NCBI GenBank assembly: GCA_036402055.1
Contig: DASWTQ010000297.1
Coordinates: 1 to 59,899 of the forward strand
Reading direction: 5' to 3'
Length of the DNA: 59,899 nucleotides
From: Herpetosiphonaceae bacterium
GTDB taxonomy: Bacteria; Chloroflexota; Chloroflexia; Chloroflexales; Kallotenuaceae
Shown here: piece after piece, positions 1 through 59,899 of the stretch
Numbering within the stretch: the stretch's first letter is position 1
How the letters are laid out: every line of letters starts with the position of its first letter
The notes under the pieces: generated by a model
The model's input: the letters and a program-made list of their open reading frames with translations, nothing else
Told to the model about the DNA's origin: nothing
Databases searched by the model: none
Translations under genes and position numbers: made by a program

Positions 1-550
1 TGGCGATGAGGGCATTGCTCAGGTGCAGCACCGTCGTGCCACTGACGCCCGCCGGCTGGAGATGAAGGATCGCCAGCACACCATCACCAGTTGTGCCTAC
101 TCCGGTACCGTAGGAATAGGCTCCGACGCTCGTTCCTTGCGCGCTCGTACGTGGTCCAAGGGCAATCGCGCAGCGAGTAGTGGTGGCATCACAGCTCGTG
201 GTTGTCCCAATGAAAGGAGCCAAGGTCATGCCCGTCACCTGGACCAGGGCGGCGTTATATCCGAGATCGAATTCAAACCCGGCTAGATTGATCGCGCCGG
301 TCACCCGTACCTCAACATCCAGCGGAACGGTGGGGAGTTGCGAGGTGGTCGGTGCGGTGAGCTGAATGGTTGGGCTAGCTATTTGTGCCACAACCGCTTG
401 GTTCGATGGTGCGTGATACTGAGCGACAGCGTGTGGCGCAAATGGCGACACAGCCGCGCGAATGGGCGTGGTGGGGACGAGCCCCATTCCCAGGCTAGCG
501 AGGAGTCCAAGCGCAGTGAGTAGGACGATCCAACGACGTATGTGCGTCAT
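1..550 (-). CDS. Secreted cohesin-like domain protein, partial (3' end lies beyond the left window edge)
   Basis: Absent from the ORF track because it runs off the edge. ATG at 550-548 (minus strand) opens a frame with no stop down to nt 1, which I checked codon by codon. The translation starts MTHIRRWIVLLTALGLLASLGMGLVPTTPIRA (signal-peptide-like). It continues ...PLDVEVRVTGAINLAGFEFDLGYNAALVQVTGMTLAPFIG...GDGVLAILHLQPAGVSGTTVLHLSNALIA, which resembles cohesin-type beta-sandwich modules. Confidence 0.55.
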   Translation of the reverse strand, partial: MTHIRRWIVLLTALGLLASLGMGLVPTTPIRAAVSPFAPHAVAQYHAPSNQAVVAQIASPTIQLTAPTTSQLPTVPLDVEVRVTGAINLAGFEFDLGYNAALVQVTGMTLAPFIGTTTSCDATTTRCAIALGPRTSAQGTSVGAYSYGTGVGTTGDGVLAILHLQPAGVSGTTVLHLSNALIA

Positions 551-1176
551 GTACAAACTCCACAAGGTGAATCGAGTGGCATCAGGGCCAGAACACGGCT
601 GCGTTAAACGCAGTGGTGGATAAGGAAGCGTTGCGATCAGGATCGATCACGGTGGGATGCGCGGCGCAGCATCACCTCCTCTCACGAGGCAGAACACGGT
701 TGCTGCATCTGGGAGGGAGTCTCCAGGCAGATGCAGCGCGAGTAGGTGGGTTGAGAAAGAGCACCGACGACGGCACGACATTACGAGGTCCAGATGTGTG
801 GACCAGGATCGTGGCAAGCTGCTCGGTGGCGAAATCCTGTTCTTGGACCTGTAGCACTGGTCACTACGGAGTGGAGCCGCAGGCCACGGCTATCAATCCA
901 GCGGCGAAGCAAAAACGTTGGTGCAATGGATTGTGGCCCGTCACGTTCTGCCGGGGTCGGTCAGATGAGTCACGGGGAGAGAAACGTTCAGTTGGGTTCA
1001 GGACGGAGAGGCACGCATGATGGCGGAGTTATTATGCGTGTAGGTTATCTCCGCCATCAGCATACAGGATTGTGCCGTGCAATACATGCGCCCTTCGAAT
1101 AATCCCAAGGAGTATCTTCCTCCAAAGGTGCTCTGTGCATGCATTATCTGGTTGCTCCATCACAGCACGATCGCGC

Positions 1177-1698
1177 TTACAGATCATCATCTACTGTATC
1201 ATCTTCCTTCCTTGGTGAAAAGACGGCAGCGTTCATTGGAATGCTATCCCGTAGCAAATAATCAGTAGTGACACCGAACACATGCGCGAGCTTCACAATC
1301 ACCTCTAAAGATGGTTCATGCCGCTGTGCCTCAATATGACTGATGTGCGCCTGCGTACGTAAGCCGAGTTGGTGGGCAAGGTGCTGCTGGGTCATCGAGT
1401 GTTGCTTGCGCAAATATTTAATCTTCGTCCCAAGCAGATGTGGTGTCGTCTGACTGGGATCGAAGGATGATGGGAGAGGGGGTGTAATCGGGAGCGTATC
1501 AAGCAGTAAATAGTCCGTGGTCACCCCGAATAGGTTCGCAACCTTAAGAATAATCTCTAGCGAAGGCGCTTTCCGTCCCGCTTGCATATTATTGACATAG
1601 GCGGAGGAAGCAAGCTGGAGCGCACGGGCTAGGGCAACCTGCGTCATCTGTTGGCTTTGTTGGAGATACGCCAACTTCTCACCAAATAGTGTGGGCAT
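1177..1698 (-). CDS. XRE-family transcriptional regulator with two tandem helix-turn-helix domains
   Basis: 173-aa ORF. There are two internally repeated XRE HTH units: MTQVALARALQLASSAYVNNMQAGRKAPSLEIILKVANLFGVTTDYLL and MTQQHLAHQLGLRTQAHISHIEAQRHEPSLEVIVKLAHVFGVTTDYLL. GGGAG lies 5 nt upstream of the ATG. Confidence 0.8.
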   Translation of the reverse strand: MPTLFGEKLAYLQQSQQMTQVALARALQLASSAYVNNMQAGRKAPSLEIILKVANLFGVTTDYLLLDTLPITPPLPSSFDPSQTTPHLLGTKIKYLRKQHSMTQQHLAHQLGLRTQAHISHIEAQRHEPSLEVIVKLAHVFGVTTDYLLRDSIPMNAAVFSPRKEDDTVDDDL

Positions 1699-1718
1699 AG
1701 GCTCCCGAGGGGAGCCAC

Positions 1719-1747
1719 TTGACGAATGCTGAGTCGACCATTATAAT
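1719..1747 (+). promoter_or_regulatory. Sigma70-like promoter candidate TTGACG-17 nt-TATAAT
   Basis: TTGACG at 1719-1724, a 17-nt spacer, then TATAAT at 1742-1747. It sits in the AT-richer divergent region between the XRE gene (minus) and the lipoprotein gene (plus). This is a sequence match only. Confidence 0.4.
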
Positions 1748-1782
1748 TTTCCCAACACTAATATATTTGGTGTAGGCGATGG

Positions 1783-1824
1783 ACCTTCCATCTCATCGGC
1801 TCCCCAGCACGGAAGATGGAAGGT
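1783..1824. promoter_or_regulatory. Perfect 11-bp inverted repeat (possible operator or leader hairpin)
   Basis: ACCTTCCATCT (1783-1793) and AGATGGAAGGT (1814-1824) are exact reverse complements separated by 20 nt. The repeat lies about 35 nt downstream of the -10 candidate. Confidence 0.45.
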
Positions 1825-2094
1825 TCACGCTTACGCCTAATCAGAGACGTGCAGAGGCGCACGCACACTGCGCGACAGGCTGAAGCCTTGTGCGCGCATT
1901 CTAGCATGCCTGGCGATCACCTAATCACGGGTCGCAAGGAGATAAATGTCGCATTAGCTCTTGTGTCGCTCTGACACCTGTTGTGGCTTCTTCAATCCTG
2001 GCTCCCAGGCATGATGCAAGGAGCTTGCAGGATACTCACTGAACCTTTCTATCCCCCTGCTTGTACCTCTTCACGCTAAGGAAAGAGAGTAAGG

Positions 2095-3279
2095 ATGCCG
2101 GTCAGCTTAGATTATGCACGGTGGCTCAATCTCTTGAGATTGTCGGCTATGCTTCTCGTGAGCGCTATTATCTTGAGTGCCTGTAGTACATCTTCTGTAT
2201 CAGAGTCCACTCCCAGCTCCGCCACTCCCCTTGCGTCTACCTCACAGTCTTCACCTATCACCTCATCATCACCAGTGAGCGAACATGCCAACCCGAGTGA
2301 TGGTCAAATAGCCCAAGAGATCATTCCACCACCTCCTCAAACTCCCGTTGCACTTGGTCAACCTGCACGAGTTGGAGCATTTACGGTTGTGGTGCACGGA
2401 ACGCAATGGGTAGATTGGCGGGAATTGGTACCAGGGGAGCTTGACGCATATCGTCAAACGAAGCGACTACTTGTAGATCTCTCGTTGCGGAATGATATGC
2501 GACGCGTTGCGCCGTGGCCGCTCAATGCAACCTTTACCATCTTAAGTGCAGATGGAACAGCGCTCAACGCCGAATACAATGATATCCAAATGGGCTTTAA
2601 TGAGGGTGCGGTCGGCTTGTTACCTCCAGAACTCCAGACGGATGCGTGTGCGAAGCGGATATCCGACATCTTACGTCCGGTCTCCTATCTTAAGCGCATG
2701 TTGCCTGGTGAAGCAGCACGTCGCTGGCTCAGCTATCAGCAAACACCCGGATTTGAGCAGGAGGATCTTCAGCTTGAGGTGGTCGTGCCTGGTAGTGAAC
2801 TCCATGAGCAATCTTATACTGCCCGATTCCTCCTCAATGGCACGCCCAACCCGTCACCGTTGCCGATGACTACTACAGCACCTGCGGCAGAAGGTCAACT
2901 GGAAGCCTTAGTAATCAAGAACGCGCAGATCGCACCTGTCAGCGAGATCCAAGATGACACGCAACGAAGTATTACGCCTTGCACCATGCAGAGAACCGTC
3001 ACGTTCCAAGTAGAAAACATCGGTGCACAGACTGAAGTACTAACACCCAGCATCTGGGTTATGGATGCTGAAGGCCGGTTGTACGAGCCTCTGCCCATCA
3101 ACGAACGATACAGCATTGCACCTCGGCAACAACAGATTGTTTCTCTGGATTTTCCATCGCTTTTAGGCATTGAAAAACAGCCGATAGCTGTTCTCCTGGG
3201 CGAACCATCGCTGAGTACATTAGCGCTCCAATCGGGAAAGGCGCAACGTGCTCTCGTCCAGCTAACAGAGCATCAATAG
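2095..3279 (+). CDS. Putative lipoprotein of unknown function
   Basis: 394-aa ORF. The N-terminus MPVSLDYARWLNLLRLSAMLLVSAIILSAC carries a lipobox-like LSAC, followed by a Ser/Thr/Pro-rich linker. AAGGAAAGAGAGTAAGG lies upstream of the ATG. I recognised no family. Confidence 0.6.
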   Translation: MPVSLDYARWLNLLRLSAMLLVSAIILSACSTSSVSESTPSSATPLASTSQSSPITSSSPVSEHANPSDGQIAQEIIPPPPQTPVALGQPARVGAFTVVVHGTQWVDWRELVPGELDAYRQTKRLLVDLSLRNDMRRVAPWPLNATFTILSADGTALNAEYNDIQMGFNEGAVGLLPPELQTDACAKRISDILRPVSYLKRMLPGEAARRWLSYQQTPGFEQEDLQLEVVVPGSELHEQSYTARFLLNGTPNPSPLPMTTTAPAAEGQLEALVIKNAQIAPVSEIQDDTQRSITPCTMQRTVTFQVENIGAQTEVLTPSIWVMDAEGRLYEPLPINERYSIAPRQQQIVSLDFPSLLGIEKQPIAVLLGEPSLSTLALQSGKAQRALVQLTEHQ

Positions 3280-3283
3280 CGTC

Positions 3284-3514
3284 ATGATCATGACCCCAAC
3301 GCTCGACACGCTCCGGTTCATTGGAGCACGTAGAGCCGAGATCACCCAGTATATTTCTGAGGCTGCATCACTTCTACCTTCCCAAGACTTTTCGCTGGCT
3401 GACAGTTTGACCGCCCGACTCTATGCCCAACAATTCGCTGAACTGGTCCAACTCTTTCATGAGGCAGGTCAGACTCGTCACTCACGGTGCCCTGCTACCC
3501 AACCGTGTGGGTAG
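3284..3514 (+). CDS. Small hypothetical protein (76 aa)
   Basis: Starts 5 nt after the stop of the lipoprotein gene, which suggests an operon. No recognisable family. The last 9 codons are encoded by a strong hairpin, so the C-terminus or the call itself is uncertain. Confidence 0.3.
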   Translation: MIMTPTLDTLRFIGARRAEITQYISEAASLLPSQDFSLADSLTARLYAQQFAELVQLFHEAGQTRHSRCPATQPCG

Positions 3515-3523
3515 CAGGGCACC
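3486..3523. terminator. 16-bp perfect GC-rich hairpin between convergent genes
   Basis: GGTGCCCTGCTACCCA (3486-3501), loop ACCGTG, then TGGGTAGCAGGGCACC (3508-3523). There is no clear U-tract on either strand. Confidence 0.4.
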
Positions 3524-3888
3524 GCATCTTCCATAAACTACGATCCGGCATGATCGAGAAGGTCAACAGCATCTTTAATGGTTACGGGCACAGTCCCGGC
3601 ACAGGCTGGATCAACACCGGACGCTGTGCGCTCGGTGCGATCGTGGTCGATCAGCGCATCGTCTGGTACCGCATTGAGCATGGCTGAGAGCTGGGCACAG
3701 GCTTGAAATCCTATCTGAAAGCCGCCTAATCAATGATGACCAGGCCTTGGTGCGTGAGCCCCTTCGATAAGAAAACTGCTCCATTGGTCCGCAGAAATAT
3801 CACGATCTCCTGCATGCCAACATCTGATCTTCAAGCTTCATCCTACATGGCCCAGGTGCTTAACCTTTCTACGATCTCCATTGCCACT

Positions 3889-5076
3889 CTAGTGCTGCTT
3901 GCCATTGCTGGCTCCTACCTCCAGGCTGAGAATCTCAGGAGAAGTGCGTCGTCGAGCCAGCGCGTGAGTCGTCAGTTTGGGGTTGCCGGTAATAACGCGA
4001 TACAGCTTGAGCGCCTGGGCCACCACCTGATCCATGTTGTAGTACTTATATGTCGCCAGCCGTCCTACAAAATGCACATCCGGCCGAGTGTCGGCCAAGG
4101 CTTTGTACTGCTCATACAGGAGCGTATTCTCGGGCCGGGGAATCGGATAATATGGATCGCCCTCAGCCTGCGGATATTCATAGACGATACTGGTTTTGGC
4201 GTGCTCCTGACCGGTCAAGTATTTGAACTCCGTCACCCGAGTATAGGCGTAATCGTTGGGATAGTTGATCACTGGCGCGGACTGATGTACAGGCAGGTTG
4301 TGGGTTTCATGCTTGAACTCCAGCGAACGGTAGGGCAGCTTGCCATAGCGACAGTCAAAAAACGCATCGATCGGCCCGGTATAGATCATCTCGCGATAGG
4401 GGATGATTCCTGCGATCTCGCGATAATCGGTGTTGAGCATGATCTTGATGTTAGGATGATCGAGCATCTTTTCAAACATGCGCGTATAGCCGTGTAGCGG
4501 CATCGCCTGGTATGTGTCGGTGAAGTAGCGGTCGTCGCGATTGGTGCGGGTGGGTACGCGCGCCGTTACCGAGGCGTCCAGCTCCGACGGATCGAGGCCC
4601 CACTGTTTACGCGTATAGCCGCGAAAGAATTTTTCGTACAGCTCGCGCCCGACTTTGCTGACCACGACGTCTTCCGAGGTGCGGATCTGTTCCCGTGGCT
4701 CCGCGACCGAGGCCAGAAACTCGTCAAGTTGAAAGGCCGTCAGGTTCAGGCCATACATCTGGTTGATCGTATCGAGGTTGATCGGCATCGGCACCAGCTG
4801 CCCGTCTACACAGGCCCGGACGCGGTGCTGATACGCGCGCCATTCGGTGAAGCACGACAGATAATCAAACACCTCGCGCGAGTTGGTGTGGAAAATGTGC
4901 GGCCCATAGGTATGGATGAGAATCCCGTCGTCATTGTAGCGATCGTACGCATTGCCGCCGATATGCGGCCGCACGTCACAGATCAGCACGCGCCGGTTTG
5001 CTCCGCGTGCCAGCCGCTCAGCGATCACGCTGCCAGCAAAGCCCGCCCCGACAATCAGATAATCAAAGGGAGTCAT
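3889..5076 (-). CDS. glf: UDP-galactopyranose mutase
   Basis: 395 aa. The N-terminal FAD fold is DYLIVGAGFAGSVIAERLA...HIGGNAYD. YGPHIFHT, YTRKQWG, YTGPIDAFFDCRYGKLPYRSLEF and FVGRLATYKYYNMDQV are collinear with E. coli Glf as I remember it. Confidence 0.9.
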   Translation of the reverse strand: MTPFDYLIVGAGFAGSVIAERLARGANRRVLICDVRPHIGGNAYDRYNDDGILIHTYGPHIFHTNSREVFDYLSCFTEWRAYQHRVRACVDGQLVPMPINLDTINQMYGLNLTAFQLDEFLASVAEPREQIRTSEDVVVSKVGRELYEKFFRGYTRKQWGLDPSELDASVTARVPTRTNRDDRYFTDTYQAMPLHGYTRMFEKMLDHPNIKIMLNTDYREIAGIIPYREMIYTGPIDAFFDCRYGKLPYRSLEFKHETHNLPVHQSAPVINYPNDYAYTRVTEFKYLTGQEHAKTSIVYEYPQAEGDPYYPIPRPENTLLYEQYKALADTRPDVHFVGRLATYKYYNMDQVVAQALKLYRVITGNPKLTTHALARRRTSPEILSLEVGASNGKQH

Positions 5077-5166
5077 CGCGCTTCCTTACCCTGCTGTGAA
5101 CGAGACGAAGTGGCCGATCCCTGCGCTGGACGTAATAGCTCCTGATTGCGCAGAGATCGGCTGGTG

Positions 5167-5508
5167 CTATGCGCCGCGCTGCTGAGATAATCCGAACAGG
5201 CCCAGCAGCGATTTACTGCTGTCGTCAGTGATCCAGGCGGGTCGATCAACCCAGGGCTTGGTTGCTGCGGTTGCTGCATCGAAGCTCAGGGTGACCTGCT
5301 GCTCGGAGACCGACGCGACGGCGCTGCATGGGATATACAGCTTGCCACCCCAGCCGATGGCAGACGACTGCACCTCAAGGCAGGTTTCATCCACACACGG
5401 CGTCACGGTATCAACTGGCTCCGTTCCCCACCACATCCGAGTGATCGTACCCAGGCTCACACCATCGGACGTTTGGACTGCCTGCCCTTCATGAACTTGC
5501 TCGATCAT
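5167..5508 (-). CDS. Hypothetical protein, possibly PRC-barrel/DUF2171-like
   Basis: The ORF-track frame is 5167-5577. The internal ATG at 5508 (MIEQVHEGQAVQTSDGVSLGTITRMWWG) has AGGAGGGA about 8 nt upstream, so I prefer it. The family assignment is weak. Confidence 0.45.
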   Translation of the reverse strand: MIEQVHEGQAVQTSDGVSLGTITRMWWGTEPVDTVTPCVDETCLEVQSSAIGWGGKLYIPCSAVASVSEQQVTLSFDAATAATKPWVDRPAWITDDSSKSLLGLFGLSQQRGA

Positions 5509-5972
5509 CGGAGATCCCTCCTGTCTCCTGCGAACCGCGCCTAGTTCCCGGCTCGCATGTTCCAGTAGAGCATACAACCGCTGATACGCCTAGATACGGC
5601 GATCCATGCTTTACCGGTATTGTTGTCATGGTGCACCGGCAGCGGCCTCAAGCGCCGCGTGATGATCGGCAGAGTTTTCGAGCACCACCCGCACGGCTGC
5701 TTTGTACCGACAGTCCTTGAGTACGCGCATACCAGTTGTACAAGGTATAGGTGTGCCTAGGCCCGACGACCACTCTATGCTGTACTGGGGGAGGTTCCCG
5801 TGACAGATGTGGGAACAAAGCCGCCACGAGGAGGTTAACGTGGCTCCTGGTGTTGAGATCATGACTGTCCAAGGACCCGACCTATTGGCAGTAAATCATC
5901 GGCGCTTTGCCCAGGCCGAGGCTTCTTGCCGCGGTTGCTCCAGCCTGAGCAAACCTGAGACTGAGTGAGATC

Positions 5973-7202
5973 ATGCGTGCAATTCTAACCAACCTGGGAT
6001 CAACCGGCGATGTATGGCCGTTTATTGCTCTGGCGGCCGAGCTGCGCCGTCATGGTCACGAGCCGATCCTGGCACTGTCTCCTAACTTTGCGGGTCTGGC
6101 CAAGCAGCACGGGCTGGCGTTCGCGCCGATCGGGCAGGAGCTTGAGCTCGAAAAGCTACGCGACATGGCGGCCGATATTTTGACCGCCCGCAACTCGGCC
6201 GCGCAAACGCGGCCGCTGCTCGTCTCAGCGCTGCAAGGACTGCCGGAGATGTTCCGCGAGCTGCGGGACCTTTCTCACGATGCCGACGTGATGATCTGTG
6301 GAACGGCGCAGCCGGCCGGACGCATGGTTCACGAGACGCTTGGCATTCCGTTTGTTTCGATCCATACCGTGAGCTTCGCCGTCTGGGGCACCACTGCGCT
6401 GCGGCAGTCCGTCGCGCCCGTCATCAACGCCTACCGGGTCCGAGAAGGTCTCCCACCATTGCGTGATCCGATCGTCGCCGATGCGCATTCGCCCCAGCTG
6501 GCGATCCATGCCGTCAGTCGCTACGTGCTGCGACGGCCCGCCGACTGGCCGTCGCACTATCATGTAACCGGCTATTTTTACCTGGACGACGCCGACGACT
6601 GGCAGCCGCCCGCAGATCTGGTTGAGTTTTTTGCTGCCGGCGAACCGCCTGTCGTGATCGGCTTCGGCAGCGCCATGCACCACGATCCAGCCGCGCTTAC
6701 CAATCTGGTGTTGGAGGCGATTCGCCGCGCCGGCTGTCGTGCCATTCTTCAGCAGGGCTGGAGCGGCCTGGGCGAGCGCGAGATTCCCGAGAACGTGCAT
6801 ATCATCGGCTTCGCGCCCCATAGCTGGCTCTTTCCTCGCGCGGCGTGTGTCGTTCATCACGGCGCGACCGGCACCACTGGAGCCACGTTTCGCGCGGGTG
6901 TTCCCGGCGTCTATGTGCCCCACGCCTATGAACATCCTCTGAACGCCGAGGTCGCTCGACAGCTGGGCTGCGCGGGACCGGCAATTCCCTACGCCCGTCT
7001 GACGGCTGAGCGGCTCGGCTCGGCGATCGCGGCCACCCTGGCGAATCCGAGCTACCGGCAAGCGGCCGCCGCCCTGGGCGAGCAGGTTCGGGCCGAGCAA
7101 GGCGTGCAGGCCGCTCGGCAGTTGATCGAGCAGCTGCTGGCGGAAGCAGCGGTAGCCCAGCCGCGCGCGGCCAGCCAGATCTCGCTCAATTCGATCGGAT
7201 AG
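5973..7202 (+). CDS. GT1-family (MGT/UDP-glycosyltransferase-like) glycosyltransferase
   Basis: 409 aa. The N-terminus is MRAILTNLGSTGDVWPFIALAAELRRHGHE. The C-terminal nucleotide-sugar motif is HHGATGTTGATFRAGVPGVYVPHAYEHPLNA (an HHGGAGT-type motif). The gene sits directly upstream of the FAAL-FkbH gene on the same strand. Confidence 0.8.
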   Translation: MRAILTNLGSTGDVWPFIALAAELRRHGHEPILALSPNFAGLAKQHGLAFAPIGQELELEKLRDMAADILTARNSAAQTRPLLVSALQGLPEMFRELRDLSHDADVMICGTAQPAGRMVHETLGIPFVSIHTVSFAVWGTTALRQSVAPVINAYRVREGLPPLRDPIVADAHSPQLAIHAVSRYVLRRPADWPSHYHVTGYFYLDDADDWQPPADLVEFFAAGEPPVVIGFGSAMHHDPAALTNLVLEAIRRAGCRAILQQGWSGLGEREIPENVHIIGFAPHSWLFPRAACVVHHGATGTTGATFRAGVPGVYVPHAYEHPLNAEVARQLGCAGPAIPYARLTAERLGSAIAATLANPSYRQAAAALGEQVRAEQGVQAARQLIEQLLAEAAVAQPRAASQISLNSIG

Positions 7203-7293
7203 TACTGGTCAAGTATTGACGGGCTGCGCGCAGTGTCACGACCCTCCAGACACGCGGGTCATGGCAGGCTGGCCCCCAAAGAAAGAGGCTTCC

Positions 7294-12951
<5,658 letters not shown>

Positions 12952-12964
12952 GAAGGAGCGACCC

Positions 12965-15900
12965 ATGCTAAATTCTTCGGCTCAACGCGGCGCTCTTTCG
13001 CCCAAACGACGGGCGCTGCTGGCGGCGCTGCTCAAGGAACAGGGCGTAGCCGTCTCGCGCTCCGAGATCGTGCGGCAGCCGCGCACCACGAATCAGTTTC
13101 CGATGTCGTTTGCGCAGCAGCGGCTGTGGTTTGCCGAGCAGCTTGAGCCCGGCAGCCCGGTGTACAACCACGCCTCGGCAATCCGCCTCAGCGGATCGCT
13201 CAATCAGGCTGCGCTTGAGCAAAGCTTGCAGGAGATCGTCCGCCGCCACGAGATGCTGCGCACCACGTTTGTCGCAGACAACGGCAGCTTGTTGCAAGTG
13301 ATCGCCGAAAGCGCCACCCTTGAGCTGCCGCTGGTCGATCTGAGCGGCCTACCGGCGGCGGAGCGTGAGCCGGAAGCGCGGCGCTTAGCTGTCGCAGAAG
13401 CGCATCGCTCGTTCGATCTGGCGCGTGGACCGCTCCTGCGCGCCGTGCTGGTGCGCCTGCACCCAGAGGGTACCCGGGCAGAGCATATCTTGTTGCTCAC
13501 GATCCACCACATCATCACCGATGCCTGGTCGAATAGCGTGCTCAACCGGGAGCTGGCGATCTTGTACGAGGCTTTCGCGCACGATCGTCCTTCACCGCTG
13601 CCCGAGCTGCCGATCCAGTACGCCGATTTTGCGGTCTGGCAGCGGGATTATCTTACCAGCGCGGTACGGGAAGCCCAGCTCACCTACTGGAAACAGCAGC
13701 TGGCCGGCGCGCCACCACTGCTGGAGCTGCCCTGCGATCACCCGCGCCCAACGGTTCAGCGGTACGGCGGAGCCTACGTACCGCTGGTGCTCTCGCAGTC
13801 GCTGAGCGCCGCGCTGACGGCGTTGAGCCAGCGCGAAGGCGTGACGCTGTTTATGACGCTGCTGGCGGCCTTCAAAACGCTGCTCTACCGCTACACCGGT
13901 CAACACGATCTGCTGGTGGGCTCGCCTAACGCCGGGCGCAACCGCAGCGAGACCGAAGGGCTGATCGGGTTCTTCGTCAACATGCTGGTGCTGCGGACAG
14001 ACCTATCCGGCGATCCCACGTTCCAGGAATTGCTTCAGCGGGTGCGGGCCACCGCCTCGGGCGCGTATGCCAATCAAGATCTGCCGTTCGAGCAGATTGT
14101 GGATGAGCTAAAGCCCGAGCGCAACCTGTCACACAGCCCGATCTTTCAGGTTGCCTTTGCCCTGAGCAATGTTCCGCAAGCGGCGCTTCAGCTTTCAAAT
14201 CTGCGGATCGAAACGCTCCACTTCGATGCGATTGTCACATCTGAGTTCGATATTACGCTATTCATGGCCGAAGCGGCGGGCGGTCTGAGCGGAGCTTTTG
14301 AGTATAACGCCGAGCTTTTCGAGGCCACGACGATCGCGCGCATGGTCGATCATTTCCACATGCTACTCCAGAGCATCATCGCCGATCCGGCACAGCGCAT
14401 CTCCGCACTCCCGCTGCTGACGCCAGCCGAGCGCCAGCAAATGCTGGAAGCCTGGAACAGCCCGCCCACCAGCGCGGCTCCCGATCATTGTGTTCATCAG
14501 CTTTTCGCCGCCCAGGCCGCGCAAACGCCCGCTGCCGTGGCCCTCGTCTGCACCGATATTAGCGGGCAGATCCGAGAGTTGAGCTACGCCGAGCTGGATC
14601 GTCAGGCCAATCAACTGGCGCACGCGCTCCAGCAGCGCGGTATTGGCCCGGACGCGCGGGTGGGCATCTGCGCTGAGCGCTCGCCAGAGCTGATCGTGGG
14701 GCTGCTGGCAATTCTCAAAGCGGGCGGCGCCTACGTGCCGCTCGACCCGGCCTATCCCCAGGAGCGGCTGCGCTTCATGATCGAAGATGCACAGGTGCGG
14801 GTATTGATCACCCAGCAGGCGCTCCTCGACCGGCTGCCCGAAGCGCAGGTACCGGTGCTGTGTCTCGACCTGGATTGGGAAGCGATCGACTCACAGCCGC
14901 ACACACCTCCGGTGACCGGCATCACCTCCGACCATCTGGCGTATGTGATCTACACCTCGGGCTCGACTGGTCAGCCCAAGGGCGTGATGATCTCGCACCG
15001 ATCGCTATGTAACTTTATTGCTACCACCACCGACGAATATGCGATCGGGCCGGGCGATCGCGTGCTTCAGTTTACCTCGATCAGCTGGGATACCAGCGTC
15101 GAAGAGCTGTACCCGTGCCTGGCGCGCGGCGCAACGCTGGTGCTGCGTCCCGCCACGATGCTCGACTCGATGACGACGTTTCTGCAAACCTGCCACGATC
15201 TGCGCATCACGGTGCTCAATCTACCGACCGCTGTGTGGCATACCGTTGCTGCCAGCCTATCGTCGCTGGAGCTGCCGTTGCCCAGCACGATCCGGCTGCT
15301 CATCATCGGCGGTGAGCGCGTACGACCAGAACATGTGAAGTTGTGGCAGGCCAATACCGGCCCAGGCGTCCGGCTGTTGAACACCTACGGTCTGGCCGAG
15401 ACCACGGTCGAAGTGACGCGCTATGAAGTAGCCCGGGCCGCTCAGACGCGCCGTGAAATACCAATCGGACGGCCGTTTCCCAGTGTTCAGGTGTTTATTC
15501 TGGATCGACAGCTTCAGCCGGTGCCGATCGGAGTCGCAGGTGAACTCTATGTAGCCGGTCCTGGCCTGGCGCGTGGCTACCTCAACCGTCCCGATCTGAC
15601 TGCTGAGCGCTTTATTCCGCATCCCTTCGCCCAGAGGGCACCCGAGCTGCCCGGTGTACGCTTGTACAAAACCGGCGATCTGGCGCGCTACCGTCCCGAC
15701 GGCAACCTTGAGTTCCTGGAACGCGCGGATCATCAGGTCAAAATCCGAGGCTTTCGGATCGAGCTGGGTGAGATCGAAGCCGTTCTGGCGCAGCATCCAG
15801 CCGTGCGCGAAGCCGTGGTGCTGGCGCGTGAAGATGCCGGGCATGGGGAGAAGCGGCTCGTAGCGTACGTGGTTGAGGAACAAGAGAACAAAGAACAACG

Positions 15901-18900
15901 GAACAAAGAACAATTTACTGAAAACTTCCCCTCGCCTGCCGCAGCGGGAGAGGGGAGTCGCCGCAGCGACGGGGTGAGGGCCAGCAGTGAGGGCCTCTCC
16001 TCCAATCTTCGCACCTTCCTGGCCGAGCGCCTGCCCAGCTATATGGTGCCGACGGTCTTTGTGCCCCTTGAAAGCTTTCCTTTCACGCCGAACGGTAAAG
16101 TCGATCATTCAGCGCTTCGGGCCGCCGATCAGATCCGGCCGGAGCAACGCAGCAGCGTGCCTCCGCGCACAGCCGCTGAGGAGCGGCTGGCAGAGGTTTG
16201 GCGGCAGGTGCTGGGCATACAGCAGATCGGTATTCACGACAATTTCTTTGAGCTGGGTGGCGACTCAATTATCAGCATTCAGATCGTCGATCGGGCGCGC
16301 CAGGCCGGACTTCAGCTCACGCCCAAGCAGCTGTTTGAGCACCAGACGATCGAGGCGCTGGCTGCTGTTGCCGGTGCAGCCGTCGCTCCCACCGCCGATC
16401 AGGACGTGGTGACGGGTCCGGTTCCGCTCACGCCGATTCAGTGTTGGTTCTTCGCACAAGCATTGCCCGAGCCGCAGCATTGGAATCAATCGGTGCTCCT
16501 GGAAGCTCAAGCGATGCTCGACTCTGAGGCGCTTGAGCAAGCCGCCCAGCAGATCGTGGCCCACCACGACGCGCTGCGTCTGCGCTTTCGGCGCACGGCA
16601 GCTGGCTGGCAGCAATTTAATGCTCCGATCGAGGAGCAGCCCGTTGTGGTGCGGGTAGATCTCGCGACGTTGCCCGCAGACGAGCAGCCGGCTGCCCTGG
16701 AGCGGATCGCGGCGGATTGGCAGGCTAGCCTCGACCTGACCGCTGGGCCGCTGCTGCGATTCGTGCTATTTGACCTGGGCGCGAACACGCCGCAGCGATT
16801 GCTGATCATTGTCAACCATCTGGCGATCGACGGCGTTTCCTGGCGCATTCTGCTTCAGGATCTCCAGATGGCCTACCAGCAGCGGCTCCGCAACGAGCCG
16901 ATCCGGCTCCCGCTCAAGACAACCTCGTTCAAGCACTGGGCCGAGCGGCTGGTGGACTATGCGCAGTCTCCCGCGATCGAGGAGCAGCTGGCGTACTGGC
17001 AGGCCGTCCTACCACATCCGGTTGAGCGCCTGCCGCTTGACAATCCCGCAGGCGATACCAGCGAGGCTACAGCAGCGATCGTATCGGTGGCGCTGGAGGC
17101 CGAAGAGACGCGCGCGCTGCTCCATGACGTGCCGCATGCCTATGGAACGCAGATCAACGAGGTGCTGCTGACAGCACTGGCACTGGCCTGCGCACAGTGG
17201 ACCGGATCACGGCGGCTGCTGGTGGAGCTAGAAGGACACGGGCGCGAAGATATCTTTGCGGAGGTCGATCTGTCGCGCACGGTTGGCTGGTTCACAACGA
17301 CCTTTCCGATCCTGCTCGATCTTGCAGATGCCCACGATCTTGGCGACGCCGTGAAGCAGATCAAAGAGCAGGTGCGGCGTGTTCCCCAGCATGGGCTCGG
17401 CTATGGCCTGTTGCGCTATCTCAGCAAGAATCCAGCAATCGTCGAGCAGCTGCAAGCTTTGCCCACGCCCGAGATCAGCTTCAACTATCTGGGCCAGATC
17501 GACCATGCGCTGCCGGAGTCAACGCCGTTTCAGCTGGTGCAGGAGCCGGCCGGGCCAAATCGTAGCCTGCAAGGCCAGCGCAGCTGTCTCCTGGAGATCA
17601 ACGGGCTGATTGTCGGCGGGCGGCTGCGCCTGGATTGGACCTATAGCGGCCAGGTTCACGATCGCTCGACGATTGAGCGCCTGGCAGGAGCATATCTGGA
17701 GGCACTGCGAGCGCTGATTCGGCATTGTCAAGCCTGCGCAACCAGCAGCTACACGCCGTCGGACTTTCCGCTGGCACGGCTGGATCAGCGGCGGCTTGAC
17801 CAGATCCAGAGCGTAGGCACACCGATCGAGGATATCTACCCGCTGGCACCGATGCAGCGTGACATCCTCAGTTATACGCTGCAACATCCGGCATCACCAG
17901 CCTATGTGCTTCAAACCAGCTGTGTGCTGCACGGCGCGCTTGAGATCCAGGCCTTCAAACACGCCTGGCAACAAGCGCTGGATCGCCACCCGATCTTGCG
18001 AACCGGCTTTCAATGGCAGGCTGACGCAGAGCCGCTCCAGGTTGTGTACAGTCGTGTCGCGCTGCCGTGGCGCTACGACGACCTGCGAGGATTGGGCTCG
18101 GCCGAGCGCACAGCGTGGCTGGAACAGTTCCTGAATCAGGATCGGGAGTGCGGCTTTGACCTCACGCAAGCGCCGCTGATGCGGGTCGCGCTGATCCGCG
18201 TAGCTGAGCAGAGCTACCAATTCATCTGGAGCGGCCACCATCTTTTGCTGGACGGCTGGAGCTTCCAGGTTCTGTTAGGCGAAGTTTTTGGATGCTACCA
18301 GGCGCTGCGCCAGGACCGGCCGATCGAGGTCGAATCAGCTCCTGCATATCGCAGCTACATTGCCTGGCTCCAGCAGCAAAGCCTGGCCGAGGCCGAGACC
18401 TTCTGGCGACAGGCGCTGGCAGGCCCTGCAATTGCGCCCGTTGTGCTTGCCGCGTACGACGAAGCCAACGCTGGACGGCACCACGAATACCATGAGCAGC
18501 AGACGTACCTCTCGGCGACGACGACGGCGGCGCTCCAACAGATGGCGCGCCAGCACCATCTGACCTTGAATACCTTCGTGCAAGGAGCATGGGCCTTGCT
18601 GCTCGGCAGCTACGCTCATACCGACGACGTTACCTTTGGGGTCACAATTTCAAACCGTCCGCCGGAGGTATCGGGAATTGATCGATTAATGGGGCTGTGT
18701 ATCAATACTCTGCCGCTACGAGTACAGATCAGCGGTGAACGTTCGCTGCTAGCCTGGCTGAAGCAGGTTCAGGAGGCGCAAGTTGCCATGCAGCAGTATG
18801 CCTATAGCCCGCTGGAGCAAGTACAGACATGGGCAGGCTCGTCGACACGGCCATTGTTCGAGAGTGTACTACGCTTTCAGAATTACCCGATGGATGCTGT

Positions 18901-19177
18901 AGCTCAACATCGCGGCGATGCCATCACCATCGATCAGGTACGTGCTGTTGACGTTTGGCCTTACCCGCTCAGCGTCGTGGCGTTCCCTGGCGAGCAGCTG
19001 CTGCTATCGATTACCTACAACGGCTACGCGTTCGACGGCGCAACGGTTGCCAAGATGCTGGCCGACTTCCAGAAACTTCTGGAAGCGATGGCGGCGCAGA
19101 TCGACCAGCCGCTTGGAGCGCTGATCGCGCCATCCACCCGGCAATCGACTGTCTCGGCTGCGTCAGGGAACCGCTGA
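12965..19177 (+). CDS. NRPS, C - A - T - E - C (ends in a condensation domain)
   Basis: 2070 aa. GAAGGAG lies 6 nt upstream of the ATG, and the ATG is 13 nt after the previous stop. C is about aa 44-480 (nt 13094-14404, HHIITDAWS). A is about aa 500-1050 (nt 14462-16114), with [34 protein letters not shown] and NGKVD. T is about aa 1066-1135 (nt 16160-16369, FFELGGDSI). E is about aa 1148-1590 (nt 16406-17734, NHLAIDGVSW). The terminal C is about aa 1618-2050 (nt 17816-19114, IEDIYPLAPMQ and HHLLLDGWS). My hand-extracted A-domain code is DTENIGTVEK, which I could not assign. Confidence 0.9.
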   Translation: MLNSSAQRGALSPKRRALLAALLKEQGVAVSRSEIVRQPRTTNQFPMSFAQQRLWFAEQLEPGSPVYNHASAIRLSGSLNQAALEQSLQEIVRRHEMLRTTFVADNGSLLQVIAESATLELPLVDLSGLPAAEREPEARRLAVAEAHRSFDLARGPLLRAVLVRLHPEGTRAEHILLLTIHHIITDAWSNSVLNRELAILYEAFAHDRPSPLPELPIQYADFAVWQRDYLTSAVREAQLTYWKQQLAGAPPLLELPCDHPRPTVQRYGGAYVPLVLSQSLSAALTALSQREGVTLFMTLLAAFKTLLYRYTGQHDLLVGSPNAGRNRSETEGLIGFFVNMLVLRTDLSGDPTFQELLQRVRATASGAYANQDLPFEQIVDELKPERNLSHSPIFQVAFALSNVPQAALQLSNLRIETLHFDAIVTSEFDITLFMAEAAGGLSGAFEYNAELFEATTIARMVDHFHMLLQSIIADPAQRISALPLLTPAERQQMLEAWNSPPTSAAPDHCVHQLFAAQAAQTPAAVALVCTDISGQIRELSYAELDRQANQLAHALQQRGIGPDARVGICAERSPELIVGLLAILKAGGAYVPLDPAYPQERLRFMIEDAQVRVLITQQALLDRLPEAQVPVLCLDLDWEAIDSQPHTPPVTGITSDHLAYVIYTSGSTGQPKGVMISHRSLCNFIATTTDEYAIGPGDRVLQFTSISWDTSVEELYPCLARGATLVLRPATMLDSMTTFLQTCHDLRITVLNLPTAVWHTVAASLSSLELPLPSTIRLLIIGGERVRPEHVKLWQANTGPGVRLLNTYGLAETTVEVTRYEVARAAQTRREIPIGRPFPSVQVFILDRQLQPVPIGVAGELYVAGPGLARGYLNRPDLTAERFIPHPFAQRAPELPGVRLYKTGDLARYRPDGNLEFLERADHQVKIRGFRIELGEIEAVLAQHPAVREAVVLAREDAGHGEKRLVAYVVEEQENKEQRNKEQFTENFPSPAAAGEGSRRSDGVRASSEGLSSNLRTFLAERLPSYMVPTVFVPLESFPFTPNGKVDHSALRAADQIRPEQRSSVPPRTAAEERLAEVWRQVLGIQQIGIHDNFFELGGDSIISIQIVDRARQAGLQLTPKQLFEHQTIEALAAVAGAAVAPTADQDVVTGPVPLTPIQCWFFAQALPEPQHWNQSVLLEAQAMLDSEALEQAAQQIVAHHDALRLRFRRTAAGWQQFNAPIEEQPVVVRVDLATLPADEQPAALERIAADWQASLDLTAGPLLRFVLFDLGANTPQRLLIIVNHLAIDGVSWRILLQDLQMAYQQRLRNEPIRLPLKTTSFKHWAERLVDYAQSPAIEEQLAYWQAVLPHPVERLPLDNPAGDTSEATAAIVSVALEAEETRALLHDVPHAYGTQINEVLLTALALACAQWTGSRRLLVELEGHGREDIFAEVDLSRTVGWFTTTFPILLDLADAHDLGDAVKQIKEQVRRVPQHGLGYGLLRYLSKNPAIVEQLQALPTPEISFNYLGQIDHALPESTPFQLVQEPAGPNRSLQGQRSCLLEINGLIVGGRLRLDWTYSGQVHDRSTIERLAGAYLEALRALIRHCQACATSSYTPSDFPLARLDQRRLDQIQSVGTPIEDIYPLAPMQRDILSYTLQHPASPAYVLQTSCVLHGALEIQAFKHAWQQALDRHPILRTGFQWQADAEPLQVVYSRVALPWRYDDLRGLGSAERTAWLEQFLNQDRECGFDLTQAPLMRVALIRVAEQSYQFIWSGHHLLLDGWSFQVLLGEVFGCYQALRQDRPIEVESAPAYRSYIAWLQQQSLAEAETFWRQALAGPAIAPVVLAAYDEANAGRHHEYHEQQTYLSATTTAALQQMARQHHLTLNTFVQGAWALLLGSYAHTDDVTFGVTISNRPPEVSGIDRLMGLCINTLPLRVQISGERSLLAWLKQVQEAQVAMQQYAYSPLEQVQTWAGSSTRPLFESVLRFQNYPMDAVAQHRGDAITIDQVRAVDVWPYPLSVVAFPGEQLLLSITYNGYAFDGATVAKMLADFQKLLEAMAAQIDQPLGALIAPSTRQSTVSAASGNR
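15875..15997 (+). repeat. In-frame repeat-like insertion in the A8-A9 loop of the A domain
   Basis: About 40 extra codons (EEQENKEQRNKEQFTENFPSPAAAGEGSRRSDGVRASSEG) lie between LVAYVV and LPSYMVP. The DNA begins with GAAC-containing 7-8-mers (GAGGAACA AGAGAACA AAGAACA ACGGAACA AAGAACA). Then comes CCCCTC...GAGGGG, and then direct repeats GCCGCAGCG x2 and GTGAGGGCC x2. Confidence 0.6.
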
Positions 19178-19613
19178 CTGCACCCGTTATTGACATGCGG
19201 TTCCCCAAGGTACACCCTACTTTGACACAAATATGCTCCTGGCGGTGTTACAAGCACCCCAGGAGCGTGGCTGTATGTGGTTCCTTGACACTCGCATGGT
19301 TTCCCCACCTCGTAGCCGCCCCTTAGCTGTTTGCGAGGCGTGTGCACCGTGTAGGAATGGAATTGTGCTTTCAACTGCGCCGGAGCCGACGATTACGCTG
19401 CGGCGTTTGGAGGAGTTGGAAGACATGCTATCATAGCCAATACGAGTTTCTACCAAGGGCAATGCGCAGCTGAAGCCATGTTATCATCATCTGCGGATCG
19501 TTCGGTGGATGATGTACCGACCTCGCTGCTCTGCGGCAGCATTCACCGTATCTTCAATCCCGCAGCAGGTACCGCGGTAGAAGTTGACGAACAACACTCA
19601 AAGGAGATGTGTT

Positions 19614-20651
19614 ATGCAACGCCGTCGAAGCCTTGGCCTCGTTCTCACGCTCATCCTCACGCTCGCCCTCGCCGCCTGTGGCGGACCTGCCCAGCCCGCA
19701 GGCGATAGCACCAGCGGCAATACCACTGCTTCCGGCAATCAGGCGAGTGGTGGGTTGCCGAAGCTAAGCCAGAAAGCCAAGTACAAAGTGGGATTTGCCC
19801 AGGTCGAGAGTAACAATCCCTGGCGGATCGCTCAGACCGAAAGCATGAAAGCCGAAGCCCAAAAACGCGGCCATGAACTGGTCTATACGGATGCTGCCGG
19901 CTCCGAAGCTAAGCAAATTGCGGATGTCGACTCGATGATCGCCCAGAAGGTCGATGCGATCTTTCTCGCACCGCGATCAGAAAAACCGCTGGCCCAGGCA
20001 GTCCTCAAAGCCAAGGCGGCGGGTGTGCCTGTGATTTTGCTTGATCGGAATGTCGATCAGACGATCGCCAAGCCCGGCGAAGATTATGTTACCTTTATTG
20101 GTTCAAACTTCATCGAAGAAGGCCAGCGGGCAGCGGATTGGCTGGTCAAGACGACCGGTGGCACGGCCAAGATCATCGAGCTTGAAGGAACGGTTGGCTC
20201 ATCACCGGCGATCGACCGCAAAAAAGGCTTTCACGATCAGATCGCCGGCCAGACTGGGATGGAAGTTGTGGCATCTCAGACGGGCGACTTCGCACGTGAC
20301 AAAGGTCGGCAGGTGATGGAAACATTGCTGCAAGCGCACCCGGATGCGACCGCCGTCTACGCCCACAATGACGAGATGGCGCTGGGGGCCATTGCGGCGA
20401 TCGAAGCGGCTGGTAAGGTGCCAGGGAAAGATATCATTATCGTATCGATCGACGGCTCCCGAGACGCCCTCCAGGCTATCATCGACGGCAAGCTGGGCGC
20501 AACCGTGGAGTGCAACCCGCGCTTCGGTCCCAAGGCGTTCGATACGCTGGACGCGTTCGCGAAGGGCGAACAAATTGCCGCCAAGATTATCAACCCAGAT
20601 AAGTTCTTCGACCAGAGTAATGCGAAGGATGAGATCGGTAACGCCTACTAG
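19614..20651 (+). CDS. ytfQ: ABC transporter periplasmic-type sugar-binding lipoprotein, YtfQ-like (galactofuranose-binding family)
   Basis: The ORF-track frame begins at 19584. ATG 19614 has AAGGAG upstream and gives MQRRRSLGLVLTLILTLALAAC (lipobox LAAC). ELEGTVGSSPAIDRKKGF, QTGDFARDKGRQVMETLL and VYAHNDEMALGAIAAIEAAGKVPGKDI closely parallel E. coli YtfQ as I remember it. Confidence 0.8.
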   Translation: MQRRRSLGLVLTLILTLALAACGGPAQPAGDSTSGNTTASGNQASGGLPKLSQKAKYKVGFAQVESNNPWRIAQTESMKAEAQKRGHELVYTDAAGSEAKQIADVDSMIAQKVDAIFLAPRSEKPLAQAVLKAKAAGVPVILLDRNVDQTIAKPGEDYVTFIGSNFIEEGQRAADWLVKTTGGTAKIIELEGTVGSSPAIDRKKGFHDQIAGQTGMEVVASQTGDFARDKGRQVMETLLQAHPDATAVYAHNDEMALGAIAAIEAAGKVPGKDIIIVSIDGSRDALQAIIDGKLGATVECNPRFGPKAFDTLDAFAKGEQIAAKIINPDKFFDQSNAKDEIGNAY

Positions 20652-20740
20652 CGAGTGCCGGGCAGGACGGTGGGGATCATGGGAGGCAGCATGCGCCTCC
20701 GATCCCCATTGCTTGAGCGACATGTGGAGACGGATGAGCT

Positions 20741-22279
20741 GTGGCAGACATTGAACCGATCCTTCAGATGGAAGGCATTACAAAGCGATTTCCTGGAGTG
20801 CTGGCGCTCCGAGAAGCCCGGCTGCGTGTCGGTCGTGGCGAGGTACACGCGCTGATCGGCGAGAATGGCGCGGGCAAGTCCACGCTGATTAAGATTTTGA
20901 CGGGCGCGTACCAGCGCGACAGCGGCACAATTGTGTTCGATGGTCGGCCAGTAGATTTCCAGTCGCCGCAGCAGGCGCAGGCTAGCGGCGTGAGCACCAT
21001 CTACCAGGAAATTAACCTCGTACCGTTTCGTTCAATCAGCGAAAATATATTCATGGGTCGGGAGCCTCGTCGGTGGGGCTTGATCAATTGGCGGCGCATG
21101 AATCGGGAGGCAGCGGCGATTCTGGAGCGCTTTGGCATTCATGTCGATGTCACACAGCCATTGCTGAGCCTCAACGTCGCCGTCCAGCAGATGGTCGCGA
21201 TCGCACGCGCTGTCTCGTTTGAGAGCAAGCTTGTCATTATGGATGAGCCCACGTCATCGCTCGATGAGCGTGAGGTTGCTACGTTGTTTGATGTTATTCG
21301 CCAGCTTAAGCGCGAGGGTGTCGCCGTTATTTTCGTGAGCCATCGTCTGGATGAGCTTTACGCCGTCTGCGATCGTGTGACAATTATGCGCGATGGGGAG
21401 ACCGTCGGCGATCATGCGCTGGCGCAGATCACAAAGCTTGAGCTTGTGGCGAAAATGCTTGGCAAAGAGTTGGGCGAAGTGCGCCGCTTCGGGGTGACGG
21501 GCTTTGATGCGACGGTTCATGAGGGACGGCAGCCTGTCCTTGAAGCTCGTCATCTGCGCCGTGGGCAAGCGCTGCGTGGTGTGGATGTGAGCGTGCGTGC
21601 AGGCGAGATCGTTGGGCTGGCAGGCTTGCTCGGTTCAGGCCGGACCGAAACCGCCCGTACCCTGTTTGGAGCTGATCCACTCGACAGCGGTACAATCCGC
21701 ATTGACAATCGGCCAGTCCAGCTTGGCTCACCTGCCGACGCAATCCGCGCCAAGATCGGCTTTTGCTCCGAAGATCGCAAGACCGAAGGCATTATTCCCT
21801 ATATGTCGGTGCGCGAGAACCTCACGCTGGCGCTACTACCGGCACTCACGCGCTATGGATTCATTGCCCGTGACAAGCAGGCCGCGATAGTAGACCGCTT
21901 TATTCGACGACTGGGAATCAAGGTGGCCAGCCCAGATCAGCCGATCCGTGAGCTGTCGGGCGGCAATCAGCAGAAAGTACTGCTGGCGCGCTGGCTGTGT
22001 CTCAACCCACAACTGCTGATTCTCGACGAGCCGACGCGCGGGATTGACGTAGGGGCCAAGGGGGAGATCCAGGCGTTGATCAATGAACTTGCCGATGATG
22101 GACTGGGCGTGCTCATGATCTCATCCGAGCTTGAGGAACTGACCGAAGGCTGTGATCGCGTGGTTGTGCTCCGTGATGGGCAGAGTATAGCAGAGCTGCC
22201 ACATGCCGTGATGAGCCAGGATGCGATCATTGCGGCGATGGCGCAGGGGAGCGCGGAACAGGAGGACGTGCATGGCTAA
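20741..22279 (+). CDS. ytfR: Sugar ABC transporter ATP-binding protein with two ABC domains, YtfR-like
   Basis: 512 aa with a GTG start. Walker A is GENGAGKST. A second ABC half follows (LSGGNQQKVLLARWL, LILDEPTRGIDVGAK). The gene lies in the operon after the YtfQ-like gene. Confidence 0.8.
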   Translation: MADIEPILQMEGITKRFPGVLALREARLRVGRGEVHALIGENGAGKSTLIKILTGAYQRDSGTIVFDGRPVDFQSPQQAQASGVSTIYQEINLVPFRSISENIFMGREPRRWGLINWRRMNREAAAILERFGIHVDVTQPLLSLNVAVQQMVAIARAVSFESKLVIMDEPTSSLDEREVATLFDVIRQLKREGVAVIFVSHRLDELYAVCDRVTIMRDGETVGDHALAQITKLELVAKMLGKELGEVRRFGVTGFDATVHEGRQPVLEARHLRRGQALRGVDVSVRAGEIVGLAGLLGSGRTETARTLFGADPLDSGTIRIDNRPVQLGSPADAIRAKIGFCSEDRKTEGIIPYMSVRENLTLALLPALTRYGFIARDKQAAIVDRFIRRLGIKVASPDQPIRELSGGNQQKVLLARWLCLNPQLLILDEPTRGIDVGAKGEIQALINELADDGLGVLMISSELEELTEGCDRVVVLRDGQSIAELPHAVMSQDAIIAAMAQGSAEQEDVHG

Positions 22280-23279
22280 CCTGGATCAGGCTACGCGCCG
22301 TCCTGGACACCGGCTGATCCTGCCGGGTCGCCTGCGTGATGCTGGGCAGACATATGGCGCGGTGGCGGTGCTGCTGCTGTTGGTGCTCTACAATATCGTG
22401 TTTACCCCTGGCTTTCTAACGACACAGGCAATCAATGTCAACCTGACGCAGGTGGCGACGATCGTCATTGTCGCGACAGGCATGACGCTTGTGATCGCGA
22501 CCAGTGGGATCGATCTTTCGGTTGGCTCCCTCATGGCGATTGCTGGGGCGCTTGCACCGTTGGTTTTTTTACGTCAAACGTTCCCGTTCAACACGCCGGG
22601 ACTTGGCACGCTGCTGGCGATCGGCATACCCGTGCTCGTGGCTGGGGGATTTGGGCTCTTCAACGGGATACTCATAACCGTTTTTCAGATCCAGCCAATC
22701 ATCGCAACGCTGATCTTGTTCATCGCCGGACGCGGAATCGCGCAAGTGGTGACGCAGGGCAATCTCCAAACGTTTAACAATCCTGCGTTTCAATATCTTG
22801 GCCTGGGGCGTCCCTTCGGCATTCCGTTTCAAGTAATCCTGATGCTGCTGATCGTCGCGGTGGTAGCCGGGGCAATGCGCGTCACCAGATTTGGCCGCTA
22901 TGTGTTGGCGACGGGCGGCAACGAGGCGGCGGCCCGGCTGGCGGGAGTGCCTGTTCATCGGGTTAAATGCACCGTCTATGTTGTGAGCGGGCTGCTCTCC
23001 GGGCTCGCGGGGCTGATCGTGATCGCCATCAACTCGTCGTCGGATGCCAACCAGATTGGCCTCAATATGGAGCTTGACGCGATTGCGGCAGTTGCTGTTG
23101 GCGGTACGCCGCTCACCGGTGGTCGTGCAACCATCGTTGGAACACTCATCGGCGCGCTGATCATTCAGCTCATCCGCTTTACCCTGCTGACCAAGGGCGT
23201 GCCGTACGCGGTCGCACAAATCATCAATGCGGTGATTATCTTGATCGCGGTGTATGTCCAGCGGCAGTCACGCAGCTAA
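22272..23279 (+). CDS. ytfT: Sugar ABC transporter permease, YtfT-like
   Basis: The ORF-track frame begins at 22221. ATG 22272 (MANLDQ) overlaps the ytfR-like stop by 8 nt. The 335-aa product is polytopic and hydrophobic, of the RbsC/AraH type. Confidence 0.75.
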   Translation: MANLDQATRRPGHRLILPGRLRDAGQTYGAVAVLLLLVLYNIVFTPGFLTTQAINVNLTQVATIVIVATGMTLVIATSGIDLSVGSLMAIAGALAPLVFLRQTFPFNTPGLGTLLAIGIPVLVAGGFGLFNGILITVFQIQPIIATLILFIAGRGIAQVVTQGNLQTFNNPAFQYLGLGRPFGIPFQVILMLLIVAVVAGAMRVTRFGRYVLATGGNEAAARLAGVPVHRVKCTVYVVSGLLSGLAGLIVIAINSSSDANQIGLNMELDAIAAVAVGGTPLTGGRATIVGTLIGALIIQLIRFTLLTKGVPYAVAQIINAVIILIAVYVQRQSRS

Positions 23280-23289
23280 GAGGAACAGT

Positions 23290-24273
23290 ATGACGAGTTT
23301 TTCCGCCTCAACTGGACGCAGCCCGCAACAGGTGGGTCGGCGAGCCCGTCTCGTCAGCACAATCCAGCGACAGGCAGCGTTGCTTGCATTGGTGCTGCTG
23401 TTGTTCTTCGGTGCGCTACGCTATGAGGGCTTTTTCAGCGTCTATAACATCACAGAGTTGCTGCGCTACAACTCGATGTTTGGGCTGATCGCGCTTGGTA
23501 TGACTTTCGTCATCATGACGGGCGGGATCGATCTTTCGGTAGGCGCGGTGGCGGCACTGGCGAGTGTGCTGGCAGCGCTGTTGAGTCCCTATGGCTTGCT
23601 GCCTGCTATTGGTTTGCCGGTGCTTGTCGGCATCCTGGTTGGACTATTCAACGGCTGGGTGATTACCCGGCTGGCAATTGCGCCGTTCATTGGGACGTTA
23701 GCCATGCTGCTTGCCGCCCGTGGTGTAGCGCTCATCCTGGCGAACAATGCCGCTGTCAACGTCGATACAAGCGCCGGATTTATCAACCTTGGCCTCCACA
23801 GTATGGCTGGCGTGCCCATCCCGGTGCTGATCGTAGCGGTTGCCTATATGCTTGGATTGCTGGTGCTGAATTACACCCGCTTCGGGCGGCATGTCCTGGC
23901 CGTTGGTGGCAATGAAGAGGCTGCACGGCTGATGGGCCTGCCGGTCAACCGTATTAAGCTCAGCGTGTATGCGCTGAGCGGCGGCTTAGCCGGGCTAGCA
24001 GGCGTGATCCTGACGGCGCTCACATTTACTGGTTTGCCCACTGAAGGGGTTGGTTGGGAGCTTTCCGCGATTGCGGCCGTTGTGGTAGGTGGGACGTTGC
24101 TAACCGGGGGTGTTGGCTCAGTCGGGACTACCCTGGTTGGCGTGCTGCTCCTTGGGCTCATCCTCAATATGCTTAATTTTACTGGCCTTGGTGTGTACTG
24201 GCAATCAGTGATTCGCGGTGTCTTTTTGCTCATCGTAGTGATCTTCCAGAACCGCCTGGTACGACGACACTAG
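23290..24273 (+). CDS. yjfF: Sugar ABC transporter permease, YjfF-like
   Basis: The ORF-track frame begins at 23254. ATG 23290 (MTSFSAST) is preceded by AAGAGGA and lies 10 nt after the previous stop. The 327-aa product is polytopic, making this the second permease of the operon. Confidence 0.75.
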   Translation: MTSFSASTGRSPQQVGRRARLVSTIQRQAALLALVLLLFFGALRYEGFFSVYNITELLRYNSMFGLIALGMTFVIMTGGIDLSVGAVAALASVLAALLSPYGLLPAIGLPVLVGILVGLFNGWVITRLAIAPFIGTLAMLLAARGVALILANNAAVNVDTSAGFINLGLHSMAGVPIPVLIVAVAYMLGLLVLNYTRFGRHVLAVGGNEEAARLMGLPVNRIKLSVYALSGGLAGLAGVILTALTFTGLPTEGVGWELSAIAAVVVGGTLLTGGVGSVGTTLVGVLLLGLILNMLNFTGLGVYWQSVIRGVFLLIVVIFQNRLVRRH

Positions 24274-24538
24274 CAAGACATCGCGCGTGAAGCCGGGCCT
24301 ACAACGTCACCTGTACACCCACTCCGGTTCCCGACTCGGGCGCTTCGATCCCGACCGCTGGTCCCAGAGCACGAGGCCAAGCGCCCGCGCTAAGCCTATC
24401 TCCCCTTCGGTGCAGGCCCACAGTCTGCATCGGCAATCACTTCTACGCTGATGGCGGCGCAGCGCGTCCTACCCTGCTGGGTGAGCATGGGTAGTGCCCA
24501 CCACAGGCGGCCTTCTTGCGTATGATGCGAGGTGTGTG

Positions 24539-25138
24539 ATGGTTAATGGCATCGGCCGATCGGCATTAATGCTCCTGGTAATTGGGCTGTTCTTTATCAC
24601 GGATCTGCTCATGGCGTGGCGATTTGACCGCTTGCGTACGGCGGACGGCAGTAGCCAAAATTGGGGCTATATGCTGTTTGCGCTGATCCTGGGCGGGGTG
24701 CTCCTGGTACAACCGGTGATATGGCCATGGCTTGGAATCGCCAGCACAGCGCTCTGGGGGCTGGCGCTGCAAGTGCTGGGGCTAGGGCTTGCGCTCGCCG
24801 CCCTCGCCATCAATGCGTGGAGCCGCGCGCATCTCGGCGTGTGGTACGCGCAACGTGGAGAAATTCAACCCGGTCATCAACTGATTACGACCGGCCCCTA
24901 TGCCACGGTCCGGCATCCGATTTTCTCCAGCTACTTCTTGCTGACGCTTGGCCTCGCGCTCGTCAATCCCTCGGTGCTGATGCTAGTCGTGCTGGGGTAC
25001 ACGCTCGGGGAGTTTACGCGCAATGCACACCGAGACGAGCAGTTGCTGCTGGCCCACTTCCCTGCCTATCATATGTATATGCAGCAGACCGGACGCTTTT
25101 GGCCGCGCTCGGGTCGACGGCAGCGCGATCCTTCGTAA
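24539..25138 (+). CDS. ICMT/PEMT-like membrane methyltransferase family protein
   Basis: The ORF-track frame begins at GTG 24494. ATG 24539 (MVNGIGRS) has GAGGTG upstream. The protein has several TM segments and the family-like motif TGPYATVRHPIFSSYFLLTLG. Confidence 0.55.
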   Translation: MVNGIGRSALMLLVIGLFFITDLLMAWRFDRLRTADGSSQNWGYMLFALILGGVLLVQPVIWPWLGIASTALWGLALQVLGLGLALAALAINAWSRAHLGVWYAQRGEIQPGHQLITTGPYATVRHPIFSSYFLLTLGLALVNPSVLMLVVLGYTLGEFTRNAHRDEQLLLAHFPAYHMYMQQTGRFWPRSGRRQRDPS

Positions 25139-25432
25139 TCACATCCGATGGTGAGAGGATGGCACACGGAGAAGTGTCCAGGCCGCAACCAAGCCGCCAC
25201 ACACCCAGCGGGCACTGGCTGCGAAAGCCGGATTCGAGCGGTGGTGCGGCGGAGGCGCCTCGTGTTTGGTAGGCTGTTCGTCGGGGATCGCGCCGTCGGG
25301 CAAGCTTGTGCCTGCTGTATCACGTCCTCATAGGATCGTACCCTGACCAGTGCGCGCCTATGTCAGGAGTATGCAGTTCGATCCACGAGAGCGTACAGGC
25401 AACGGTGCCGATGATCCGCTCTGTACTTGTGG

Positions 25433-25997
25433 CTACTCGCCGATTCCCGGACCTCGTTGCTTACCACCAGCTTGGAATGATGTGACTTCTGATGCCGCTT
25501 GAATATTGGTGAGGATTTCGCCAGGAATGGCTTGCGATGGTCGCGTCGTCATCGGGTAGAACTGCGCAGGATCAAGTTTCGGTGTGTGGTCGGCGCGCAG
25601 CAAGCCGTTCGTTTCCTGCTCCGTATCCGTGAGTTGGGTGTAGCAAAATCCAGCGATCGCTGGGCTGTCGAGAAAGGTGTCCATTGACCCAGACCTGGAC
25701 TAGATAATCAACTACGCCAAAATGGAGCAGGAGACCCTGCTGGCGGTCCGCTGCGTCCAGCGTGAAGGTCCGACGATACCAGACCACGGGATGATCGTCG
25801 GTTTCGCCGAGGCCGATCGCCGTGGATTCGGGAGGAAACGGCACCATAATCGTGCGGTCAAAACCATCCGGCTTCCCCATCCATCCCTGAGAAAGTCCTC
25901 TATTTTTGTCATCATAAGCGAACTGCCACGCACCGCACAGGTCGATCCAGCGATTGCGGGTAAGTTGTGGACGCGAATGATTGTCGTCACGCTGCAC
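25433..25997 (-). pseudogene. Glycoside hydrolase family 2 remnant (N-terminal sugar-binding part fused out of frame to the extreme C-terminus)
   Basis: Frame A (25997 down to about 25677) reads WQFAYDD...FDRTIMVPFPPES...HPVVWYRRTFTL...[19 protein letters not shown], a typical GH2 N-terminal domain. At about 25680 the sense switches frame to [36 protein letters not shown], a typical GH2 C-terminal tail. The whole catalytic core is missing. Confidence 0.55.
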
Positions 25998-26409
25998 AGG
26001 ATGATCCTTTCGGCCTCGTCACGAATCATAAGTAGAGTATCACGATCGAGGTGACTGGGCAGGTTCTAGAAAGACGCCGATCCACCTATTGCGCTCCCCT
26101 CATCGTCTCCGACTCGCCGCCGCCCGCAGATTGTTCTTGGTCGGTTTGCCGTACTTCAGTATCGTTGCAACCCGGCTAGAGGATCTGCATGATCGCAGCC
26201 GGGGTCGCCGTTTTCCACAGGCGATAGGGGAGGCAGGTGCAGTTGATGCGGACTGACCAGGCCAGCTGCTCACGAGCATCAGATTCTCCATACGGCCATC
26301 ATCGGTCTGTCAATCGCTCGCCCTACCGCCAGCAACGGCGATCCGTTACGATGCTCAGGCAATAAAACCCTGCCGCAGCAACACTTGCATCAAGAGAGCA
26401 TCCCTGAGC

Positions 26410-28224
26410 ATGCGGCCCGAGAAATGGAGGCTTCCAGTGTCACATCGCCATGCCATGCGCGTCGTCGCCTTGCTTGTTGTTGTATGGCTTAGTCTACCCT
26501 GGTCTGCTTCGGCCCAAGCCGAGCGCCGCTGGCTGGCCGATCCGGCCTTGCTGGTTGGACAACGAACCGTCGGGCCAGGCGGCTCACGCCAATTTCTAGA
26601 TACGATTGCCGATCTCTATGTGCAGAACAGCACCAGCGGCTGGGCGTTAAGCAGCACCGGGATACTGCGCTATGATGGTCGTCACTGGCGGCTCTATAAC
26701 CGCACGCCGAGCACCACCTTTCTCAACGCGCTTGATTTCGCTCAGCCCCAGGAAGGCTGGCTGGTCGGCAGCACGACGAGCAACATCGGTCGGAGCACAC
26801 CGCCGATCGACACGATCATCGTCAACCATTGGGACGGCACCCAGTGGGGCAGCCCCGCGCCGATCACCCCGAAGCCTGGCTCAACCTATGATCCGCTGCG
26901 CGGCTCGCTCGGCGATGTAGTCACGATCGACAACCGCACTGCGTTGGCCGTCGGTTACCAGCGCGACGATCACAGCAAGCCGATCCGGCCACTCGCCCTC
27001 GCCTTCGACGGCACAGCCTGGCGGGATATCTCCGATGCGCGCTGGACGACAGGACGGTTGACCGGCATCACGATGGTGAGCCGCACGGAAGGCTGGATCA
27101 CGGGCAGCTTTGAGCAAGCCAATGGGTCGCCGCGACCGGTGATCTTGCACTACAAAGACGGAATCTGGACCGAAGCATCGCTGCCGGCCATGCCTGCGGA
27201 TCTCCACTGGGCGATGGCAAGCAACATCACCATGCGCGATGCATCCGAAGGCTGGGCGCTCTTGGAGGATTATCGTGCCGTGTGTACCAGGACTACATTC
27301 CTGCACTACACCAGTGGGCGCTGGACGATCGTTCCGCCCGAGACCTACGGCCACGATCCCATTATTGCGTTCGGCATGATCCCTGGAACCAACAAGGGCT
27401 GGGCAACCCAAAGCGGCTGCCGGGAAGGTACACCCAGCCAACCCAATCGACGCCTGCGCTTCGATCAAGGAACGTTTACGCTGGACGTGGGAGGCGCGCA
27501 GCTTGCGCCAACGCGCTACGCACTGAAGAGCGAGCAGATCCAGTGGGGCGCAGCAAACGGATCGATCATGCGCTACAGCAGCGAAGTATTGCCTACGGCA
27601 CGAGTTGCGAATTCGGGTCGCGAACGCTACTTCGAAACCACCGGTCACACACTCTCCGGGGCCTTCCGCCGCTACTACGAGTCGCACGGCCTGGAGCTAG
27701 GCGATCGCGGCATCTCGGCGCGCGAGTCGCTGGCGCTCTTTGGCTATCCGCTCAGCGAGCCGTTCGAGGAGGTCAATCCCGACACCGGCCAAGTGCTTCA
27801 GGTGCAGTACTTTGAGCGTGCGCGGATGGAATATCATCCCGATAATCCCGAGCCGTACACGGTGCTGCTTGGTCGGCTGACCGTCCCGAACCTGTTGCGG
27901 CGTACCAATAATAGCGAGCCGCAGCCCGGCTTCCCCGCTGGACCGGTGGGATCGGATTGCGAGCGCTTTGAGGCTACGGGCTACGATCTTTGCCCGCCGC
28001 TGCGCTCGTTCTGGAACAGGAACGGTGGTCTGCCGGTCTTTGGCTATCCGATCACAGCCGCGCGCGAGGAGGTCAGCCAGACCGATGGCGCAACGTACGT
28101 GACCCAGTATTTCGAGCGTGAGCGGCTCGAATATCATCCTGAGCAGCGCGACACGCCGTACGAGACGCTGCTGGGCTTACTCGGTGCCGAAGAGCTACGC
28201 ACGCGCGGATACCTTCCCTACTGA
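26410..28224 (+). CDS. Secreted repeat protein of unknown function
   Basis: 604 aa. The signal-like segment is MRVVALLVVVWLSLPWSASAQA (an alternative start at 26455 is possible). Recurrent (S/T/Q)EGW motifs (QEGWLVGS, TEGWITGS, SEGWALLE, NKGWATQS) suggest a beta-propeller. There are two C-terminal copies of a roughly 60-aa unit ending YFERARMEYHP / YFERERLEYHP. Confidence 0.65.
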   Translation: MRPEKWRLPVSHRHAMRVVALLVVVWLSLPWSASAQAERRWLADPALLVGQRTVGPGGSRQFLDTIADLYVQNSTSGWALSSTGILRYDGRHWRLYNRTPSTTFLNALDFAQPQEGWLVGSTTSNIGRSTPPIDTIIVNHWDGTQWGSPAPITPKPGSTYDPLRGSLGDVVTIDNRTALAVGYQRDDHSKPIRPLALAFDGTAWRDISDARWTTGRLTGITMVSRTEGWITGSFEQANGSPRPVILHYKDGIWTEASLPAMPADLHWAMASNITMRDASEGWALLEDYRAVCTRTTFLHYTSGRWTIVPPETYGHDPIIAFGMIPGTNKGWATQSGCREGTPSQPNRRLRFDQGTFTLDVGGAQLAPTRYALKSEQIQWGAANGSIMRYSSEVLPTARVANSGRERYFETTGHTLSGAFRRYYESHGLELGDRGISARESLALFGYPLSEPFEEVNPDTGQVLQVQYFERARMEYHPDNPEPYTVLLGRLTVPNLLRRTNNSEPQPGFPAGPVGSDCERFEATGYDLCPPLRSFWNRNGGLPVFGYPITAAREEVSQTDGATYVTQYFERERLEYHPEQRDTPYETLLGLLGAEELRTRGYLPY

Positions 28225-28276
28225 GCAAAGCGTGTACTGTAGGCTACCGGAGCGCGCCGCCAGCGGGTGCCACGCG

Positions 28277-28313
28277 CAGGCGGGCAGTTCGTCGCTTATG
28301 GACTGCCCGCCTG
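28277..28313. terminator. 12-bp perfect hairpin between convergent genes
   Basis: CAGGCGGGCAGT (28277-28288), a 13-nt loop, then ACTGCCCGCCTG (28302-28313), followed by TGGTTTA on the plus strand. It lies between the stop at 28224 (plus) and the stop at 28360 (minus). Confidence 0.4.
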
Positions 28314-28359
28314 TGGTTTAGATCCACCCGCCGTCTACGGCATCTATTTTAGGCTTCCT

Positions 28360-31300
28360 TCACCTTGCTGGCCGGCCGGCTGTATCTGTCGAGAACTCAA
28401 AGCCACGCCGTACGAGCGTCACGTCGCCGATCGAGAATGGGAACTGAGCTGCCAGTGACTCTAATGGACGTGGTGCGATGCCCGCATTCTCCGGTAATCC
28501 ATAGGAGCGATCAACTGCGGTTACTTCGAGCTGAGCGGCGCCCTTGAACTGCACTTCTAGCTCAATACCCTCACGCGGCACCCGGAAATATGTCAGCTCC
28601 CACCACGACTTGCGCTTATACCCGGCCTGAATGTCGCCAATCGGCCGATCGTTGACGGTAGCGCTGATGACCTCCAGATCCTTGCCGAGCGTGATCCGCA
28701 TAATAGGCGCGTGTCGCGGCGAGACCAGTCGCAGGCGCATCGTGCGCAGGCCATTGCTTTCGCTTTCGTGCAGCAGTGTTACCTCCGGCCCTGCCAATGC
28801 CAGCGGCGGCGCATCGTGCTGCAATGGCGTCCACTGCGGAGAGGCTGGAAACACTGACGGCAAGGGCGCGTACTCCGCCTCGACCATCGCCTGACTGAGC
28901 CAGGGATCGAGCACATCGCTCTCGGATACCCAGCGCGCCTGACGAGTGTCTGCATCCAGCGCGTAGAACAGGTTGGTCGTCTGTGGACGCGCGGCGTTAA
29001 ATCCAGATGTGAGGCTGCCATAGACGAGTCCCGCCGATGCGATGGCCAGACCGCCACCCCAGACGATCCGCTCATATGACAGGCTGATCAGGCGCAGCGG
29101 AACAATCAGCAGGCCCAGCAGCAACATGACGCAGAAGCCGGTCACTGTCGAGAAATTGGTTCCCAGCGTAATCGAAAGCTGGAGCAGCGTCGGAAAAAGC
29201 AGGATGATGCCGGGAACTGCCGCCAGCGCCGCCAGCGCGGCTTGACCGATTGTCGGACGCTCCCACGGCGCAGGCTGGCGGAAGAGCAGACCGAGCCCGA
29301 TGGTCATACCGATCAGTGGGATCATAAACAGGTAGCTTACGCCCGGCACGGCTACGGCGGCGACGATCATCAGGCTTAGCCACGGCACAAGCGCGCCGGT
29401 CGCGAGATCGAGCAGGGTGAGCCGACGGAAGAGCCAGCCATAGGTCACCACGCCCAGCGCGACGGTCAGGCTGATAAAGGCAACCCGATACGTTTGGTTG
29501 TTGTACACATCGAGCAATGCCCCACGATAGCCCGGATGGATCATCAGGATGACCTGCCAGATCAGCGCGATGCTCACGACTGGGATAATCGTAGCGCCGA
29601 GGAATGCCAGGGCGCTGATGCCAACACCGCGATAGGTGAGATGCTTGCGCCGTGCTCCCAGGATCAGCACTGCCGCGAACAACACGACGACGATCGCCGC
29701 CAGCGGCATGACCCAACTTGTCGGATAATAGATCAGCGCGCTCTGAAGGATGTCGAAATACACCATGTCCGGCTGCGGCTGTGGACGCGCGTCGAGCATT
29801 CCCAGCGTGCGAGTCAGAGCCAGCGCGTAGGAGCCGTGGTGCTGCACGCTGCGCAGATCGACGCGATCGGGCGTATCCAGCCGGCTCTGGTAGTAGGGAT
29901 AGCCGTCGAGGTAGGCAAAGTTGAGGCCGCTCCACCCGGCACGCTTGAAAATCGTAAAGTCCGTTTGAAACGGCAGCCGGCGATAAACCTCGTTGGTCAG
30001 CGAGTTGCCGAACGGCTGTGGTGTGCGCGCAAAGATCGGGATTATCCCGCCGTTGTCGGTGTTCGTCTCGTACATCATCGACGGGCCGGTGCTGCCGCGC
30101 GAGTCGAAGTTCAGCGCGATGCCGCCGCCTGCTGCCCAGCGGTGCTCGTCAATAAACGCCTGCACACCGATCGAGCCGATCTCCTCGCCATCCGAGAAAA
30201 GAATGATCACATCGTTTTTGAGCGGCGGCCCGGCTTTGAGCGCGCGTACCGTTTCGAGCACCACGCCGGTAGACACGCCGTTATCGTTCGCGCCATAGCT
30301 GCCGGGCGGCGAGTCGTAGTGGGCTACCAGCACCACCGGAAAGCTGCTCTGCGTGCCGGGCAACCGTCCGACCACGTTGAACGCTGTGCCGGCGACGTTG
30401 CCGCCGCCCAGCACATTGCCCACGACCGCAGTTGCTTGCTGAACCTCGGTCTCCACGCCCAGCGCTTGCAGCTGCGCCACCAGATACTCACGAATCTGAT
30501 CCTGCTCCGGTGTGCCAATCGGATGTGTGGTTTGGCTGATCGAGGTAACATTGGGCAGTATCCGCTCAGCCGAAAACTCTGTCGCCGGTGAACTGGCGGG
30601 CAGGGCGGACGGTGCGCGCAGGCTCAGAACGCCCGCCGCGAGCGCCACGACGACGATCGCCAGCGCCGTGAGCCGGGCTGGTGCTGCGATCGCCAGGCTC
30701 GGCAGGGCTGGTGCTACTCGCGTTTTGCGGTTGAACTTGCGCCGGTAATACAGCCCCCAGATGAAGGCTCCGATCCCAAAGCCGAAGCCGGGTAGCACCC
30801 ACAGCAGCCAGACATACTCGATCGGTACCAGGCGGAAGCCGTTAACGGCGGTGAAGGCGACCAGCGCGCTGCCGTATGAATTGACCATCGCGTCGAGATG
30901 GTGAAACCACCACCACTGCTTCTGTTTGGATGGCCTGAGAAACCGCACAATGTCGGCGATGGCCCAGTAGCAGGTGTAGATCCCGAGCCAGGTTCCCAGC
31001 ACCGCCAGCGACACCACTTTTTCCGCCCCAACCCGCTCGGCCAGCTCCGGCGACCAGAACGGGCTAGACGACCACCAGATCCAGACCAGGCCGCTGATCA
31101 GCGCCCCGAGCGCCATAGCCCAATCCAGGAGCCTGCGCCGGCCGCTGCTCTTCGACGATTTGAGCGCGATCGCGCGGGTGCCGGTGTACGCCTGATAAAA
31201 GGCCAGATTTGCGGCAAAAAAGATAAACAGCGAGCTGCGGAAGAAAATCTGGACGATCTGGGCAGTGATGAAGATGACGAACATCGACCAGAAATAGATC

Positions 31301-31437
31301 TGGCCCCACCGGCGATGGTTAGCGCCGCCTTTGTGCGTCACCATCGGAATAATGCCGGCCAGCAGCGCCAGGCATCCGGCGATAATATGAATAAAGATCA
31401 GGGAATGGTCGATCAGCTCGGTCACACTGAAGTTCAT
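28360..31437 (-). CDS. Polytopic membrane protein with an M28-family metallopeptidase domain
   Basis: The ORF-track frame starts at 31467. ATG 31437 (MNFSVTELID) lies 4 nt after the MFS stop, with GGGAGAA upstream. The N-terminal TM bundle is followed by an M28 core at about nt 29790-30570 (VLVAHYDSPPGSYGANDNGVSTG, ILFSDGEEIGSIGVQAF). Many further TM segments and a C-terminal soluble region follow. Confidence 0.8.
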   Translation of the reverse strand: MNFSVTELIDHSLIFIHIIAGCLALLAGIIPMVTHKGGANHRRWGQIYFWSMFVIFITAQIVQIFFRSSLFIFFAANLAFYQAYTGTRAIALKSSKSSGRRRLLDWAMALGALISGLVWIWWSSSPFWSPELAERVGAEKVVSLAVLGTWLGIYTCYWAIADIVRFLRPSKQKQWWWFHHLDAMVNSYGSALVAFTAVNGFRLVPIEYVWLLWVLPGFGFGIGAFIWGLYYRRKFNRKTRVAPALPSLAIAAPARLTALAIVVVALAAGVLSLRAPSALPASSPATEFSAERILPNVTSISQTTHPIGTPEQDQIREYLVAQLQALGVETEVQQATAVVGNVLGGGNVAGTAFNVVGRLPGTQSSFPVVLVAHYDSPPGSYGANDNGVSTGVVLETVRALKAGPPLKNDVIILFSDGEEIGSIGVQAFIDEHRWAAGGGIALNFDSRGSTGPSMMYETNTDNGGIIPIFARTPQPFGNSLTNEVYRRLPFQTDFTIFKRAGWSGLNFAYLDGYPYYQSRLDTPDRVDLRSVQHHGSYALALTRTLGMLDARPQPQPDMVYFDILQSALIYYPTSWVMPLAAIVVVLFAAVLILGARRKHLTYRGVGISALAFLGATIIPVVSIALIWQVILMIHPGYRGALLDVYNNQTYRVAFISLTVALGVVTYGWLFRRLTLLDLATGALVPWLSLMIVAAVAVPGVSYLFMIPLIGMTIGLGLLFRQPAPWERPTIGQAALAALAAVPGIILLFPTLLQLSITLGTNFSTVTGFCVMLLLGLLIVPLRLISLSYERIVWGGGLAIASAGLVYGSLTSGFNAARPQTTNLFYALDADTRQARWVSESDVLDPWLSQAMVEAEYAPLPSVFPASPQWTPLQHDAPPLALAGPEVTLLHESESNGLRTMRLRLVSPRHAPIMRITLGKDLEVISATVNDRPIGDIQAGYKRKSWWELTYFRVPREGIELEVQFKGAAQLEVTAVDRSYGLPENAGIAPRPLESLAAQFPFSIGDVTLVRRGFEFSTDTAGRPAR

Positions 31438-31441
31438 AGTG

Positions 31442-32746
31442 CTATTCTCCCTGCGCGGGTGTGTCAATCGATCGCAGCTGTGGATAAAGGTAGCCGATGA
31501 GCGTGGCGGCCAGCGGGACGATGCTCGCGCCCAGCAACATCAGCGCAACGCCGCGTCCTTCGCCGACGCCGATCACGGCGCCGACGCTGCCGGCCAGCGC
31601 GCCGTTCGGCATCAACAGCGGCTCGAAGACCTGGTCTGCCAGCGGCCCGACGACAAGATAGGTGGTCGGCAAGGTCGAGGAGCTGATCAGATAGCGGATG
31701 CTGAAGACCCGCCCCTGCAAATCCGGCTCGACCTGCTGCGACCAGATGGCCTGGTTGCAAGCGCTCAGCAGGGGAAAGCCTGCCAGCCCGATGAAGGCGG
31801 CCAGCGCGATCAGCGGCTCCCACGGGCGCAGACTGACCAGGATCAGACTCAGGCCGAGTAACAGGCCAAACGCGAAGACACCGGTGATCCGCCGGCGTGG
31901 CCCGCCCCACATGGCGAGAACGATTCCGCTCAACAGGGCTCCGCCGCCACCGGCCGAGAGAATCAGGCCCAGCTGCCGCTCGGACGTGAAGCTGAGCACC
32001 AGCGGCGACAAGAGCACTTGAAACACGCCAAACGCGAACATGATCGCCGTGACATACATCAGCAGCGCGAATAATCCGGGCCGCGCACGAATATAAGTCC
32101 AGCCATAACGCGCCTCGTGCCAGATCGAGCCGGCTGCGCGCGCGCCCTCCGCTGTTCGTTCCGGCGGCGGCAGCTGAACCAGCAGCAAGGAGCCGACGGC
32201 AAACGCAAACGAGAGCAGATCCAGCAGCAGGAGCCCACGCAGCGAGAGCAGCGCGATCAGCGCGCCGGCCATCAACGGCGCGACCGCCTCCGATAGCGCC
32301 TGGGCGGTCTGGATCATGCCGCTGGCGCGACCAATCTGGGATTTTGGTACCAGCACCGGCACGCTGGCAATGAAGGCCGTCCACTGAAAGATGTTGGTGC
32401 TTGATAGCAGCGTGACACCCAGGTAGATATGCCACAGCGCCAGCTGCTCGGCGTACACCAGGCCGAGCAGCAGCAGCACGACTCCCGCCGCGATGCTGTT
32501 GCAGGCGATCATGATGCGCTGGCGATCCCAGCGATCGATCAGCGCGCCGGCCAAGGGTAGCACCGCGCCACCCGGCAGAATCGCGCACAGCGAGATCAGC
32601 GTAAAACTTGTAACCGAGCCGGTCTGCTGATACACCCACACGCCGAGCGCAAAGCGCGTCAGCCCCGAGCCGATCAGCGAGACAAGCTGGCCCAGCCAGA
32701 GGATGCTGAACGCTGGAATGCCCTGTCGCCAGGTTGCCGCTCTCAT
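31442..32746 (-). CDS. MFS transporter (EntS/MFS_3-like, putative product exporter)
   Basis: 434 aa with about 12 hydrophobic segments. The N-terminus is FSILWLGQLVSLIGSGLTRFALGVWVYQQTGS. The start ATG overlaps the NRPS stop as ATGA (32743-32746). Confidence 0.75.
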   Translation of the reverse strand: MRAATWRQGIPAFSILWLGQLVSLIGSGLTRFALGVWVYQQTGSVTSFTLISLCAILPGGAVLPLAGALIDRWDRQRIMIACNSIAAGVVLLLLGLVYAEQLALWHIYLGVTLLSSTNIFQWTAFIASVPVLVPKSQIGRASGMIQTAQALSEAVAPLMAGALIALLSLRGLLLLDLLSFAFAVGSLLLVQLPPPERTAEGARAAGSIWHEARYGWTYIRARPGLFALLMYVTAIMFAFGVFQVLLSPLVLSFTSERQLGLILSAGGGGALLSGIVLAMWGGPRRRITGVFAFGLLLGLSLILVSLRPWEPLIALAAFIGLAGFPLLSACNQAIWSQQVEPDLQGRVFSIRYLISSSTLPTTYLVVGPLADQVFEPLLMPNGALAGSVGAVIGVGEGRGVALMLLGASIVPLAATLIGYLYPQLRSIDTPAQGE

Positions 32747-35700
32747 ACGTTGTCCCCCGCCTGCGCATCGGCGAGATACCGGGAGAGCAGCGCTGCGACG
32801 TGTTCCCCGAGCGGCTGCCTGAGCATCGTAAAATGGCTGCCCGGCGCCTGGTGAATAGTGAGTCGGCCCCTGATCCAGTGTCGCCAGCCTCGATCCTCGG
32901 GCACGCGCGGATCGCTGGTTTCCGAGGCGCGAATCAGCAGAACATCCTCCGTGTAGGATTGTGGATGATAGCGCAGCATGGCGTGATAGTTGGTTTTGAA
33001 GATCGTAAACAGATCGCGAATATCGCCGGGATTCAGCGTGGACGGCAGCTTTCCAAGCTGTATCGCCTGCTGTATGCTCGCGTCGAGCTGATCGGCGGGA
33101 TTGTCTGCTGCCGGCGAGTCGCTATCAGGCAGGTCAAGGCCCAGATCCTGAATAAACATCCGCAGCAAATCGGTTTCGTCAACCGACTCAGGAGCAGCCT
33201 GCTCCTCCGGCAGCGGCGCGTAGGTGTCGATCATGGCAACCAGCGTAGCTCGCTCACCGGTGCGACGGAGCTGTTGCGCCATCTCAAGCGCGATCAGCCC
33301 ACCCAGCGACCATCCGCCGAGCAGATACGGCCCGTGCGGAGCGATCTCGCGAATAGCCGCCAGATAAGCGCTTGCCATCTGCTCGATCGTTGTGTGCACG
33401 GTGGTTCCGCCCAGCCCCGAGGATTGCAAACCGTAGATCGGTTGATCGTGCGGCATAAGCTCGACCAGCCGGCTATAGGCCAGCACCTGACCGCCGCCCG
33501 GATGGATCAGGAACAGCGGCGGCCGTGATCCTCGCGTGCGCAGCCCGACTAGCGGTGTAGCCGCAGGTGCTGTCGTGCCGCGCAGCGCCGCCGCCAGCTG
33601 CTCGACGGTCGGGTTTTGCAGCAGGAGCGCCAGTGGAATCTCTTTTTCGAGCGCTGCGCGTAGCTCGTTGACGAGTCGGGCCGCTAGCAGCGAGTGACCG
33701 CCCAGCGCGAAGAAATTGTGAGTCACGCCGATCGGCGCGTGGCCCAGCACGCCCTCCCAGACTGCGACCAGCTGCCGTTCCAGCGCGTCGCGAGGAGCGA
33801 TCAGCGCGCTGGGATCGTCGATCGTCGTGTTGGGTGCGGGCAGCGCCTTGCGGTCGATCTTGCCGCTCGGCGTTTTTGGCAGGGTGGCCAGCTCCACAAA
33901 CAGCGATGGGATCATGTAGTCGGGGAGCTGCGCGCCGACTCGCTGGCGCAAGTCGGCAGAACCTAGAACCGGGTGCCCTCCGGGCGACCTAGAACCAGCT
34001 TCGCTTCCATCCCCTTGGTTCTTAGTTCTCGGTTCTCGGTTCTTAACCACGTACGCTACCAGGTGCTTCTCGCCCTTAGCGTCCTCGCGCACCACCACGA
34101 CGCACTCGTTGATGTCGGGATGCTGGGCCAGCGCGTGTTCGATCTCGCCGGTCTCGATGCGGAAGCCGCGCACTTTGACCTGGTGATCGATCCGCCCGAG
34201 GATTTCCACCGTGCCGTCGTCGCGCCAGCGGCCGAGGTCGCCCGTGCGCACCATGATCTGGCCGTCCTCGAAGGGACAGACCACAAAGCGCTCGGCCGTC
34301 AGCTCCGGGCGGAACAGGTAGCCGCGCGATACGCTCTCACCGGACACACACACCTCGCCCGCGATGCCGATGGGCTGCGGCTGCATGTGATCATCCACGA
34401 TGTAGATGCGATTGTTTTGCAGCGGCCGGCCCACCGTGATCGGCTTGCCCACATCCTCGGCGCGAATCGGCCCCAGAATGTTGATGTCGCTGATCTCGGT
34501 CAGGCCGTAGATATTGATGATCTCGACCGTCGATCCAAACTGGCCAAACACCGACTGAAGCAGGCGCTGCTCGATTTTCTCGCCGCCGATCAGCAGGTAG
34601 CGCAGCGCGTTGGCCGGCTGCTCCGGCGCGACCTCGTTCAGCACCGCCTGCATGTAGGACGGGACGGCATCGAGCAGATGGATCTGTTGATCGTTGAGAT
34701 AGCGCAGCAGCACGCGGCTGTTGAACTTGATCTCGTCCGAGATAATGTGCAGCGTGCGTCCGAAGATCAAGGTTGGGAAGATCTGGTTGACCGAGATGTC
34801 GAAGCTGATCGACGTGATCAGACCCGTGATCTGCACCTGCGGATCGTCAAAGTAGGCGCGCAGGCCATGCACGAGGTTGATCAATCCCTGCTGCTTGACC
34901 ATCACGCCCTTGGGCCGGCCCGTCGAGCCCGACGTGTAGATGATGTAGGCCAGGTGCTCCGGCAGCGCCGTGCGGGCTGGATTCGTCGCCGGATACGCCG
35001 CGAGTCGCTCCCAATCGGCGTCGAGACGGAAGATCTGCGCGGAGTGGTTGGGTAGGTTCCCGACCAGGCGATCTTGAGTCAGGAGCACCGGCGCCTGGCT
35101 GTGGCCAAGCATGTACTGGAGCCGGTCGGCGGGATAGTTGGGATCGAGCGGGACATAGGCGCCGCCCGCCTTGAGGATCGCCAGCATGCCGACGATCATC
35201 TCAAGCCCACGCTCGACCATCAGCGCGACCAGCACATCCGGCCCGACGCCCTGCGCCCGCAGATAATGCGCCAGCTGGTTGGCGCGCGCGTTCAGCTCGG
35301 CATAGCTCAGACTCGCGCCCTCATAGACGATCGCGGCGGTCTCGGGATTGCGCTCCACCTGCGCTTCGATCAGCTGATGCACGGCGGCATCGCGCGGATA
35401 CTCAGCCTCGGAGCGGTTCCAGTCGTGCAATATCTGCTGCTGCTCGGCGGCGCTCAACAGCGGCAGGTCAGTGATCCGCTGCTCCGGGTTGGCGACGATC
35501 GCTTCGAGGAGGCGCTGGAGCTGCTGGCCCATACGGACGATCGTCGCCGCCTCAAACAGATCGGTGCTGTACTCGATCATGCAGGTGAGACCCTGCGGCG
35601 TCTCGTTGATAAACAGCGTGAGATCGAACTTGGAGCTGGTATGCTCCGTGGCGAACTGCTCGACGGATAGTCCGCTAAACGGCGACGCCTGCGTCTCCTG

Positions 35701-38700
35701 GTGCGTCAAGACAAACAACACCTGGAAGAGCGGCGTGCGGCTCAGGTCGCGTGTGGGCTGAAGCTCCTCAACCAGCCGCTCAAACGGCAGCTCCTGATGT
35801 GCGTAGGCGTCGAGCGTCGTCGAGCGCACGCGGCCCAGGAGATCGACAAACGAGAGATCAGCCGCCAGGTCGGTACGCAGCACGAGCGTGTTGAGGAAAA
35901 AGCCCTGCATATGCTCGGTGCCTGGCTGCGCTCGGTTGGCGATCGGCGTGCCGACTGCAATGTCGCGCTGGCCTGTGTAGCGCTTGAGCAACACCTTGAA
36001 CGCGGCCAGATAGGTCATGAACAGCGTCACGCCGAGGCTGCGGCTCAGTTGTTGAACCGCAGCCGCCTGATCTGCGGGCAGCTCAAAGCTATGCAGCGCG
36101 CCACGATAGGTGCTTATGGGCGGGCGGGGATGATCGGCCGGCAGATCGAGATTGGCAAGGCCGTGAAGCTGGTTGGTCCAGTAGGCCAGCTGCTCCGTGA
36201 AGATCCGTCCTTGCATCCAGTCGCGCTGCCAGACCGCAAAGTCGGCATATTGCAGCTCCGGCTCAAGCAGCGGTGACGGCTCGTCGAGGCTGAACGCCTG
36301 GTAGAGCAGGCCCATCTCGTGCTTCAACAGCTCCAGCGACCACATATCCACGATGCTGTGATGCAGCACCAGGATCAAGACGTGTTCATCTTCGGCCAGC
36401 TTAAGCAGCGTCGTCGTGAGCAGCGGCCCGGATGCCAGATCGAAGCATTGCGCGCTCGTCTCCGCGATGATCCGGCGCGCGCGATGCGGCCGTTCTGCGG
36501 CGGCAACATCGGTCAGATCGATCAATCGCAGCGGCAGATCCAGCGCCGGGAGGATCTCCTGGAGCGGCTCTCCATTCTGCATGACATAACGTGTGCGCAG
36601 GATCGTGTGGCGGCGGATCAGCTCGTTGAAGCAGCGCTGCAAGATCACCGCCGAAAGCGGCCCCTGGAGATGCAGCGGCGAGACAACATTGTAGCTGCTG
36701 CTTTCTTCAAGCTGGTGCAAGAACCACAGCCGCTGCTGGCCGAACGAGAGCGGCAGCGGCTCGTCATGCCCGACGGGCCGGATCGGCGGGGCGTCCGCAA
36801 AGCCGGTGTGTCGCGTCTCCGCAATCATAGTGGCAAGACCGGCGATGGTCGGCATATCGAAGAAGCGCCGCAGCGGCACGACAACATCAAAGTGCTCGTG
36901 CACCTGCGTGATCATGCGCATCGCCAGCAGCGAGTGGCCACCCAGCGCGAAGAAATCGTCGGTAATGCCCAGCGCCGGCACTGCCAGCAGCGCGCGCCAG
37001 AGTGCGATCAGACGCTCCTCCAGCTCGTCACGCGGCGCCAGCAGTTCGCGCGCAGGAGCGGACAGACTTTGCGGCTGCAAGCGCCTGGCCTGAAGCAGCG
37101 CCTGCTCCTCGGCGCTCAGGATCGGCAGGCTGAGCACGCCCGCCGCTGGATTCTGCGTAGCCCGAGCCAGCAGCAGCAGAAAGTGGCGGCTGAGCGCGGC
37201 GATCGACTCGGCGTCGAACAGATCGCTGCTGTAGCCGATCAAGCCCTCGGCTCCGTCCGCGCTCTCGGTGATCGCCAGCGTCAGATCGAACTTGGCGCTC
37301 AGATAATCGACCGGCAGCAGGCGCATGGTGAAGGACGGCGTCGCATCGCCCGGCAGCGGCAGCGCCTGGTTGAGAACAAACATGACCTGAAACAACGGCG
37401 TGCGGCTGGGATCGCGTGGCGGATTCAGCGCTTCGACCAGCCGCTCGAACGGCAGATCTTGATGGGCCTGCGCTTCCAGCATCATGCTCTTGACACGCTC
37501 AAGCAACGCCAGCAAGCTGGGATCGTCGGCAAGATCAGTGCGCAGGACCAGCGTGTTGAGGAAGAAGCCGATCAGCGGCTCGGTCTCAGGGTGCGGCCGA
37601 TGCGCGATCGGCGAGCCGACGACGATGTCGGTCTGCGCGGTATAGTGTGCCAGCAGCGCCTGGAAAGCCGCGAGATAGACCATAAAATGCGTGGTGCGTG
37701 TCTGCTGGCTCAGCGCGCGAATCTGGGTAACGATCTGCTGGTCCACCGCGAAACGATGCGCTGCTCCGCGATGGCTCATCACCGACGGACGCGGGCGATC
37801 GGTGGGGAGCGCGAGGGCGCTGGGAAGATTGGCAAGCCGTGCCTGCCAGTAGCTTAGCTGCTGCTCGACGACCTCGTCCCGCAGCTGCTGGCGCTGCCAG
37901 ACGGCATAGTCGGCGTACTGAATCGGCAGCGGCGGCAAGGGCGATTCCCGGCCCTGTCGCAGCGCCTCGTATACGGCGCCCATCTCTTTCATCAACATAT
38001 CGACCGACCAGGCATCCGCGATGATGTGGTGGATGTTGACGATCAGGCGATAGGTCTGCTCGTCGCCGCAGAGCATGGTCACATAGACCAGCGGCCCGGC
38101 CTGTAGATCGAACGTGCGCAGCAGCTCGGCGCGCATCTGCTGCTCGGCGGCGGCCACAAAGGCATCATGCGGACGCTGCTCAAGGTGGATGATCGTCAGC
38201 GGAATGTGCAGCGCTGGCGCAATGATCTGCACCGGCTGCTGGCCGTGCAGGCTAAACGTGGTGCGCAGGATCTCGTGGCGGCGCACGATCTCGTTGAAGC
38301 TGCGCTCCATCAGCGCAAGATCGAGCTGTCCGCGCAGCTCGGCGGCCATGACGACGTTGTAGCCATTGCCCGCGCCGATCTGATCCAGCAGCCACAGGCG
38401 CTGCTGAGCGAAGGAAAGCGGCGGCGCCTCAGCGCCTGCGCGGCGTGGAATAACCTGTGCGGCCTCGCGGCTACCGCGCTGGGCTGCGCCGCGCAGCAGA
38501 CCCTGAAGCAGCGCCTGCTTCTTGGCCGAGAGCTGCTCTTTGCGGGCGGCAACTCGCGCCGAGCGGTTCAGATCGGTCTCCGGCTGCGCAGCTGTCGCCG
38601 CCTCGGCCACTCCCGCTGGTCGCTCCAGCTCCTGGATGATCGCCGCAACCGGCTGATCGGGCGTGGCTGTTACGCGCTCAAGCAGCCAGGTGAAATGCTC

Positions 38701-41700
38701 GACCAGGCGGATCATCGAGGCACGCTCAAAAAGCGCCGTGTTGTACTCGATCAGCCCGGTCAGCCCAGATTGCTGCTCGGTCAGGCTGAACGTTAGATCG
38801 AAGCGGGCGACATCGGCATAGGTGGGCACCAGCTCGATCTCAAGATCCGGCAGCTGAACGCTCTGGCTCAGGCCATTTTGCAAGACGAACATCACCTGCA
38901 CCAGCGGGGGACGTTTGGGATCGCGGCTGGCTCCCAGGCGCTCCACCAGCTTATCAAACGGCACTTCCTGATGATCGTAGGCGGCCAGTGTGGTGCAGCG
39001 AACCTGCTGTACCAGCTGGTGGAAGCTGGGCTGGCCGGTAAAATCGGTGCGGATCACCAGCGTGTTGACGAAGAAGCCGATCAGCCGCTCAAGCGCAGGA
39101 TGTGTCCGGTTCGCGATCGGAATGCCGACTTGCAGTTGATCCGGGTGGTTGGCATACCTGTGCAGCAGGAGCTTAAACGCCGCCAGCAATACCATGAACG
39201 GCGTTGCGTTAGTGGCCTGGCTCAACGACCGGACCCGTTCCACCAGATCCGCCGGAAGCGTAAACTCATAGATCGAGCCGGCAAAGGTCATCTGCGCCGG
39301 CCGTGGATGATCGGTGGGCAGATCCAGCGGTGGCAGCAGTGGTGCTCCCTGTGGCTGAAGCTGAGATTGCCAGTAGGCAAACTGCGGCTCCAGATCGCCG
39401 GCTTCGAGACGCCGGCGCTGCCACTGGCCAAAGTCGGCATACTGGATCTCCAGCTCCGGTAGCCGGGAAGCCAGTTCTGCGGCTGCGGGCTGCGCGTGCT
39501 CCCGGCGAAAAGCGCGATACAAGCTGGTCAGCTCCTGCGACCAAACGCCGACCGACCAGCCATCGGCGCAGATATGATGCACATTCAGCAGCAGCATGTG
39601 CTCATGGGTGCTGAGACGCAGCAGGGTTGCGCGCAGCAGCGGGCCGGTGGCAAGATCAAAGGGCTGATTGGCATCTCGGCGCATTCGGCTGTGCATTTCG
39701 GCCATGCGGGCGGCCGGCTCAAGCGCGCTCAAATCTTCGATCGGCAGACGGCCTGGCTGCGCGGGGTGGATGACGGCCACCGGCTGGCCTTCGATGTCGG
39801 CAAAAGTGGTGCGCAAAACCTCGTGCCGCCTGACGATCTCGCTCAGGCTGTGCTCCAGCGCCGGAATATCGAGATCGCCGCGCAGACGCAGGGCAAACGG
39901 CACGTTATACAGCGCGCTGCCCGGCATCAGCTGATCGAAGAACCAGAGGCGCTGCTGCGCAAACGACAACGGCTCGTGCTTCCGGCGCGGCTGTGGGCTG
40001 AGCGCCGGTCCTCGCTCGATCCGGGGCGCGGCGTCGATCACGGCTGCCAGGTCCGCGATCGTCGGATGTTCAAAGAGCGCCGCGATCGATAGCCCGAGGC
40101 CGTAGCGCTGATTAGCATGCGTGACGATCTGTGTGGCCAGCAGCGAGTGACCGCCGAGCGTGAAGAAATCGTCGTCGACGCTGACCACGGAGACACCCAG
40201 CACCTGCGCCCAGAGCCCTGCCAGATACGACTCGACTGATGTTCGCGGCGCAATAAGTTCGCTGTGACGCGCGGGCAGGTAGTCGGCAGGCGCGGGCAGC
40301 GCTTTACGATCGATTTTGCCGGCGGGAGTCTGCGGCAGCGTTTCAAGCGGGATGTACAGCGCGGGAACCATGTAGTCGGGCAAGGTCTCGCGCAGGGCGG
40401 CACGAATCTGCTGCTCGTCCAGCGTCTGCGCCGGAGCCGGCACCACATAGGCTACCAGTCGCTGATCTGCGGGACGTGGCTCGAACACCGCGACGATCGC
40501 CTGTGAGATGGCGGGTAGCGCCTCAAGCGCGGCCTCGATCTCGCCCAGCTCGATGCGCTGGCCACGAATCTTCACCTGGTGATCCGCTCGTCCGATGAAC
40601 TCAAACGATCCGTCGGCGCGGCGGCGAGCCAGATCGCCGGTTTTGTAGAGCCGTGTGCCGGGAGTAGAGCTGAACGGATCGGCCATAAACTTCTCGGCGG
40701 TGAGATCCGGCCGGTTCAGATAGCCGCGCGCAACGCCCATCCCGCCGATGTACATTTCGCCGATCTCGCCGGCTGGAACTTCCCGCAGCGCCCGATCGAG
40801 CAGATAGATCGCCTGATTGGTGCCCGGATAGCCGATCGGCAGCGGGTCGGGCAGCGGCTGCGCACCAGTCTGCGGCCAGCCCGTCGCGGCGATCGTGGCC
40901 TCCGTGGGACCGTACAGGTTGTACAGCGGGATCGACAGGCGGCGGAAGAACTGCGCCGCAAGCTCAGTCGTGACGGCCTCCGCGCCGGAGTATACCCGCC
41001 GTACGCTGGCAGCGCGCTCGGATAGATCGGGAGCGTCCAGCAGCAGACGCAGCGCCGACGGCACCAGAAAGAGCGTTGTCACCTGCTGCCGGGCGATCAG
41101 ATCAAGCAGGTAGGTCTGATCTTGATGCTTGTCGGGCGGCACGACCACCAGCGCCGCGCCCGCGACCAGCGGCGGGAACAGCTCCAGCACCGAGGCGTCG
41201 AAGCTGATCGGCGCTTTCAGCAGCGCTTTGTCGGCGCTATCCAGCGGGCTGATCTGCGCCAGCCAGGCCAGAAAGTTGCTCAGCGCCCCGTGGCTGATCA
41301 TCACACCTTTGGGGCGGCCGGTTGAGCCCGAGGTATAGATCACGTAGGCCAGGTTGTCGGAAGCGACATCCACGCCGGCTGTGCTGCCGGACGTCACGGG
41401 ATCGGCGGCCAGAGCAGGCGCATCCAGACACAGCACCTTTCCGGCATAGCCCGCCAGCGCGGCGCTGTAGCGCTGCTGAGTCAGCAGCAGTCCGGCCTGC
41501 GAGTCGTGCAGCATAAACTCGACGCGCTCGGCGGGATAGCTCGGCTCGATCGGCAGGTAGGCGCCGCCGGCCTTTAAAATCGCCAGGATCGCCACGATCA
41601 GCTCAGGCGAGCGATCCAGGTAGATGCCCACGATGACCTCAGGCCCGACTCCCGCGCGGCGCAGATGAGTCGCCAGTCGATTCGCCTGATCGTTCAGCTC

Positions 41701-43494
41701 GGCATAGCTTAGCTCGCGGCCTTCACAGCAAACCGCTGTGGCATTGGGTGTGCGCGCCGCCTGGGCCTCGATCAGCCGGTGAACGCCGCCGCTGCCTGTC
41801 GCCTGGGCCGCAGCCGGTCGCGGTGTCGAGTGCGGTGCTCGTGTCGCAAGCAGCCGGCGATCGATCTTGCCGGTCGCGGTCAGCGGCAGCGCATCGCGCA
41901 CGTCGATCAGCGAAGGAATCATGTATTCGGGTAGCTGCTCGTGCAAGAAGGCGCGGAGCGCGGATGGAAGATCCGAGCCGTTATTTGTTGCCTGCCCGGC
42001 GCGCGGGACGACATAGCCTACCAGCTGCTGCGCCCCGAGATCTCCCGGCGGCTCGTGCAGCACAACCACGGCTTCGCGGACGGCAGGATGCCGCGCCAGC
42101 ACGGCTTCGATCTCGCCCAGCTCGATGCGCAGGCCGCGCAGCTTGACCTGGTGATCGATGCGGCCAAGAAACGCCAGCCGGCCATCCGGCAGGTAGCGCA
42201 CGCGATCACCGGTGCGATACAGCCGCGCGCCGGGATCGTCGCCGAACGGATCGGGAAGGAAGCGCTCGGCGGTGAGATCCGGCCGGTTGAGGTAGCCCTG
42301 AGCCACGCCTTCGCCGCCGATGTACAGCTCGCCCGGCGCGCCGATCGAAACAAGATCGCCCTGCTGATCCAGGACATACAGCCGTGTGTTGGCGATCGGT
42401 CGCCCGATCGTGATCTCGTCGCCGGCGACGAGTCGCGCCGCGCTGGCGTTGGCGGTCGTCTCCGTGGGGCCGTACAAATTCCAGAGCTGAAGCTCCGGCA
42501 ATGCCCGCAGCGTACGCGCGACCAGCTCCTCGGTGACGTGCTCGCCGCCGAGCATCAGCTGCACCAGACTACCGGCCGGCAGCACGATCCCGCGCGCATC
42601 GATCTCATCCAGCAGCGCGCTCCACAACGTCGGCACGCAGTTAAGCGCAACCTGCTGCCGTCGTGCGATCGCCGCGAGCAGCGCCGGCGGATGGCTGACG
42701 ATCTCGTTCGGGAGAATCCACACCGCCCGCCCACGCAGCAGCGGAACAAAGATCTGTTTGAGCGAAGCGTCGAAGGAAAGCCTGGTTACAAACGGCAGCC
42801 ACTGCACGCTGTCCGCGATCAATGTGTGCTCGGCCCAGCACAGATAGCTGATCAGGCTGCGATGCGTGATCAGCGTGCCTTTCGGCTGGCCGGTCGAGCC
42901 CGACGTGTAGAGCACATAGGCCGGGCTATCTGCGGTAGCGCGACATGCAGGCGCGGCAGCAGCGGACTGCTGGCTGATCTCGGTCCAGGCGCGATCCAGG
43001 TTCAGGATCGAGCACTTGCCGGCGCTGAGCAGGTGCTGCGTGGTTGTATCGGCGATCAGCAGGCGCGCGCGCGAGTCCTGAAGAATGAAGCTCAGGCGGT
43101 CGGCGGGATCGGCGGGATCGAGCGGCAGGTAGGCTGCGCCCGCTTTCAGCACGGCCAGCAGACTGATCAGTAGATCGCGCGAGCGCGGCAGGCACAGCGC
43201 AACCAGCGTACCCGGGCCGACGCCCCGCGCTTGAAGCAGATGGCCGAGTCGATTGGCGCGCTGGTCCAGGGCGGCGAAGCTGAGCACGGTCTCGTCGTGG
43301 ATGATCGCCGCCGCTGCGGGAGTGCGCGCCGCCTGCTCCGCGATCAGATCGTGGATGCGGGCATCATGCGGAAAATCGAGCGTGGTTGCGTTCCATGCGT
43401 AGAGCAGCTTCTGCCGTTCGGCAGCGCCGGGCTCCGTGCCGGTCTGCTCCGAAAAAGGCAGCGTTGCCGCCGGTTGTTCGTCGAGCGGATTCAT
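32743..43494 (-). CDS. NRPS, A - A - T - C - C - T - C - A - T - TE
   Basis: 3583 aa, numbered from 43494.
- A1 is about aa 28-550 (nt 41845-43413; YVLYTSGSTGQPKG, NLYGPTETT, YRTGDRVR, TATGKIDRR).
- A2 is about aa 570-1070 (nt 40285-41787; [41 protein letters not shown]).
- T1 is about aa 1083-1155 (nt 40030-40248; FFTLGGHSL).
- C1 is about aa 1172-1615 (nt 38650-39981; HHICADGWS).
- A linker spans aa 1616-1688.
- C2 is about aa 1689-2120 (nt 37135-38430; HHIIADAWS).
- T2 is about aa 2153-2225 (nt 36820-37038; FFALGGHSL).
- C3 is about aa 2243-2670 (nt 35485-36768; HHSIVDMWS).
- A3 is about aa 2690-3220 (nt 33835-35427).
- T3 is about aa 3232-3305.
- TE is about aa 3320-3575 (GWSLGG).
Hand-extracted codes are A1 DAKNMGLANK, A2 DALFYGLIAK and A3 DINDLGIDIK, none of which I could assign. 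Confidence 0.9.
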   Translation of the reverse strand: MNPLDEQPAATLPFSEQTGTEPGAAERQKLLYAWNATTLDFPHDARIHDLIAEQAARTPAAAAIIHDETVLSFAALDQRANRLGHLLQARGVGPGTLVALCLPRSRDLLISLLAVLKAGAAYLPLDPADPADRLSFILQDSRARLLIADTTTQHLLSAGKCSILNLDRAWTEISQQSAAAAPACRATADSPAYVLYTSGSTGQPKGTLITHRSLISYLCWAEHTLIADSVQWLPFVTRLSFDASLKQIFVPLLRGRAVWILPNEIVSHPPALLAAIARRQQVALNCVPTLWSALLDEIDARGIVLPAGSLVQLMLGGEHVTEELVARTLRALPELQLWNLYGPTETTANASAARLVAGDEITIGRPIANTRLYVLDQQGDLVSIGAPGELYIGGEGVAQGYLNRPDLTAERFLPDPFGDDPGARLYRTGDRVRYLPDGRLAFLGRIDHQVKLRGLRIELGEIEAVLARHPAVREAVVVLHEPPGDLGAQQLVGYVVPRAGQATNNGSDLPSALRAFLHEQLPEYMIPSLIDVRDALPLTATGKIDRRLLATRAPHSTPRPAAAQATGSGGVHRLIEAQAARTPNATAVCCEGRELSYAELNDQANRLATHLRRAGVGPEVIVGIYLDRSPELIVAILAILKAGGAYLPIEPSYPAERVEFMLHDSQAGLLLTQQRYSAALAGYAGKVLCLDAPALAADPVTSGSTAGVDVASDNLAYVIYTSGSTGRPKGVMISHGALSNFLAWLAQISPLDSADKALLKAPISFDASVLELFPPLVAGAALVVVPPDKHQDQTYLLDLIARQQVTTLFLVPSALRLLLDAPDLSERAASVRRVYSGAEAVTTELAAQFFRRLSIPLYNLYGPTEATIAATGWPQTGAQPLPDPLPIGYPGTNQAIYLLDRALREVPAGEIGEMYIGGMGVARGYLNRPDLTAEKFMADPFSSTPGTRLYKTGDLARRRADGSFEFIGRADHQVKIRGQRIELGEIEAALEALPAISQAIVAVFEPRPADQRLVAYVVPAPAQTLDEQQIRAALRETLPDYMVPALYIPLETLPQTPAGKIDRKALPAPADYLPARHSELIAPRTSVESYLAGLWAQVLGVSVVSVDDDFFTLGGHSLLATQIVTHANQRYGLGLSIAALFEHPTIADLAAVIDAAPRIERGPALSPQPRRKHEPLSFAQQRLWFFDQLMPGSALYNVPFALRLRGDLDIPALEHSLSEIVRRHEVLRTTFADIEGQPVAVIHPAQPGRLPIEDLSALEPAARMAEMHSRMRRDANQPFDLATGPLLRATLLRLSTHEHMLLLNVHHICADGWSVGVWSQELTSLYRAFRREHAQPAAAELASRLPELEIQYADFGQWQRRRLEAGDLEPQFAYWQSQLQPQGAPLLPPLDLPTDHPRPAQMTFAGSIYEFTLPADLVERVRSLSQATNATPFMVLLAAFKLLLHRYANHPDQLQVGIPIANRTHPALERLIGFFVNTLVIRTDFTGQPSFHQLVQQVRCTTLAAYDHQEVPFDKLVERLGASRDPKRPPLVQVMFVLQNGLSQSVQLPDLEIELVPTYADVARFDLTFSLTEQQSGLTGLIEYNTALFERASMIRLVEHFTWLLERVTATPDQPVAAIIQELERPAGVAEAATAAQPETDLNRSARVAARKEQLSAKKQALLQGLLRGAAQRGSREAAQVIPRRAGAEAPPLSFAQQRLWLLDQIGAGNGYNVVMAAELRGQLDLALMERSFNEIVRRHEILRTTFSLHGQQPVQIIAPALHIPLTIIHLEQRPHDAFVAAAEQQMRAELLRTFDLQAGPLVYVTMLCGDEQTYRLIVNIHHIIADAWSVDMLMKEMGAVYEALRQGRESPLPPLPIQYADYAVWQRQQLRDEVVEQQLSYWQARLANLPSALALPTDRPRPSVMSHRGAAHRFAVDQQIVTQIRALSQQTRTTHFMVYLAAFQALLAHYTAQTDIVVGSPIAHRPHPETEPLIGFFLNTLVLRTDLADDPSLLALLERVKSMMLEAQAHQDLPFERLVEALNPPRDPSRTPLFQVMFVLNQALPLPGDATPSFTMRLLPVDYLSAKFDLTLAITESADGAEGLIGYSSDLFDAESIAALSRHFLLLLARATQNPAAGVLSLPILSAEEQALLQARRLQPQSLSAPARELLAPRDELEERLIALWRALLAVPALGITDDFFALGGHSLLAMRMITQVHEHFDVVVPLRRFFDMPTIAGLATMIAETRHTGFADAPPIRPVGHDEPLPLSFGQQRLWFLHQLEESSSYNVVSPLHLQGPLSAVILQRCFNELIRRHTILRTRYVMQNGEPLQEILPALDLPLRLIDLTDVAAAERPHRARRIIAETSAQCFDLASGPLLTTTLLKLAEDEHVLILVLHHSIVDMWSLELLKHEMGLLYQAFSLDEPSPLLEPELQYADFAVWQRDWMQGRIFTEQLAYWTNQLHGLANLDLPADHPRPPISTYRGALHSFELPADQAAAVQQLSRSLGVTLFMTYLAAFKVLLKRYTGQRDIAVGTPIANRAQPGTEHMQGFFLNTLVLRTDLAADLSFVDLLGRVRSTTLDAYAHQELPFERLVEELQPTRDLSRTPLFQVLFVLTHQETQASPFSGLSVEQFATEHTSSKFDLTLFINETPQGLTCMIEYSTDLFEAATIVRMGQQLQRLLEAIVANPEQRITDLPLLSAAEQQQILHDWNRSEAEYPRDAAVHQLIEAQVERNPETAAIVYEGASLSYAELNARANQLAHYLRAQGVGPDVLVALMVERGLEMIVGMLAILKAGGAYVPLDPNYPADRLQYMLGHSQAPVLLTQDRLVGNLPNHSAQIFRLDADWERLAAYPATNPARTALPEHLAYIIYTSGSTGRPKGVMVKQQGLINLVHGLRAYFDDPQVQITGLITSISFDISVNQIFPTLIFGRTLHIISDEIKFNSRVLLRYLNDQQIHLLDAVPSYMQAVLNEVAPEQPANALRYLLIGGEKIEQRLLQSVFGQFGSTVEIINIYGLTEISDINILGPIRAEDVGKPITVGRPLQNNRIYIVDDHMQPQPIGIAGEVCVSGESVSRGYLFRPELTAERFVVCPFEDGQIMVRTGDLGRWRDDGTVEILGRIDHQVKVRGFRIETGEIEHALAQHPDINECVVVVREDAKGEKHLVAYVVKNREPRTKNQGDGSEAGSRSPGGHPVLGSADLRQRVGAQLPDYMIPSLFVELATLPKTPSGKIDRKALPAPNTTIDDPSALIAPRDALERQLVAVWEGVLGHAPIGVTHNFFALGGHSLLAARLVNELRAALEKEIPLALLLQNPTVEQLAAALRGTTAPAATPLVGLRTRGSRPPLFLIHPGGGQVLAYSRLVELMPHDQPIYGLQSSGLGGTTVHTTIEQMASAYLAAIREIAPHGPYLLGGWSLGGLIALEMAQQLRRTGERATLVAMIDTYAPLPEEQAAPESVDETDLLRMFIQDLGLDLPDSDSPAADNPADQLDASIQQAIQLGKLPSTLNPGDIRDLFTIFKTNYHAMLRYHPQSYTEDVLLIRASETSDPRVPEDRGWRHWIRGRLTIHQAPGSHFTMLRQPLGEHVAALLSRYLADAQAGDNV
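33955..34047 (-). repeat. In-frame repeat-like insertion in the A8-A9 loop of A3, with inverted heptamer arrays
   Basis: Extra codons KNREPRTKNQGDGSEAGSRSPGGHPVLGSADL lie between LVAYVV and LPDYMIP. On the plus strand the DNA reads AGAACC TAGAACC ... CTAGAACC ... TGGTTCT TAGTTCT CGGTTCT CGGTTCT. AGAACC units on one side therefore face their reverse complement GGTTCT on the other. Confidence 0.6.
38431..38649 (-). other. 73-aa C1-C2 interdomain linker carrying a docking-head-like motif
   Basis: Linker aa 1616-1688 contains ARKEQLSAKKQALLQGLLRGAAQ (nt 38479-38547). This matches the N-termini of the two C-starting proteins in the window, LSPKRRALLAALLKEQG (12986-13045) and TTEQKRALVAELLQRKIAA (46812-46880). 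It is absent from the ordinary T-to-C linkers. Confidence 0.55.
41770..41862 (-). other. Direct A1-A2 junction with no carrier domain
   Basis: The A10 motif of A1 (LPLTATGKIDRRLLATRAPHSTPRPAAAQATGSGG) runs straight into the A1-core start of A2 (VHRLIEAQAARTPNATAVCCEGRELSYAELN). The linker is about 20 aa, and no GGxS carrier motif occurs between them. Confidence 0.8.
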
Positions 43495-43544
43495 CAGTAT
43501 CCTTATCCTGGGTTCATGCTCCAGCTATCGGCAGGTGCCGGCGC

Positions 43545-46500
43545 TCAGTCGATCTCGATCGCATCCTCATCCATGGCCTCGATCTTTTCGAGCAGCGCCT
43601 CCTCGGCCACCAGCGCCAGGTCGGCAACGGTCGGCGCTTCAAAAAAGGCCCGGATCGGAATATCGACCTCAAAGGCGCTGCGGATGCGCGAGGCAAATTG
43701 AATCGCCAGGAGCGAGTGCAGGCCAAACTCAAAAAAGTTATCGTGCACGCCGATCCGGGTAATGCCGGAGATCTGCTGGAAGATGTCGGCGATAACTTCT
43801 TCGGCCAGGCTGCTGGGCGCAGTGTATGCGCGCTCCGAGGCGGCGCGATCCATATCGGGAGCCGGCAGCGCGCGGCGATCGATCTTGCCGCTGGCGGTGC
43901 GAGGCAGCGTTTCCAGCAGCACGATATGGCCGGGCACCATATAGTCAGGCAGGCGCTTTTTCAAGAAGAGCCGCAGATCCTGGACGGCTAGCTCGGCGCC
44001 CGAGATCGGCTCCGCATAGGCGACTAGCTGCGTGCCGCCGGGCATGTCGCGCGTAACCACCACCGCCGTCGAACATGACGGGTGCTGCTGCGCGACGGCC
44101 TCGATCTCGCCCAGCTCGACGCGGAAGCCGCGCAGCTTGACCTGTCGATCTGTGCGTCCGAGAAATTCTATCGTGCCGTCGGCAAGATAGCGCGCCCGAT
44201 CGCCGGTTTTGTAGAGCCGCGCGCCGGGTGTAGCGCTGAACGGATGCGGAAGAAAGCGCTCGGCGGTCAGATGCGGCTGTGCCAGGTAGCCGCGTGCTAG
44301 CCCCGCGCCGCCAAGATACAGCTCGCCCGGCACGCCGATCGGGACAGGCTGACCACGCCGGTCGAGAATATAGATCTGGGTGTTGCCAAAGGGCTGCCCG
44401 ATCGGCACCAGCTGATCGGCGGCGCGCGACTCGGCCAGGGCGTCGTACCAGGTGCTGTCGATCGTGGCTTCGGTGACGCCGAACGAGTTGACGACGCGCG
44501 TGCTGGGGCTGCACAGCCGGCGGATCTGATCGAACTCCTCCATGTACCAGCTATCCGAGCCGCACACCAGCAGCCGCAGCGTGTCTAGCCGCAGGTCGTT
44601 TTCGGCCAGGTACTGCATCAGCGGTCGCAGCACGGCCGGCACAAACTCGGCGGCGTCGATCTGTTCGCGGCGGATCAGGTCGTACAGGTGATCCGGCGCC
44701 AGCAGCAGATCGCGAGGACACAGCACGAGCGTTCCGCCGGAGCAGAGAGCGCGTACCAGGTCGCCCACGAACACGTCAAAGGTAACATTGGCCATCTGCA
44801 AATGGCGGCGCGCGGTGCTGAGGTCGTAGGTTTCTTCCCAGGCGCGGTAGCTGTTGACCAGATTGCGATGCGGGATCATCACGCCTTTGGGCCGACCGGT
44901 CGAGCCCGAAGTGTAGATGATATAGGCCAGATTGTCGGCCGTGCTCCGGCACTGCGGCGCGCTCTCCGGTCTCTGCGCGATGGCCGGCGCGTCGCCGTCC
45001 AGGCACACGATCTGCGCGTCATGCTCCGGCATCGCATCGACCAGCCGCTGCTGCGTGATCACGATGGCCGCGCCGGTGTCGGACAGGATCGCGTGCTGGC
45101 GCTCGGACGGAAGATCGGGATCGAGCGGCGTGTAGGCAGCGCCGGCCTTGAGCACGGCCAGGATCGCTACCACCAGCTCCAGCGAGCGCTCAAGGCAGAT
45201 GCCGACCCGCATCTCTGGCTCGATGCCCAGCGCTTGCAGGTGGTGCGCCAGCTGGTTGGCCCGCCGATCAAGCTCGGCATAGCTCAGGCGCTCGCTCCGC
45301 CAGACAACGGCGGTCGCGGCAGGTGTGCGGGCGGCCTGCTCCGCGATCAAGTCGTGGATGCAGCGATCGACGGTGTAGGGCCGCGCGGTTGTATTCCAGT
45401 CAACCAGCAGCTGCCGGCGCTCGACCGAATCCAGCAGCGGGATCTCGTCGATCCGCTGGTCCGGGTTCGCCGCCATGCTCTGCAACACCGTCTCGAAATG
45501 CCGGGCGAACTGCTCGATCGTCGTCGCGTCATACAGATCGACATTGTACTCAAGGTGGCCGCTGATCTCTTCGCGGAAGCCCTCGACCCAGATCGTGAGG
45601 TCGTAGTTGGCGCGGCCGTTGTCGTCGAGTGTCGAGCGGGTCAGCGTCAGGTTGGGCAGCTGCGAGACCGGCGGCACCGGCGTATTTTGCAGCACCATCA
45701 TGATCTGGAAGAGCGGCGTGTGGCTCAGGTGACGCTCGACCTTCAGCTCTTCCAGCAGCTTCTCGAAGGGCAGGTCTTGATGCGCATAGGCGCCCAGTGT
45801 TACATCGCGGACCCGGTGCAGCAGCTCGCGCACAGTTGGCCGTCCCGCCAGCGAGGTGCGCAGCACCAGGTTGTTGACGAAGAAGCCCAGCAGCGGCTCC
45901 AGCACGCTCTGGCTGCGATTGGCGATATAGGTGCCGACAGGAACGTCGTCGTGCTCCGTGTAGCGATACAGGACCAGCTTCAAGGCCGTGAGCAGCGTCA
46001 TGAACAGGGTGATGCCCTCGCTCTTGCTGAGCTGTTTCAGCGCTGTAGAAAGCTGCGGCGAGAAGGCGAAGGGCAGGATCGCGCCACAGTACGTCTGCAT
46101 CGACGGTCGTGGCCGGTCGGTCGGCAGCGACAAAAACGCCGGCGTATCGGCGAGCTGTTGCCGCCAGTAGCTCAGCAGGCGCTCCAGCGCGCCGCCGGGT
46201 GCGTCGGGCGCGAGCCACTGGTGCTGCCAGTAGGCATAATCGGCGTACTGCACCGCGAGCGGCGGGAGTGGATCGGGCTGTCCCATCAGCGCGGCGGCGT
46301 ACACCATGCCGATCTCGCGCACGACGATCGGGCCTGACCAGCCATCGGAGATGATATGGTGCATCGTCAGGAGAATGTAGTGATCTTTCTCGTCCAGGCG
46401 CAGCAGCGAGGCGCGGATCAGCGGCCCGACTGCCAGATCGAAGGGCGTGGCGGCCTCCTCGCGGGCCAGGCGCTGCACCTCGGCCTCGCGCTCCTCCGGC

Positions 46501-46892
46501 GGCAGATGGGTCAGCGAGATCAGCGGCAGCGGCACATGCAGCACGGGCGGGATCACCTGCCGGGGCCGTCCGTCGACGCTGACAAAGGTCGTGCGCAGGA
46601 TCTCGTGGCGCTGCACAACATCGTTCAGGCTGCGCTGCAACATCGCAATATTGAGCGTGCCGCTGAGACGGTAGAGCGAGAAGAGATTGTACGCGGCTAC
46701 TCCCGGCTCCAGCTGATCCAGAAACCACTGGCGCAGCTGTGGGAAGGAGAGCGGCATATCTTCCGTGCGCGGCACCGGCACGATCGGCGGCATGGCCGAG
46801 GCCGGCAGCGCTTGCTGTTTGGCCGCGATCTTACGCTGGAGCAGCTCCGCCACCAGGGCGCGTTTTTGTTCAGTCGTCAGGTTATCCGACAT
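43545..46892 (-). CDS. NRPS, C - A(Orn-like) - T
   Basis: 1115 aa. C is about aa 44-480 (nt 45453-46763, HHIISDGWS). A is about aa 500-1010 (nt 43863-45395), with [36 protein letters not shown] and SGKIDRR. T is about aa 1025-1095 (nt 43608-43820, FFEFGLHSL). The hand-extracted code DVGEVGSIDK matches the published Orn code DVGEIGSIDK at 9 of 10 positions. Confidence 0.9.
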   Translation of the reverse strand: MSDNLTTEQKRALVAELLQRKIAAKQQALPASAMPPIVPVPRTEDMPLSFPQLRQWFLDQLEPGVAAYNLFSLYRLSGTLNIAMLQRSLNDVVQRHEILRTTFVSVDGRPRQVIPPVLHVPLPLISLTHLPPEEREAEVQRLAREEAATPFDLAVGPLIRASLLRLDEKDHYILLTMHHIISDGWSGPIVVREIGMVYAAALMGQPDPLPPLAVQYADYAYWQHQWLAPDAPGGALERLLSYWRQQLADTPAFLSLPTDRPRPSMQTYCGAILPFAFSPQLSTALKQLSKSEGITLFMTLLTALKLVLYRYTEHDDVPVGTYIANRSQSVLEPLLGFFVNNLVLRTSLAGRPTVRELLHRVRDVTLGAYAHQDLPFEKLLEELKVERHLSHTPLFQIMMVLQNTPVPPVSQLPNLTLTRSTLDDNGRANYDLTIWVEGFREEISGHLEYNVDLYDATTIEQFARHFETVLQSMAANPDQRIDEIPLLDSVERRQLLVDWNTTARPYTVDRCIHDLIAEQAARTPAATAVVWRSERLSYAELDRRANQLAHHLQALGIEPEMRVGICLERSLELVVAILAVLKAGAAYTPLDPDLPSERQHAILSDTGAAIVITQQRLVDAMPEHDAQIVCLDGDAPAIAQRPESAPQCRSTADNLAYIIYTSGSTGRPKGVMIPHRNLVNSYRAWEETYDLSTARRHLQMANVTFDVFVGDLVRALCSGGTLVLCPRDLLLAPDHLYDLIRREQIDAAEFVPAVLRPLMQYLAENDLRLDTLRLLVCGSDSWYMEEFDQIRRLCSPSTRVVNSFGVTEATIDSTWYDALAESRAADQLVPIGQPFGNTQIYILDRRGQPVPIGVPGELYLGGAGLARGYLAQPHLTAERFLPHPFSATPGARLYKTGDRARYLADGTIEFLGRTDRQVKLRGFRVELGEIEAVAQQHPSCSTAVVVTRDMPGGTQLVAYAEPISGAELAVQDLRLFLKKRLPDYMVPGHIVLLETLPRTASGKIDRRALPAPDMDRAASERAYTAPSSLAEEVIADIFQQISGITRIGVHDNFFEFGLHSLLAIQFASRIRSAFEVDIPIRAFFEAPTVADLALVAEEALLEKIEAMDEDAIEID

Positions 46893-46972
46893 AGGGGGTG
46901 TGTCCTTGTATGACTATGCCGCAATCCGCGCCGGCGGCGAAACCCACCGGCGCGAGTCGGCTCGGGAGCCGG

Positions 46973-49900
46973 TTATTCATTCGTCAGCCTGGCGAGCAGC
47001 GCATCAAGATCGGCCTCGGAGAGCTGATCGATATTGGCCAGCAGCGCCTCCTCCTCGACCGCGCCGTCACCGCTGCTCCCATCCGGTGCTGGTGCATCGC
47101 CCAGCAGCTGCGCCAGCTCCGCGATCGTCTGGTGCTGGAAAAACTGGTTGGGGCTTAGCTCAAAGCCGGCTTCTTTGGCGCGCACCATGATCTGCGTTCC
47201 GAGCAGCGAGTCGCCGCCCAGCTCGAAAAAGTTGTCGTGAATGCCGACCTGCTCGATGCACAGCACATCCTGCCAGAGCGTGGCGATGCGCTGCTCAAGC
47301 TCGGTTCCTGGCGCGACATACGGCGTCGGCAGATCCGGGCGCGGGTAGGTTTCCACGCGCAGTGTCGCGGACTGGCCGGCCATCTCGGTCAGCAGCCGGT
47401 GCGGATCGAAGCGATTAACCTCGTCGATGACGCCCGCCAGATCGCGCGTGGAAACGATGATCTGCGGCAGATGGTTGAGGGCCAGAATCCGCCTCAGCAC
47501 GGCGATGCCTTCCTCGGGCAGGATCGCGTCTTTCAGCGTGCGCAGCCCTTCGGCCAGGCCGCCGGGCGCCAGGCTGTCGGTCTCGGCCGGCGTGGAATCG
47601 AGCGCATCGCTCTGCGCCGACTCGTAGAGCCGCACCAGCGCATCCGGCGCGACCCGCTTCACGGTGAAGCCTTCGATGTTGACCGCGACGTTGCCCTCAG
47701 CATCCATGATCGCCACATCGATCACCACGGTCTCGTCGCCGGGCGTCGTGTCGTGGGGCAGGCGCACATAGCAGTAGAGGGTTTTGGGAAATGCGCCGTA
47801 GATCTGGACCCGCGCGTAGGAGAGCGGCAGATAGTTGCCCTCGCCGATCGATTGGATCGCGAAGCTGGTCGCGATGTCCATCAGCGCCGGGTGGATCGCG
47901 AAGCGCTCGTCGGCGGCGACAAACGACTCGTCAAGCTCCAGCACCGCCAGTCCCTCGCCAGTTCCGGCGTACACCGCCTTGATACAGTTCCAGCGCGGGC
48001 CGACGTCCACAAACTCGGCCATCTTCGCCCGCGACTCGGTCGTCACATGGAGGTCGACCGGCGCGCAGCGTATCAGAATGCCGGGAAGATCCAGCACCGG
48101 CTGCGCGGCGACCGGCAGCGCGGCGACTTTGCCGACCACATGATCTTTCCAGCGGGTGCGGCCAAGCACGGTCGCCTGGCTGGAGATCCGTACCGCCAGC
48201 TCGTCGGCGCCGCCTTCCAGCAGCACCCGCAGCGATTTGCGCTCGCTCTCGCCGACCATGAAGGGCGTCATGAACAGGAGATCGCGAATCTCCACCGCGC
48301 TCGATCCGCGATGACGCGTAAAGGCGCTGTACACAACCTCGGGATAGGTCGCGCCGGGAATCGTCGGCGTGCCCAGCACGCGATGCTCGCCCAGCACCCA
48401 GTGCGTGCGCGGATCGAACTCGGTCGTGAACTGCGCGCGCTCGGGCGACTCGCTGGTGTAGGTGTCCAGCAGCGGATGTTCGGCAGCCTTGCCCTGCGGC
48501 TGTCCCGGCAGCGCGCGCAGCCCTTCGGTCGCCACCGCCATGCCGACTTTCTGCCAGGCATCCCAGTTGATCGCGACGGTAAATACGCCCTGCTGTGAGT
48601 TGGCGTGCGCGAAGGCATCTAAAAAGCTGTTGGCCGCGCAGTAGTCGGCCTGGCCCATGCCGCCGGTGATCGCGGTGATCGACGAGAACAGCACCATGAA
48701 ATCCAGCGGCACCTGGCGCAGCGCGCTGTCGAGCAGGAGCGTACCCTGGATTTTGGGCGCCAGCACCGCCACCGCGTCTTCCGGCCGCTTGAGCTGGATG
48801 ATGCCCGCGCCGGGCAGGCCGGCGGCGTGAAAAACGCCGTGCAGCGTGCCGAACGTGCCGATCGTCTCACGGACCAGCGCCTCGACATGTATAGGATCGG
48901 TGATGTCGGCGGGGAAGAGCAGCACCTCGGCGCCTGCCGCCTCCAGCGCCTGCACCTGGCGGATTTTCTCGCGGGTCGCGGCGGCGGCATCGTCGGTGGT
49001 TGCCAGCCAGATCGACCAGGCCTCGCGATCGGGCAGCGGCGTGCGGCTGGTCAGCACGAGCTTCGGCTGGATGCTGCGCGCAAGCTCACGCGCCACCTCC
49101 AGGCCGATGCCGCCCAGGCCACCGGTGATCAGGTACACGCCGCCGGTTCGCAGCCGGTCCGCGATCGGCTGCGAGGGCTCAGGCAGCGGCGCGGCCTCAT
49201 ACGTTTGCGCCCAGCGATACATGCCGCGATAGGCGATCACCGGATCGACGGCGGCGCTGTGTAGCTCCAGCCAGAGCTGCTCGACGAGCTGCTGCGCCTG
49301 CGTTGAAGCCGGTGCCGGCAGCGCCACGTCGATGCTCTGGCAGCTGATATGCTTGTACTCCTGCGCGATAACCTTGCACAGCCCGAGCAGCGGCGCCTTG
49401 GTCGGGTGCAGCTCCGGCTCATTGGCGACCGCCTGCATGCCGCTGGAGACCACGTGCAGGCGCATCGGCTGCTGCTCTTTCAAGCGGCCCAGGCTTTGCG
49501 CCAGTGCCAGCAGACCATAAAAGCCGTAGGCCAGATCGTGCTCGGCTCGCTCCAGCGGCGACGCGCCCTCGGCCAACGCGGCCGTCCACAAATAGACGAT
49601 TCCATGCGGCAGGCTGCCTGTCTCGGCGAGCCGGCCCAGCAGATGATCATAGTCGCCACTTTGCTGCGGATTGATGACATACTGCTGCGTGTCGATCTGC
49701 GCAAACTCAGGCCCGACGCCCACCGTTACGATGCGATCGCCGGACGCCGCCAGCCGCTGCGTGCAGGCGCTGCTGAGCCAGGTGTTATCGACAAACACGA
49801 GCCAGGTACGCGGCTCGTCGGTGTGCGGGACCGGCGGCTGCGATCGCTTCCACGATGGAATATAAAGCCAGTCGGCCAGATCGGCCTTGCGGCTCAGGGC

Positions 49901-52636
49901 GGCGGGAGCGGTCGGCATCGTTCCGCCCGTGCGCACAGTGGGATCGCCCGGCTCGATCCAGTAGCGCTGGCGCTCGAACGGGTACGTCGGCAGCGAAACT
50001 CGATGACGCTCTTCGTCGGCGTGCACCGCCGGCCAGTCGATCTCGACGCCTGACTGCCAGAGCTGGCCCAGCGTGCCGACGATGTATTCCAGATTCGACT
50101 GCTGATCCTGCGGATGGCGCAGTGAGGCATAGACCAGCGCTTTCTCGCTCCGCGCATGGTGGCGGCGAACCAGCGTGGCCAGCGTCTGGCCGGGGCCGAC
50201 TTCCAGGAAAACCGGATGTTGCTCTTGCATCAGCACGGCGATTCCATCGGCAAAGCGCACGGCCTGGCGCAGATGCATCGTCCAGTAGCTCGGATCGGTC
50301 GCCTGCTCGGCGGTGATCCAGGTTCCGGTCACATTCGAGATAAAACGCAGCTCGGGCGCGTGGCGGGCGGTCGCCTGCACACAGGCCGTGAACTCGTCCA
50401 GGATCGCATCCATCATCGGCGAGTGGAACGCGTGCGATGTATGCAGACGGCGGCTTTCGTGACCGGCGGCGCGCAGCTGCTCCGCCAGGGCGTCGATCGC
50501 CGCCTCGGTCCCCGAGACCACTGTGCGCTCGGCCTCGTTGATCGCGGCGATCGACAGCTCACTGCCCAGGTACGGGGCGATGGCCGCCTCGGAAAGCGGG
50601 ACCGTCAGCATCGCGCCGTGCGGCAGGCTTTGCATCAGCTTGCCACGTGTCGCGACCAGCTTCAACGCATCTTCCAGCGAGAAGACGCCCGCCAGCGTGG
50701 CCGCGACGTACTCGCCGATCGAGTGGCCGATCATGGCTTGCGGCTGAAGTCCCCAGGCCATCCAGAGCTTCGCCAGCGCGTACTCGCTCACAAACAGCGC
50801 CGGCTGCGTCAGCCAGGTCTGGCTCAGCTCTGCATCGCTCGCCGCCGCGTGGCCGTTACCGTTGGCCTGCGCATCGCCGGGGCTGAGGATGCTGCGCAGA
50901 TCGAGGCCCAGATGCGGCTTGAGGAGCGTGCAGCACTCATCGACGATCGCGCGGAACTGCGGCTCGGCAGCGTACAGCTCGCGGATCATCTGCGGATACT
51001 GCGAACCCTGGCCCGAGAACATAAAGATGATCGCGCGCTCCTCGCCCTCGTACGTCGTGCTGCCCAGTCTGCTCGGCTCGGGACCGGAAAGCAGGGCGAC
51101 GGCTTCCTCAGTTGAGCGACAGGCCAGCGTGCGGCGGTAGCTGAAGGCTTTGCGTCCCACTTGCAGCGTGTAGGCTACATCGGCCAGATCGAGATCCGGC
51201 CGTTCGCCCAGGTAGGCGCCAAGCCTGCGCGTCGCGGCTTCCAGGGCACTGGCAGTTCGCGCCGAGAGCGTCAGGAGCTGTACAGGCCGGGCAGGGCGCC
51301 GCACTGCCGACTCCACCGGCGGCGCTTCCTGGAGAATCGCGTGCGCGTTGGTGCCGCCAATGCCGAACGAGCTGACGCCCGCGCGGCGTGGTGCATGGGG
51401 CCGCGCTGCCCACGGCGTCAGGCTGGTGACGACCGAGAACGGACTATGCGCGAAGTCGATCATCGGATTCGGCGCGTTGAAGTTCAGGCTCGGCGGGATC
51501 AGTTTGTGGTGCAGGCTGAGCGCGGCTTTGATCAGGCTGGTGACGCCCGCCGCCGCATCCAGGTGGCCGACATTACTTTTCACCGAGCCGATCGCGCAGA
51601 ACTGGGTTTTGCTGGTGCTGGTGCGATAAGCTTTGGTCAGCGCCTCGACCTCGATCGGATCGCCGAGCGGCGTGGCCGTGCCGTGCGCCTCCACGTAGTC
51701 GATCTCCTCGGCGTCGACATCCGCGTTGACCAGCGCCTGCGCGATTACCTGCGCCTGTCCCGCGACGGTCGGCGCTGCATAGCCGGCTTTGAGCGCGCCG
51801 TCGTTATTGATCGCGGAGCCGCGAATCACGGCGTAGATATGATCGTGGTCGGCGATCGCATCCTCCAGGCGCTTGAGAACCACAACCGCGACGCCGGTGT
51901 TGAAGACTGGTCCGCCGCCCTGCGCGTCGAAGGTGCGGCAGTGACCGTCAGGCGAGGACATGCCGCCCTCAAGGTGCCAGTAGCCGCCGTCGCGGTGCGT
52001 GGCGTGAACGGCGGTGCCGCCTGCCAGCGCCATGTCGCACTCCCAGTTGAGCAGGCTTTGACAGGCGACATGTGTTGCCACCAGCGAGGTTGAGCAGGCG
52101 CTCTGCACGGTATGGCTGGGGCCTTTGAGGTTCAGCTTGTAGGAGACACGCGTCGTCAGGTACGAGTTATCGTTGCCGACCTGGACCTGAAGCTGGTTGG
52201 CGGCCGTCATCAGATGCGGGTTGGTGGCGATGTTGAGCAACACATAGGTGCTCATCGCCGCGCCGCCAAACACGCCGACCGGGAAGGTGATCCGCGACGG
52301 ATCGTAGCCCGCATCCTCAAGCGACTCCCAGGCACATTCCAGGAAGTGGCGCTGCTGAGGGTCCATGAAGCTGGCCTCGCGCGGATTGTAGCCGAAGAAT
52401 CCGGCGTCGAACTCTTCCAGCGTTTCCAGGAAGCCGCCTGCTTTGACATATTTTGGATTGGCGATCAGCTCGTCGCTCAGACCAAAGGCGCGCAGATCCT
52501 CCTCGGTGTAGAAGGTAGTAAACTCTTCGCCCGCGCAGAGCTTGCGCCAGAACGCTTCCAGTGAGGGAGCCTGCGGATAGCGTCCCGCCATGCCAATAAT
52601 CGCAATATCTGTGTTCCGAATCGGGTAAGTGGACAT
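46973..52636 (-). CDS. Type I PKS module, KS - AT(malonyl-type) - KR - DH - ACP
   Basis: 1887 aa. KS is about nt 51332-52612 (SACSTSLVA, EAHGTATPLGDPIE, SNVGHLD). AT is about nt 50072-51034 (GHSIGE, HAFH). KR including its structural half is about nt 48533-49879 (GVYLITGGLGGIG). DH is about nt 47651-48481 (HPLLD...HWVLGEHRVLGTPTIPG, HPALMD). ACP is about nt 47102-47314 (FFELGGDSL). The acidic C-terminal tail is EEALLANIDQLSEADLDALLARL. Confidence 0.9.
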   Translation of the reverse strand: MSTYPIRNTDIAIIGMAGRYPQAPSLEAFWRKLCAGEEFTTFYTEEDLRAFGLSDELIANPKYVKAGGFLETLEEFDAGFFGYNPREASFMDPQQRHFLECAWESLEDAGYDPSRITFPVGVFGGAAMSTYVLLNIATNPHLMTAANQLQVQVGNDNSYLTTRVSYKLNLKGPSHTVQSACSTSLVATHVACQSLLNWECDMALAGGTAVHATHRDGGYWHLEGGMSSPDGHCRTFDAQGGGPVFNTGVAVVVLKRLEDAIADHDHIYAVIRGSAINNDGALKAGYAAPTVAGQAQVIAQALVNADVDAEEIDYVEAHGTATPLGDPIEVEALTKAYRTSTSKTQFCAIGSVKSNVGHLDAAAGVTSLIKAALSLHHKLIPPSLNFNAPNPMIDFAHSPFSVVTSLTPWAARPHAPRRAGVSSFGIGGTNAHAILQEAPPVESAVRRPARPVQLLTLSARTASALEAATRRLGAYLGERPDLDLADVAYTLQVGRKAFSYRRTLACRSTEEAVALLSGPEPSRLGSTTYEGEERAIIFMFSGQGSQYPQMIRELYAAEPQFRAIVDECCTLLKPHLGLDLRSILSPGDAQANGNGHAAASDAELSQTWLTQPALFVSEYALAKLWMAWGLQPQAMIGHSIGEYVAATLAGVFSLEDALKLVATRGKLMQSLPHGAMLTVPLSEAAIAPYLGSELSIAAINEAERTVVSGTEAAIDALAEQLRAAGHESRRLHTSHAFHSPMMDAILDEFTACVQATARHAPELRFISNVTGTWITAEQATDPSYWTMHLRQAVRFADGIAVLMQEQHPVFLEVGPGQTLATLVRRHHARSEKALVYASLRHPQDQQSNLEYIVGTLGQLWQSGVEIDWPAVHADEERHRVSLPTYPFERQRYWIEPGDPTVRTGGTMPTAPAALSRKADLADWLYIPSWKRSQPPVPHTDEPRTWLVFVDNTWLSSACTQRLAASGDRIVTVGVGPEFAQIDTQQYVINPQQSGDYDHLLGRLAETGSLPHGIVYLWTAALAEGASPLERAEHDLAYGFYGLLALAQSLGRLKEQQPMRLHVVSSGMQAVANEPELHPTKAPLLGLCKVIAQEYKHISCQSIDVALPAPASTQAQQLVEQLWLELHSAAVDPVIAYRGMYRWAQTYEAAPLPEPSQPIADRLRTGGVYLITGGLGGIGLEVARELARSIQPKLVLTSRTPLPDREAWSIWLATTDDAAAATREKIRQVQALEAAGAEVLLFPADITDPIHVEALVRETIGTFGTLHGVFHAAGLPGAGIIQLKRPEDAVAVLAPKIQGTLLLDSALRQVPLDFMVLFSSITAITGGMGQADYCAANSFLDAFAHANSQQGVFTVAINWDAWQKVGMAVATEGLRALPGQPQGKAAEHPLLDTYTSESPERAQFTTEFDPRTHWVLGEHRVLGTPTIPGATYPEVVYSAFTRHRGSSAVEIRDLLFMTPFMVGESERKSLRVLLEGGADELAVRISSQATVLGRTRWKDHVVGKVAALPVAAQPVLDLPGILIRCAPVDLHVTTESRAKMAEFVDVGPRWNCIKAVYAGTGEGLAVLELDESFVAADERFAIHPALMDIATSFAIQSIGEGNYLPLSYARVQIYGAFPKTLYCYVRLPHDTTPGDETVVIDVAIMDAEGNVAVNIEGFTVKRVAPDALVRLYESAQSDALDSTPAETDSLAPGGLAEGLRTLKDAILPEEGIAVLRRILALNHLPQIIVSTRDLAGVIDEVNRFDPHRLLTEMAGQSATLRVETYPRPDLPTPYVAPGTELEQRIATLWQDVLCIEQVGIHDNFFELGGDSLLGTQIMVRAKEAGFELSPNQFFQHQTIAELAQLLGDAPAPDGSSGDGAVEEEALLANIDQLSEADLDALLARLTNE

Positions 52637-52657
52637 ATTTAGCTTATCCTTCGTGTA

Positions 52658-55600
52658 CTAGCCAATCTGCTCCACCCGGCGCGGGCGGCGCTCCTCGCGT
52701 AGCTCACGGCGTTTATCGGCGCGGGCGCGGCTATCGTCGACGGCGAGCGAGTCGTTGGCGGCGCTCGGCGCGCGGCGCTGCTCGACAATCTGGGCCAGGG
52801 CGCTGACGGTTGGGCCTTCAAACAGGTTGACGGCCGGAATATCGACGCCCAGGGCTGTGCTTAGTCGGGCGACCGCCTCAATGCCGACCAGTGAGTCGCC
52901 GCCCAGCTCAAAGAAGTTGTCGTGGATACCGACCTGCTCGATGCTCAGCATTTCTTCCCACACGCCGGCGATCGCGCGCTCGGTCTCGCTGCGCGGCGGA
53001 GCGTACGAGCCGCTCAGGGCGGGCCGGGGTCGCTTGACGGCAGCCGCAGGCTCCGCGCTCCTGGATTTGGCTTCGGCAATGCGCTCGTTGACGACCTCGT
53101 CGGTGTAGCGGATCGATGCATACAGGTCGCGCACGGAAACGATCACCTGCTGGAAGCCACGGTAAGCCAGAATCCGCTCCAATGCCTCCGCGCCCTCTGA
53201 CGGCCGGATCTCCTCGATCTGGTTAGCTGGCGGCACGGCCGGCGCGGCAAGATCCACGGTTCCAGCCAGCGCGCGCAGCTCAGCCGCCGGATCGTTGACG
53301 CGCTTCTGGGTAAAGCGCTCGATCTCAACCAGCGCGTCGCCGTCCTCGTTCATCAGCACGATGTCGAAGGTAATCGTATCGCGGTCGGGATTTTCCTCGG
53401 CGCGGAAGCGGGCATAGCTAAAGATCTTGGGCTGGAGCTGGCCTTTGATCTTCAAGCTGTTATAGGTCAGCGGCAAATAGTGTCCATCCGCCGCCAGAAA
53501 GTTCTTGGCAATGCCGGCCGCGCGATCGAGCAGCGCCGGATGAAAGACCATCTGTGCGAAGTCGCCGGCGAAGGCTTCGGGAAGATGCAGCTCAAGCAGG
53601 ACTTCGTTCACGCCGATATGCACTCGCTGGACGCTGTGCCAGCGCGGCCCCAGATCTTCCTCGCGCTGCTCGGCGGGCAGGATCAGCTCCTGGACGTTAC
53701 AGCGCTCACGCAGCGCGGCCAGATTATGGCGTCGCAGCGGCTCGGCCGGCGACAGGCTGACTTTGCCGACGGTGTACACATGATCGGCCTCGTGCTCGTG
53801 GCTGTGGATCGCGAAGGAGTAGCCCGTGGCGGCCGGCTCGATCACCAGCCGCACCTCGCGGCGAGCACCGTCGGGAACACGGAGCGGCGCGACAAAGAAC
53901 ACTTCGCGAAATTCAACCGCGTGCGTGCGCGGGTGAGCCTGGAGCGCGGCGCGTACCATCTCGAAGTAGGCCACGCCGGGAATAACTGGATGCCCCAGGA
54001 TGCGATGTTCGTCCAGCACCCAGTGTTTTTCGACGGTAAAATCGGTGGCGAAAACTTGCTGGGCGGCGGTATGCCTCAGGCAGCGCTCCAGCAGCGGATG
54101 CTGCGTGAACTGGATCGGCGCTGCCGGCGCGCTGAGCGGCGTCTGCGCTGGAACCGCCGCCATGCCGACCTCGTCCCACGCGCCCCAGTTGACGGCGATG
54201 GTCGGAATGCCGGTACGCGCGGTATGCTCGTGCGCGAACGCATCCAGGAACGCATTCGCGGCCGTATAATCGATCTGGCCCAGCCGTCCCACCACCGACG
54301 TCAGCGACGAGCACAGCAGCCAGAAGTCAAGCTGAGTGCCGGCGAAGATCCGCTCCAGCACGTGCGTGCCCTGGATCTTCGGCGCCAGCACCTGTGCGGC
54401 GACATCGCGCTGCTTGAGCTGAGCGAGACCGCCGGCCGGAACGCCCGCAGCGTGGATCACGCCGTGGATCGTGCCGAAGCGCTGGTGGACCAGCTCCACA
54501 ACCTGGCGCAACTGTGTCTCGTCGGTCACATCTGCCTGGCAGATCAGCACCTCGGCGCCATCGGCTTCGAGCGCCTGGATCTGGCGAATCTTGCGCGTCG
54601 TTCCGTCAGACGCGGCGTGCGTCGCCAACCACGCGTCCCACTCCGCGCGCGCGGGAAACGCCGACCGGCCTACCAGCACCAGTCTGGCTGCCGCCCGCCG
54701 GCCAAGGTGAGCGGCAAAGGTCAGCCCCAGACCGCCGAGGCCGCCGGTGATCAGATACACACCGGTTTGTCGCAGCGGCGGCGCGCTCGGTGCTTCCAGC
54801 CGAATCGGCTCGTACACCCGCTGCCAGCGGTTGCCGCCGCGATAGGCGACCGCCGAGTCGCCGGTGGCCGTCGTCAGCTCGCGCTGGAGCTGATCCAGCA
54901 GGCGGTTGTGCTGCCAGCTGCCGGGGGGCGGCACGGCTACGTCGATGCTGCGGCAGTGGATGTTCGGGTATTCGCGGGGAATGACCAGACACGGCCCGAA
55001 GATCGTTGCCTGCTCCGGGTTGAGCAGGTCGCCGCCGAGCACCTCCTGCGCGCTGTCGGAAAGCACAAGCAGCCTCACGGGATCGGTCACGCGCTGGGTG
55101 CCAAGCGCCTGCGCCAGGGCCAGCAAGCTGTAGAAGCCGTGTTCGAGCGGCTCGTGGGTGCCGAGGCTCCAGCCATGCACGATCGTCTGCGGCAGCAGCA
55201 ACTGCGCGTGCAGCTCCACCAGCAGAGCCTCGTAGTCGGCGCGGCGCTGCGGGTTGACCTGGTAGCGCAGCCGATCGTGACGCCGGAACTCCGCGCCGGG
55301 CTCGACGATGATCAGGTTTTGGGCGATAGTGGACAGCCGCTGCGCCAGCTGTTTGCCGGTGTCGTCGCCGGCAAAGACCAGCCAGGTCTCGGCCACGGGT
55401 GCGGGCTGGCTGTCCAGCGCGACGACCTCAGTCGAGCGCTGCCAGGTCGGCTGGTAGAACCACTCCTCGATCGCCGGGTTTTTGCGGAGCGCATCTTCAA
55501 GCGAGTGCGTGGCCGGCGTGGCGGCATGGCCCTGAAAGTCGATCCAGTGGCGCTGGCGCTCGAAGGGATACGTCGGCAGCGGCAGCCGGCGCCGCGACTC

Positions 55601-58198
55601 GTGGGCGTAGAAGGCTTCCCAATCGATCTCGATTCCGCTGAGCCACAGGTGGCCGATCGTATGCAGCAGAAACGTCAGCTCGTCCTGCGGCTCCTGCGGA
55701 TGCGGCAGTGATGCCAGCATAAACTGGTTCGGCTTTTTGTGCGGGTGCCAGCGCGCGATCGTGCGCAGCGTGCGGCCGGGACCGACCTCAAGCAGCACCG
55801 CATCAGGATCACGCAGCAGCTCGGCCAGCCCATCGGCGAAGCGCACCGTCTGGCGGATGTGCCGCACCCAGTACTGCGGATCGGTCGCCTCGACGGCGGT
55901 GATCCAGGTGCCGCTGACGTTCGAAAGATAGGGCATCTGCGGCGGCTGGAGCTTGACGCGGCTGATCGCCTGTGCGAACTGCTCAAGCATCGGCTCCATC
56001 ATGTGTGAGTGGAAGGCGTGCGAGGTATGCAGCGTGCGCGGCAGCAGGCCCTGGGCGGTCAGCTCCGCCGCAAACTCGTCGATCGCCGCTTGCTCGCCGG
56101 CCACCACGCACAGCGCCGGACCGTTGACCGCCGCCAGCGCGAGCCGCTCGTTGAGCAGCGGCCGCACCGCCTCCTCGCTCAGCGGCACGACCAGCATCGC
56201 ACCGGCCGGGAGCTGCTGGATCAGCTGTCCACGCAGCGCCACCAGCATGAGCGCGTCTTCCAGCGAGAATACTCCGGCCAGACAGGCCGCCACATACTCG
56301 CCGACGCTGTGGCCGATCAGCGCGTACGGCTTGAGGCCCCAGGCCATCCACAGCTTGGCCAGCGCATATTCGATCACGAACAGCGCAGGCTGGGCATACT
56401 GCGTCTGCTCCAGGATCTCCGCGCCGGGAGTATGGCCGTTGGTTTTGGCTGTTTGCGCGTCGCCTGGCGCGGCGGGATAGAGCACGCTGCGCAGATCGCA
56501 GCCGAGATGCGGCTTGAGCAGCTCACAGCAGCGATCGATCTCCGCGCGGAAGACCGGCTCTGTGGCGTAGAGCTGCGCGGCCATGCCCACATGCTGCGCG
56601 CCCTGGCCGGGAAACATAAACGTGAGCGGACGGCTGATCGGCTCCTGGACCCGCGAAAACACCTGCTCCGGTACCAGCGCCTCCAGCATCGTCGCCGCCT
56701 GCGCGGTATCGTGGCAGACCAGCATCCGCCGGTGCGCGAATGAGCGCCGCCCGAGTTGAAGCGTGTAGGCGACATCGGCGATGTTGAGCGCCGGGTGATC
56801 CTTGAGATAGCGGCTAAGATCGATGCATGCCTGCTCCAGCGCCGAGTCGGTGCGCGCGGAGACCACCAGCAGCTGCGCGGCCCTGGCCGGGCCGGAAGGC
56901 GCCGGCTCGGGCGCTTCTTCGAGAACCAGATGCGCGTTGGTGCCGCCCAGGCCAAACGAGCTGACTCCTGCGCGGCGCGGCGTCGCTCCCGGCGACCACT
57001 CACGCAGGCGATCGTTCACGAAAAACGGGCTACTGGCAAAGTTGATGTGCGGATTGGGCTGCGTAAAGTGGATGCTCGGCGGAATCTGGCGATGCTTGAG
57101 CGCGAGCACGGTTTTGATCAGCCCGGTCACGCCGGCCGCCGTATCCAGGTGGCCGATGTTGCCCTTGACCGAGCCGATCGCGCAGAACTGGTTTTTTTCT
57201 GTTCGGCGGCGGAAGGCTTGCGTCAGCGCCTGCACCTCGATCGGGTCGCCGATCGGCGTGGCGGTGCCGTGCGCCTCCACGTAGCCGATGCTTTCGGGAT
57301 CGACCTCGGCCAGCATGTGCGCAACGCCGATGACTTCGGCCTGACTCTCCGCGCCGGGAGCCGTGTAGCCGATCCGATCCGAGCCGTCGTTGTTGATCGC
57401 CGCGCCACGGATCACGGCATGAATCGTATCGCCGTCGGCCAGCGCCTCGTCCAGCCGCTTGAGCACGACCAGCCCCACGCCGTTGCCGCCGACCGTTCCC
57501 TGCGCCTCAGCATCGAAGGGCCGGCAGGTGCCGTCGGGTGCGCCGATGCCGCTCTCGTGGTACAGGTAGCCGGTTTTTTGCGGCACGCTGATCGTCGCGC
57601 CGCCGGCCAGCGCGATGTCGCTCTGAGAGTTGAGCAGGCTCTGGCAGGCCATCACCACCGCGACCAGCGAGGTCGAGCAGGCAGTCTGCACCGTCACGAC
57701 CGGGCCGCGCAGATCGAGCTTGTAGGCCACGCGCGCGGTGAGATGATCGTGCTTGTTGTGGATGAACGATTGGAAGGTGTTCATCGTGCCGTGCAGACGA
57801 CCGGCGGCGGCCAGGTTGTAGAGCATATAGGTGTTGGCTCCCGCGCCGCCATACAGCCCGATCGCGCCCGAGTAGCGCGTCGGATCGTAGCCCGCCTGCT
57901 CCAATGCTTCCGAGGCGCACTCCAGAAAGAGGCGGTGCTGCGGATCGGTGATCTGCGCTTCGCGGGGCGACATGTCGAAGAACGCGGCGTCGAAGTGCTC
58001 GACGTTGTCGAGAATGCCGCGCGCTTTGACATACTGCCGGCTGTGCAGCTCGGCGGCATCGATCGCCGCGAGGTCAAGCTCCGCCTCGTCGAAGTGGGTG
58101 ATCGAATCTTTGCCGTCGCGCAGATTCTCCCAGAACTGCTCGATGGTGTTGGCGCCCGGAAAACGGCCCGCCATGCCGATGATTGCGATGCTATTCAT
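52658..58198 (-). CDS. Type I PKS module, KS - AT(malonyl-type) - KR - DH - ACP
   Basis: The ORF-track frame starts at TTG 58219. ATG 58198 (MNSIAIIGMAG) follows the upstream stop as TAAcATG with GGGAGAAG upstream, so I prefer it. KS is about nt 56921-58198 (TACSTSLVA with Cys codon 57677-57679, EAHGTATPIGDPIE, GNIGHLD). AT is about nt 55670-56632 (GHSVGE, HAFH). KR is about nt 54155-55477 (GVYLITGGLGGLG at 54725-54748). DH is about nt 53294-54106 (HPLLE...HWVLDEHRILGHPVIPG, HPALLD). ACP is about nt 52775-52996 (FFELGGDSL). Confidence 0.9.
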   Translation of the reverse strand: MNSIAIIGMAGRFPGANTIEQFWENLRDGKDSITHFDEAELDLAAIDAAELHSRQYVKARGILDNVEHFDAAFFDMSPREAQITDPQHRLFLECASEALEQAGYDPTRYSGAIGLYGGAGANTYMLYNLAAAGRLHGTMNTFQSFIHNKHDHLTARVAYKLDLRGPVVTVQTACSTSLVAVVMACQSLLNSQSDIALAGGATISVPQKTGYLYHESGIGAPDGTCRPFDAEAQGTVGGNGVGLVVLKRLDEALADGDTIHAVIRGAAINNDGSDRIGYTAPGAESQAEVIGVAHMLAEVDPESIGYVEAHGTATPIGDPIEVQALTQAFRRRTEKNQFCAIGSVKGNIGHLDTAAGVTGLIKTVLALKHRQIPPSIHFTQPNPHINFASSPFFVNDRLREWSPGATPRRAGVSSFGLGGTNAHLVLEEAPEPAPSGPARAAQLLVVSARTDSALEQACIDLSRYLKDHPALNIADVAYTLQLGRRSFAHRRMLVCHDTAQAATMLEALVPEQVFSRVQEPISRPLTFMFPGQGAQHVGMAAQLYATEPVFRAEIDRCCELLKPHLGCDLRSVLYPAAPGDAQTAKTNGHTPGAEILEQTQYAQPALFVIEYALAKLWMAWGLKPYALIGHSVGEYVAACLAGVFSLEDALMLVALRGQLIQQLPAGAMLVVPLSEEAVRPLLNERLALAAVNGPALCVVAGEQAAIDEFAAELTAQGLLPRTLHTSHAFHSHMMEPMLEQFAQAISRVKLQPPQMPYLSNVSGTWITAVEATDPQYWVRHIRQTVRFADGLAELLRDPDAVLLEVGPGRTLRTIARWHPHKKPNQFMLASLPHPQEPQDELTFLLHTIGHLWLSGIEIDWEAFYAHESRRRLPLPTYPFERQRHWIDFQGHAATPATHSLEDALRKNPAIEEWFYQPTWQRSTEVVALDSQPAPVAETWLVFAGDDTGKQLAQRLSTIAQNLIIVEPGAEFRRHDRLRYQVNPQRRADYEALLVELHAQLLLPQTIVHGWSLGTHEPLEHGFYSLLALAQALGTQRVTDPVRLLVLSDSAQEVLGGDLLNPEQATIFGPCLVIPREYPNIHCRSIDVAVPPPGSWQHNRLLDQLQRELTTATGDSAVAYRGGNRWQRVYEPIRLEAPSAPPLRQTGVYLITGGLGGLGLTFAAHLGRRAAARLVLVGRSAFPARAEWDAWLATHAASDGTTRKIRQIQALEADGAEVLICQADVTDETQLRQVVELVHQRFGTIHGVIHAAGVPAGGLAQLKQRDVAAQVLAPKIQGTHVLERIFAGTQLDFWLLCSSLTSVVGRLGQIDYTAANAFLDAFAHEHTARTGIPTIAVNWGAWDEVGMAAVPAQTPLSAPAAPIQFTQHPLLERCLRHTAAQQVFATDFTVEKHWVLDEHRILGHPVIPGVAYFEMVRAALQAHPRTHAVEFREVFFVAPLRVPDGARREVRLVIEPAATGYSFAIHSHEHEADHVYTVGKVSLSPAEPLRRHNLAALRERCNVQELILPAEQREEDLGPRWHSVQRVHIGVNEVLLELHLPEAFAGDFAQMVFHPALLDRAAGIAKNFLAADGHYLPLTYNSLKIKGQLQPKIFSYARFRAEENPDRDTITFDIVLMNEDGDALVEIERFTQKRVNDPAAELRALAGTVDLAAPAVPPANQIEEIRPSEGAEALERILAYRGFQQVIVSVRDLYASIRYTDEVVNERIAEAKSRSAEPAAAVKRPRPALSGSYAPPRSETERAIAGVWEEMLSIEQVGIHDNFFELGGDSLVGIEAVARLSTALGVDIPAVNLFEGPTVSALAQIVEQRRAPSAANDSLAVDDSRARADKRRELREERRPRRVEQIG

Positions 58199-58199
58199 G

Positions 58200-59899
58200 T
58201 TAATTTTTTCTTCTCCCAAGCTGTTGCTGCCGCTCCAGCGCGGCTTTCTGCTTCTGCGCCCGCGCCTCGGCCTTGTCGAGGGCTGTGCTGCTGGTCTGCG
58301 CCTGGCTCAGGTGCTGCGCCAATTTGCTGACGGTCGGGTACTGGAACAGCGCGATCAGGTTGAAGCTGCGGTCGAAGTGCGGCGTGAGCTTATCGTAGGC
58401 TTGCGTCACCAGCAGCGAGTGCGCGCCAAGGTCAAAAAAGTTATCGTGGATGCCGACGCGCTCCACATGCAGCAATTCCTGCCACACCTCGGCGATCAGC
58501 CGCTCGGTGGGCGTGGTTGGCGCGACATACGGCTCGCTGCTCACGGCGATCAGGCTTTCGGGGCTGGGCAGCTGACGCCGATCAACTTTGCCGCTCGGCG
58601 TCAGCGCGAATGATTTCACGCACGCGATCTGGCCGGGAACCATAAACTCGGGCAATGTCTGCCGCAGCAGAGATCGCAGCTCACTGCTGAGATTGCCGGT
58701 TTCGGCAGCCGGCTGCGGGAGCACGTAGGCCACGAGCTGCGGATTGCTCAGCGCATCGCTCGATACAGCGACCACGGCCTGCTGAATCGCCGGATGCTGC
58801 TGCAAGATCGCCTCGATCTCGCCCAGCTCGATGCGCAGCCCGCGCAGCTTCACCTGTGTATCGACGCGCCCCAGGAATTCGATCCGGCCGTCTGCGAGGT
58901 AGCGCGCCCGATCGCCGGTGCGGTAGAGCCGCGCCCCGTGTTCGCCGCTGAAGGAATCAGGGATGAATCGCTCGGCGGTCAGCTCGGGGCGTGCGACATA
59001 GCCTCGGGCAACACCGGCACCACCGATGTACAGCTCGCCGGCCACACCAGGCGGCAGCAGGTTGCCCCGCCGGTCCAGTACGTAGCAGCGCACATTCGCG
59101 ATCGCCCGTCCGATCGTGGGTGTGGCGTTCGCATGCAGGCGGCAAACTGCGGCATCGACGGTGGTTTCGGTCGGGCCGTAGACGTTATAGGCTTGTAGCT
59201 GCGGGACGTTTGTCAGCCGAGTCCACAGCGTTTCGTCGAGCGGCTCGCCGCCGACCAGCAGCGCTGCCGGTAGCTGACCGTCCAGCAGTCCCGCCGCCAG
59301 CAGCTCGCGCAGCTGCGTCGGCGTGCAGTCCAGCACATCGAGCTGCTGCTCGCGAATAAAGGCGCAGAGCTGAGCGCCGCTCAGGCGGATCTCCTCAGGC
59401 ACGATCACGATCGTGTGACCGCGCAGCACCTGAATCCACTGCTTGACCGAGCCGTCGAAGACCAGCGGCGCGTTCATGCTGACGCGCAGCGCCGGCTGGA
59501 GTTCGTCGTAGATCGCGTGCTGGAGCGCCGTCGCAAGATTGACCACGCTGCGCTGCTGGACCATTACGCCTTTGGGCCGTCCGGTCGAGCCCGAGGTGTA
59601 GATGATGTACGCTAGCTGCTCGGGCTGAACGTGAATCTGCGGATTGGTCGCCGGCTCCTGGTCGATCTGTTGCTGCTGAGTGTCGAGGGCGACGATCGGA
59701 ATGTGCGCCGGCAGATGTTCGCGCAGCGCTGCCTGTGTGATCACCGCCGCTGCCTGCGACTCGTCCAGCATGTAGCGCAGGCGCTCGACGGGATAGGTCG
59801 GATCGAGCGGTACATACGCGCCGCCCGCTTTGAGAATGCCCAGCACACCAACCAGCATCTCGATCGAGCGCGGCAGGCACAGCCCAACGCGCGCCTCCA
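58200..59899 (-). CDS. NRPS fragment, ...A(Glu-like) - T (5' end beyond the right window edge)
   Basis: The frame stays open upstream of the first Met to nt 59899 (…[30 protein letters not shown], the A2 core). Motifs present are [41 protein letters not shown] and [12 protein letters not shown]. The hand-extracted code DGKDLGVVDK matches the published Glu code DAKDLGVVDK at 9 of 10 positions. The C-terminal tail is basic. Confidence 0.85.

What the first reader, a model, noticed from the sequence alone, without database searches (positions are those of the whole stretch)
3889..59899. Convergent two-operon NRPS/PKS assembly line whose combination of features I do not recognise from any characterised pathway
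Within the window I count ten carrier domains, six A domains, a FAAL, an FkbH unit, seven C domains, one E, two KS and a single TE. They are distributed over a plus-strand operon (5973-19177) and a minus-strand operon (59899 down to 28360) that converge on a sugar-transport island.
Departures from colinearity cluster together:
- an ester-forming lipid-glycerate start;
- a protein ending in C;
- a protein starting with A-A;
- a C-C didomain with an internal docking head;
- an A-less T;
- KR-before-DH PKS modules.
A single TE and matching tail/head docking motifs argue for one product. I would expect an acyl-glycerate-capped, D-residue- and Orn-containing peptide carrying a Glu-derived unsaturated ketide arm. 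It may be branched at Orn, glycosylated, and trimmed at export. This is a hypothesis assembled from motifs, and I could not search MIBiG or the literature.
Basis: inference. Interest (0 to 1): 0.8.

Follow-up and report, generated by a model that had tools for sequence, protein, structure and literature searches.

The report
Orphan two-arm lipopeptide-polyketide gene cluster
This is a real but cut-off and uncharacterised gene cluster for a hybrid peptide-polyketide from an uncultured (probably Chloroflexota) bacterium; it joins an already known fatty-acyl-glycerate starter to a rarely seen junction where two separately started chains seem to be merged, so it is an interesting orphan pathway, not a new kind of system.

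Summary
The window is a whole metagenomic contig, so the minus operon is cut at 59899 and the counts are lower bounds.

The cluster has two separable units.
- **Starter cassette** (glf, GT, FAAL-ACP-C-FkbH-T, C-A-T-E-C). The loading bimodule is the known vioprolide/corramycin type. A Herpetosiphonaceae MAG carries the same cassette, ending in the same terminal C with the same A code.
- **Core** (Glu-like A-T, two KS-AT-KR-DH-ACP, C-A(Orn)-T, then a C-head-C synthetase). It is syntenic with uncharacterised Ardenticatenales and Promineifilaceae MAG clusters, which keep the KR-DH order, the Orn code and the C-head-C junction under purifying selection.

g15 itself (A-A-T-C-head-C-T-C-A-T-TE) has no close homologue among 5.8 billion proteins.

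"One product" is plausible but unproven (about 0.45). A split C|A linker, a Nostoc precedent, composition and the single TE support it. The cassette may instead be self-contained. Each oddity has a precedent, and the combination is uncharacterised. Verdict: new variant of a known kind, interest about 0.5.

The parts
3889..5076 (-). g03, UDP-galactopyranose mutase (Glf). Probable supplier of UDP-galactofuranose for the GT.
   Evidence: TIGR00031 scores 396 bits against a cut-off of 303.75, and PF03275 matches. A glf 77.5% identical sits next to another FAAL-FkbH gene in L025.
5973..7202 (+). g04, GT1-family (EryCIII/MGT-like) glycosyltransferase.
   Evidence: PF06722 and PF03033 match. A GT lies directly upstream of the FAAL-FkbH gene in three loci: the window, the P0003 contig and L018 (86% identical). 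In L019 a GT4 domain is fused to the next NRPS.
7216..12951 (+). g05, loading bimodule FAAL (7363-9030), ACP (9121-9345), C (9406-10728, motif PHIVADF), FkbH (11347-12303), T (12640-12831). The database gene call starts at the ATG at 7294. The protein has an acidic C-terminal tail.
   Evidence: P0001 is 1885 aa. The architecture matches the vioprolide and corramycin start (PMC10099666, PMC8949500).
12965..19177 (+). g06: head (12986-13045), C (13097-14446), A (14507-16099, code DTENIGTVEK), T (16178-16366, GGDSI), E (16421-17764), terminal DCL-type C (17885-19117). The protein ends in C.
   Evidence: It is 51% identical over its full length to the L019 GT-C-A-T-E-C protein, with the same end and the same A code.
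19584..24273 (+). g07-g10, CUT2-type monosaccharide ABC importer (binding protein, double ATPase, two permeases). Its best matches are YtfQ, YtfR, YtfT and YjfF (galactofuranose). Probably host genes and not biosynthetic.
   Evidence: best-scoring families for g07-g09 (g10 ties with AraH), all below the equivalog cut-offs. Composition differs from both operons.
28360..31467 (-). g13, polytopic membrane M28 metallopeptidase at the end of the minus operon. Its role in maturation is speculative.
   Evidence: PF04389 at E 1.9e-35, with hydrophobic N- and C-terminal regions.
31442..32746 (-). g14, MFS efflux pump (Mef/EntS-like). Its start overlaps the stop of g15 by 4 nt.
   Evidence: and the coordinates.
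32743..43494 (-). g15: A1 (41866-43341), A2 (40315-41763), T1 (40039-40230), C1 (38641-39975), internal head-like motif (38470-38562), C2 (37102-38424), A-less T2 (36829-37011), C3 (35428-36762), A3 (33859-35361), T3 (33592-33768), TE (32815-33519).
   Evidence: There is no close homologue. A2-T1-C1 and head-C2 are colinear with the L002 and L017 large NRPS.
43545..46892 (-). g16: head, C (45405-46763), A (43884-45344, Orn code DVGEVGSIDK), T (43608-43802), acidic tail.
   Evidence: Its orthologs L002 and L017 CAT2 have the code DVGESGTIDK.
46973..52636 (-). g17, PKS module: KS (51479-52612), AT (50069-51028, malonyl type), KR (48551-49801), DH (47639-48478), ACP (47102-47293), acidic tail.
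   Evidence: Orthologs are 71% (P0242), 60% (P0367) and 59% (P0357) identical with the same domain order.
52658..58219 (-). g18, PKS module: KS (57065-58195), AT (55631-56623), KR (54170-55381), DH (53285-54100), ACP (52787-52981).
58200..59899 (-). g19, truncated ...A (58587-59897, Glu-like code DGKDLGVVDK) and T (58317-58505). Its N-terminus lies beyond the contig end.
   Evidence: Its orthologs in L002 and L017 are C°-A-T (code DGKDLGVVNK) with a TauD gene upstream.

Best explanation
The region is an orphan, contig-truncated hybrid NRPS-PKS biosynthetic gene cluster built from two evolutionarily separable units. In this genome they most likely cooperate to make one glycosylated, two-armed lipopeptide-polyketide.

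**Unit 1 (glf, GT, g05, g06)**
- The FAAL loads a fatty acid on the ACP.
- FkbH loads glycerate on T.
- The intervening C domain esterifies glycerate with the fatty acid, as in vioprolide and corramycin.
- A GT using UDP-Galf from Glf probably decorates this head group.
- g06 adds one residue (code DTENIGTVEK, probably cationic) and epimerises it to D.
- g06 then presents the chain to its terminal DCL-type C domain.

**Unit 2 (g19 to g15)**
- A Glu-like starter on g19 is extended twice with malonate. Each round is fully reduced and dehydrated, giving a 2,4-dienoyl chain.
- g16 couples this chain to Orn.

**Junction (inferred)**
- g06's terminal C works in trans with g15's C-less entry module (A1/A2-T1).
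- The acidic tail of g16 docks on the head-like motif between g15 C1 and C2.
- Orn-S-T(g16) then serves as acceptor for C1, which delivers arm 1 to its second amine, and as donor for C2.
- T2, which has no A domain of its own, is loaded by the spare A domain.
- C3-A3-T3 adds the last residue, TE releases the product, and the MFS exports it.

**Shown versus inferred**
- Shown: domain content, intact catalytic motifs, conservation of both units elsewhere, and conservation of the C-head-C junction.
- Inferred: the trans C|A pairing, the branch at Orn, the glycosylation site, and any processing by the M28 peptidase.

The confidence of 0.45 applies to the merged single-product model joined through g15. 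That the region is an NRPS-PKS cluster built from these two units is near certain.
For: **Domain map and motifs:**

**Unit 1 is a conserved cassette**
- The GT is adjacent in three loci.
- glf is adjacent in two loci.
- L019 has FAAL-FkbH followed by GT-C-A-T-E-C, 51% identical to g06 with an identical A code.

**Unit 2 is a conserved core**
- It is syntenic with L002 and L017, which share the KS-AT-KR-DH-ACP order, the Orn-like code and the Glu-like starter code.

**The junction is conserved**
- L002 and L017 keep T-C-(degenerate A-sub relic)-head-C. The relic aligns to the g16 A-sub domain at 28% identity, E 9e-11.
- Their N-terminal C has HR in place of HH, so the main chain cannot enter there.
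- Ka/Ks between L002 and L017 is 0.12 for C_a, against 0.09-0.13 for working domains.
- Three tails match three heads.

**Links between the two operons**
- The plus operon has no TE or R domain and ends in C. g15 starts with an A domain that carries the second half of a canonical C-A linker, and g06 ends in the first half.
- In Nostoc L020 a g06_C2-type C domain is a standalone protein. Two genes downstream on the same strand lies an A-T-C-A-T-TE synthetase.
- Tetranucleotide signatures of the two operons correlate at 0.91-0.93, as high as within the minus operon (0.94). The island correlates at 0.80-0.83.
Against: - The g06 ortholog in L019 ends at the same residue after the same terminal C. 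It is followed by an MFS and an alpha/beta hydrolase, with no A-starting NRPS in the 2.6 kb seen downstream (3.9 kb more of the contig unseen). An Orn/DAP decarboxylase lies upstream, so release onto a free amine is possible.
- L002 and L017 show no cassette within 10 kb of their cores.
- The shared composition of the two operons is confounded by their shared NRPS domain content.
- The head motif has no structurally characterised homologue.
- Which A domain loads which T domain, and which nucleophile C1 uses, cannot be read from sequence.
- g19 is truncated, so the true start of arm 2 is unknown.
- There are no expression or chemical data.
Confidence: 0.45

Rival explanations
1. Two independent products. 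The plus operon (with glf and the GT) is a self-contained pathway. It makes a glycosylated acyl-glyceryl-D-aminoacyl conjugate, which the terminal C domain releases onto a soluble amine or alcohol, as a terminal C adds putrescine in glidonin. The minus operon makes its own branched or two-start peptide-polyketide and uses g15's A-A-T-C1 as a second initiation arm.
For: - L019 carries the same cassette with the same terminal C and the same A code. It is followed by an MFS and a hydrolase and preceded by an Orn/DAP decarboxylase.
- The L002 and L017 cores stand without the cassette within 10 kb.
- A compositionally distinct 9 kb island separates the operons.
- Release by a terminal C domain has a precedent (PMC10587159).
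Against: - The window holds no amine-forming gene and no second exporter for the plus operon.
- The C-A linker halves on g06 and g15 are complementary.
- Nostoc L020 shows the same C type working with an A-starting protein.
- The extra A1 domain of g15 is left unexplained.
Confidence: 0.35
2. One linear product with a different joint. g06's terminal C caps the free alpha-amine of the Glu-like starter on g19. The order would then be g05, g06, g19, g18, g17, g16, g15 (head-C2 onward), and A-A-T-C1 would be a small side arm.
For: - In L002 and L017 the starter module begins with a C-like domain that has no catalytic His (PALLADT). It cannot acylate its own starter.
- The g19 starter code is nearly identical to theirs.
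- This would place the acyl-glycerate at the N-terminus, as in vioprolide and corramycin (PMC10099666).
Against: - The N-terminus of g19 is missing, so no docking or linker evidence exists.
- The canonical C-A linker remnant is on g15 A1, not visibly on g19.
- L002 and L017 manage without such a cap.
Confidence: 0.1
3. The oddities are evolutionary debris. The C-head-C junction and the A-A pair are relics of deletions and fusions, and one C and one A are silent. The minus operon would then make an ordinary linear product, or the cluster is decaying.
For: - An A-sub relic sits between the two C domains in L002 and L017.
- Degenerate C domains exist in the relatives.
- A GH2 pseudogene lies nearby.
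Against: - All catalytic motifs of g15 A1, A2, C1 and C2 are intact.
- C_a has Ka/Ks 0.12 and the head 0.14 between L002 and L017, like working domains.
- There are no frameshifts or internal stops in 54 kb of ORFs.
- The main chain has no other active C domain through which to enter g15.
Confidence: 0.07
4. Assembly artefact: the contig is a chimera joining two unrelated clusters at the island.
For: GC content and tetranucleotide signature shift at the island and in the left flank.
Against: - The two operons share a signature (r = 0.91-0.93) that differs from the island on both sides. This is not what two unrelated genomes joined there would give.
- No repeat or other break signature was seen.
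Confidence: 0.03

Closest known systems
Vioprolide (VioA) and corramycin (ComK) loading bimodule, FAAL-ACP-C-FkbH/HAD-T
   Same: The domain order is identical. The FkbH has the DxDxT and Cys motifs, and a C domain sits between the acyl-ACP and the glyceryl-T. In vioprolide that C domain makes the fatty acid-glycerate ester, which is later removed (pre-drug) (PMC10099666, PMC8949500, PMC12397197; window).
   Different: - Here the bimodule is a separate protein, followed by C-A-T-E-C that ends in C.
- It is accompanied by a GT and by glf.
- The host is probably Chloroflexota, not a myxobacterium.
- The C motif is PHIVADF.
- Ester formation and later deacylation are untested.
- I had no VioA or ComK sequence to align.
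Uncharacterised clusters in Ardenticatenales (GCA_020634515.1, L017) and Promineifilaceae (GCA_054683925.1, L002) MAGs, and GCA_034436615.1 (L001)
   Same: The gene order is the same: starter A-T, two KS-AT-KR-DH-ACP, C-A(Orn-like)-T, then a large NRPS with T-C-head-C. The PKS genes are 58-71% identical.
   Different: - Their large NRPS starts with a degenerate C (HR) and has C-A-T after the junction. g15 starts with A-A and has an A-less T.
- No acyl-glycerate cassette was seen within 10 kb.
- L001 starts with FAAL-ACP-C-A(Gly code).
- None of these clusters is characterised.
Herpetosiphonaceae MAG cluster (GCA_036401895.1, L019)
   Same: FAAL-ACP-C-FkbH-T followed by head-C-A-T-E-C, 51% identical to g06. 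It has the same terminal C end and the same A code, DTENIGTVEK. Glycosyltransferase activity is attached.
   Different: - The GT belongs to the GT4 family and is fused to the NRPS.
- It is followed by an MFS (27% identical to g14) and an alpha/beta hydrolase.
- No PKS-Orn core was seen in the 25.6 kb read.
Non-linear (type C) NRPSs: mannopeptimycin C-A-T-E-C-A-T-C-T-E, the icosalide double-initiating NRPS, and the glidonin terminal C
   Same: They include an A-less C-T module loaded by a neighbouring A domain, two chains started on one synthetase, and a terminal C domain as the release or coupling catalyst (PMC8949500, PMC10587159).
   Different: None of them combines these features. None has a docking-head motif between tandem C domains or a tandem A-A entry. 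These are resemblances of logic, not sequence relatives.
PUFA synthase (PfaA) and enediyne PKS (KS-AT-ACP-KR-DH)
   Same: The KR precedes the DH in the polypeptide. This comparison comes from my own knowledge and was not tested here.
   Different: - Here the order occurs in single-use modular cis-AT modules that end in one ACP.
- The KR and DH are closest in sequence to trans-AT PksJ and MlnE domains.
- Nearest non-orthologous relatives (about 50% identical) lack DH Pfam domains in the precomputed lists.

Membership tests
Vioprolide/corramycin-type acyl-glycerate loading bimodule | Domain order FAAL-ACP-C-FkbH(HAD)-T on one polypeptide | tested here: met
   Searches give FAAL 50-605, ACP 636-710, C 731-1171, FkbH 1378-1696 and T 1809-1872.
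Vioprolide/corramycin-type acyl-glycerate loading bimodule | FkbH catalytic motifs: the HAD DxDxT motif and the acyl-enzyme Cys | tested here: met
   VDCDHTLW and LLSCRVLG are present. TIGR01686 scores 304 bits against a cut-off of 146.65.
Vioprolide/corramycin-type acyl-glycerate loading bimodule | The C domain forms an ester between the fatty acid and a glycerate hydroxyl, and the acyl group is removed at maturation | not testable with these tools
   Only the position and a variant motif (PHIVADF, catalytic second His kept) are visible. The chemistry is known from Auerbach 2018, as cited in PMC8949500.
Canonical modular cis-AT type I PKS module | Catalytically complete KS, AT, KR, DH and ACP | tested here: met
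   Cys/His/His, GHSxG plus HAFH, the KR Tyr, HxxxGxxxxP plus HPALxD, and GGDSL.
Canonical modular cis-AT type I PKS module | DH lies between AT and KR (order KS-AT-DH-KR-ACP) | tested here: not met
   In g17 the KR spans 946-1362 and the DH 1387-1666. g18 has the same order, and so do the orthologs.
Linear (type A) colinear NRPS | Every module is C-A-T, each T has its own A, and proteins join T-to-C | tested here: not met
   g06 ends in C. g15 begins A-A. g15 has C-C in tandem and an A-less T2.
Docking-domain mediated protein order (tail/head pairs) | Homology to a structurally characterised docking domain | tested here: not met
   The PDB sequence search finds nothing for the head. The assignment rests on its position and on recurrence of the motif.
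ClbP/XcnG-type N-acyl-D-Asn prodrug system | An Asn-specific first module with E, plus an S12-family membrane peptidase | tested here: not met
   The g06 A code DTENIGTVEK is not an Asn code (compare DATKIGEVG in L020). The peptidase belongs to family M28.
YtfQRT-YjfF galactofuranose ABC importer | Equivalog-level match of all four subunits | tested here: inconclusive
   These are the best-scoring families for the binding protein, the ATPase and one permease; the second permease ties YjfF with AraH at 226 bits. All scores are below the curated cut-offs (274/510, 624/850, 207/535, 226/363).

The most novel reading that the evidence does not exclude
The conserved T-C-head-C junction is a previously undescribed NRPS device for merging two independently initiated chains.
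- A carrier domain on a separate protein (here Orn-S-T of g16) docks on an internal head.
- That carrier is used first as acceptor by the upstream C domain and then as donor by the downstream C domain. The result is a doubly acylated (branched) ornithine.
- In this window the device has been coupled, through a trans C|A split, to a mobile glyco-acyl-glycerate starter cassette encoded on the opposite strand.
Probability: 0.25. Interest if true: 0.75.

Novelty: new variant of a known kind. Interest (0 to 1): 0.5.

Why it matters
- If the junction works as proposed, it adds a programmable branching or merging rule to NRPS logic: one carrier shared by two C domains through an internal docking site. 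That would be useful for engineering.
- It would also help predict structures from the many Chloroflexota and Acidobacteriota clusters that current colinear rules misread.
- The conserved glf, GT and FAAL-FkbH (plus C-A-T-E-C) cassette points to a family of glycolipid-like N-caps, beyond the myxobacterial vioprolide and corramycin pre-drug cases.
- If the two operons are independent, the window is simply two neighbouring orphan clusters from an uncultured bacterium. It would then be of routine genome-mining interest.

Tried and rejected
- **Extending the contig.** Exact-protein look-ups for g18, g17 and g05 found nothing. The window is the whole contig.
- **Full-length g15 homology search.** It timed out. 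The 2250-aa N-terminal query found only generic NRPS at 45-47% identity over about half the query.
- **GTDB genome scan with g16.** The best hit was 47% identical, so there is no close genome relative.
- **Census of C-head-C with the representative library.** The top 150 were swamped by giant synthetases. Only P0428 showed the same T-C-head-C arrangement, and P0439 and P0404 end in C plus a head-like helix. This is not a usable frequency estimate.
- **Literature phrase searches.** Searches for KS-AT-KR-DH, tandem C domains and convergent assembly lines gave no relevant bacterial precedent. A search on Chloroflexota orders found no characterised relative. The Auerbach 2018 paper is not held.
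- **Promoter and terminator scans.** Results were at chance level.
- **Rfam and tandem repeats.** Nothing was found.
- **MbtH-like gene.** None is present in the window.
- **A ClbP-like prodrug reading.** Rejected: the peptidase family is wrong and the A code is not Asn.
- **MFS orthology.** L019's MFS is not orthologous to g14 (27% identity), so it cannot link the cassette to the minus operon.

Full report
**What is in the window**

ORF listing and composition, with Pfam and NCBIfam scans and within-window phmmer mapping, give this map:

| Gene | Coordinates | Content |
|---|---|---|
| g01 | 1177-1698 (-) | HTH regulator |
| g02 | 2095-3279 (+) | unknown lipoprotein |
| g03 | 3889-5076 (-) | UDP-galactopyranose mutase |
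| g04 | 5973-7202 (+) | GT1 glycosyltransferase |
| g05 | 7216/7294-12951 (+) | FAAL-ACP-C-FkbH-T |
| g06 | 12965-19177 (+) | C-A-T-E-C |
| g07-g10 | 19584-24273 (+) | monosaccharide ABC importer |
| g11 | 24494-25138 (+) | ICMT-like methyltransferase |
| (remnant) | 25433-25997 (-) | GH2 pseudogene remnant |
| g12 | 26410-28224 (+) | secreted protein, unknown function |
| g13 | 28360-31467 (-) | membrane M28 peptidase |
| g14 | 31442-32746 (-) | MFS efflux pump |
| g15 | 32743-43494 (-) | A-A-T-C-C-T-C-A-T-TE |
| g16 | 43545-46892 (-) | C-A-T |
| g17 | 46973-52636 (-) | KS-AT-KR-DH-ACP |
| g18 | 52658-58219 (-) | KS-AT-KR-DH-ACP |
| g19 | 58200-59899 (-) | truncated ...A-T |

The window is a complete metagenomic contig. 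Its own proteins are listed with longest contig 59899, and exact look-ups found no longer copy. The minus operon is therefore cut, and all counts are lower bounds.

**Are the domains functional?**

- All ten carriers keep the Ser motif. The T domain before E has the GGDSI signature typical of that position.
- Both PKS modules have KS Cys/His/His, AT GHSxG with HAFH (malonyl type), the KR Tyr, and DH HxxxGxxxxP with HPALxD.
- FkbH has DxDxT and the SCR cysteine. The TE has GWSLG.
- The E domain has EGHGRE, RTVGWF and FNYLG, with NHLAIDG in place of HHxxxDG.
- The C domains keep the catalytic second His, with these variants: g05 PHIVADF, g06-C1 HHIITDA, g15-C2 HHIIADA, g15-C3 HHSIVDM.
- All six A domains have intact core motifs.

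I extracted the ten-residue A codes by alignment to a GrsA-Phe fragment recalled from memory, so they carry that caveat:

| Domain | Code | Reading |
|---|---|---|
| g16 A | DVGEVGSIDK | ornithine |
| g19 A | DGKDLGVVDK | Glu-like |
| g06 A | DTENIGTVEK | unassigned; two acidic pocket residues suggest a cationic substrate (inference) |
| g15 A1 | DAKNMGLANK | unassigned |
| g15 A2 | DALFYGLIAK | hydrophobic |
| g15 A3 | DINDLGIDIK | unassigned |

**The plus-strand unit is a known start inside a conserved cassette**

FAAL-ACP-C-FkbH(HAD)-T is the published loading bimodule of vioprolide and corramycin. There the C domain esterifies glycerate with a fatty acid, and the acyl group is later removed (PMC10099666, PMC8949500, PMC12397197). 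The 'ester-forming lipid-glycerate start' is therefore not new.

What I did not find described is its company:
- A GT sits directly upstream of the FAAL-FkbH gene in the window, in the P0003 contig and in L018. In L018 the GT is 86% and the FAAL-FkbH protein 75% identical.
- A UDP-Galp mutase 77.5% identical to g03 lies next to another FAAL-FkbH gene in L025.
- In a Herpetosiphonaceae MAG (L019) the FAAL-FkbH gene is followed by one protein with a GT4 domain, a head motif and C-A-T-E-C. This protein is 51% identical to g06 over its whole length. It stops at the same place after the terminal C and has the identical A code DTENIGTVEK.

The terminal C of g06 belongs to the DCL/dual clade, the type found after E domains. 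So 'a protein ending in C' is an ancestral property of a cassette: glf, GT, FAAL-FkbH and C-A-T-E-C. That cassette probably makes a glycosylated acyl-glyceroyl-D-Xaa unit.

**The minus-strand unit is a conserved Chloroflexota-type core**

g17 has full-length orthologs with the same KS-AT-KR-DH-ACP order:
- P0242, 71% identical (GCA_034436615.1)
- P0367, 60% identical (Ardenticatenales)
- P0357, 59% identical (Promineifilaceae)

All other top hits cover about 72% of g17, come from Chloroflexota and Acidobacteriota, and lack DH Pfam domains in the precomputed lists.

L002 and L017 are syntenic with g19-g15. Their order is TauD; C°-A-T (starter code DGKDLGVVNK, against g19 DGKDLGVVDK); two KR-DH PKS genes; C-A-T with an Orn-like code (DVGESGTIDK); then a 5200-aa NRPS.

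The C° of their starter module has no catalytic His (PALLADT). Together with the adjacent TauD gene, this recalls the 'interface' C-like domains that recruit beta-hydroxylases. That comparison is from my own knowledge and was not tested.

In L001 the equivalent module is FAAL-ACP-C-A(Gly code)-T fused to the first PKS. The 'Glu-derived ketide arm' is therefore the start of a chain in its own right. What precedes g19 in this organism is unknown.

The KR and DH are closest in sequence to trans-AT PksJ and MlnE domains. KR-before-DH is a peculiarity of sequence order and does not change the chemistry.

**The junction**

g15 has no close homologue among 5.8 billion proteins, but parts of it are colinear with the L002 and L017 large NRPS:
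- A2-T1-C1 aligns at 43% identity over 1100 aa.
- Head-C2 aligns at 46%.

Between the tandem C domains all three proteins carry the motif that otherwise marks the N-termini of C-starting proteins:

| Position | Motif |
|---|---|
| g06 N-terminus | LSPKRRALLAALL |
| g16 N-terminus | TEQKRALVAELL |
| g15 internal | LSAKKQALLQGLL |
| L002 internal | LSDSKRALLQKLL |

Three acidic tails of one type (g05, g17, g16) match these three heads one-to-one.

Four further observations bear on the junction:
- In L002 and L017 the segment between the first C and the head is a degenerate A-domain C-terminal subdomain. Pfam gives only E 0.06, but BLASTP against the g16 A-sub gives 28% identity over 90 aa, E 9e-11, with the A10 Lys replaced by Arg.
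- Their N-terminal C domain has HRLAADE, which lacks the catalytic His. The main chain arriving from the Orn module therefore cannot enter at the N-terminus and must enter at head-C.
- Ka/Ks between L002 and L017 is 0.12 for the upstream C, 0.14 for the head and 0.09 for the downstream C. The A and T domains give 0.13 and 0.10, and the two degenerate pieces 0.22-0.23. The upstream C is therefore maintained like a working domain.
- A further unrelated protein (P0428) shows T-C-head-C-A.

My reading is an inference. The Orn-loaded carrier of g16 docks exactly where the upstream C's own carrier would sit. That C domain uses it as acceptor, acylating the second amine of Orn with the arm built on T1. 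The downstream C then uses it as donor. The A-less T2 would be served by the spare A domain, as in mannopeptimycin (PMC8949500).

**Do the two operons make one product?**

For:
- The plus operon has no TE or R domain.
- g15's first module has no C domain.
- g06 ends in the first half of a canonical C-A linker (...FQKLLEAMAAQIDQPLGALIAPS). g15 begins, after a 24-aa leader, with the second half (AAERQKLLYAWNATTLDFPHDARIHDLIAEQAARTP). Compare the intact g16 linker FETVLQSMAANPDQRIDEIPLLDSVERRQLLVDWNTTARPYTVDRCIHDLIAEQAARTP. A2 lacks this element.
- In Nostoc L020 a C domain of the g06-C2 type (35% identical) is a standalone protein. Two genes downstream on the same strand lies an A-T-C-A-T-TE synthetase, so a trans C|A split occurs in this family.
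- The tetranucleotide signatures of the two operons correlate at 0.91-0.93, as high as within the minus operon (0.94). The island gives 0.80-0.83 and the left flank 0.73-0.75. This is confounded by shared domain content.

Against:
- The L019 ortholog ends identically and is followed by an MFS and a hydrolase. An Orn/DAP decarboxylase lies upstream, so C-mediated release onto a free amine, as in glidonin (PMC10587159), is a live alternative. About 14.7 kb of that contig could not be read.
- L002 and L017 show no cassette within 10 kb.
- There are no regulatory data, and the promoter and terminator scans were at chance level.

I put a single merged product at about 0.45 via g15 T1, plus 0.10 via capping of the g19 starter. 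Two separate products get 0.35.

**Accessory genes**

- g14 (MFS, Mef/EntS-like) overlaps the g15 stop by 4 nt, and g13 (M28) follows. Export is therefore a reasonable inference. Proteolytic 'trimming' is speculative and does not match the ClbP/XcnG system.
- For the binding protein, ATPase and one permease, the best-scoring families are the E. coli galactofuranose transporter YtfQRT-YjfF (the second permease ties with AraH), all below the equivalog cut-offs.
- Its GC3 (0.64-0.69) lies between the flank (0.48-0.53) and the biosynthetic genes (0.72-0.83). I regard it as host DNA that the two units flank. The shared galactofuranose theme with glf is noted but unexplained.

**Comparison and verdict**

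The thing is a type I PKS/NRPS hybrid cluster, which is a known kind.
- Its start is a member of the vioprolide/corramycin loading type. Sequence-level features are met; the chemistry is untested.
- It fails the tests for a colinear type A NRPS and for the canonical PKS domain order. It belongs with non-linear (type C) systems.
- Each departure has a precedent.
- The combination, and especially the conserved C-head-C junction and the A-A entry, is not found in any characterised pathway that I could reach. MIBiG was not available.

The organism is probably a member of Chloroflexota, judged only from the nearest relatives of the PKS and cassette genes. No close genome relative exists in GTDB representatives.

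Novelty: new variant of a known kind. Interest is about 0.5. A specialist would find the junction hypothesis worth testing, but the finding as stated is an orphan cluster with partly known parts.

Noticed in passing
window 25433-25997 (-): Two short ORFs are fragments of a GH2 glycoside hydrolase (Glyco_hydro_2_N, E 3.8e-10). This is a pseudogene remnant between the sugar importer and g12.
   Followed up: partly
window 19584-24273 (+) and 3889-5076 (-): For three of the four importer subunits the best family match is the galactofuranose transporter YtfQRT-YjfF (below cut-offs; the second permease ties with AraH). The cluster also encodes UDP-galactopyranose mutase. This shared galactofuranose theme may be coincidence or may reflect sugar salvage.
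   Followed up: partly
window 1-5900 against 5973-59899: There is a strong composition step. GC3 is 0.48-0.53 in g01 and g02, 0.64-0.69 in the transporter, and 0.72-0.83 in the biosynthetic genes. This suggests the biosynthetic units were acquired from a donor with higher GC content.
   Followed up: partly
window 15878-15913 (g06 A domain, residues ~970-1015): A low-complexity insertion (EEQENKEQRNKEQ...) lies between the A8 and A10 motifs of g06's A domain. It coincides with a 15-bp tandem repeat.
   Followed up: no
window 26410-28224 (+): g12 is a 604-aa secreted protein with no family match. It carries two copies of a FGYP...QYFER(A/E)R(M/L)EYHP motif near its C-terminus.
   Followed up: no
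L002 1-4385 and L017 1-4358: In the relatives the starter module has a C-like domain without any catalytic His (PALLADT), and a TauD-family gene lies directly upstream. This pattern recalls 'interface' domains that recruit beta-hydroxylases. The same arrangement may lie just beyond the window's right end.
   Followed up: partly
L019 1-9200: The Herpetosiphonaceae cassette is preceded by an Orn/DAP decarboxylase, two free carrier proteins, two acyl-CoA dehydrogenase-like genes, a PLP enzyme and a PPTase. This looks like a set for an unusual extender or amine unit.
   Followed up: no
L022/L023/L024 (metagenome contigs with P0069): A FAAL-FkbH gene is preceded by aspartate decarboxylase and a B12-radical SAM enzyme. 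It is followed by an NRPS with an MT domain and then a PKS. This is reminiscent of the corramycin cluster, which uses a radical-SAM methylation of glycerate.
   Followed up: no
P0439 and P0404: Two large NRPS proteins end in a C domain followed directly by a head-like helix (LSDKKRAALEKL, LSAAQREALKRRL). The head motif can therefore also sit at a C-terminus, which no explanation here accounts for.
   Followed up: no
window 1177-1698 (-): g01 carries two HTH_3 stretches. One matches the RstR-family repressor model just above its cut-off (83 against 80 bits). A strong sigma-70-like site (11 of 12 matches) lies at 1719-1747 (+), just outside the gene.
   Followed up: no

Follow-up and report, generated by a model that had tools for sequence, protein, structure and literature searches.

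A docking-type head between two adjacent condensation domains of a Herpetosiphonaceae non-ribosomal peptide synthetase, and a possible merger of two chains on ornithine

In the biosynthesis of polycyclic tetramate macrolactams (PTMs; HSAF/ikarugamycin-type PKS-NRPS), both amines of one carrier-bound ornithine (Orn) are acylated, and a single condensation (C) domain performs both acylations with two chains from one iterative PKS. Adjacent C domains are found in module 3 (T-LCL-CI-A-T) of the icosalide synthetase IcoA of Burkholderia gladioli, where experiments showed that they share one carrier and that the proximal C domain has a trans donor (PMC6553374; PMC10510592), and in the fungal HR-PKS-NRPS PfaA (PF1163A), which carries a tandem C1-C2 before its A-T (PMC11731387). 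C-T modules that lack an adenylation (A) domain and rely on one located non-adjacently or acting in trans are described for mannopeptimycin, thalassospiramide, WS9326A and syringomycin (SyrB1/SyrE) (PMC8949500, PMC10510592). Tandem A domains, one of them degenerate or dispensable, are present in PyrG (pyridomycin) and AurA (auriculamide) (PMC10510592). Alpha-helical PCP/C docking pairs include the PAX-type three-helix bundle and the class 2 helical docking domains (PMC9113145).

We analysed a window of 59,899 nucleotides (the whole stretch of contig DASWTQ010000297.1 of a Herpetosiphonaceae bacterium), the minus strand of which encodes a large NRPS at positions 32743-43494 (hereafter the big NRPS) in a single uninterrupted frame of 3,583 amino acids (aa). 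Its domain order, read from the sequence, is A-A-T-C-C-T-C-A-T-TE with all core motifs intact, and Pfam detected three Condensation, three AMP-binding and three PP-binding domains and one thioesterase; the domain boundaries (Table 1) were set by purpose-built HMMs together with motif positions. These results bear out a preliminary description of this DNA, in which two C domains, both keeping the catalytic His and Asp, are followed by a carrier without an A domain. The span given there for the arrangement, 37135-39981, corresponds to aa 1172-2120 and covers C1, the linker and C2, with T2 falling outside it, and the linker reported as 73 aa is present, albeit 68 aa long. C1 has T1 as its donor and no acceptor module downstream in cis, and the acceptor of C2 is T2. 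The orphan T2 needs a supplier; A1 and A2 both keep A3, A5, A7, A8 and the A10 Lys, and A2 begins straight at 'VHRLIEAQ', without the usual ExxxLLxxWN lead-in. C2 and T2 are separated by a 33-aa linker without any A domain, in which a C-A linker start (LSAEEQALLQA) is fused to an A-T linker end (LLAPRDELEERLIALW), as if an A domain had been excised.

Table 1. Positions of the features discussed in the text (window coordinates; residues are those of the big NRPS)
Feature	Position	Strand	Residues (aa)	Remarks
A1, first stacked adenylation domain	41842..43368	-	43-551	code DAKNMGLANK; core motifs complete including A10 Lys
A2, second stacked adenylation domain	40291..41784	-	571-1068	code DALFYGLIAK
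T1 carrier	40033..40242	-	1085-1154	Ser1117
C1, full-length LCL-type	38629..39975	-	1174-1622	HHICADGWS, catalytic His1307
C1-C2 linker	38425..38628	-	1623-1690	putative internal copy of an N-terminal docking head
Head helix core, LSAKKQALLQGLLRG	38488..38532	-	1655-1669
C2, full-length LCL-type	37126..38424	-	1691-2123	HHIIADAWS, His1823
C2-T2 linker	37027..37125	-	2124-2156	sequence read directly
T2, carrier of the A-less module	36823..37026	-	2157-2224	Ser2188
C3-A3-T3-TE	32806..36756	-	2247-3563	canonical final module and release domain
C3		-	2247-2681	HHSIVDMWS
A3		-	2701-3220
T3		-	3237-3304
TE		-	~3326-3563
C-A-T subunit	43545..46892	-		N-terminal head LTTEQKRALVAELLQRK; Orn-like A; T Ser1060
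Acidic C-terminal tail of the C-A-T subunit, EEALLEKIEAMDEDAIEID	43548..43607	-		proposed partner of the internal head
PKS2 C-terminal tail (…EEEALLANIDQLSEADLDALLARLTNE)	46976..47050	-		cognate-type partner of the C-A-T subunit head
Glu-type A-T protein	58200..59899	-		code DGKDLGVVDK; gene runs past the window end
Terminal DCL-type C domain of the C-A-T-E-C protein P2	17837..19132	+		T1 feeder proposed in the preliminary description

Both C1 and C2 are predicted to be catalytically competent domains of the ordinary LCL elongation type. When compared with 762 context-labelled C-type domains, E domains included, the 30 nearest neighbours of C1 and C2 all sat after a T domain or at a subunit N-terminus, and no E domain, nor any C domain after an E domain, was among them. 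The best matches of known structure were Txo1, Txo2 and TycC, and the HHxxxDA variant seen in C2 occurred in ~160 of ~700 C domains, 105 of those within normal C-A modules. These results contradict the alternative that one of the two domains is catalytically dead or epimerase-like.

A new result of this analysis concerns the C1-C2 linker, which by its sequence carries an N-terminal "head" helix of the kind typical of C-starting subunits. The strict head motif preceded 46 N-terminal C domains and was absent from all 428 T-C linkers; internally, it was found in one other NRPS, that of the metagenomic locus L081. An HMM trained on 45 N-terminal heads scored the C1-C2 linker at 17.5 bits, against 13.0 for the best of 424 T-C linkers; the same score lies below those of bona fide N-terminal heads (training minimum, 34.7 bits), which counts against a docking role. 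Across 106 distinct T|C subunit junctions, head and tail motifs co-occurred (odds ratio 15, p = 2e-9). The window holds three heads, namely on P2, on the C-A-T subunit and internally before C2. Upstream of the big NRPS gene, at a distance of 50 nt, lies the end of the C-A-T gene, whose product stops 20 aa past its T domain. The classical Orn code is DVGEIGSIDK, and the A domain of this subunit has the 10-residue code DVGEVGSIDK, in agreement with the earlier Orn call; Orn is the sole diamino acid predicted in the minus-strand operon. Matching tails are present on P1 and PKS2. The C-A-T subunit ends in a shorter tail of broadly the same type, and this tail alone, among the acidic C-terminal ones of the window, is left unpaired. 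Its 'EKIEAMDEDAIEID' is similar to the tail 'DEIVAMDEDQAERL' of the locus L080, which precedes a head, 'ELSAAKRALLEARLFG', itself similar to 'QLSAKKQALLQGLLRG'. On the other hand, the C-A-T tail is short, reaching 10 bits with the tail HMM and failing the tail regular expression, which counts against docking. As the linker resembles a docking head and the acidic tail is left unpaired, the earlier proposal that the Orn carrier acts in trans at the C1/C2 junction gains independent support.

We propose that the big NRPS is a merger of two once separate subunits, a C-ending "side" unit (A1-A2-T1-C1) and a "trunk" (head-C2-T2-C3-A3-T3-TE), in which the internal head would still recruit the carrier of the adjacent Orn subunit by its acidic tail. 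The Orn carrier would be held with the C1 acceptor side on one flank and the C2 donor side on the other, like the covalent T in C-A-T-C. With this carrier as its trans donor, C2 would move the Orn-terminated hybrid chain (a Glu-type starter, two PKS subunits and Orn) onto the T2-bound residue, T2 being charged presumably by one of the stacked A domains and T1 by the other. The second amine of Orn would be the one nucleophile left over, and C1 would attach the T1 cargo to it either while Orn is on the trans carrier, as first suggested, or when it is on T2, in an icosalide-like manner; both timings would yield the same Orn-branched product, to be completed and released by C3, A3, T3 and TE. If this is the case, the product may be a branched, doubly acylated Orn in which two chains merge at C1/C2. 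The domain order, the intact motifs, the LCL types, the head, the Orn-like code and the lack of a collapse-driving repeat can be read directly from the DNA, and we hold the fused-subunit model built on them only tentatively, as plausible but somewhat short of an even chance.

A linear route keeps some weight, because the upstream Glu-type A-T gene is cut off by the window end. In this case A-A-T1-C1 would serve as loading module for the minus-strand pathway in its entirety. The Glu-type A-T protein, located at the edge of the window, would receive the aminoacyl group from C1 in trans over a C|A split; the unbranched chain would then run through PKS1, PKS2, C-A-T(Orn) and the internal head to C2-T2-C3-A3-T3-TE, and the fusion of the first and last parts would be incidental. 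Each C domain would have one donor and one acceptor, making a second nucleophile unnecessary. C-ending subunits are followed by A-starting ones for 4 of 45 terminal C domains (e.g. in L033 and L065, the latter with a free-standing A-T-C subunit shaped like A2-T1-C1), and what is visible of the Glu protein starts within its A domain, which would allow an A-first protein; its off-window N-terminus, however, could equally bear a C domain or more modules. Moreover, C1 is followed by the head and C2, whereas natural C|A splits have a free C-terminus, and such a route gives no reason for a loading unit to be encoded and fused at precisely this site, with the C-A-T gene on one side and the trunk on the other. 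We consider it rather unlikely.

True C-C adjacency is rare. We annotated ~1,400 C domains in the same way as the big NRPS, drawing on fetched loci as well as database hits. The first set (733 C domains) contained 9 apparent C-C pairs, at least three of which were E-C pairs missed by the filter, the others having short linkers or a deleted-A remnant; in the second set (660 C domains) the sole pair was the big NRPS itself. Only L081, among the ~1,400, has the same C-head-C layout. C-C tandems can be scars of deletion or fusion, because two of the others carry A-domain remnants in their linkers: P0091 is arranged as T-C-(60-aa remnant of an A N-terminus)-C-A-T-TE, and in L081 an A10-like remnant (LTPNGKSD) stands ahead of the head. 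The tandem in the big NRPS could likewise be the leftover of merged subunits or of a lost module, the idle part most likely being T1-C1, with the N-terminal region kept only for an A domain charging T2. A stacked A-A, the first without A10, together with an A-less module retaining the final 50 aa of its A domain, is seen in L164. No orthologue of the big NRPS was found in any collection searched, which counts against the fused-subunit model and, as no orthologue shows purifying selection on the arrangement, in favour of a scar. Nevertheless, the C1-C2 linker of the window, as read, contains no A-domain remnant, and A1, A2, T1 and C1 keep the A-domain motifs listed above, the carrier Ser and HHxxxDG in an uninterrupted frame, whereas the ~1.6 kb that encode T1-C1 should decay if idle; we judge a mere scar unlikely. 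As for a collapse or mis-join of the assembly that deleted an A-T between C1 and C2, another alternative raised earlier, NRPS clusters are generally repeat-rich. It is nonetheless very unlikely, because no internal DNA repeat here exceeds 300 nt or 79% identity, and C1 and C2 share 46% identity. The junction is also unique in-frame sequence, outside the conserved motifs, that encodes the putative docking head, and L081, an independent metagenomic contig, has this same arrangement.

The preliminary description further had a lipid-glycerate-D-amino acid chain from the plus strand reach T1 via the terminal DCL domain of P2 and be joined to Orn by C1, so that two long assembly lines would converge. 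P2 does terminate in a DCL-type C domain without its own acceptor, the big NRPS starts with an A domain, and in another relative this starter protein supplies a longer NRPS line. However, the plus-strand cassette, consisting of FAAL-ACP-C-FkbH-T (P1) and C-A-T-E-C (P2), is conserved in a Herpetosiphonaceae MAG (L162), which has a P1 homologue and a GT-C-A-T-E-C protein 51% identical to full-length P2. The L162 cassette has the same E-C end, followed by an MFS transporter and a hydrolase, and no NRPS gene was found beside it in the 25.6 kb examined of its 40-kb contig. Since the cassette is conserved and, within the stretch examined, stands alone there, it is probably a separate cluster with the DCL as its terminal domain, and the lipid-glycerate input to T1 is weakened. 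A GT and a galactopyranose mutase accompany the plus-strand cassette; the two gene sets are convergent and ~13.5 kb apart (24 kb if counted between the P2 end and the start codon of the big NRPS gene), with a sugar ABC transporter in the gap. In addition, the N-terminal lead-in of A1 is of a kind known from stand-alone starter A domains, e.g. GrsA, whereas A domains after a split-off C domain begin directly at 'VHxLF'. Convergence of the two lines appears quite improbable to us, and the interpretation first given for this locus is, overall, partly supported.

With two fused subunits and an internally docked Orn carrier, the big NRPS would share several traits with IcoA. In both, two intact C domains directly adjoin; according to our model, (i) the carrier-side C domain would have a trans donor and the distal LCL an upstream cis carrier as donor, (ii) the distal LCL would attack a second nucleophile of the same intermediate on the downstream carrier, and (iii) two chains would be united on one polypeptide, as in IcoA. 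The proximal C domain of IcoA is, however, a chain-initiating (starter) domain using a fatty-acyl thioester, whereas C1 and C2 are both of LCL type, and IcoA module 3 has its own A domain, unlike the C2-T2 module. The trans donor proposed here would be a whole NRPS-PKS line arriving via a docking head, and the second nucleophile an Orn amine instead of the 3-hydroxyl. C2-T2 is comparable to the A-less modules of the mannopeptimycin/syringomycin type, in which a supernumerary A domain lies elsewhere and one A domain serves a distant T. Unlike in those systems, the spare A domain is stacked N-terminally (A-A-T) on the same polypeptide, ~1,100 residues upstream, and neither a shuttling thioesterase nor a free-standing A-T protein was seen in the window. 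PyrG and AurA also have two consecutive A domains before one T; in the big NRPS, by contrast, both keep their core motifs. No docking head is reported between the C domains of PfaA, nor a trans carrier (PMC11731387), and its chemistry needs just one amide bond, unlike our model. PCP/C docking pairs combine a single pre-C helix with a helical acidic post-carrier extension, a layout that recurs from P1 to P2 and from PKS2 to the C-A-T subunit; this is a likeness of sequence layout, the single-sequence AlphaFold model being of low confidence. The known heads of such pairs are terminal, whereas the putative one of the big NRPS lies between two C domains. Finally, in contrast to the one C domain and one iterative PKS of the PTMs, the double acylation of Orn proposed here would employ two separate C domains and two separate donors.

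The large NRPS is a single unbroken 3,583-aa ORF on the minus strand, in which Pfam detects three Condensation, three AMP-binding and three PP-binding domains and one thioesterase. Its domain order, assigned from motif positions and from domain HMMs built for this analysis, is A1-A2-T1-C1-C2-T2-C3-A3-T3-TE (see the table). The preliminary description had proposed back-to-back condensation domains followed by a carrier without an adenylation domain, and all of these elements proved to be correct; the stretch it marked corresponds to aa 1172-2120, i.e. C1, the linker and C2. The domain HMMs found no A domain in the 33 aa separating C2 from T2. This C2-T2 linker, in which the opening of a C-A linker (LSAEEQALLQA) runs straight into the closing part of an A-T linker (LLAPRDELEERLIALW), looks like what remains after an A domain was removed. 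The A-less C2-T2 module is accompanied by a supernumerary A domain, A1 and A2 both being intact, and no diamino-acid-like code is present among A1, A2 and A3. A split between C and A, hinted at by 'ERQKLLYAWN' at the N-terminus of A1, was also considered and dropped: this lead-in is shared with starter A domains, GrsA being an example, whereas 'VHxLF' opens those A subunits that come after a terminal C domain.

Features of the window (nucleotide positions) and domains of the large NRPS (aa positions)
Feature	Position	Strand	Motif, active site, code or length
Conserved sugar/P1/P2 cassette	3889-19177	+/-	
E domain of P2	16415-17764	+	NHLAIDGVS
MFS transporter and DUF2306-M28 protein	28360-32746	-	
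Large NRPS	32743-43494	-	
In-frame GTG (aa 1629)	38608-38610	-	
C-A-T protein	43545-46892	-	DVGEVGSIDK
PKS1 and PKS2	46973-58219	-	
Glu-type A-T gene	58200-59899	-	DGKDLGVVDK
A1	aa 43-551		DAKNMGLANK
A2	aa 571-1068		DALFYGLIAK
T1	aa 1085-1154		Ser1117
C1	aa 1174-1622		HHICADGWS
C1-C2 linker	aa 1623-1690		68 aa
Head HMM match	aa 1647-1689		
Strict head motif	aa 1655-1669		LSxxKxxLLxxxL
C2	aa 1691-2123		HHIIADAWS
T2	aa 2157-2224		Ser2188
C3	aa 2247-2681		
A3	aa 2701-3220		DINDLGIDIK
T3	aa 3237-3304		
TE	about aa 3326-3563		

No close orthologue of the large NRPS was found in 185,579 genomes, the JGI metagenomes or a set of 5.8 billion proteins, and the best database matches were generic (~45-50% identity across one module). 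Collapse of the assembly had been raised earlier as an explanation of the unusual order. The most similar internal DNA repeats do not exceed 300 nt and show 60-79% identity, and the proteins of C1 and C2 share 46% identity, leaving nothing for an assembler to collapse; an assembly artefact is thus very improbable, and a recent C1/C2 duplication is rejected on the same protein identity. The G+C content is 53-57% in the first 6 kb versus 58-67% over 6000-59899, and 62-67% in most megasynthase genes; the composition of the biosynthetic region may not match that of the host genome. Next to the large NRPS, the gene of an MFS transporter shares 4 nt with the NRPS gene and is followed by one for a 1,035-aa protein with a DUF2306 membrane domain and an M28 peptidase; the two products could act as an export and maturation pair.

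Judged from their sequences, both C1 and C2 are catalytic-type LCL condensation domains. The full-length Condensation profile of Pfam is matched by three full stretches of the large NRPS; C1 and C2 cover positions 2-437 and 2-434 of our own profile, and 4-454 and 3-428 of that of NCBIfam. The second His and the Asp of HHxxxD(G) are kept in both, so that neither domain has lost its catalytic His motif. The Gly-to-Ala variant seen in C2 is common, occurring in about 160 of 700 C domains, 105 of which reside in ordinary C-A modules, and the Gly of HHxxxDG has been reported not to be invariant (PMC1894796). The subtyping contemplated in the preliminary description was done with nearest neighbours among 762 context-labelled C-type domains from fetched loci, E domains included, and sorted both domains as LCL type: the top 30 neighbours of each all followed a T domain or stood at a subunit N-terminus (30/30), none being an E domain or following one. 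As controls, we used the plus-strand protein P2, a C-A-T-E-C protein ending in a DCL-type C domain; its E domain retrieved E domains in 28 of 30 cases, and its terminal C domain retrieved 11 of the 15 'after-E' domains. C1 and C2 share 43-54% identity with other LCL-like C domains, 25-29% with the E domain of P2 and 27-29% with its DCL domain, and the closest solved structures are teixobactin Txo1/Txo2 and tyrocidine TycC PCP-C. No GHGR was found in C1 or C2 when the E signature (the xGHGRE 'race' motif) was sought. The ideas that one of the two is epimerase-like or a non-catalytic scaffold are thus rejected, the former by the missing motif and the neighbour test, the latter by the intact HHxxxD in both and the commonness of HHxxxDA. 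In contrast, pseudo-C domains of the comparison loci L067 and L065 have SALCSDRW and LMCLDRY in place of the HH motif.

A split junction recurs in L094, L085, L067, L107, L065, L056 and probably L011 (e.g. the L067 ORFs starting at 5240 and 11624). The upstream subunit ends in a catalytic C domain that in five loci combines an HHxxxDAWS-type motif with a basic tail of 30-60 aa (e.g. …RLQKFKQVKRK), and in L056 HHAITDGWS with a short tail. The downstream subunit has at its N-terminus a C-like domain opening with '(E)GFRLSPQQ', which in L067 and L065, the two that were read, has lost the HH motif before its A-T. This looks like a catalytic C domain handing over across a pseudo-C scaffold.

The linker between C1 and C2 appears to be a subunit N-terminal docking head that is now internal. 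Its sequence (…RSARVAARKEQLSAKKQALLQGLLRGAAQRGSREAAQVIPRRAGAEAPPLSFAQQRLW) contains the head element, the docking helix of C-starting subunits, with which P2 (MLNSSAQRGALSPKRRALLAALLKEQG…FPMSFAQQRLWF) and the C-A-T protein encoded next to the large NRPS (…LTTEQKRALVAELLQRK…MPLSFPQLRQWF) also open, and which the T1-C1 and T2-C3 linkers lack. The strict motif, which in the large NRPS matches shortly upstream of C2, was surveyed in 160 fetched loci plus 120 database proteins. It preceded 46 C domains that are first in their ORF and 0 of 428 C domains following a T domain, and was internal in two cases, the large NRPS and L081. With an HMM built from 45 N-terminal heads, the linker scored 17.5 bits, L081 21.5 and P2 33.6, versus a maximum of 13.0 over 424 T-C linkers. 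The internal head lies 33 aa past the end of C1 rather than at the N-terminal position of docking heads. Heads and acidic helical tails (extensions after the upstream carrier, …L(D/E)xLS(D/E)(D/E)E(V/A)xxLL) co-occur at junctions between T-ending and C-starting subunits (odds ratio 15, p = 2e-9; 106 distinct junctions), other junctions using the beta-hairpin (TubC_N) class instead. In its layout, the head/tail pair resembles helical PCP/C docking pairs (PMC9113145). A single-sequence AlphaFold model of aa 1600-1760 has a long helix at 1641-1680, but is unreliable (mean pLDDT 52.6). Located 26 codons ahead of the head helix, an in-frame GTG with GGAG…GGGA in front of it may be an internal start, or the start-site relic of a formerly separate trunk subunit (head-C2-T2-C3-A3-T3-TE).

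L081 (metagenome contig Ga0256867_10000339) encodes …T-C-A-T-C-A-T-C(HHIIADAWS), an 89-aa linker with LSASQQELLKRRLK, and C(HHIISDGWS)-A-T-TE. This window is therefore not alone in having the C-head-C layout, even though L081 (39-47% identity) is no orthologue of the large NRPS. No trans partner was found near L081: its contig begins within the NRPS, and what follows the TE is unrelated (genes for a phosphate transporter, a PhoU-like protein and an SIS-CBS protein), so that no partner is visible. The L081 linker also holds an A10-like remnant (LTPNGKSD). The other tandems differ in kind: P0091 carries a 60-aa remnant of an A-domain N-terminus between its two C domains. In L152, L143 and L041, a short linker precedes a distinct 'LTxxQLLFWF' type of C domain, and no further C-C pairs occurred among 660 additional C domains from database matches. 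L164 (P0285; 25-10791) reads …C-A-A-T-C-A-T-C-(last 50 aa of an A domain)-T, combining stacked A domains with an A-less module; its first stacked A domain lacks the A10 region and may be decaying. Among the 40 nearest C-domain neighbours of C1, six lie in A-less C-T modules versus a background of 26/762, a comparison of small numbers. The A-domain remnants in P0091, L081 and L164 suggest a rival reading, a fusion or deletion scar with an idle T1-C1. Nevertheless, the complete set of intact motifs in the large NRPS argues against such a scar, which we consider quite unlikely.

Heads occur three times in the window, on P2, on the C-A-T protein and internally before C2. Acidic tails are found on the plus-strand protein P1 (…LDQLSDDEVELMLQERV), on PKS2 (…IDQLSEADLDALLARLTNE) and on the C-A-T protein (…EEALLEKIEAMDEDAIEID), while the two carrier-to-KS junctions carry basic tails. 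As the tail of P1 pairs with the head of P2, and that of PKS2 with the head of the C-A-T protein, the C-A-T tail and the internal head are left over. The C-A-T protein has a short tail that does not match the tail regular expression and reaches 10 bits with a tail HMM of poor discrimination (up to 38 bits for tails of the negative set); the case for it is therefore made by elimination and by its likeness to a natural pair in L080, a Longimicrobium MAG (tail …DEIVAMDEDQAERL, head …ELSAAKRALLEARLFG). On this no more than moderate tail evidence, the C-A-T tail is the candidate partner of the internal head. The C-A-T gene stops 50 nt ahead of the NRPS gene, and its A-domain code is one residue off the classical Orn code; given this near-identity, the earlier assignment of Orn stands. 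The A-T protein further upstream has a Glu-like code. Between them, both PKS subunits are KS-AT-KR-DH-carrier, with KR ahead of DH as in PUFA- or enediyne-type synthases, and the carrier has an NRPS-like core motif (GIHDNFFELGGDSL); these subunits may act iteratively.

We robustly infer that C1 takes its donor from T1 and has no acceptor of its own, and that C2 passes to T2 what it receives from the Orn carrier, which would be recruited in trans; T2 is predicted to be charged by A1 or A2, the stacked A domains, both of which are intact. The Orn carrier would dock between C1 and C2, like the covalent T domain of an ordinary array, and C1 would acylate the second amine of Orn, either on the docked carrier or after transfer to T2. 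Tentative as it is, this is the best-supported completion of the pathway. The second variant would be the same wiring as that of icosalide module 3, in which an LCL domain and an adjacent trans-fed C domain were experimentally shown to act on one carrier (PMC6553374). The fusion of a side unit (A1-A2-T1-C1) to the trunk makes functional sense only within the Orn-branching family of models. It is possible, if somewhat doubtful, that the internal head recruits the separate carrier and that the full hybrid NRPS-PKS chain and a second, carrier-bound unit are joined on the two amines of Orn in a Y-shaped line; such a line would be wired by an internal docking element and not by a starter C domain. 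Alternatively, C1 may pass its cargo to the Glu-type A-T protein, which extends off the window, in a linear re-entrant route. Splits between C and A and a free A-T-C subunit do exist elsewhere, but we regard this route as unlikely. The Glu-type gene runs off the edge of the window and is listed among the ORFs from an internal ATG only, so that the true N-terminus of its product, A-first or C-first, which bears on the linear route, would lie beyond that edge.

As for the cargo of T1, the preliminary description had it fed by the plus-strand proteins with a lipid-glycerate-D-amino-acid chain. P1 is FAAL-ACP-C-FkbH-like-T, its homologues being named FkbH-like or HAD-IIIC by their sources. In the Herpetosiphonaceae MAG locus L162, a P1 homologue is followed by GT-C-A-T-E-C, a glycosyltransferase fused to a C-A-T-E-C protein whose full-length identity to P2 is 51%, and then by an MFS transporter and a hydrolase; no NRPS gene follows this cassette in the 25.6 kb fetched from the 40-kb contig. 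One relative does continue into further NRPS modules. In the window, the plus- and minus-strand gene sets are convergent and ~13.5 kb apart, with a sugar ABC transporter in the gap. Since the cassette is conserved elsewhere and the gene sets are distant and convergent, the proposed feed is weakened, and delivery of the plus-strand chain to T1 and then C1 is distinctly unlikely; the cargo of T1 is most likely a single amino acid. The conserved cassette comprises UDP-galactopyranose mutase, an EryCIII-like glycosyltransferase, P1 and P2, and is also found in L162, L161 and L163, a GT and the mutase adjoining it in the latter two; it is probably a self-contained pathway for a glycosylated acyl-glyceroyl-D-amino acid. 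The His motif of the P2 E domain has Asn for the first His (HHLAIDGVS in the L162 homologue), and keeps the catalytic second His.

Each of three elements is already known: C domains in tandem, modules lacking an A domain, and A domains stacked in a row (PMC6553374, PMC10510592, PMC8949500, PMC11731387). In the literature searched, we found neither a docking head between two active LCL domains nor the combination of A-A-T-C-head-C-T with a tailed single-module subunit beside it. The C-head-C arrangement is put forward, with a proposed mechanism, as a candidate non-linear variant of NRPS wiring. If the internal head slots a free-standing carrier between two C domains, it would be a simple way to merge assembly lines or insert a module in trans, portable for engineers as well as for nature, and would explain the wiring of 'orphan' C domains and A-less carriers. 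If it is a fusion scar instead, it offers a useful snapshot of module loss and subunit merging. To our knowledge, NRPSs almost always work linearly and seldom branch; the one well-studied case of tandem C domains is icosalide, in which a fatty acid is joined to a peptide. In the icosalide-type LCL-CI tandem, the second C domain belongs to the starter clade and precedes its own A-T, whereas C2 is of LCL type, with a PLSFAQQRLW motif at its N-terminus, and is followed by no A domain; the large NRPS resembles the icosalide system in wiring logic alone.

What the first reader, a model, noticed from the sequence alone, without database searches (positions are those of the whole stretch)
40285..43413. 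Two complete adenylation domains fused head to tail with no carrier protein between them
A1 ends with an intact A10 (TATGKIDRRLL). About 20 residues later A2 begins (VHRLIEAQAARTPNATAV...). Both keep all the core motifs I could check (A3 SGSTGxPKG, A5 NLYGPTE, A7 Y(R/K)TGD, A8 [20 protein letters not shown], A10 GK). Their hand-extracted pocket residues differ (DAKNMGLANK versus DALFYGLIAK), so they are not simple duplicates. Only one T follows them. The same protein contains an A-less module (C2-T2) about 1100 residues downstream. I infer that one A loads T1 in cis and the other serves T2 at a distance. Alternatively, the pair gives alternative starters on T1.
Basis: partly seen in the sequence, partly recalled or inferred. 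Interest (0 to 1): 0.65.

Follow-up and report, generated by a model that had tools for sequence, protein, structure and literature searches.

The report
Two intact adenylation domains fused together
A peptide-making enzyme from an uncultured soil bacterium starts with two complete, different amino-acid-activating domains and has one carrier domain after them. The same protein has a later module with no activating domain, so the extra one probably supplies that module, a rare layout that has not been tested.

Summary
ORF 32743-43494 (minus strand, 3583 aa) reads A1-A2-T1-C1-C2-T2-C3-A3-T3-TE.

**Both A domains are intact**
- Each matches the adenylation models end to end. TIGR01733 gives 437 bits for A1 and 469 for A2, against a cut-off of 317.
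- Each keeps motifs A3, A5, A7, A8 and A10, plus D235 and K517.
- They are 43% identical to each other.
- A 25-residue Ala/Pro/Thr/Gly-rich linker joins them, with no room for a carrier domain.

**The junction is real**
- It is present in independent contigs from two samples.
- It is also present in a ~91% identical relative from another study.
- Against that relative, A1 shows mostly synonymous change (25 synonymous, 13 non-synonymous codons).
- A1 belongs to a recurring specificity class found in ordinary modules elsewhere, so it is not a relic like the first A of PyrG or AulA.

**Context**
- Counting the upstream Orn C-A-T protein, the line holds 4 C, 4 A and 4 T domains.
- The C2-T2 joint still carries a whole A-T linker, as if an A domain had been cut out cleanly.

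**Reading and verdict**
- My best reading (about 40%) is that A2 loads T1 and A1 loads the A-less T2. No loading has been shown.
- One unrelated A-A-T protein was found elsewhere.
- This is a new variant of a known kind and is moderately interesting.

The parts
32743..43494 (-). NRPS gene, 3583 aa: A1-A2-T1-C1-(docking-like helix)-C2-T2-C3-A3-T3-TE
   Evidence: ORF list and translation. Pfam on the whole protein and on pieces. An AAGGA ribosome-binding site lies 5 nt before the ATG.
41845..43413 (-). A1, a complete adenylation domain (aa 28-550) with code DAKNMGLANK. It starts with a C-A linker remnant (AERQKLLYAWNATTLDFPHD). It has no LPxP motif after A10.
41782..41856 (-). A1-A2 linker, 25 aa (RLLATRAPHSTPRPAAAQATGSGGV), rich in Ala, Pro, Thr and Gly, with no carrier domain
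   Evidence: Contigs of runs X1, X2 and X4 span it.
40297..41781 (-). A2, a complete adenylation domain (aa 572-1066) with code DALFYGLIAK. The canonical RKALPAP linker joins it to T1.
40036..40227 (-). T1 carrier domain (LGGHSL), the only carrier after the A-A pair
38641..39981 (-). C1 condensation domain (HHICADGWS), with no epimerase motifs
38488..38544 (-). Basic helix RKEQLSAKKQALLQGLLRG in the C1-C2 spacer. It resembles the N-terminal heads of the Orn protein and of the plus-strand NRPS.
Evidence: Read directly from the sequence.
37093..38421 (-). C2 condensation domain (HHIIADAWS)
36997..37128 (-). C2-T2 joint. It holds the start of a C-A linker (LPILSAEEQALLQ) followed directly by a full-length A-T linker (ARRLQPQSLSAPARELLAPRDELEERL). 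This is the footprint of a clean loss of an A domain.
   Evidence: Comparison with the A2-T1 and A3-T3 linkers.
36823..37017 (-). T2 carrier domain of the A-less module (LGGHSL)
33859..35367 (-). A3 adenylation domain, code DINDLGIDIK, a possible alternative loader of T2
43545..46892 (-). Upstream C0-A0-T0 protein with Orn code DVGEVGSIDK. It has a basic N-terminal head and an acidic C-terminal tail.

Best explanation
This is a genuine nonlinear NRPS in which both fused adenylation domains are active.

Proposed roles (inferred):
- A2 is joined to T1 by a canonical LPxP linker and loads T1 in cis.
- A1 has no carrier of its own and has lost the LPxP motif. It acts as the long-range loader of T2, the carrier of the A-less C2-T2 module about 1600 residues downstream in the same polypeptide or in a second copy of it.

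Proposed route of the chain (inferred):
- The main polyketide-Orn chain probably enters the protein at C2, not at the N-terminus. The acidic tail of the Orn protein would dock on the basic helix between C1 and C2.
- That makes A1-A2-T1-C1 a side arm. C1 would add the T1-bound amino acid, most plausibly to the second amine of Orn.
- C2 would then pass the product to the residue that A1 placed on T2.

What is shown: domain integrity, junction anatomy, conservation in a relative, purifying selection on A1, and the 4:4:4 domain balance.

What is inferred: every loading and condensation step.
For: - Both A domains match the models over their full length, above curated cut-offs, and keep all catalytic motifs.
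- Against a ~91% identical relative in run X4, A1 shows 25 synonymous and 13 non-synonymous codon changes, a rough dN/dS of 0.2. Pocket residues D242, A243 and K246 change only synonymously. The C1-C2 region gives a similar ratio, 24 to 11.
- The relative carries both the A1-A2 joint and the C1-C2 joint.
- The A1 code class DAKN.G(L/I)(A/V)NK recurs in A domains of ordinary A-T or C-A-T modules. These are also the closest relatives of A1, at 48-54% identity.
- C0-A0-T0 together with this protein gives 4 C, 4 A and 4 T domains.
- The C2-T2 joint keeps a whole A-T linker.
- No free-standing A domain lies on the 59.9-kb contig.
- A2, A3 and A0 have RxALPxP after A10, but A1 does not. LPxP-like motifs follow 624 of 730 A10 motifs in the retrieved NRPSs.
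- The N-terminus of the protein lacks the basic head found before C2 and at the N-termini of the Orn and plus-strand NRPSs.
Against: - There is no biochemical data and no product.
- I found no precedent for an N-terminal A domain of an A-A pair loading a carrier 1600 residues away.
- In both published tandem-A modules (PyrG and AulA) the first A domain is inactive or dispensable.
- A3 lies much nearer to T2 and could load it, as shared A domains do in other nonlinear NRPSs.
- The relative is only about 9% diverged. Its differences were read from short contigs with incomplete listings, so the selection estimate is rough.
- No diverged orthologue with the same architecture was found to test long-term conservation.
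- The unrelated A-A-T protein P0312 is followed by a normal C-A module. This shows that A-A-T can exist without an obvious A-less partner, although that contig ends early.
Confidence: 0.4

Rival explanations
1. Both A1 and A2 load T1, either as alternative starters that give two product series or one after the other. T2 is loaded by the neighbouring A3 or is skipped.
For: - T1 is the only carrier near both domains.
- The independent A-A-T protein P0312 pairs a Gly code (DILQLGMVWK) with an Ala-like code (DLFNAALTYK) in front of one T and a normal C-A module. That looks like a pair of alternative starters.
- Shared A domains that serve A-less modules are known from thalassospiramide.
Against: - A1 lacks the LPxP linker motif that normally positions a cis carrier.
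- This reading leaves the exact 4:4:4 balance of C, A and T domains as a coincidence.
- The A1 and A2 pockets look very different (polar with Lys239 against hydrophobic). That is unusual for interchangeable starters that C1 must both accept.
Confidence: 0.25
2. A1 is a catalytically silent or dispensable relic, kept as a structural scaffold, as in PyrG and AulA.
For: Both published tandem-A modules behave this way. A1 has no carrier of its own.
Against: - A1 keeps the A3 P-loop, D235, A5, A7, A8 and the A10 lysine that PyrG-A1 has lost.
- It scores above the TIGR01733 cut-off over the full model.
- Its dN/dS against the relative is about 0.2, with synonymous-only change at pocket positions.
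- Unlike PyrG and AulA, there is no KR domain and no keto-acid-type pocket.
Confidence: 0.17
3. A1 works on a partner outside this protein, for example a free-standing carrier or acceptor encoded elsewhere in the genome. Alternatively it forms an amide directly, without a carrier.
For: A1 has no cis carrier.
Against: No free carrier or partner gene lies on the contig. The A-less T2 in the same protein is the simpler client.
Confidence: 0.12
4. The A-A joint is an assembly artefact, either a chimeric join or a collapsed T-C segment.
For: The window is a metagenome contig, and NRPS repeats are prone to misassembly.
Against: - Independent Logan contigs from two samples span the joint with 0-1 differences.
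- A ~91% identical relative from another study has the same joint without indels.
- The joint lies in unique linker sequence, not in a conserved motif.
Confidence: 0.03

Closest known systems
PyrG (pyridomycin, Streptomyces pyridomyceticus) and AulA (auriculamide, Herpetosiphon aurantiacus): A-A-KR-PCP modules
   Same: Two adenylation domains sit head to tail with no carrier between them, followed by one carrier (PMC10510592 section 5.4.1; PMC5238615).
   Different: - In those proteins the first A is degenerate (PyrG lacks A3 and the catalytic Lys) or dispensable (AulA).
- The active A takes a 2-oxo acid, and a KR domain follows.
- Here both A domains are intact amino-acid types with D235, there is no KR, and an A-less module sits in the same protein.
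Nonlinear NRPSs with A-less modules (thalassospiramide; WS9326A; from my own knowledge also yersiniabactin HMWP2 and viomycin VioA/VioI)
   Same: A C-T module without its own A must be loaded by an A domain located elsewhere (PMC10510592 section 5.4.2).
   Different: In those systems an A domain already serving its own carrier is shared, or separate A-T plus shuttle proteins are used. Here a supernumerary carrier-less A domain is fused in front of another A, so the count of A and T domains stays equal.
P0312, an uncharacterised metagenomic A-A-T protein (1149 aa, Logan run SRR33230222)
   Same: It aligns colinearly over 98% of the A1-A2 query at 43% identity. Both of its A domains keep the core motifs, one T follows, and its first A also lacks LPxP.
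   Different: - Its codes are Gly- and Ala-like.
- Its joint keeps the WNAT..YP C-A linker in front of the second A, which ours does not, so the two fusions arose independently.
- It is a stand-alone initiation protein followed by a normal C-A gene.
Icosalide synthetase IcoA tandem C domains
   Same: Two C domains sit back to back, so that a second chain or acyl group enters mid-line.
   Different: That comparison concerns the C1-C2 pair, not the A-A pair. I did not test it here.

Membership tests
NRPS amino-acid adenylation domain (ANL superfamily, TIGR01733 / PF00501 + PF13193) | Full-length match above the curated cut-off | tested here: met
   A1 scores 436.9 bits and A2 468.7 bits on TIGR01733 (cut-off 317.4), covering positions 1-409 of 409. 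Pfam AMP-binding covers 2-384 of 384 and AMP-binding_C 1-76 in both.
NRPS amino-acid adenylation domain (ANL superfamily, TIGR01733 / PF00501 + PF13193) | Core motifs A3 (P-loop), A5, A7, A8 and the A10 Lys; D235 for the alpha-amino group | tested here: met
   Both domains have YTSGSTGxPKG, NLYGPTE, Y(R/K)TGD, GRxDHQVKxRGxRIELGEI and GKIDR, with D at position 235 and K at 517.
NRPS amino-acid adenylation domain (ANL superfamily, TIGR01733 / PF00501 + PF13193) | Substrate-dependent adenylation and carrier loading | not testable with these tools
   This needs ATP-PPi exchange and loading assays.
PyrG/AulA-type tandem A module (A*-A-KR-PCP) | First A degenerate or dispensable | tested here: not met
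   A1 keeps A3 and K517 and is under purifying selection. Dispensability itself cannot be tested here.
PyrG/AulA-type tandem A module (A*-A-KR-PCP) | KR domain between A2 and the carrier; 2-oxo-acid pocket | tested here: not met
   There is no KR domain in the protein. Both pockets start with D235.
Nonlinear NRPS with an A-less module loaded from elsewhere | A C-T module with an intact carrier serine and no A domain | tested here: met
   C2 (aa 1692-2134) is followed directly by T2 (aa 2160-2224, LGGHSL).
Nonlinear NRPS with an A-less module loaded from elsewhere | Loading of that carrier by a distant A domain | not testable with these tools
   Only stoichiometry (4 C, 4 A, 4 T) and linker anatomy speak for it.

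The most novel reading that the evidence does not exclude
A carrier-less adenylation domain has been physically moved to the N-terminus of the synthetase. There it works as a dedicated long-range loader for an internal A-less module. The assembly line is convergent: the side arm A2-T1-C1 and the polyketide chain both acylate one ornithine, which is presented in trans between the tandem C domains. This would be the first case in which both members of an A-A pair are needed, each for a different carrier.
Probability: 0.3. Interest if true: 0.7.

Novelty: new variant of a known kind. Interest (0 to 1): 0.5.

Why it matters
If A1 really loads T2, adenylation domains need not sit next to their carriers even within one polypeptide. 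They could then be moved by evolution without loss of function. That bears directly on NRPS engineering, where A-T linker rules are treated as strict, and on software that predicts products from module order. antiSMASH-style colinear predictions would misread this cluster. It would also give a natural system for measuring how far an A domain can reach.

If A1 turns out to be a spare starter or a relic, the finding is a curiosity that adds a third and fourth example to PyrG and AulA.

Tried and rejected
**Full-length orthologues.** A protein search with residues 1-1100 gave only single-A matches, at most 52% identity over 48% of the query. The protein is a singleton cluster.

**Junction-bearing fragments.** A 301-aa junction query found nothing that covered more than 66%.

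**GTDB species genomes.** A scan with a 195-aa junction query returned 8 loci, and all matched only the A2 half.

**Generic DNA pattern.**
- The pattern was an A10 GKxDR motif, then 237-297 nt, then the KAGGAY motif. It hit only the real junction in the window.
- Against JGI metagenome contigs it gave 2 loci. Both are one ordinary A-T protein with a chance GKxDR near its N-terminus.
- Sensitivity is low because the pattern requires a GGC codon.

**tblastn of the junction against plasmids.**
- 84 records had at least 80% coverage.
- The two I inspected were BLAST over-extension into the canonical C-A linker (no GK motif), not A-A.
- I did not inspect the other 82.

**Recent translocation of A1 from the C2-T2 module.** I tested this by comparing DNA at the linker remnants and found no similarity beyond consensus.

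**Common origin of A1 with C2 or T2.** I looked for this through shared best-hit modules. All domains are at most 52% identical to anything retrieved, so the test was uninformative.

**Structure prediction of A1-A2-T1.** I dropped it. MAFFT placed all 80 homologues on A2, leaving A1 without an alignment. The tool also returns no inter-domain geometry.

**Substrate prediction.** Substrate could not be predicted beyond the pocket character. A1 is polar with Lys239, loosely Glu/Gln-like by my recollection of published codes. A2 is hydrophobic.
Full report
**What is there**

The finding lies in one ORF, 32743-43494 on the minus strand, 3583 aa. Pfam finds three AMP-binding/AMP-binding_C pairs, three condensation domains, three carrier domains and one thioesterase.

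Scans of excised pieces and motif positions give the order:

| Domain | Residues |
|---|---|
| A1 | 28-550 |
| A2 | 572-1066 |
| T1 | 1090-1153 |
| C1 | 1172-1618 |
| C2 | 1692-2134 |
| T2 | 2160-2224 |
| C3 | 2247-2689 |
| A3 | 2710-3212 |
| T3, then TE | follow A3 |

.

The gene has its own AAGGA ribosome-binding site, 50 nt after the stop of the preceding gene. There is therefore no room for a missing domain upstream.

**Integrity of the two A domains**

- Each covers Pfam AMP-binding positions 2-384 of 384 (A1 266.9 bits, A2 323.1 bits) and AMP-binding_C 1-76.
- Each covers NCBIfam TIGR01733 positions 1-409 of 409, at 436.9 and 468.7 bits against a cut-off of 317.4. A3 scores 419.5.
- Both carry YTSGSTGxPKG, FDAS, NLYGPTE, Y(R/K)TGD, GRxDHQVKxRGxRIELGEI and GKIDR.
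It reproduces the published code DAWTIAAICK at the published positions.
- A1 and A2 are 43.3% identical. Any other pair of A domains in the window is 40-48% identical, so this is not a recent duplication.

**The joint**

After the A10 motif of A1 comes RLLATRAPHSTPRPAAAQATGSGGV (25 aa, rich in Ala, Pro, Thr and Gly). A2 then starts at HRLIEAQ. The reading frame is continuous, so no carrier is hidden there.

A2, A3 and the Orn-module A0 are followed by R(K/R)ALPAP, the LPxP element of A-T linkers. A1 has RRLLATRAP instead. The closest relatives of A1 all have it, and the first A of the independent A-A-T protein P0312 also lacks it. The role of LPxP in positioning the cis carrier is from my own knowledge of the A-T linker literature.

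A1 begins with the tail of a C-A linker (AERQKLLYAWNATTLDFPHD). It therefore descends from an elongation module that lost its C domain.

**Is it an assembly artefact?**

The window is from a soil metagenome.
- An independent Logan contig of run X1 covers 40528-42121 with one difference.
- In a second sample, X2, a contig covers 41713-42026 with none.
- Run X4, from a different study, holds a relative at about 91-93% DNA identity. Its contigs cover the A1-A2 joint (41655-41889, 21 differences, no indel), parts of A1 (42363-42531 and 42713-43230, with one in-frame 3-nt indel) and the C1-C2 spacer (38265-38693).
- The joint lies in unique linker sequence, not in a repeated motif.

I put an artefact at about 3%.

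**Selection**

I classified the differences listed for the X4 contigs in the minus-strand frame.

| Region | Synonymous codon changes | Non-synonymous | Rough dN/dS |
|---|---|---|---|
| A1 | 25 | 13 | 0.19 |
| C1 end and C2 | 24 | 11 | 0.16 |
| A2 (17 of 23 changed codons at aa 584-754) | 10 | 13 | 0.47 |

The A1 ratio uses about 185 synonymous and 496 non-synonymous sites. Pocket residues D242, A243 and K246 change only synonymously. Non-synonymous change per site is alike in all three regions, at 0.020-0.026.

Caveats:
- Differences near contig ends are not listed by the tool.
- The contigs are short, and their belonging to one relative is inferred.
- Divergence is only about 9%.

Within those limits, A1 is not decaying.

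**A1 belongs to a normal specificity class**

I extracted codes from 854 A-domain hits in the first retrieved protein sets, and again from the 120 proteins retrieved. The pattern DAKN.G(L/I)(A/V)NK recurs:
- P0259 DAKNYGLANK
- P0243 DAKNLGIANK
- P0003 DAKNLGLVNK
- P0262 DAKNFGLAN-
- P0146 DAKIFGLANK

These domains are also the best sequence matches to A1, at 48-54% identity. Where the sequence continues beyond them, they sit in ordinary modules with their own T domain.

I cannot name the substrate. Lys239 and the polar positions 278 and 331 suggest a polar or acidic side chain. The A2 pocket is hydrophobic, and its nearest code is DALFLGMIVK at 7 of 10 positions.

**Context**

Upstream on the same strand lie:
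- an A-T loader cut by the contig end, with the Glu-like code DGKDLGVVDK
- two KS-AT-KR-DH-ACP proteins
- a C0-A0-T0 protein with the code DVGEVGSIDK, which I recall as one conservative change from the published Orn code

With that protein the line has 4 C, 4 A and 4 T domains.

The Orn protein and the plus-strand NRPS start with a basic helix (TEQKRALVAELLQRK and SPKRRALLAALLKEQ). The same kind of helix (SAKKQALLQGLLRG) lies about 30 aa before C2, inside the C1-C2 spacer. The N-terminus of the A-A protein is acidic and lacks it. The Orn protein ends in an acidic tail (EEALLEKIEAMDEDAIEID).

None of C1-C3 has epimerase motifs.

The C2-T2 joint reads LPILSAEEQALLQ (the start of a C-A linker) and then ARRLQPQSLSAPARELLAPRDELEERL. 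The second part aligns along its whole length with the A-T linkers of A2-T1 and A3-T3. An A domain appears to have been removed cleanly from an ancestral C2-A-T2 module.

No free-standing A domain is on the contig.

**Mechanism**

My best reading, at about 40%:
- A2 loads T1 in cis.
- A1, which is carrier-less and lacks LPxP, loads T2.
- The polyketide-Orn chain enters at C2.
- C1 transfers the T1 residue, most plausibly to the second amine of Orn held on T0 between C1 and C2.
- C2, C3 and TE finish the product.

Every loading and condensation step is inferred.

Rivals:
- Both A domains load T1, and A3 or skipping deals with T2 (25%).
- A1 is a silent scaffold, as in PyrG and AulA (17%).
- A1 serves a partner outside the contig (12%).
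- Artefact (3%).

**Comparison with what is known**

The literature library yielded only two tandem-A cases.
- In PyrG, the first A lacks A3 and the catalytic Lys (PMC10510592 section 5.4.1).
- AulA is A1-A2-KR-PCP, and its first A is dispensable for activating 3-methyl-2-oxovalerate (PMC5238615).
- Our pair fails the defining features of that type: both domains are intact, both have amino-acid pockets, and no KR domain is present.

A-less modules served from elsewhere are known from thalassospiramide and WS9326A. From my own knowledge they are also known from HMWP2 and viomycin. In those systems the donor A is shared or sits on a separate A-T protein. It is not a supernumerary A fused to another A.

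**How rare is it?**

Searches for orthologues or junction fragments found none. A generic DNA pattern for an A10-to-next-A joint found no other case in JGI metagenome contigs, though its sensitivity is low.

A search with A1-A2 alone found one colinear hit among the top 120. P0312 is a 1149-aa A-A-T protein with a Gly code and an Ala-like code. Its joint keeps the WNAT..YP linker before the second A, so the fusion is independent of ours. A normal C-A gene follows it.

Two earlier notes of this scan (e1-4187504 and e1-2687931) report further A-A pairs in other genomes. I did not check them.

The layout is therefore rare but recurrent. What sets this one apart is the matching A-less module in the same polypeptide.

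**Verdict**

- This is a new variant of a known kind, with interest 0.5.

Noticed in passing
window 36997-37128 (-): The C2-T2 joint keeps the first part of a C-A linker and a full A-T linker (RRLQPQ in place of RKALPAP). This points to a clean in-frame loss of an A domain from an ancestral C-A-T module.
   Followed up: partly
window 58200-59858 (-): The loading A-T protein, cut by the contig end, has code DGKDLGVVDK. As I recall the published Glu code DAKDLGVVDK, it matches 9 of 10 positions. That implies a Glu-type starter for the two PKS modules.
   Followed up: no
window 12965-19177 (+): The plus-strand 2070-aa NRPS is C-A-T-E-C. Its middle 'condensation' hit has the epimerase motifs EGHGRE, RTVGWF and FNYLG, so it is not a second tandem-C case.
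   Followed up: partly
protein P0243 (1714 aa, NCBI, contig 37959 nt): Its architecture reads C-A-T-A-T, with only about 134 aa (one carrier) between two full A domains and no C domain between them. The first A has the same DAKNLGIANK code class as A1.
   Followed up: no
window 43545-46892 (-), T0: The carrier domain of the Orn protein has FGLHSL instead of the usual GGHSL around the phosphopantetheine serine. The loader carrier has LGAHSL.
   Followed up: no
window 33859-35367 (-), A3: A3 has an unusual code, DINDLGIDIK, with two acidic pocket positions, and a Gly/Ser/Pro-rich insert of about 30 aa between A8 and A10.
   Followed up: no
L009 1287-8799 / L010 (JGI soil metagenome contigs): The same cassette occurs on two contigs: a stand-alone A-T, a P450 and a C-A-T-TE. 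My pattern picked it up only because of a chance GKxDR near the A-T N-terminus.
   Followed up: partly
window 42960-42966: The ~91% identical relative in run X4 has a 3-nt in-frame deletion inside A1, in the variable region between motifs A2 and A3.
   Followed up: no
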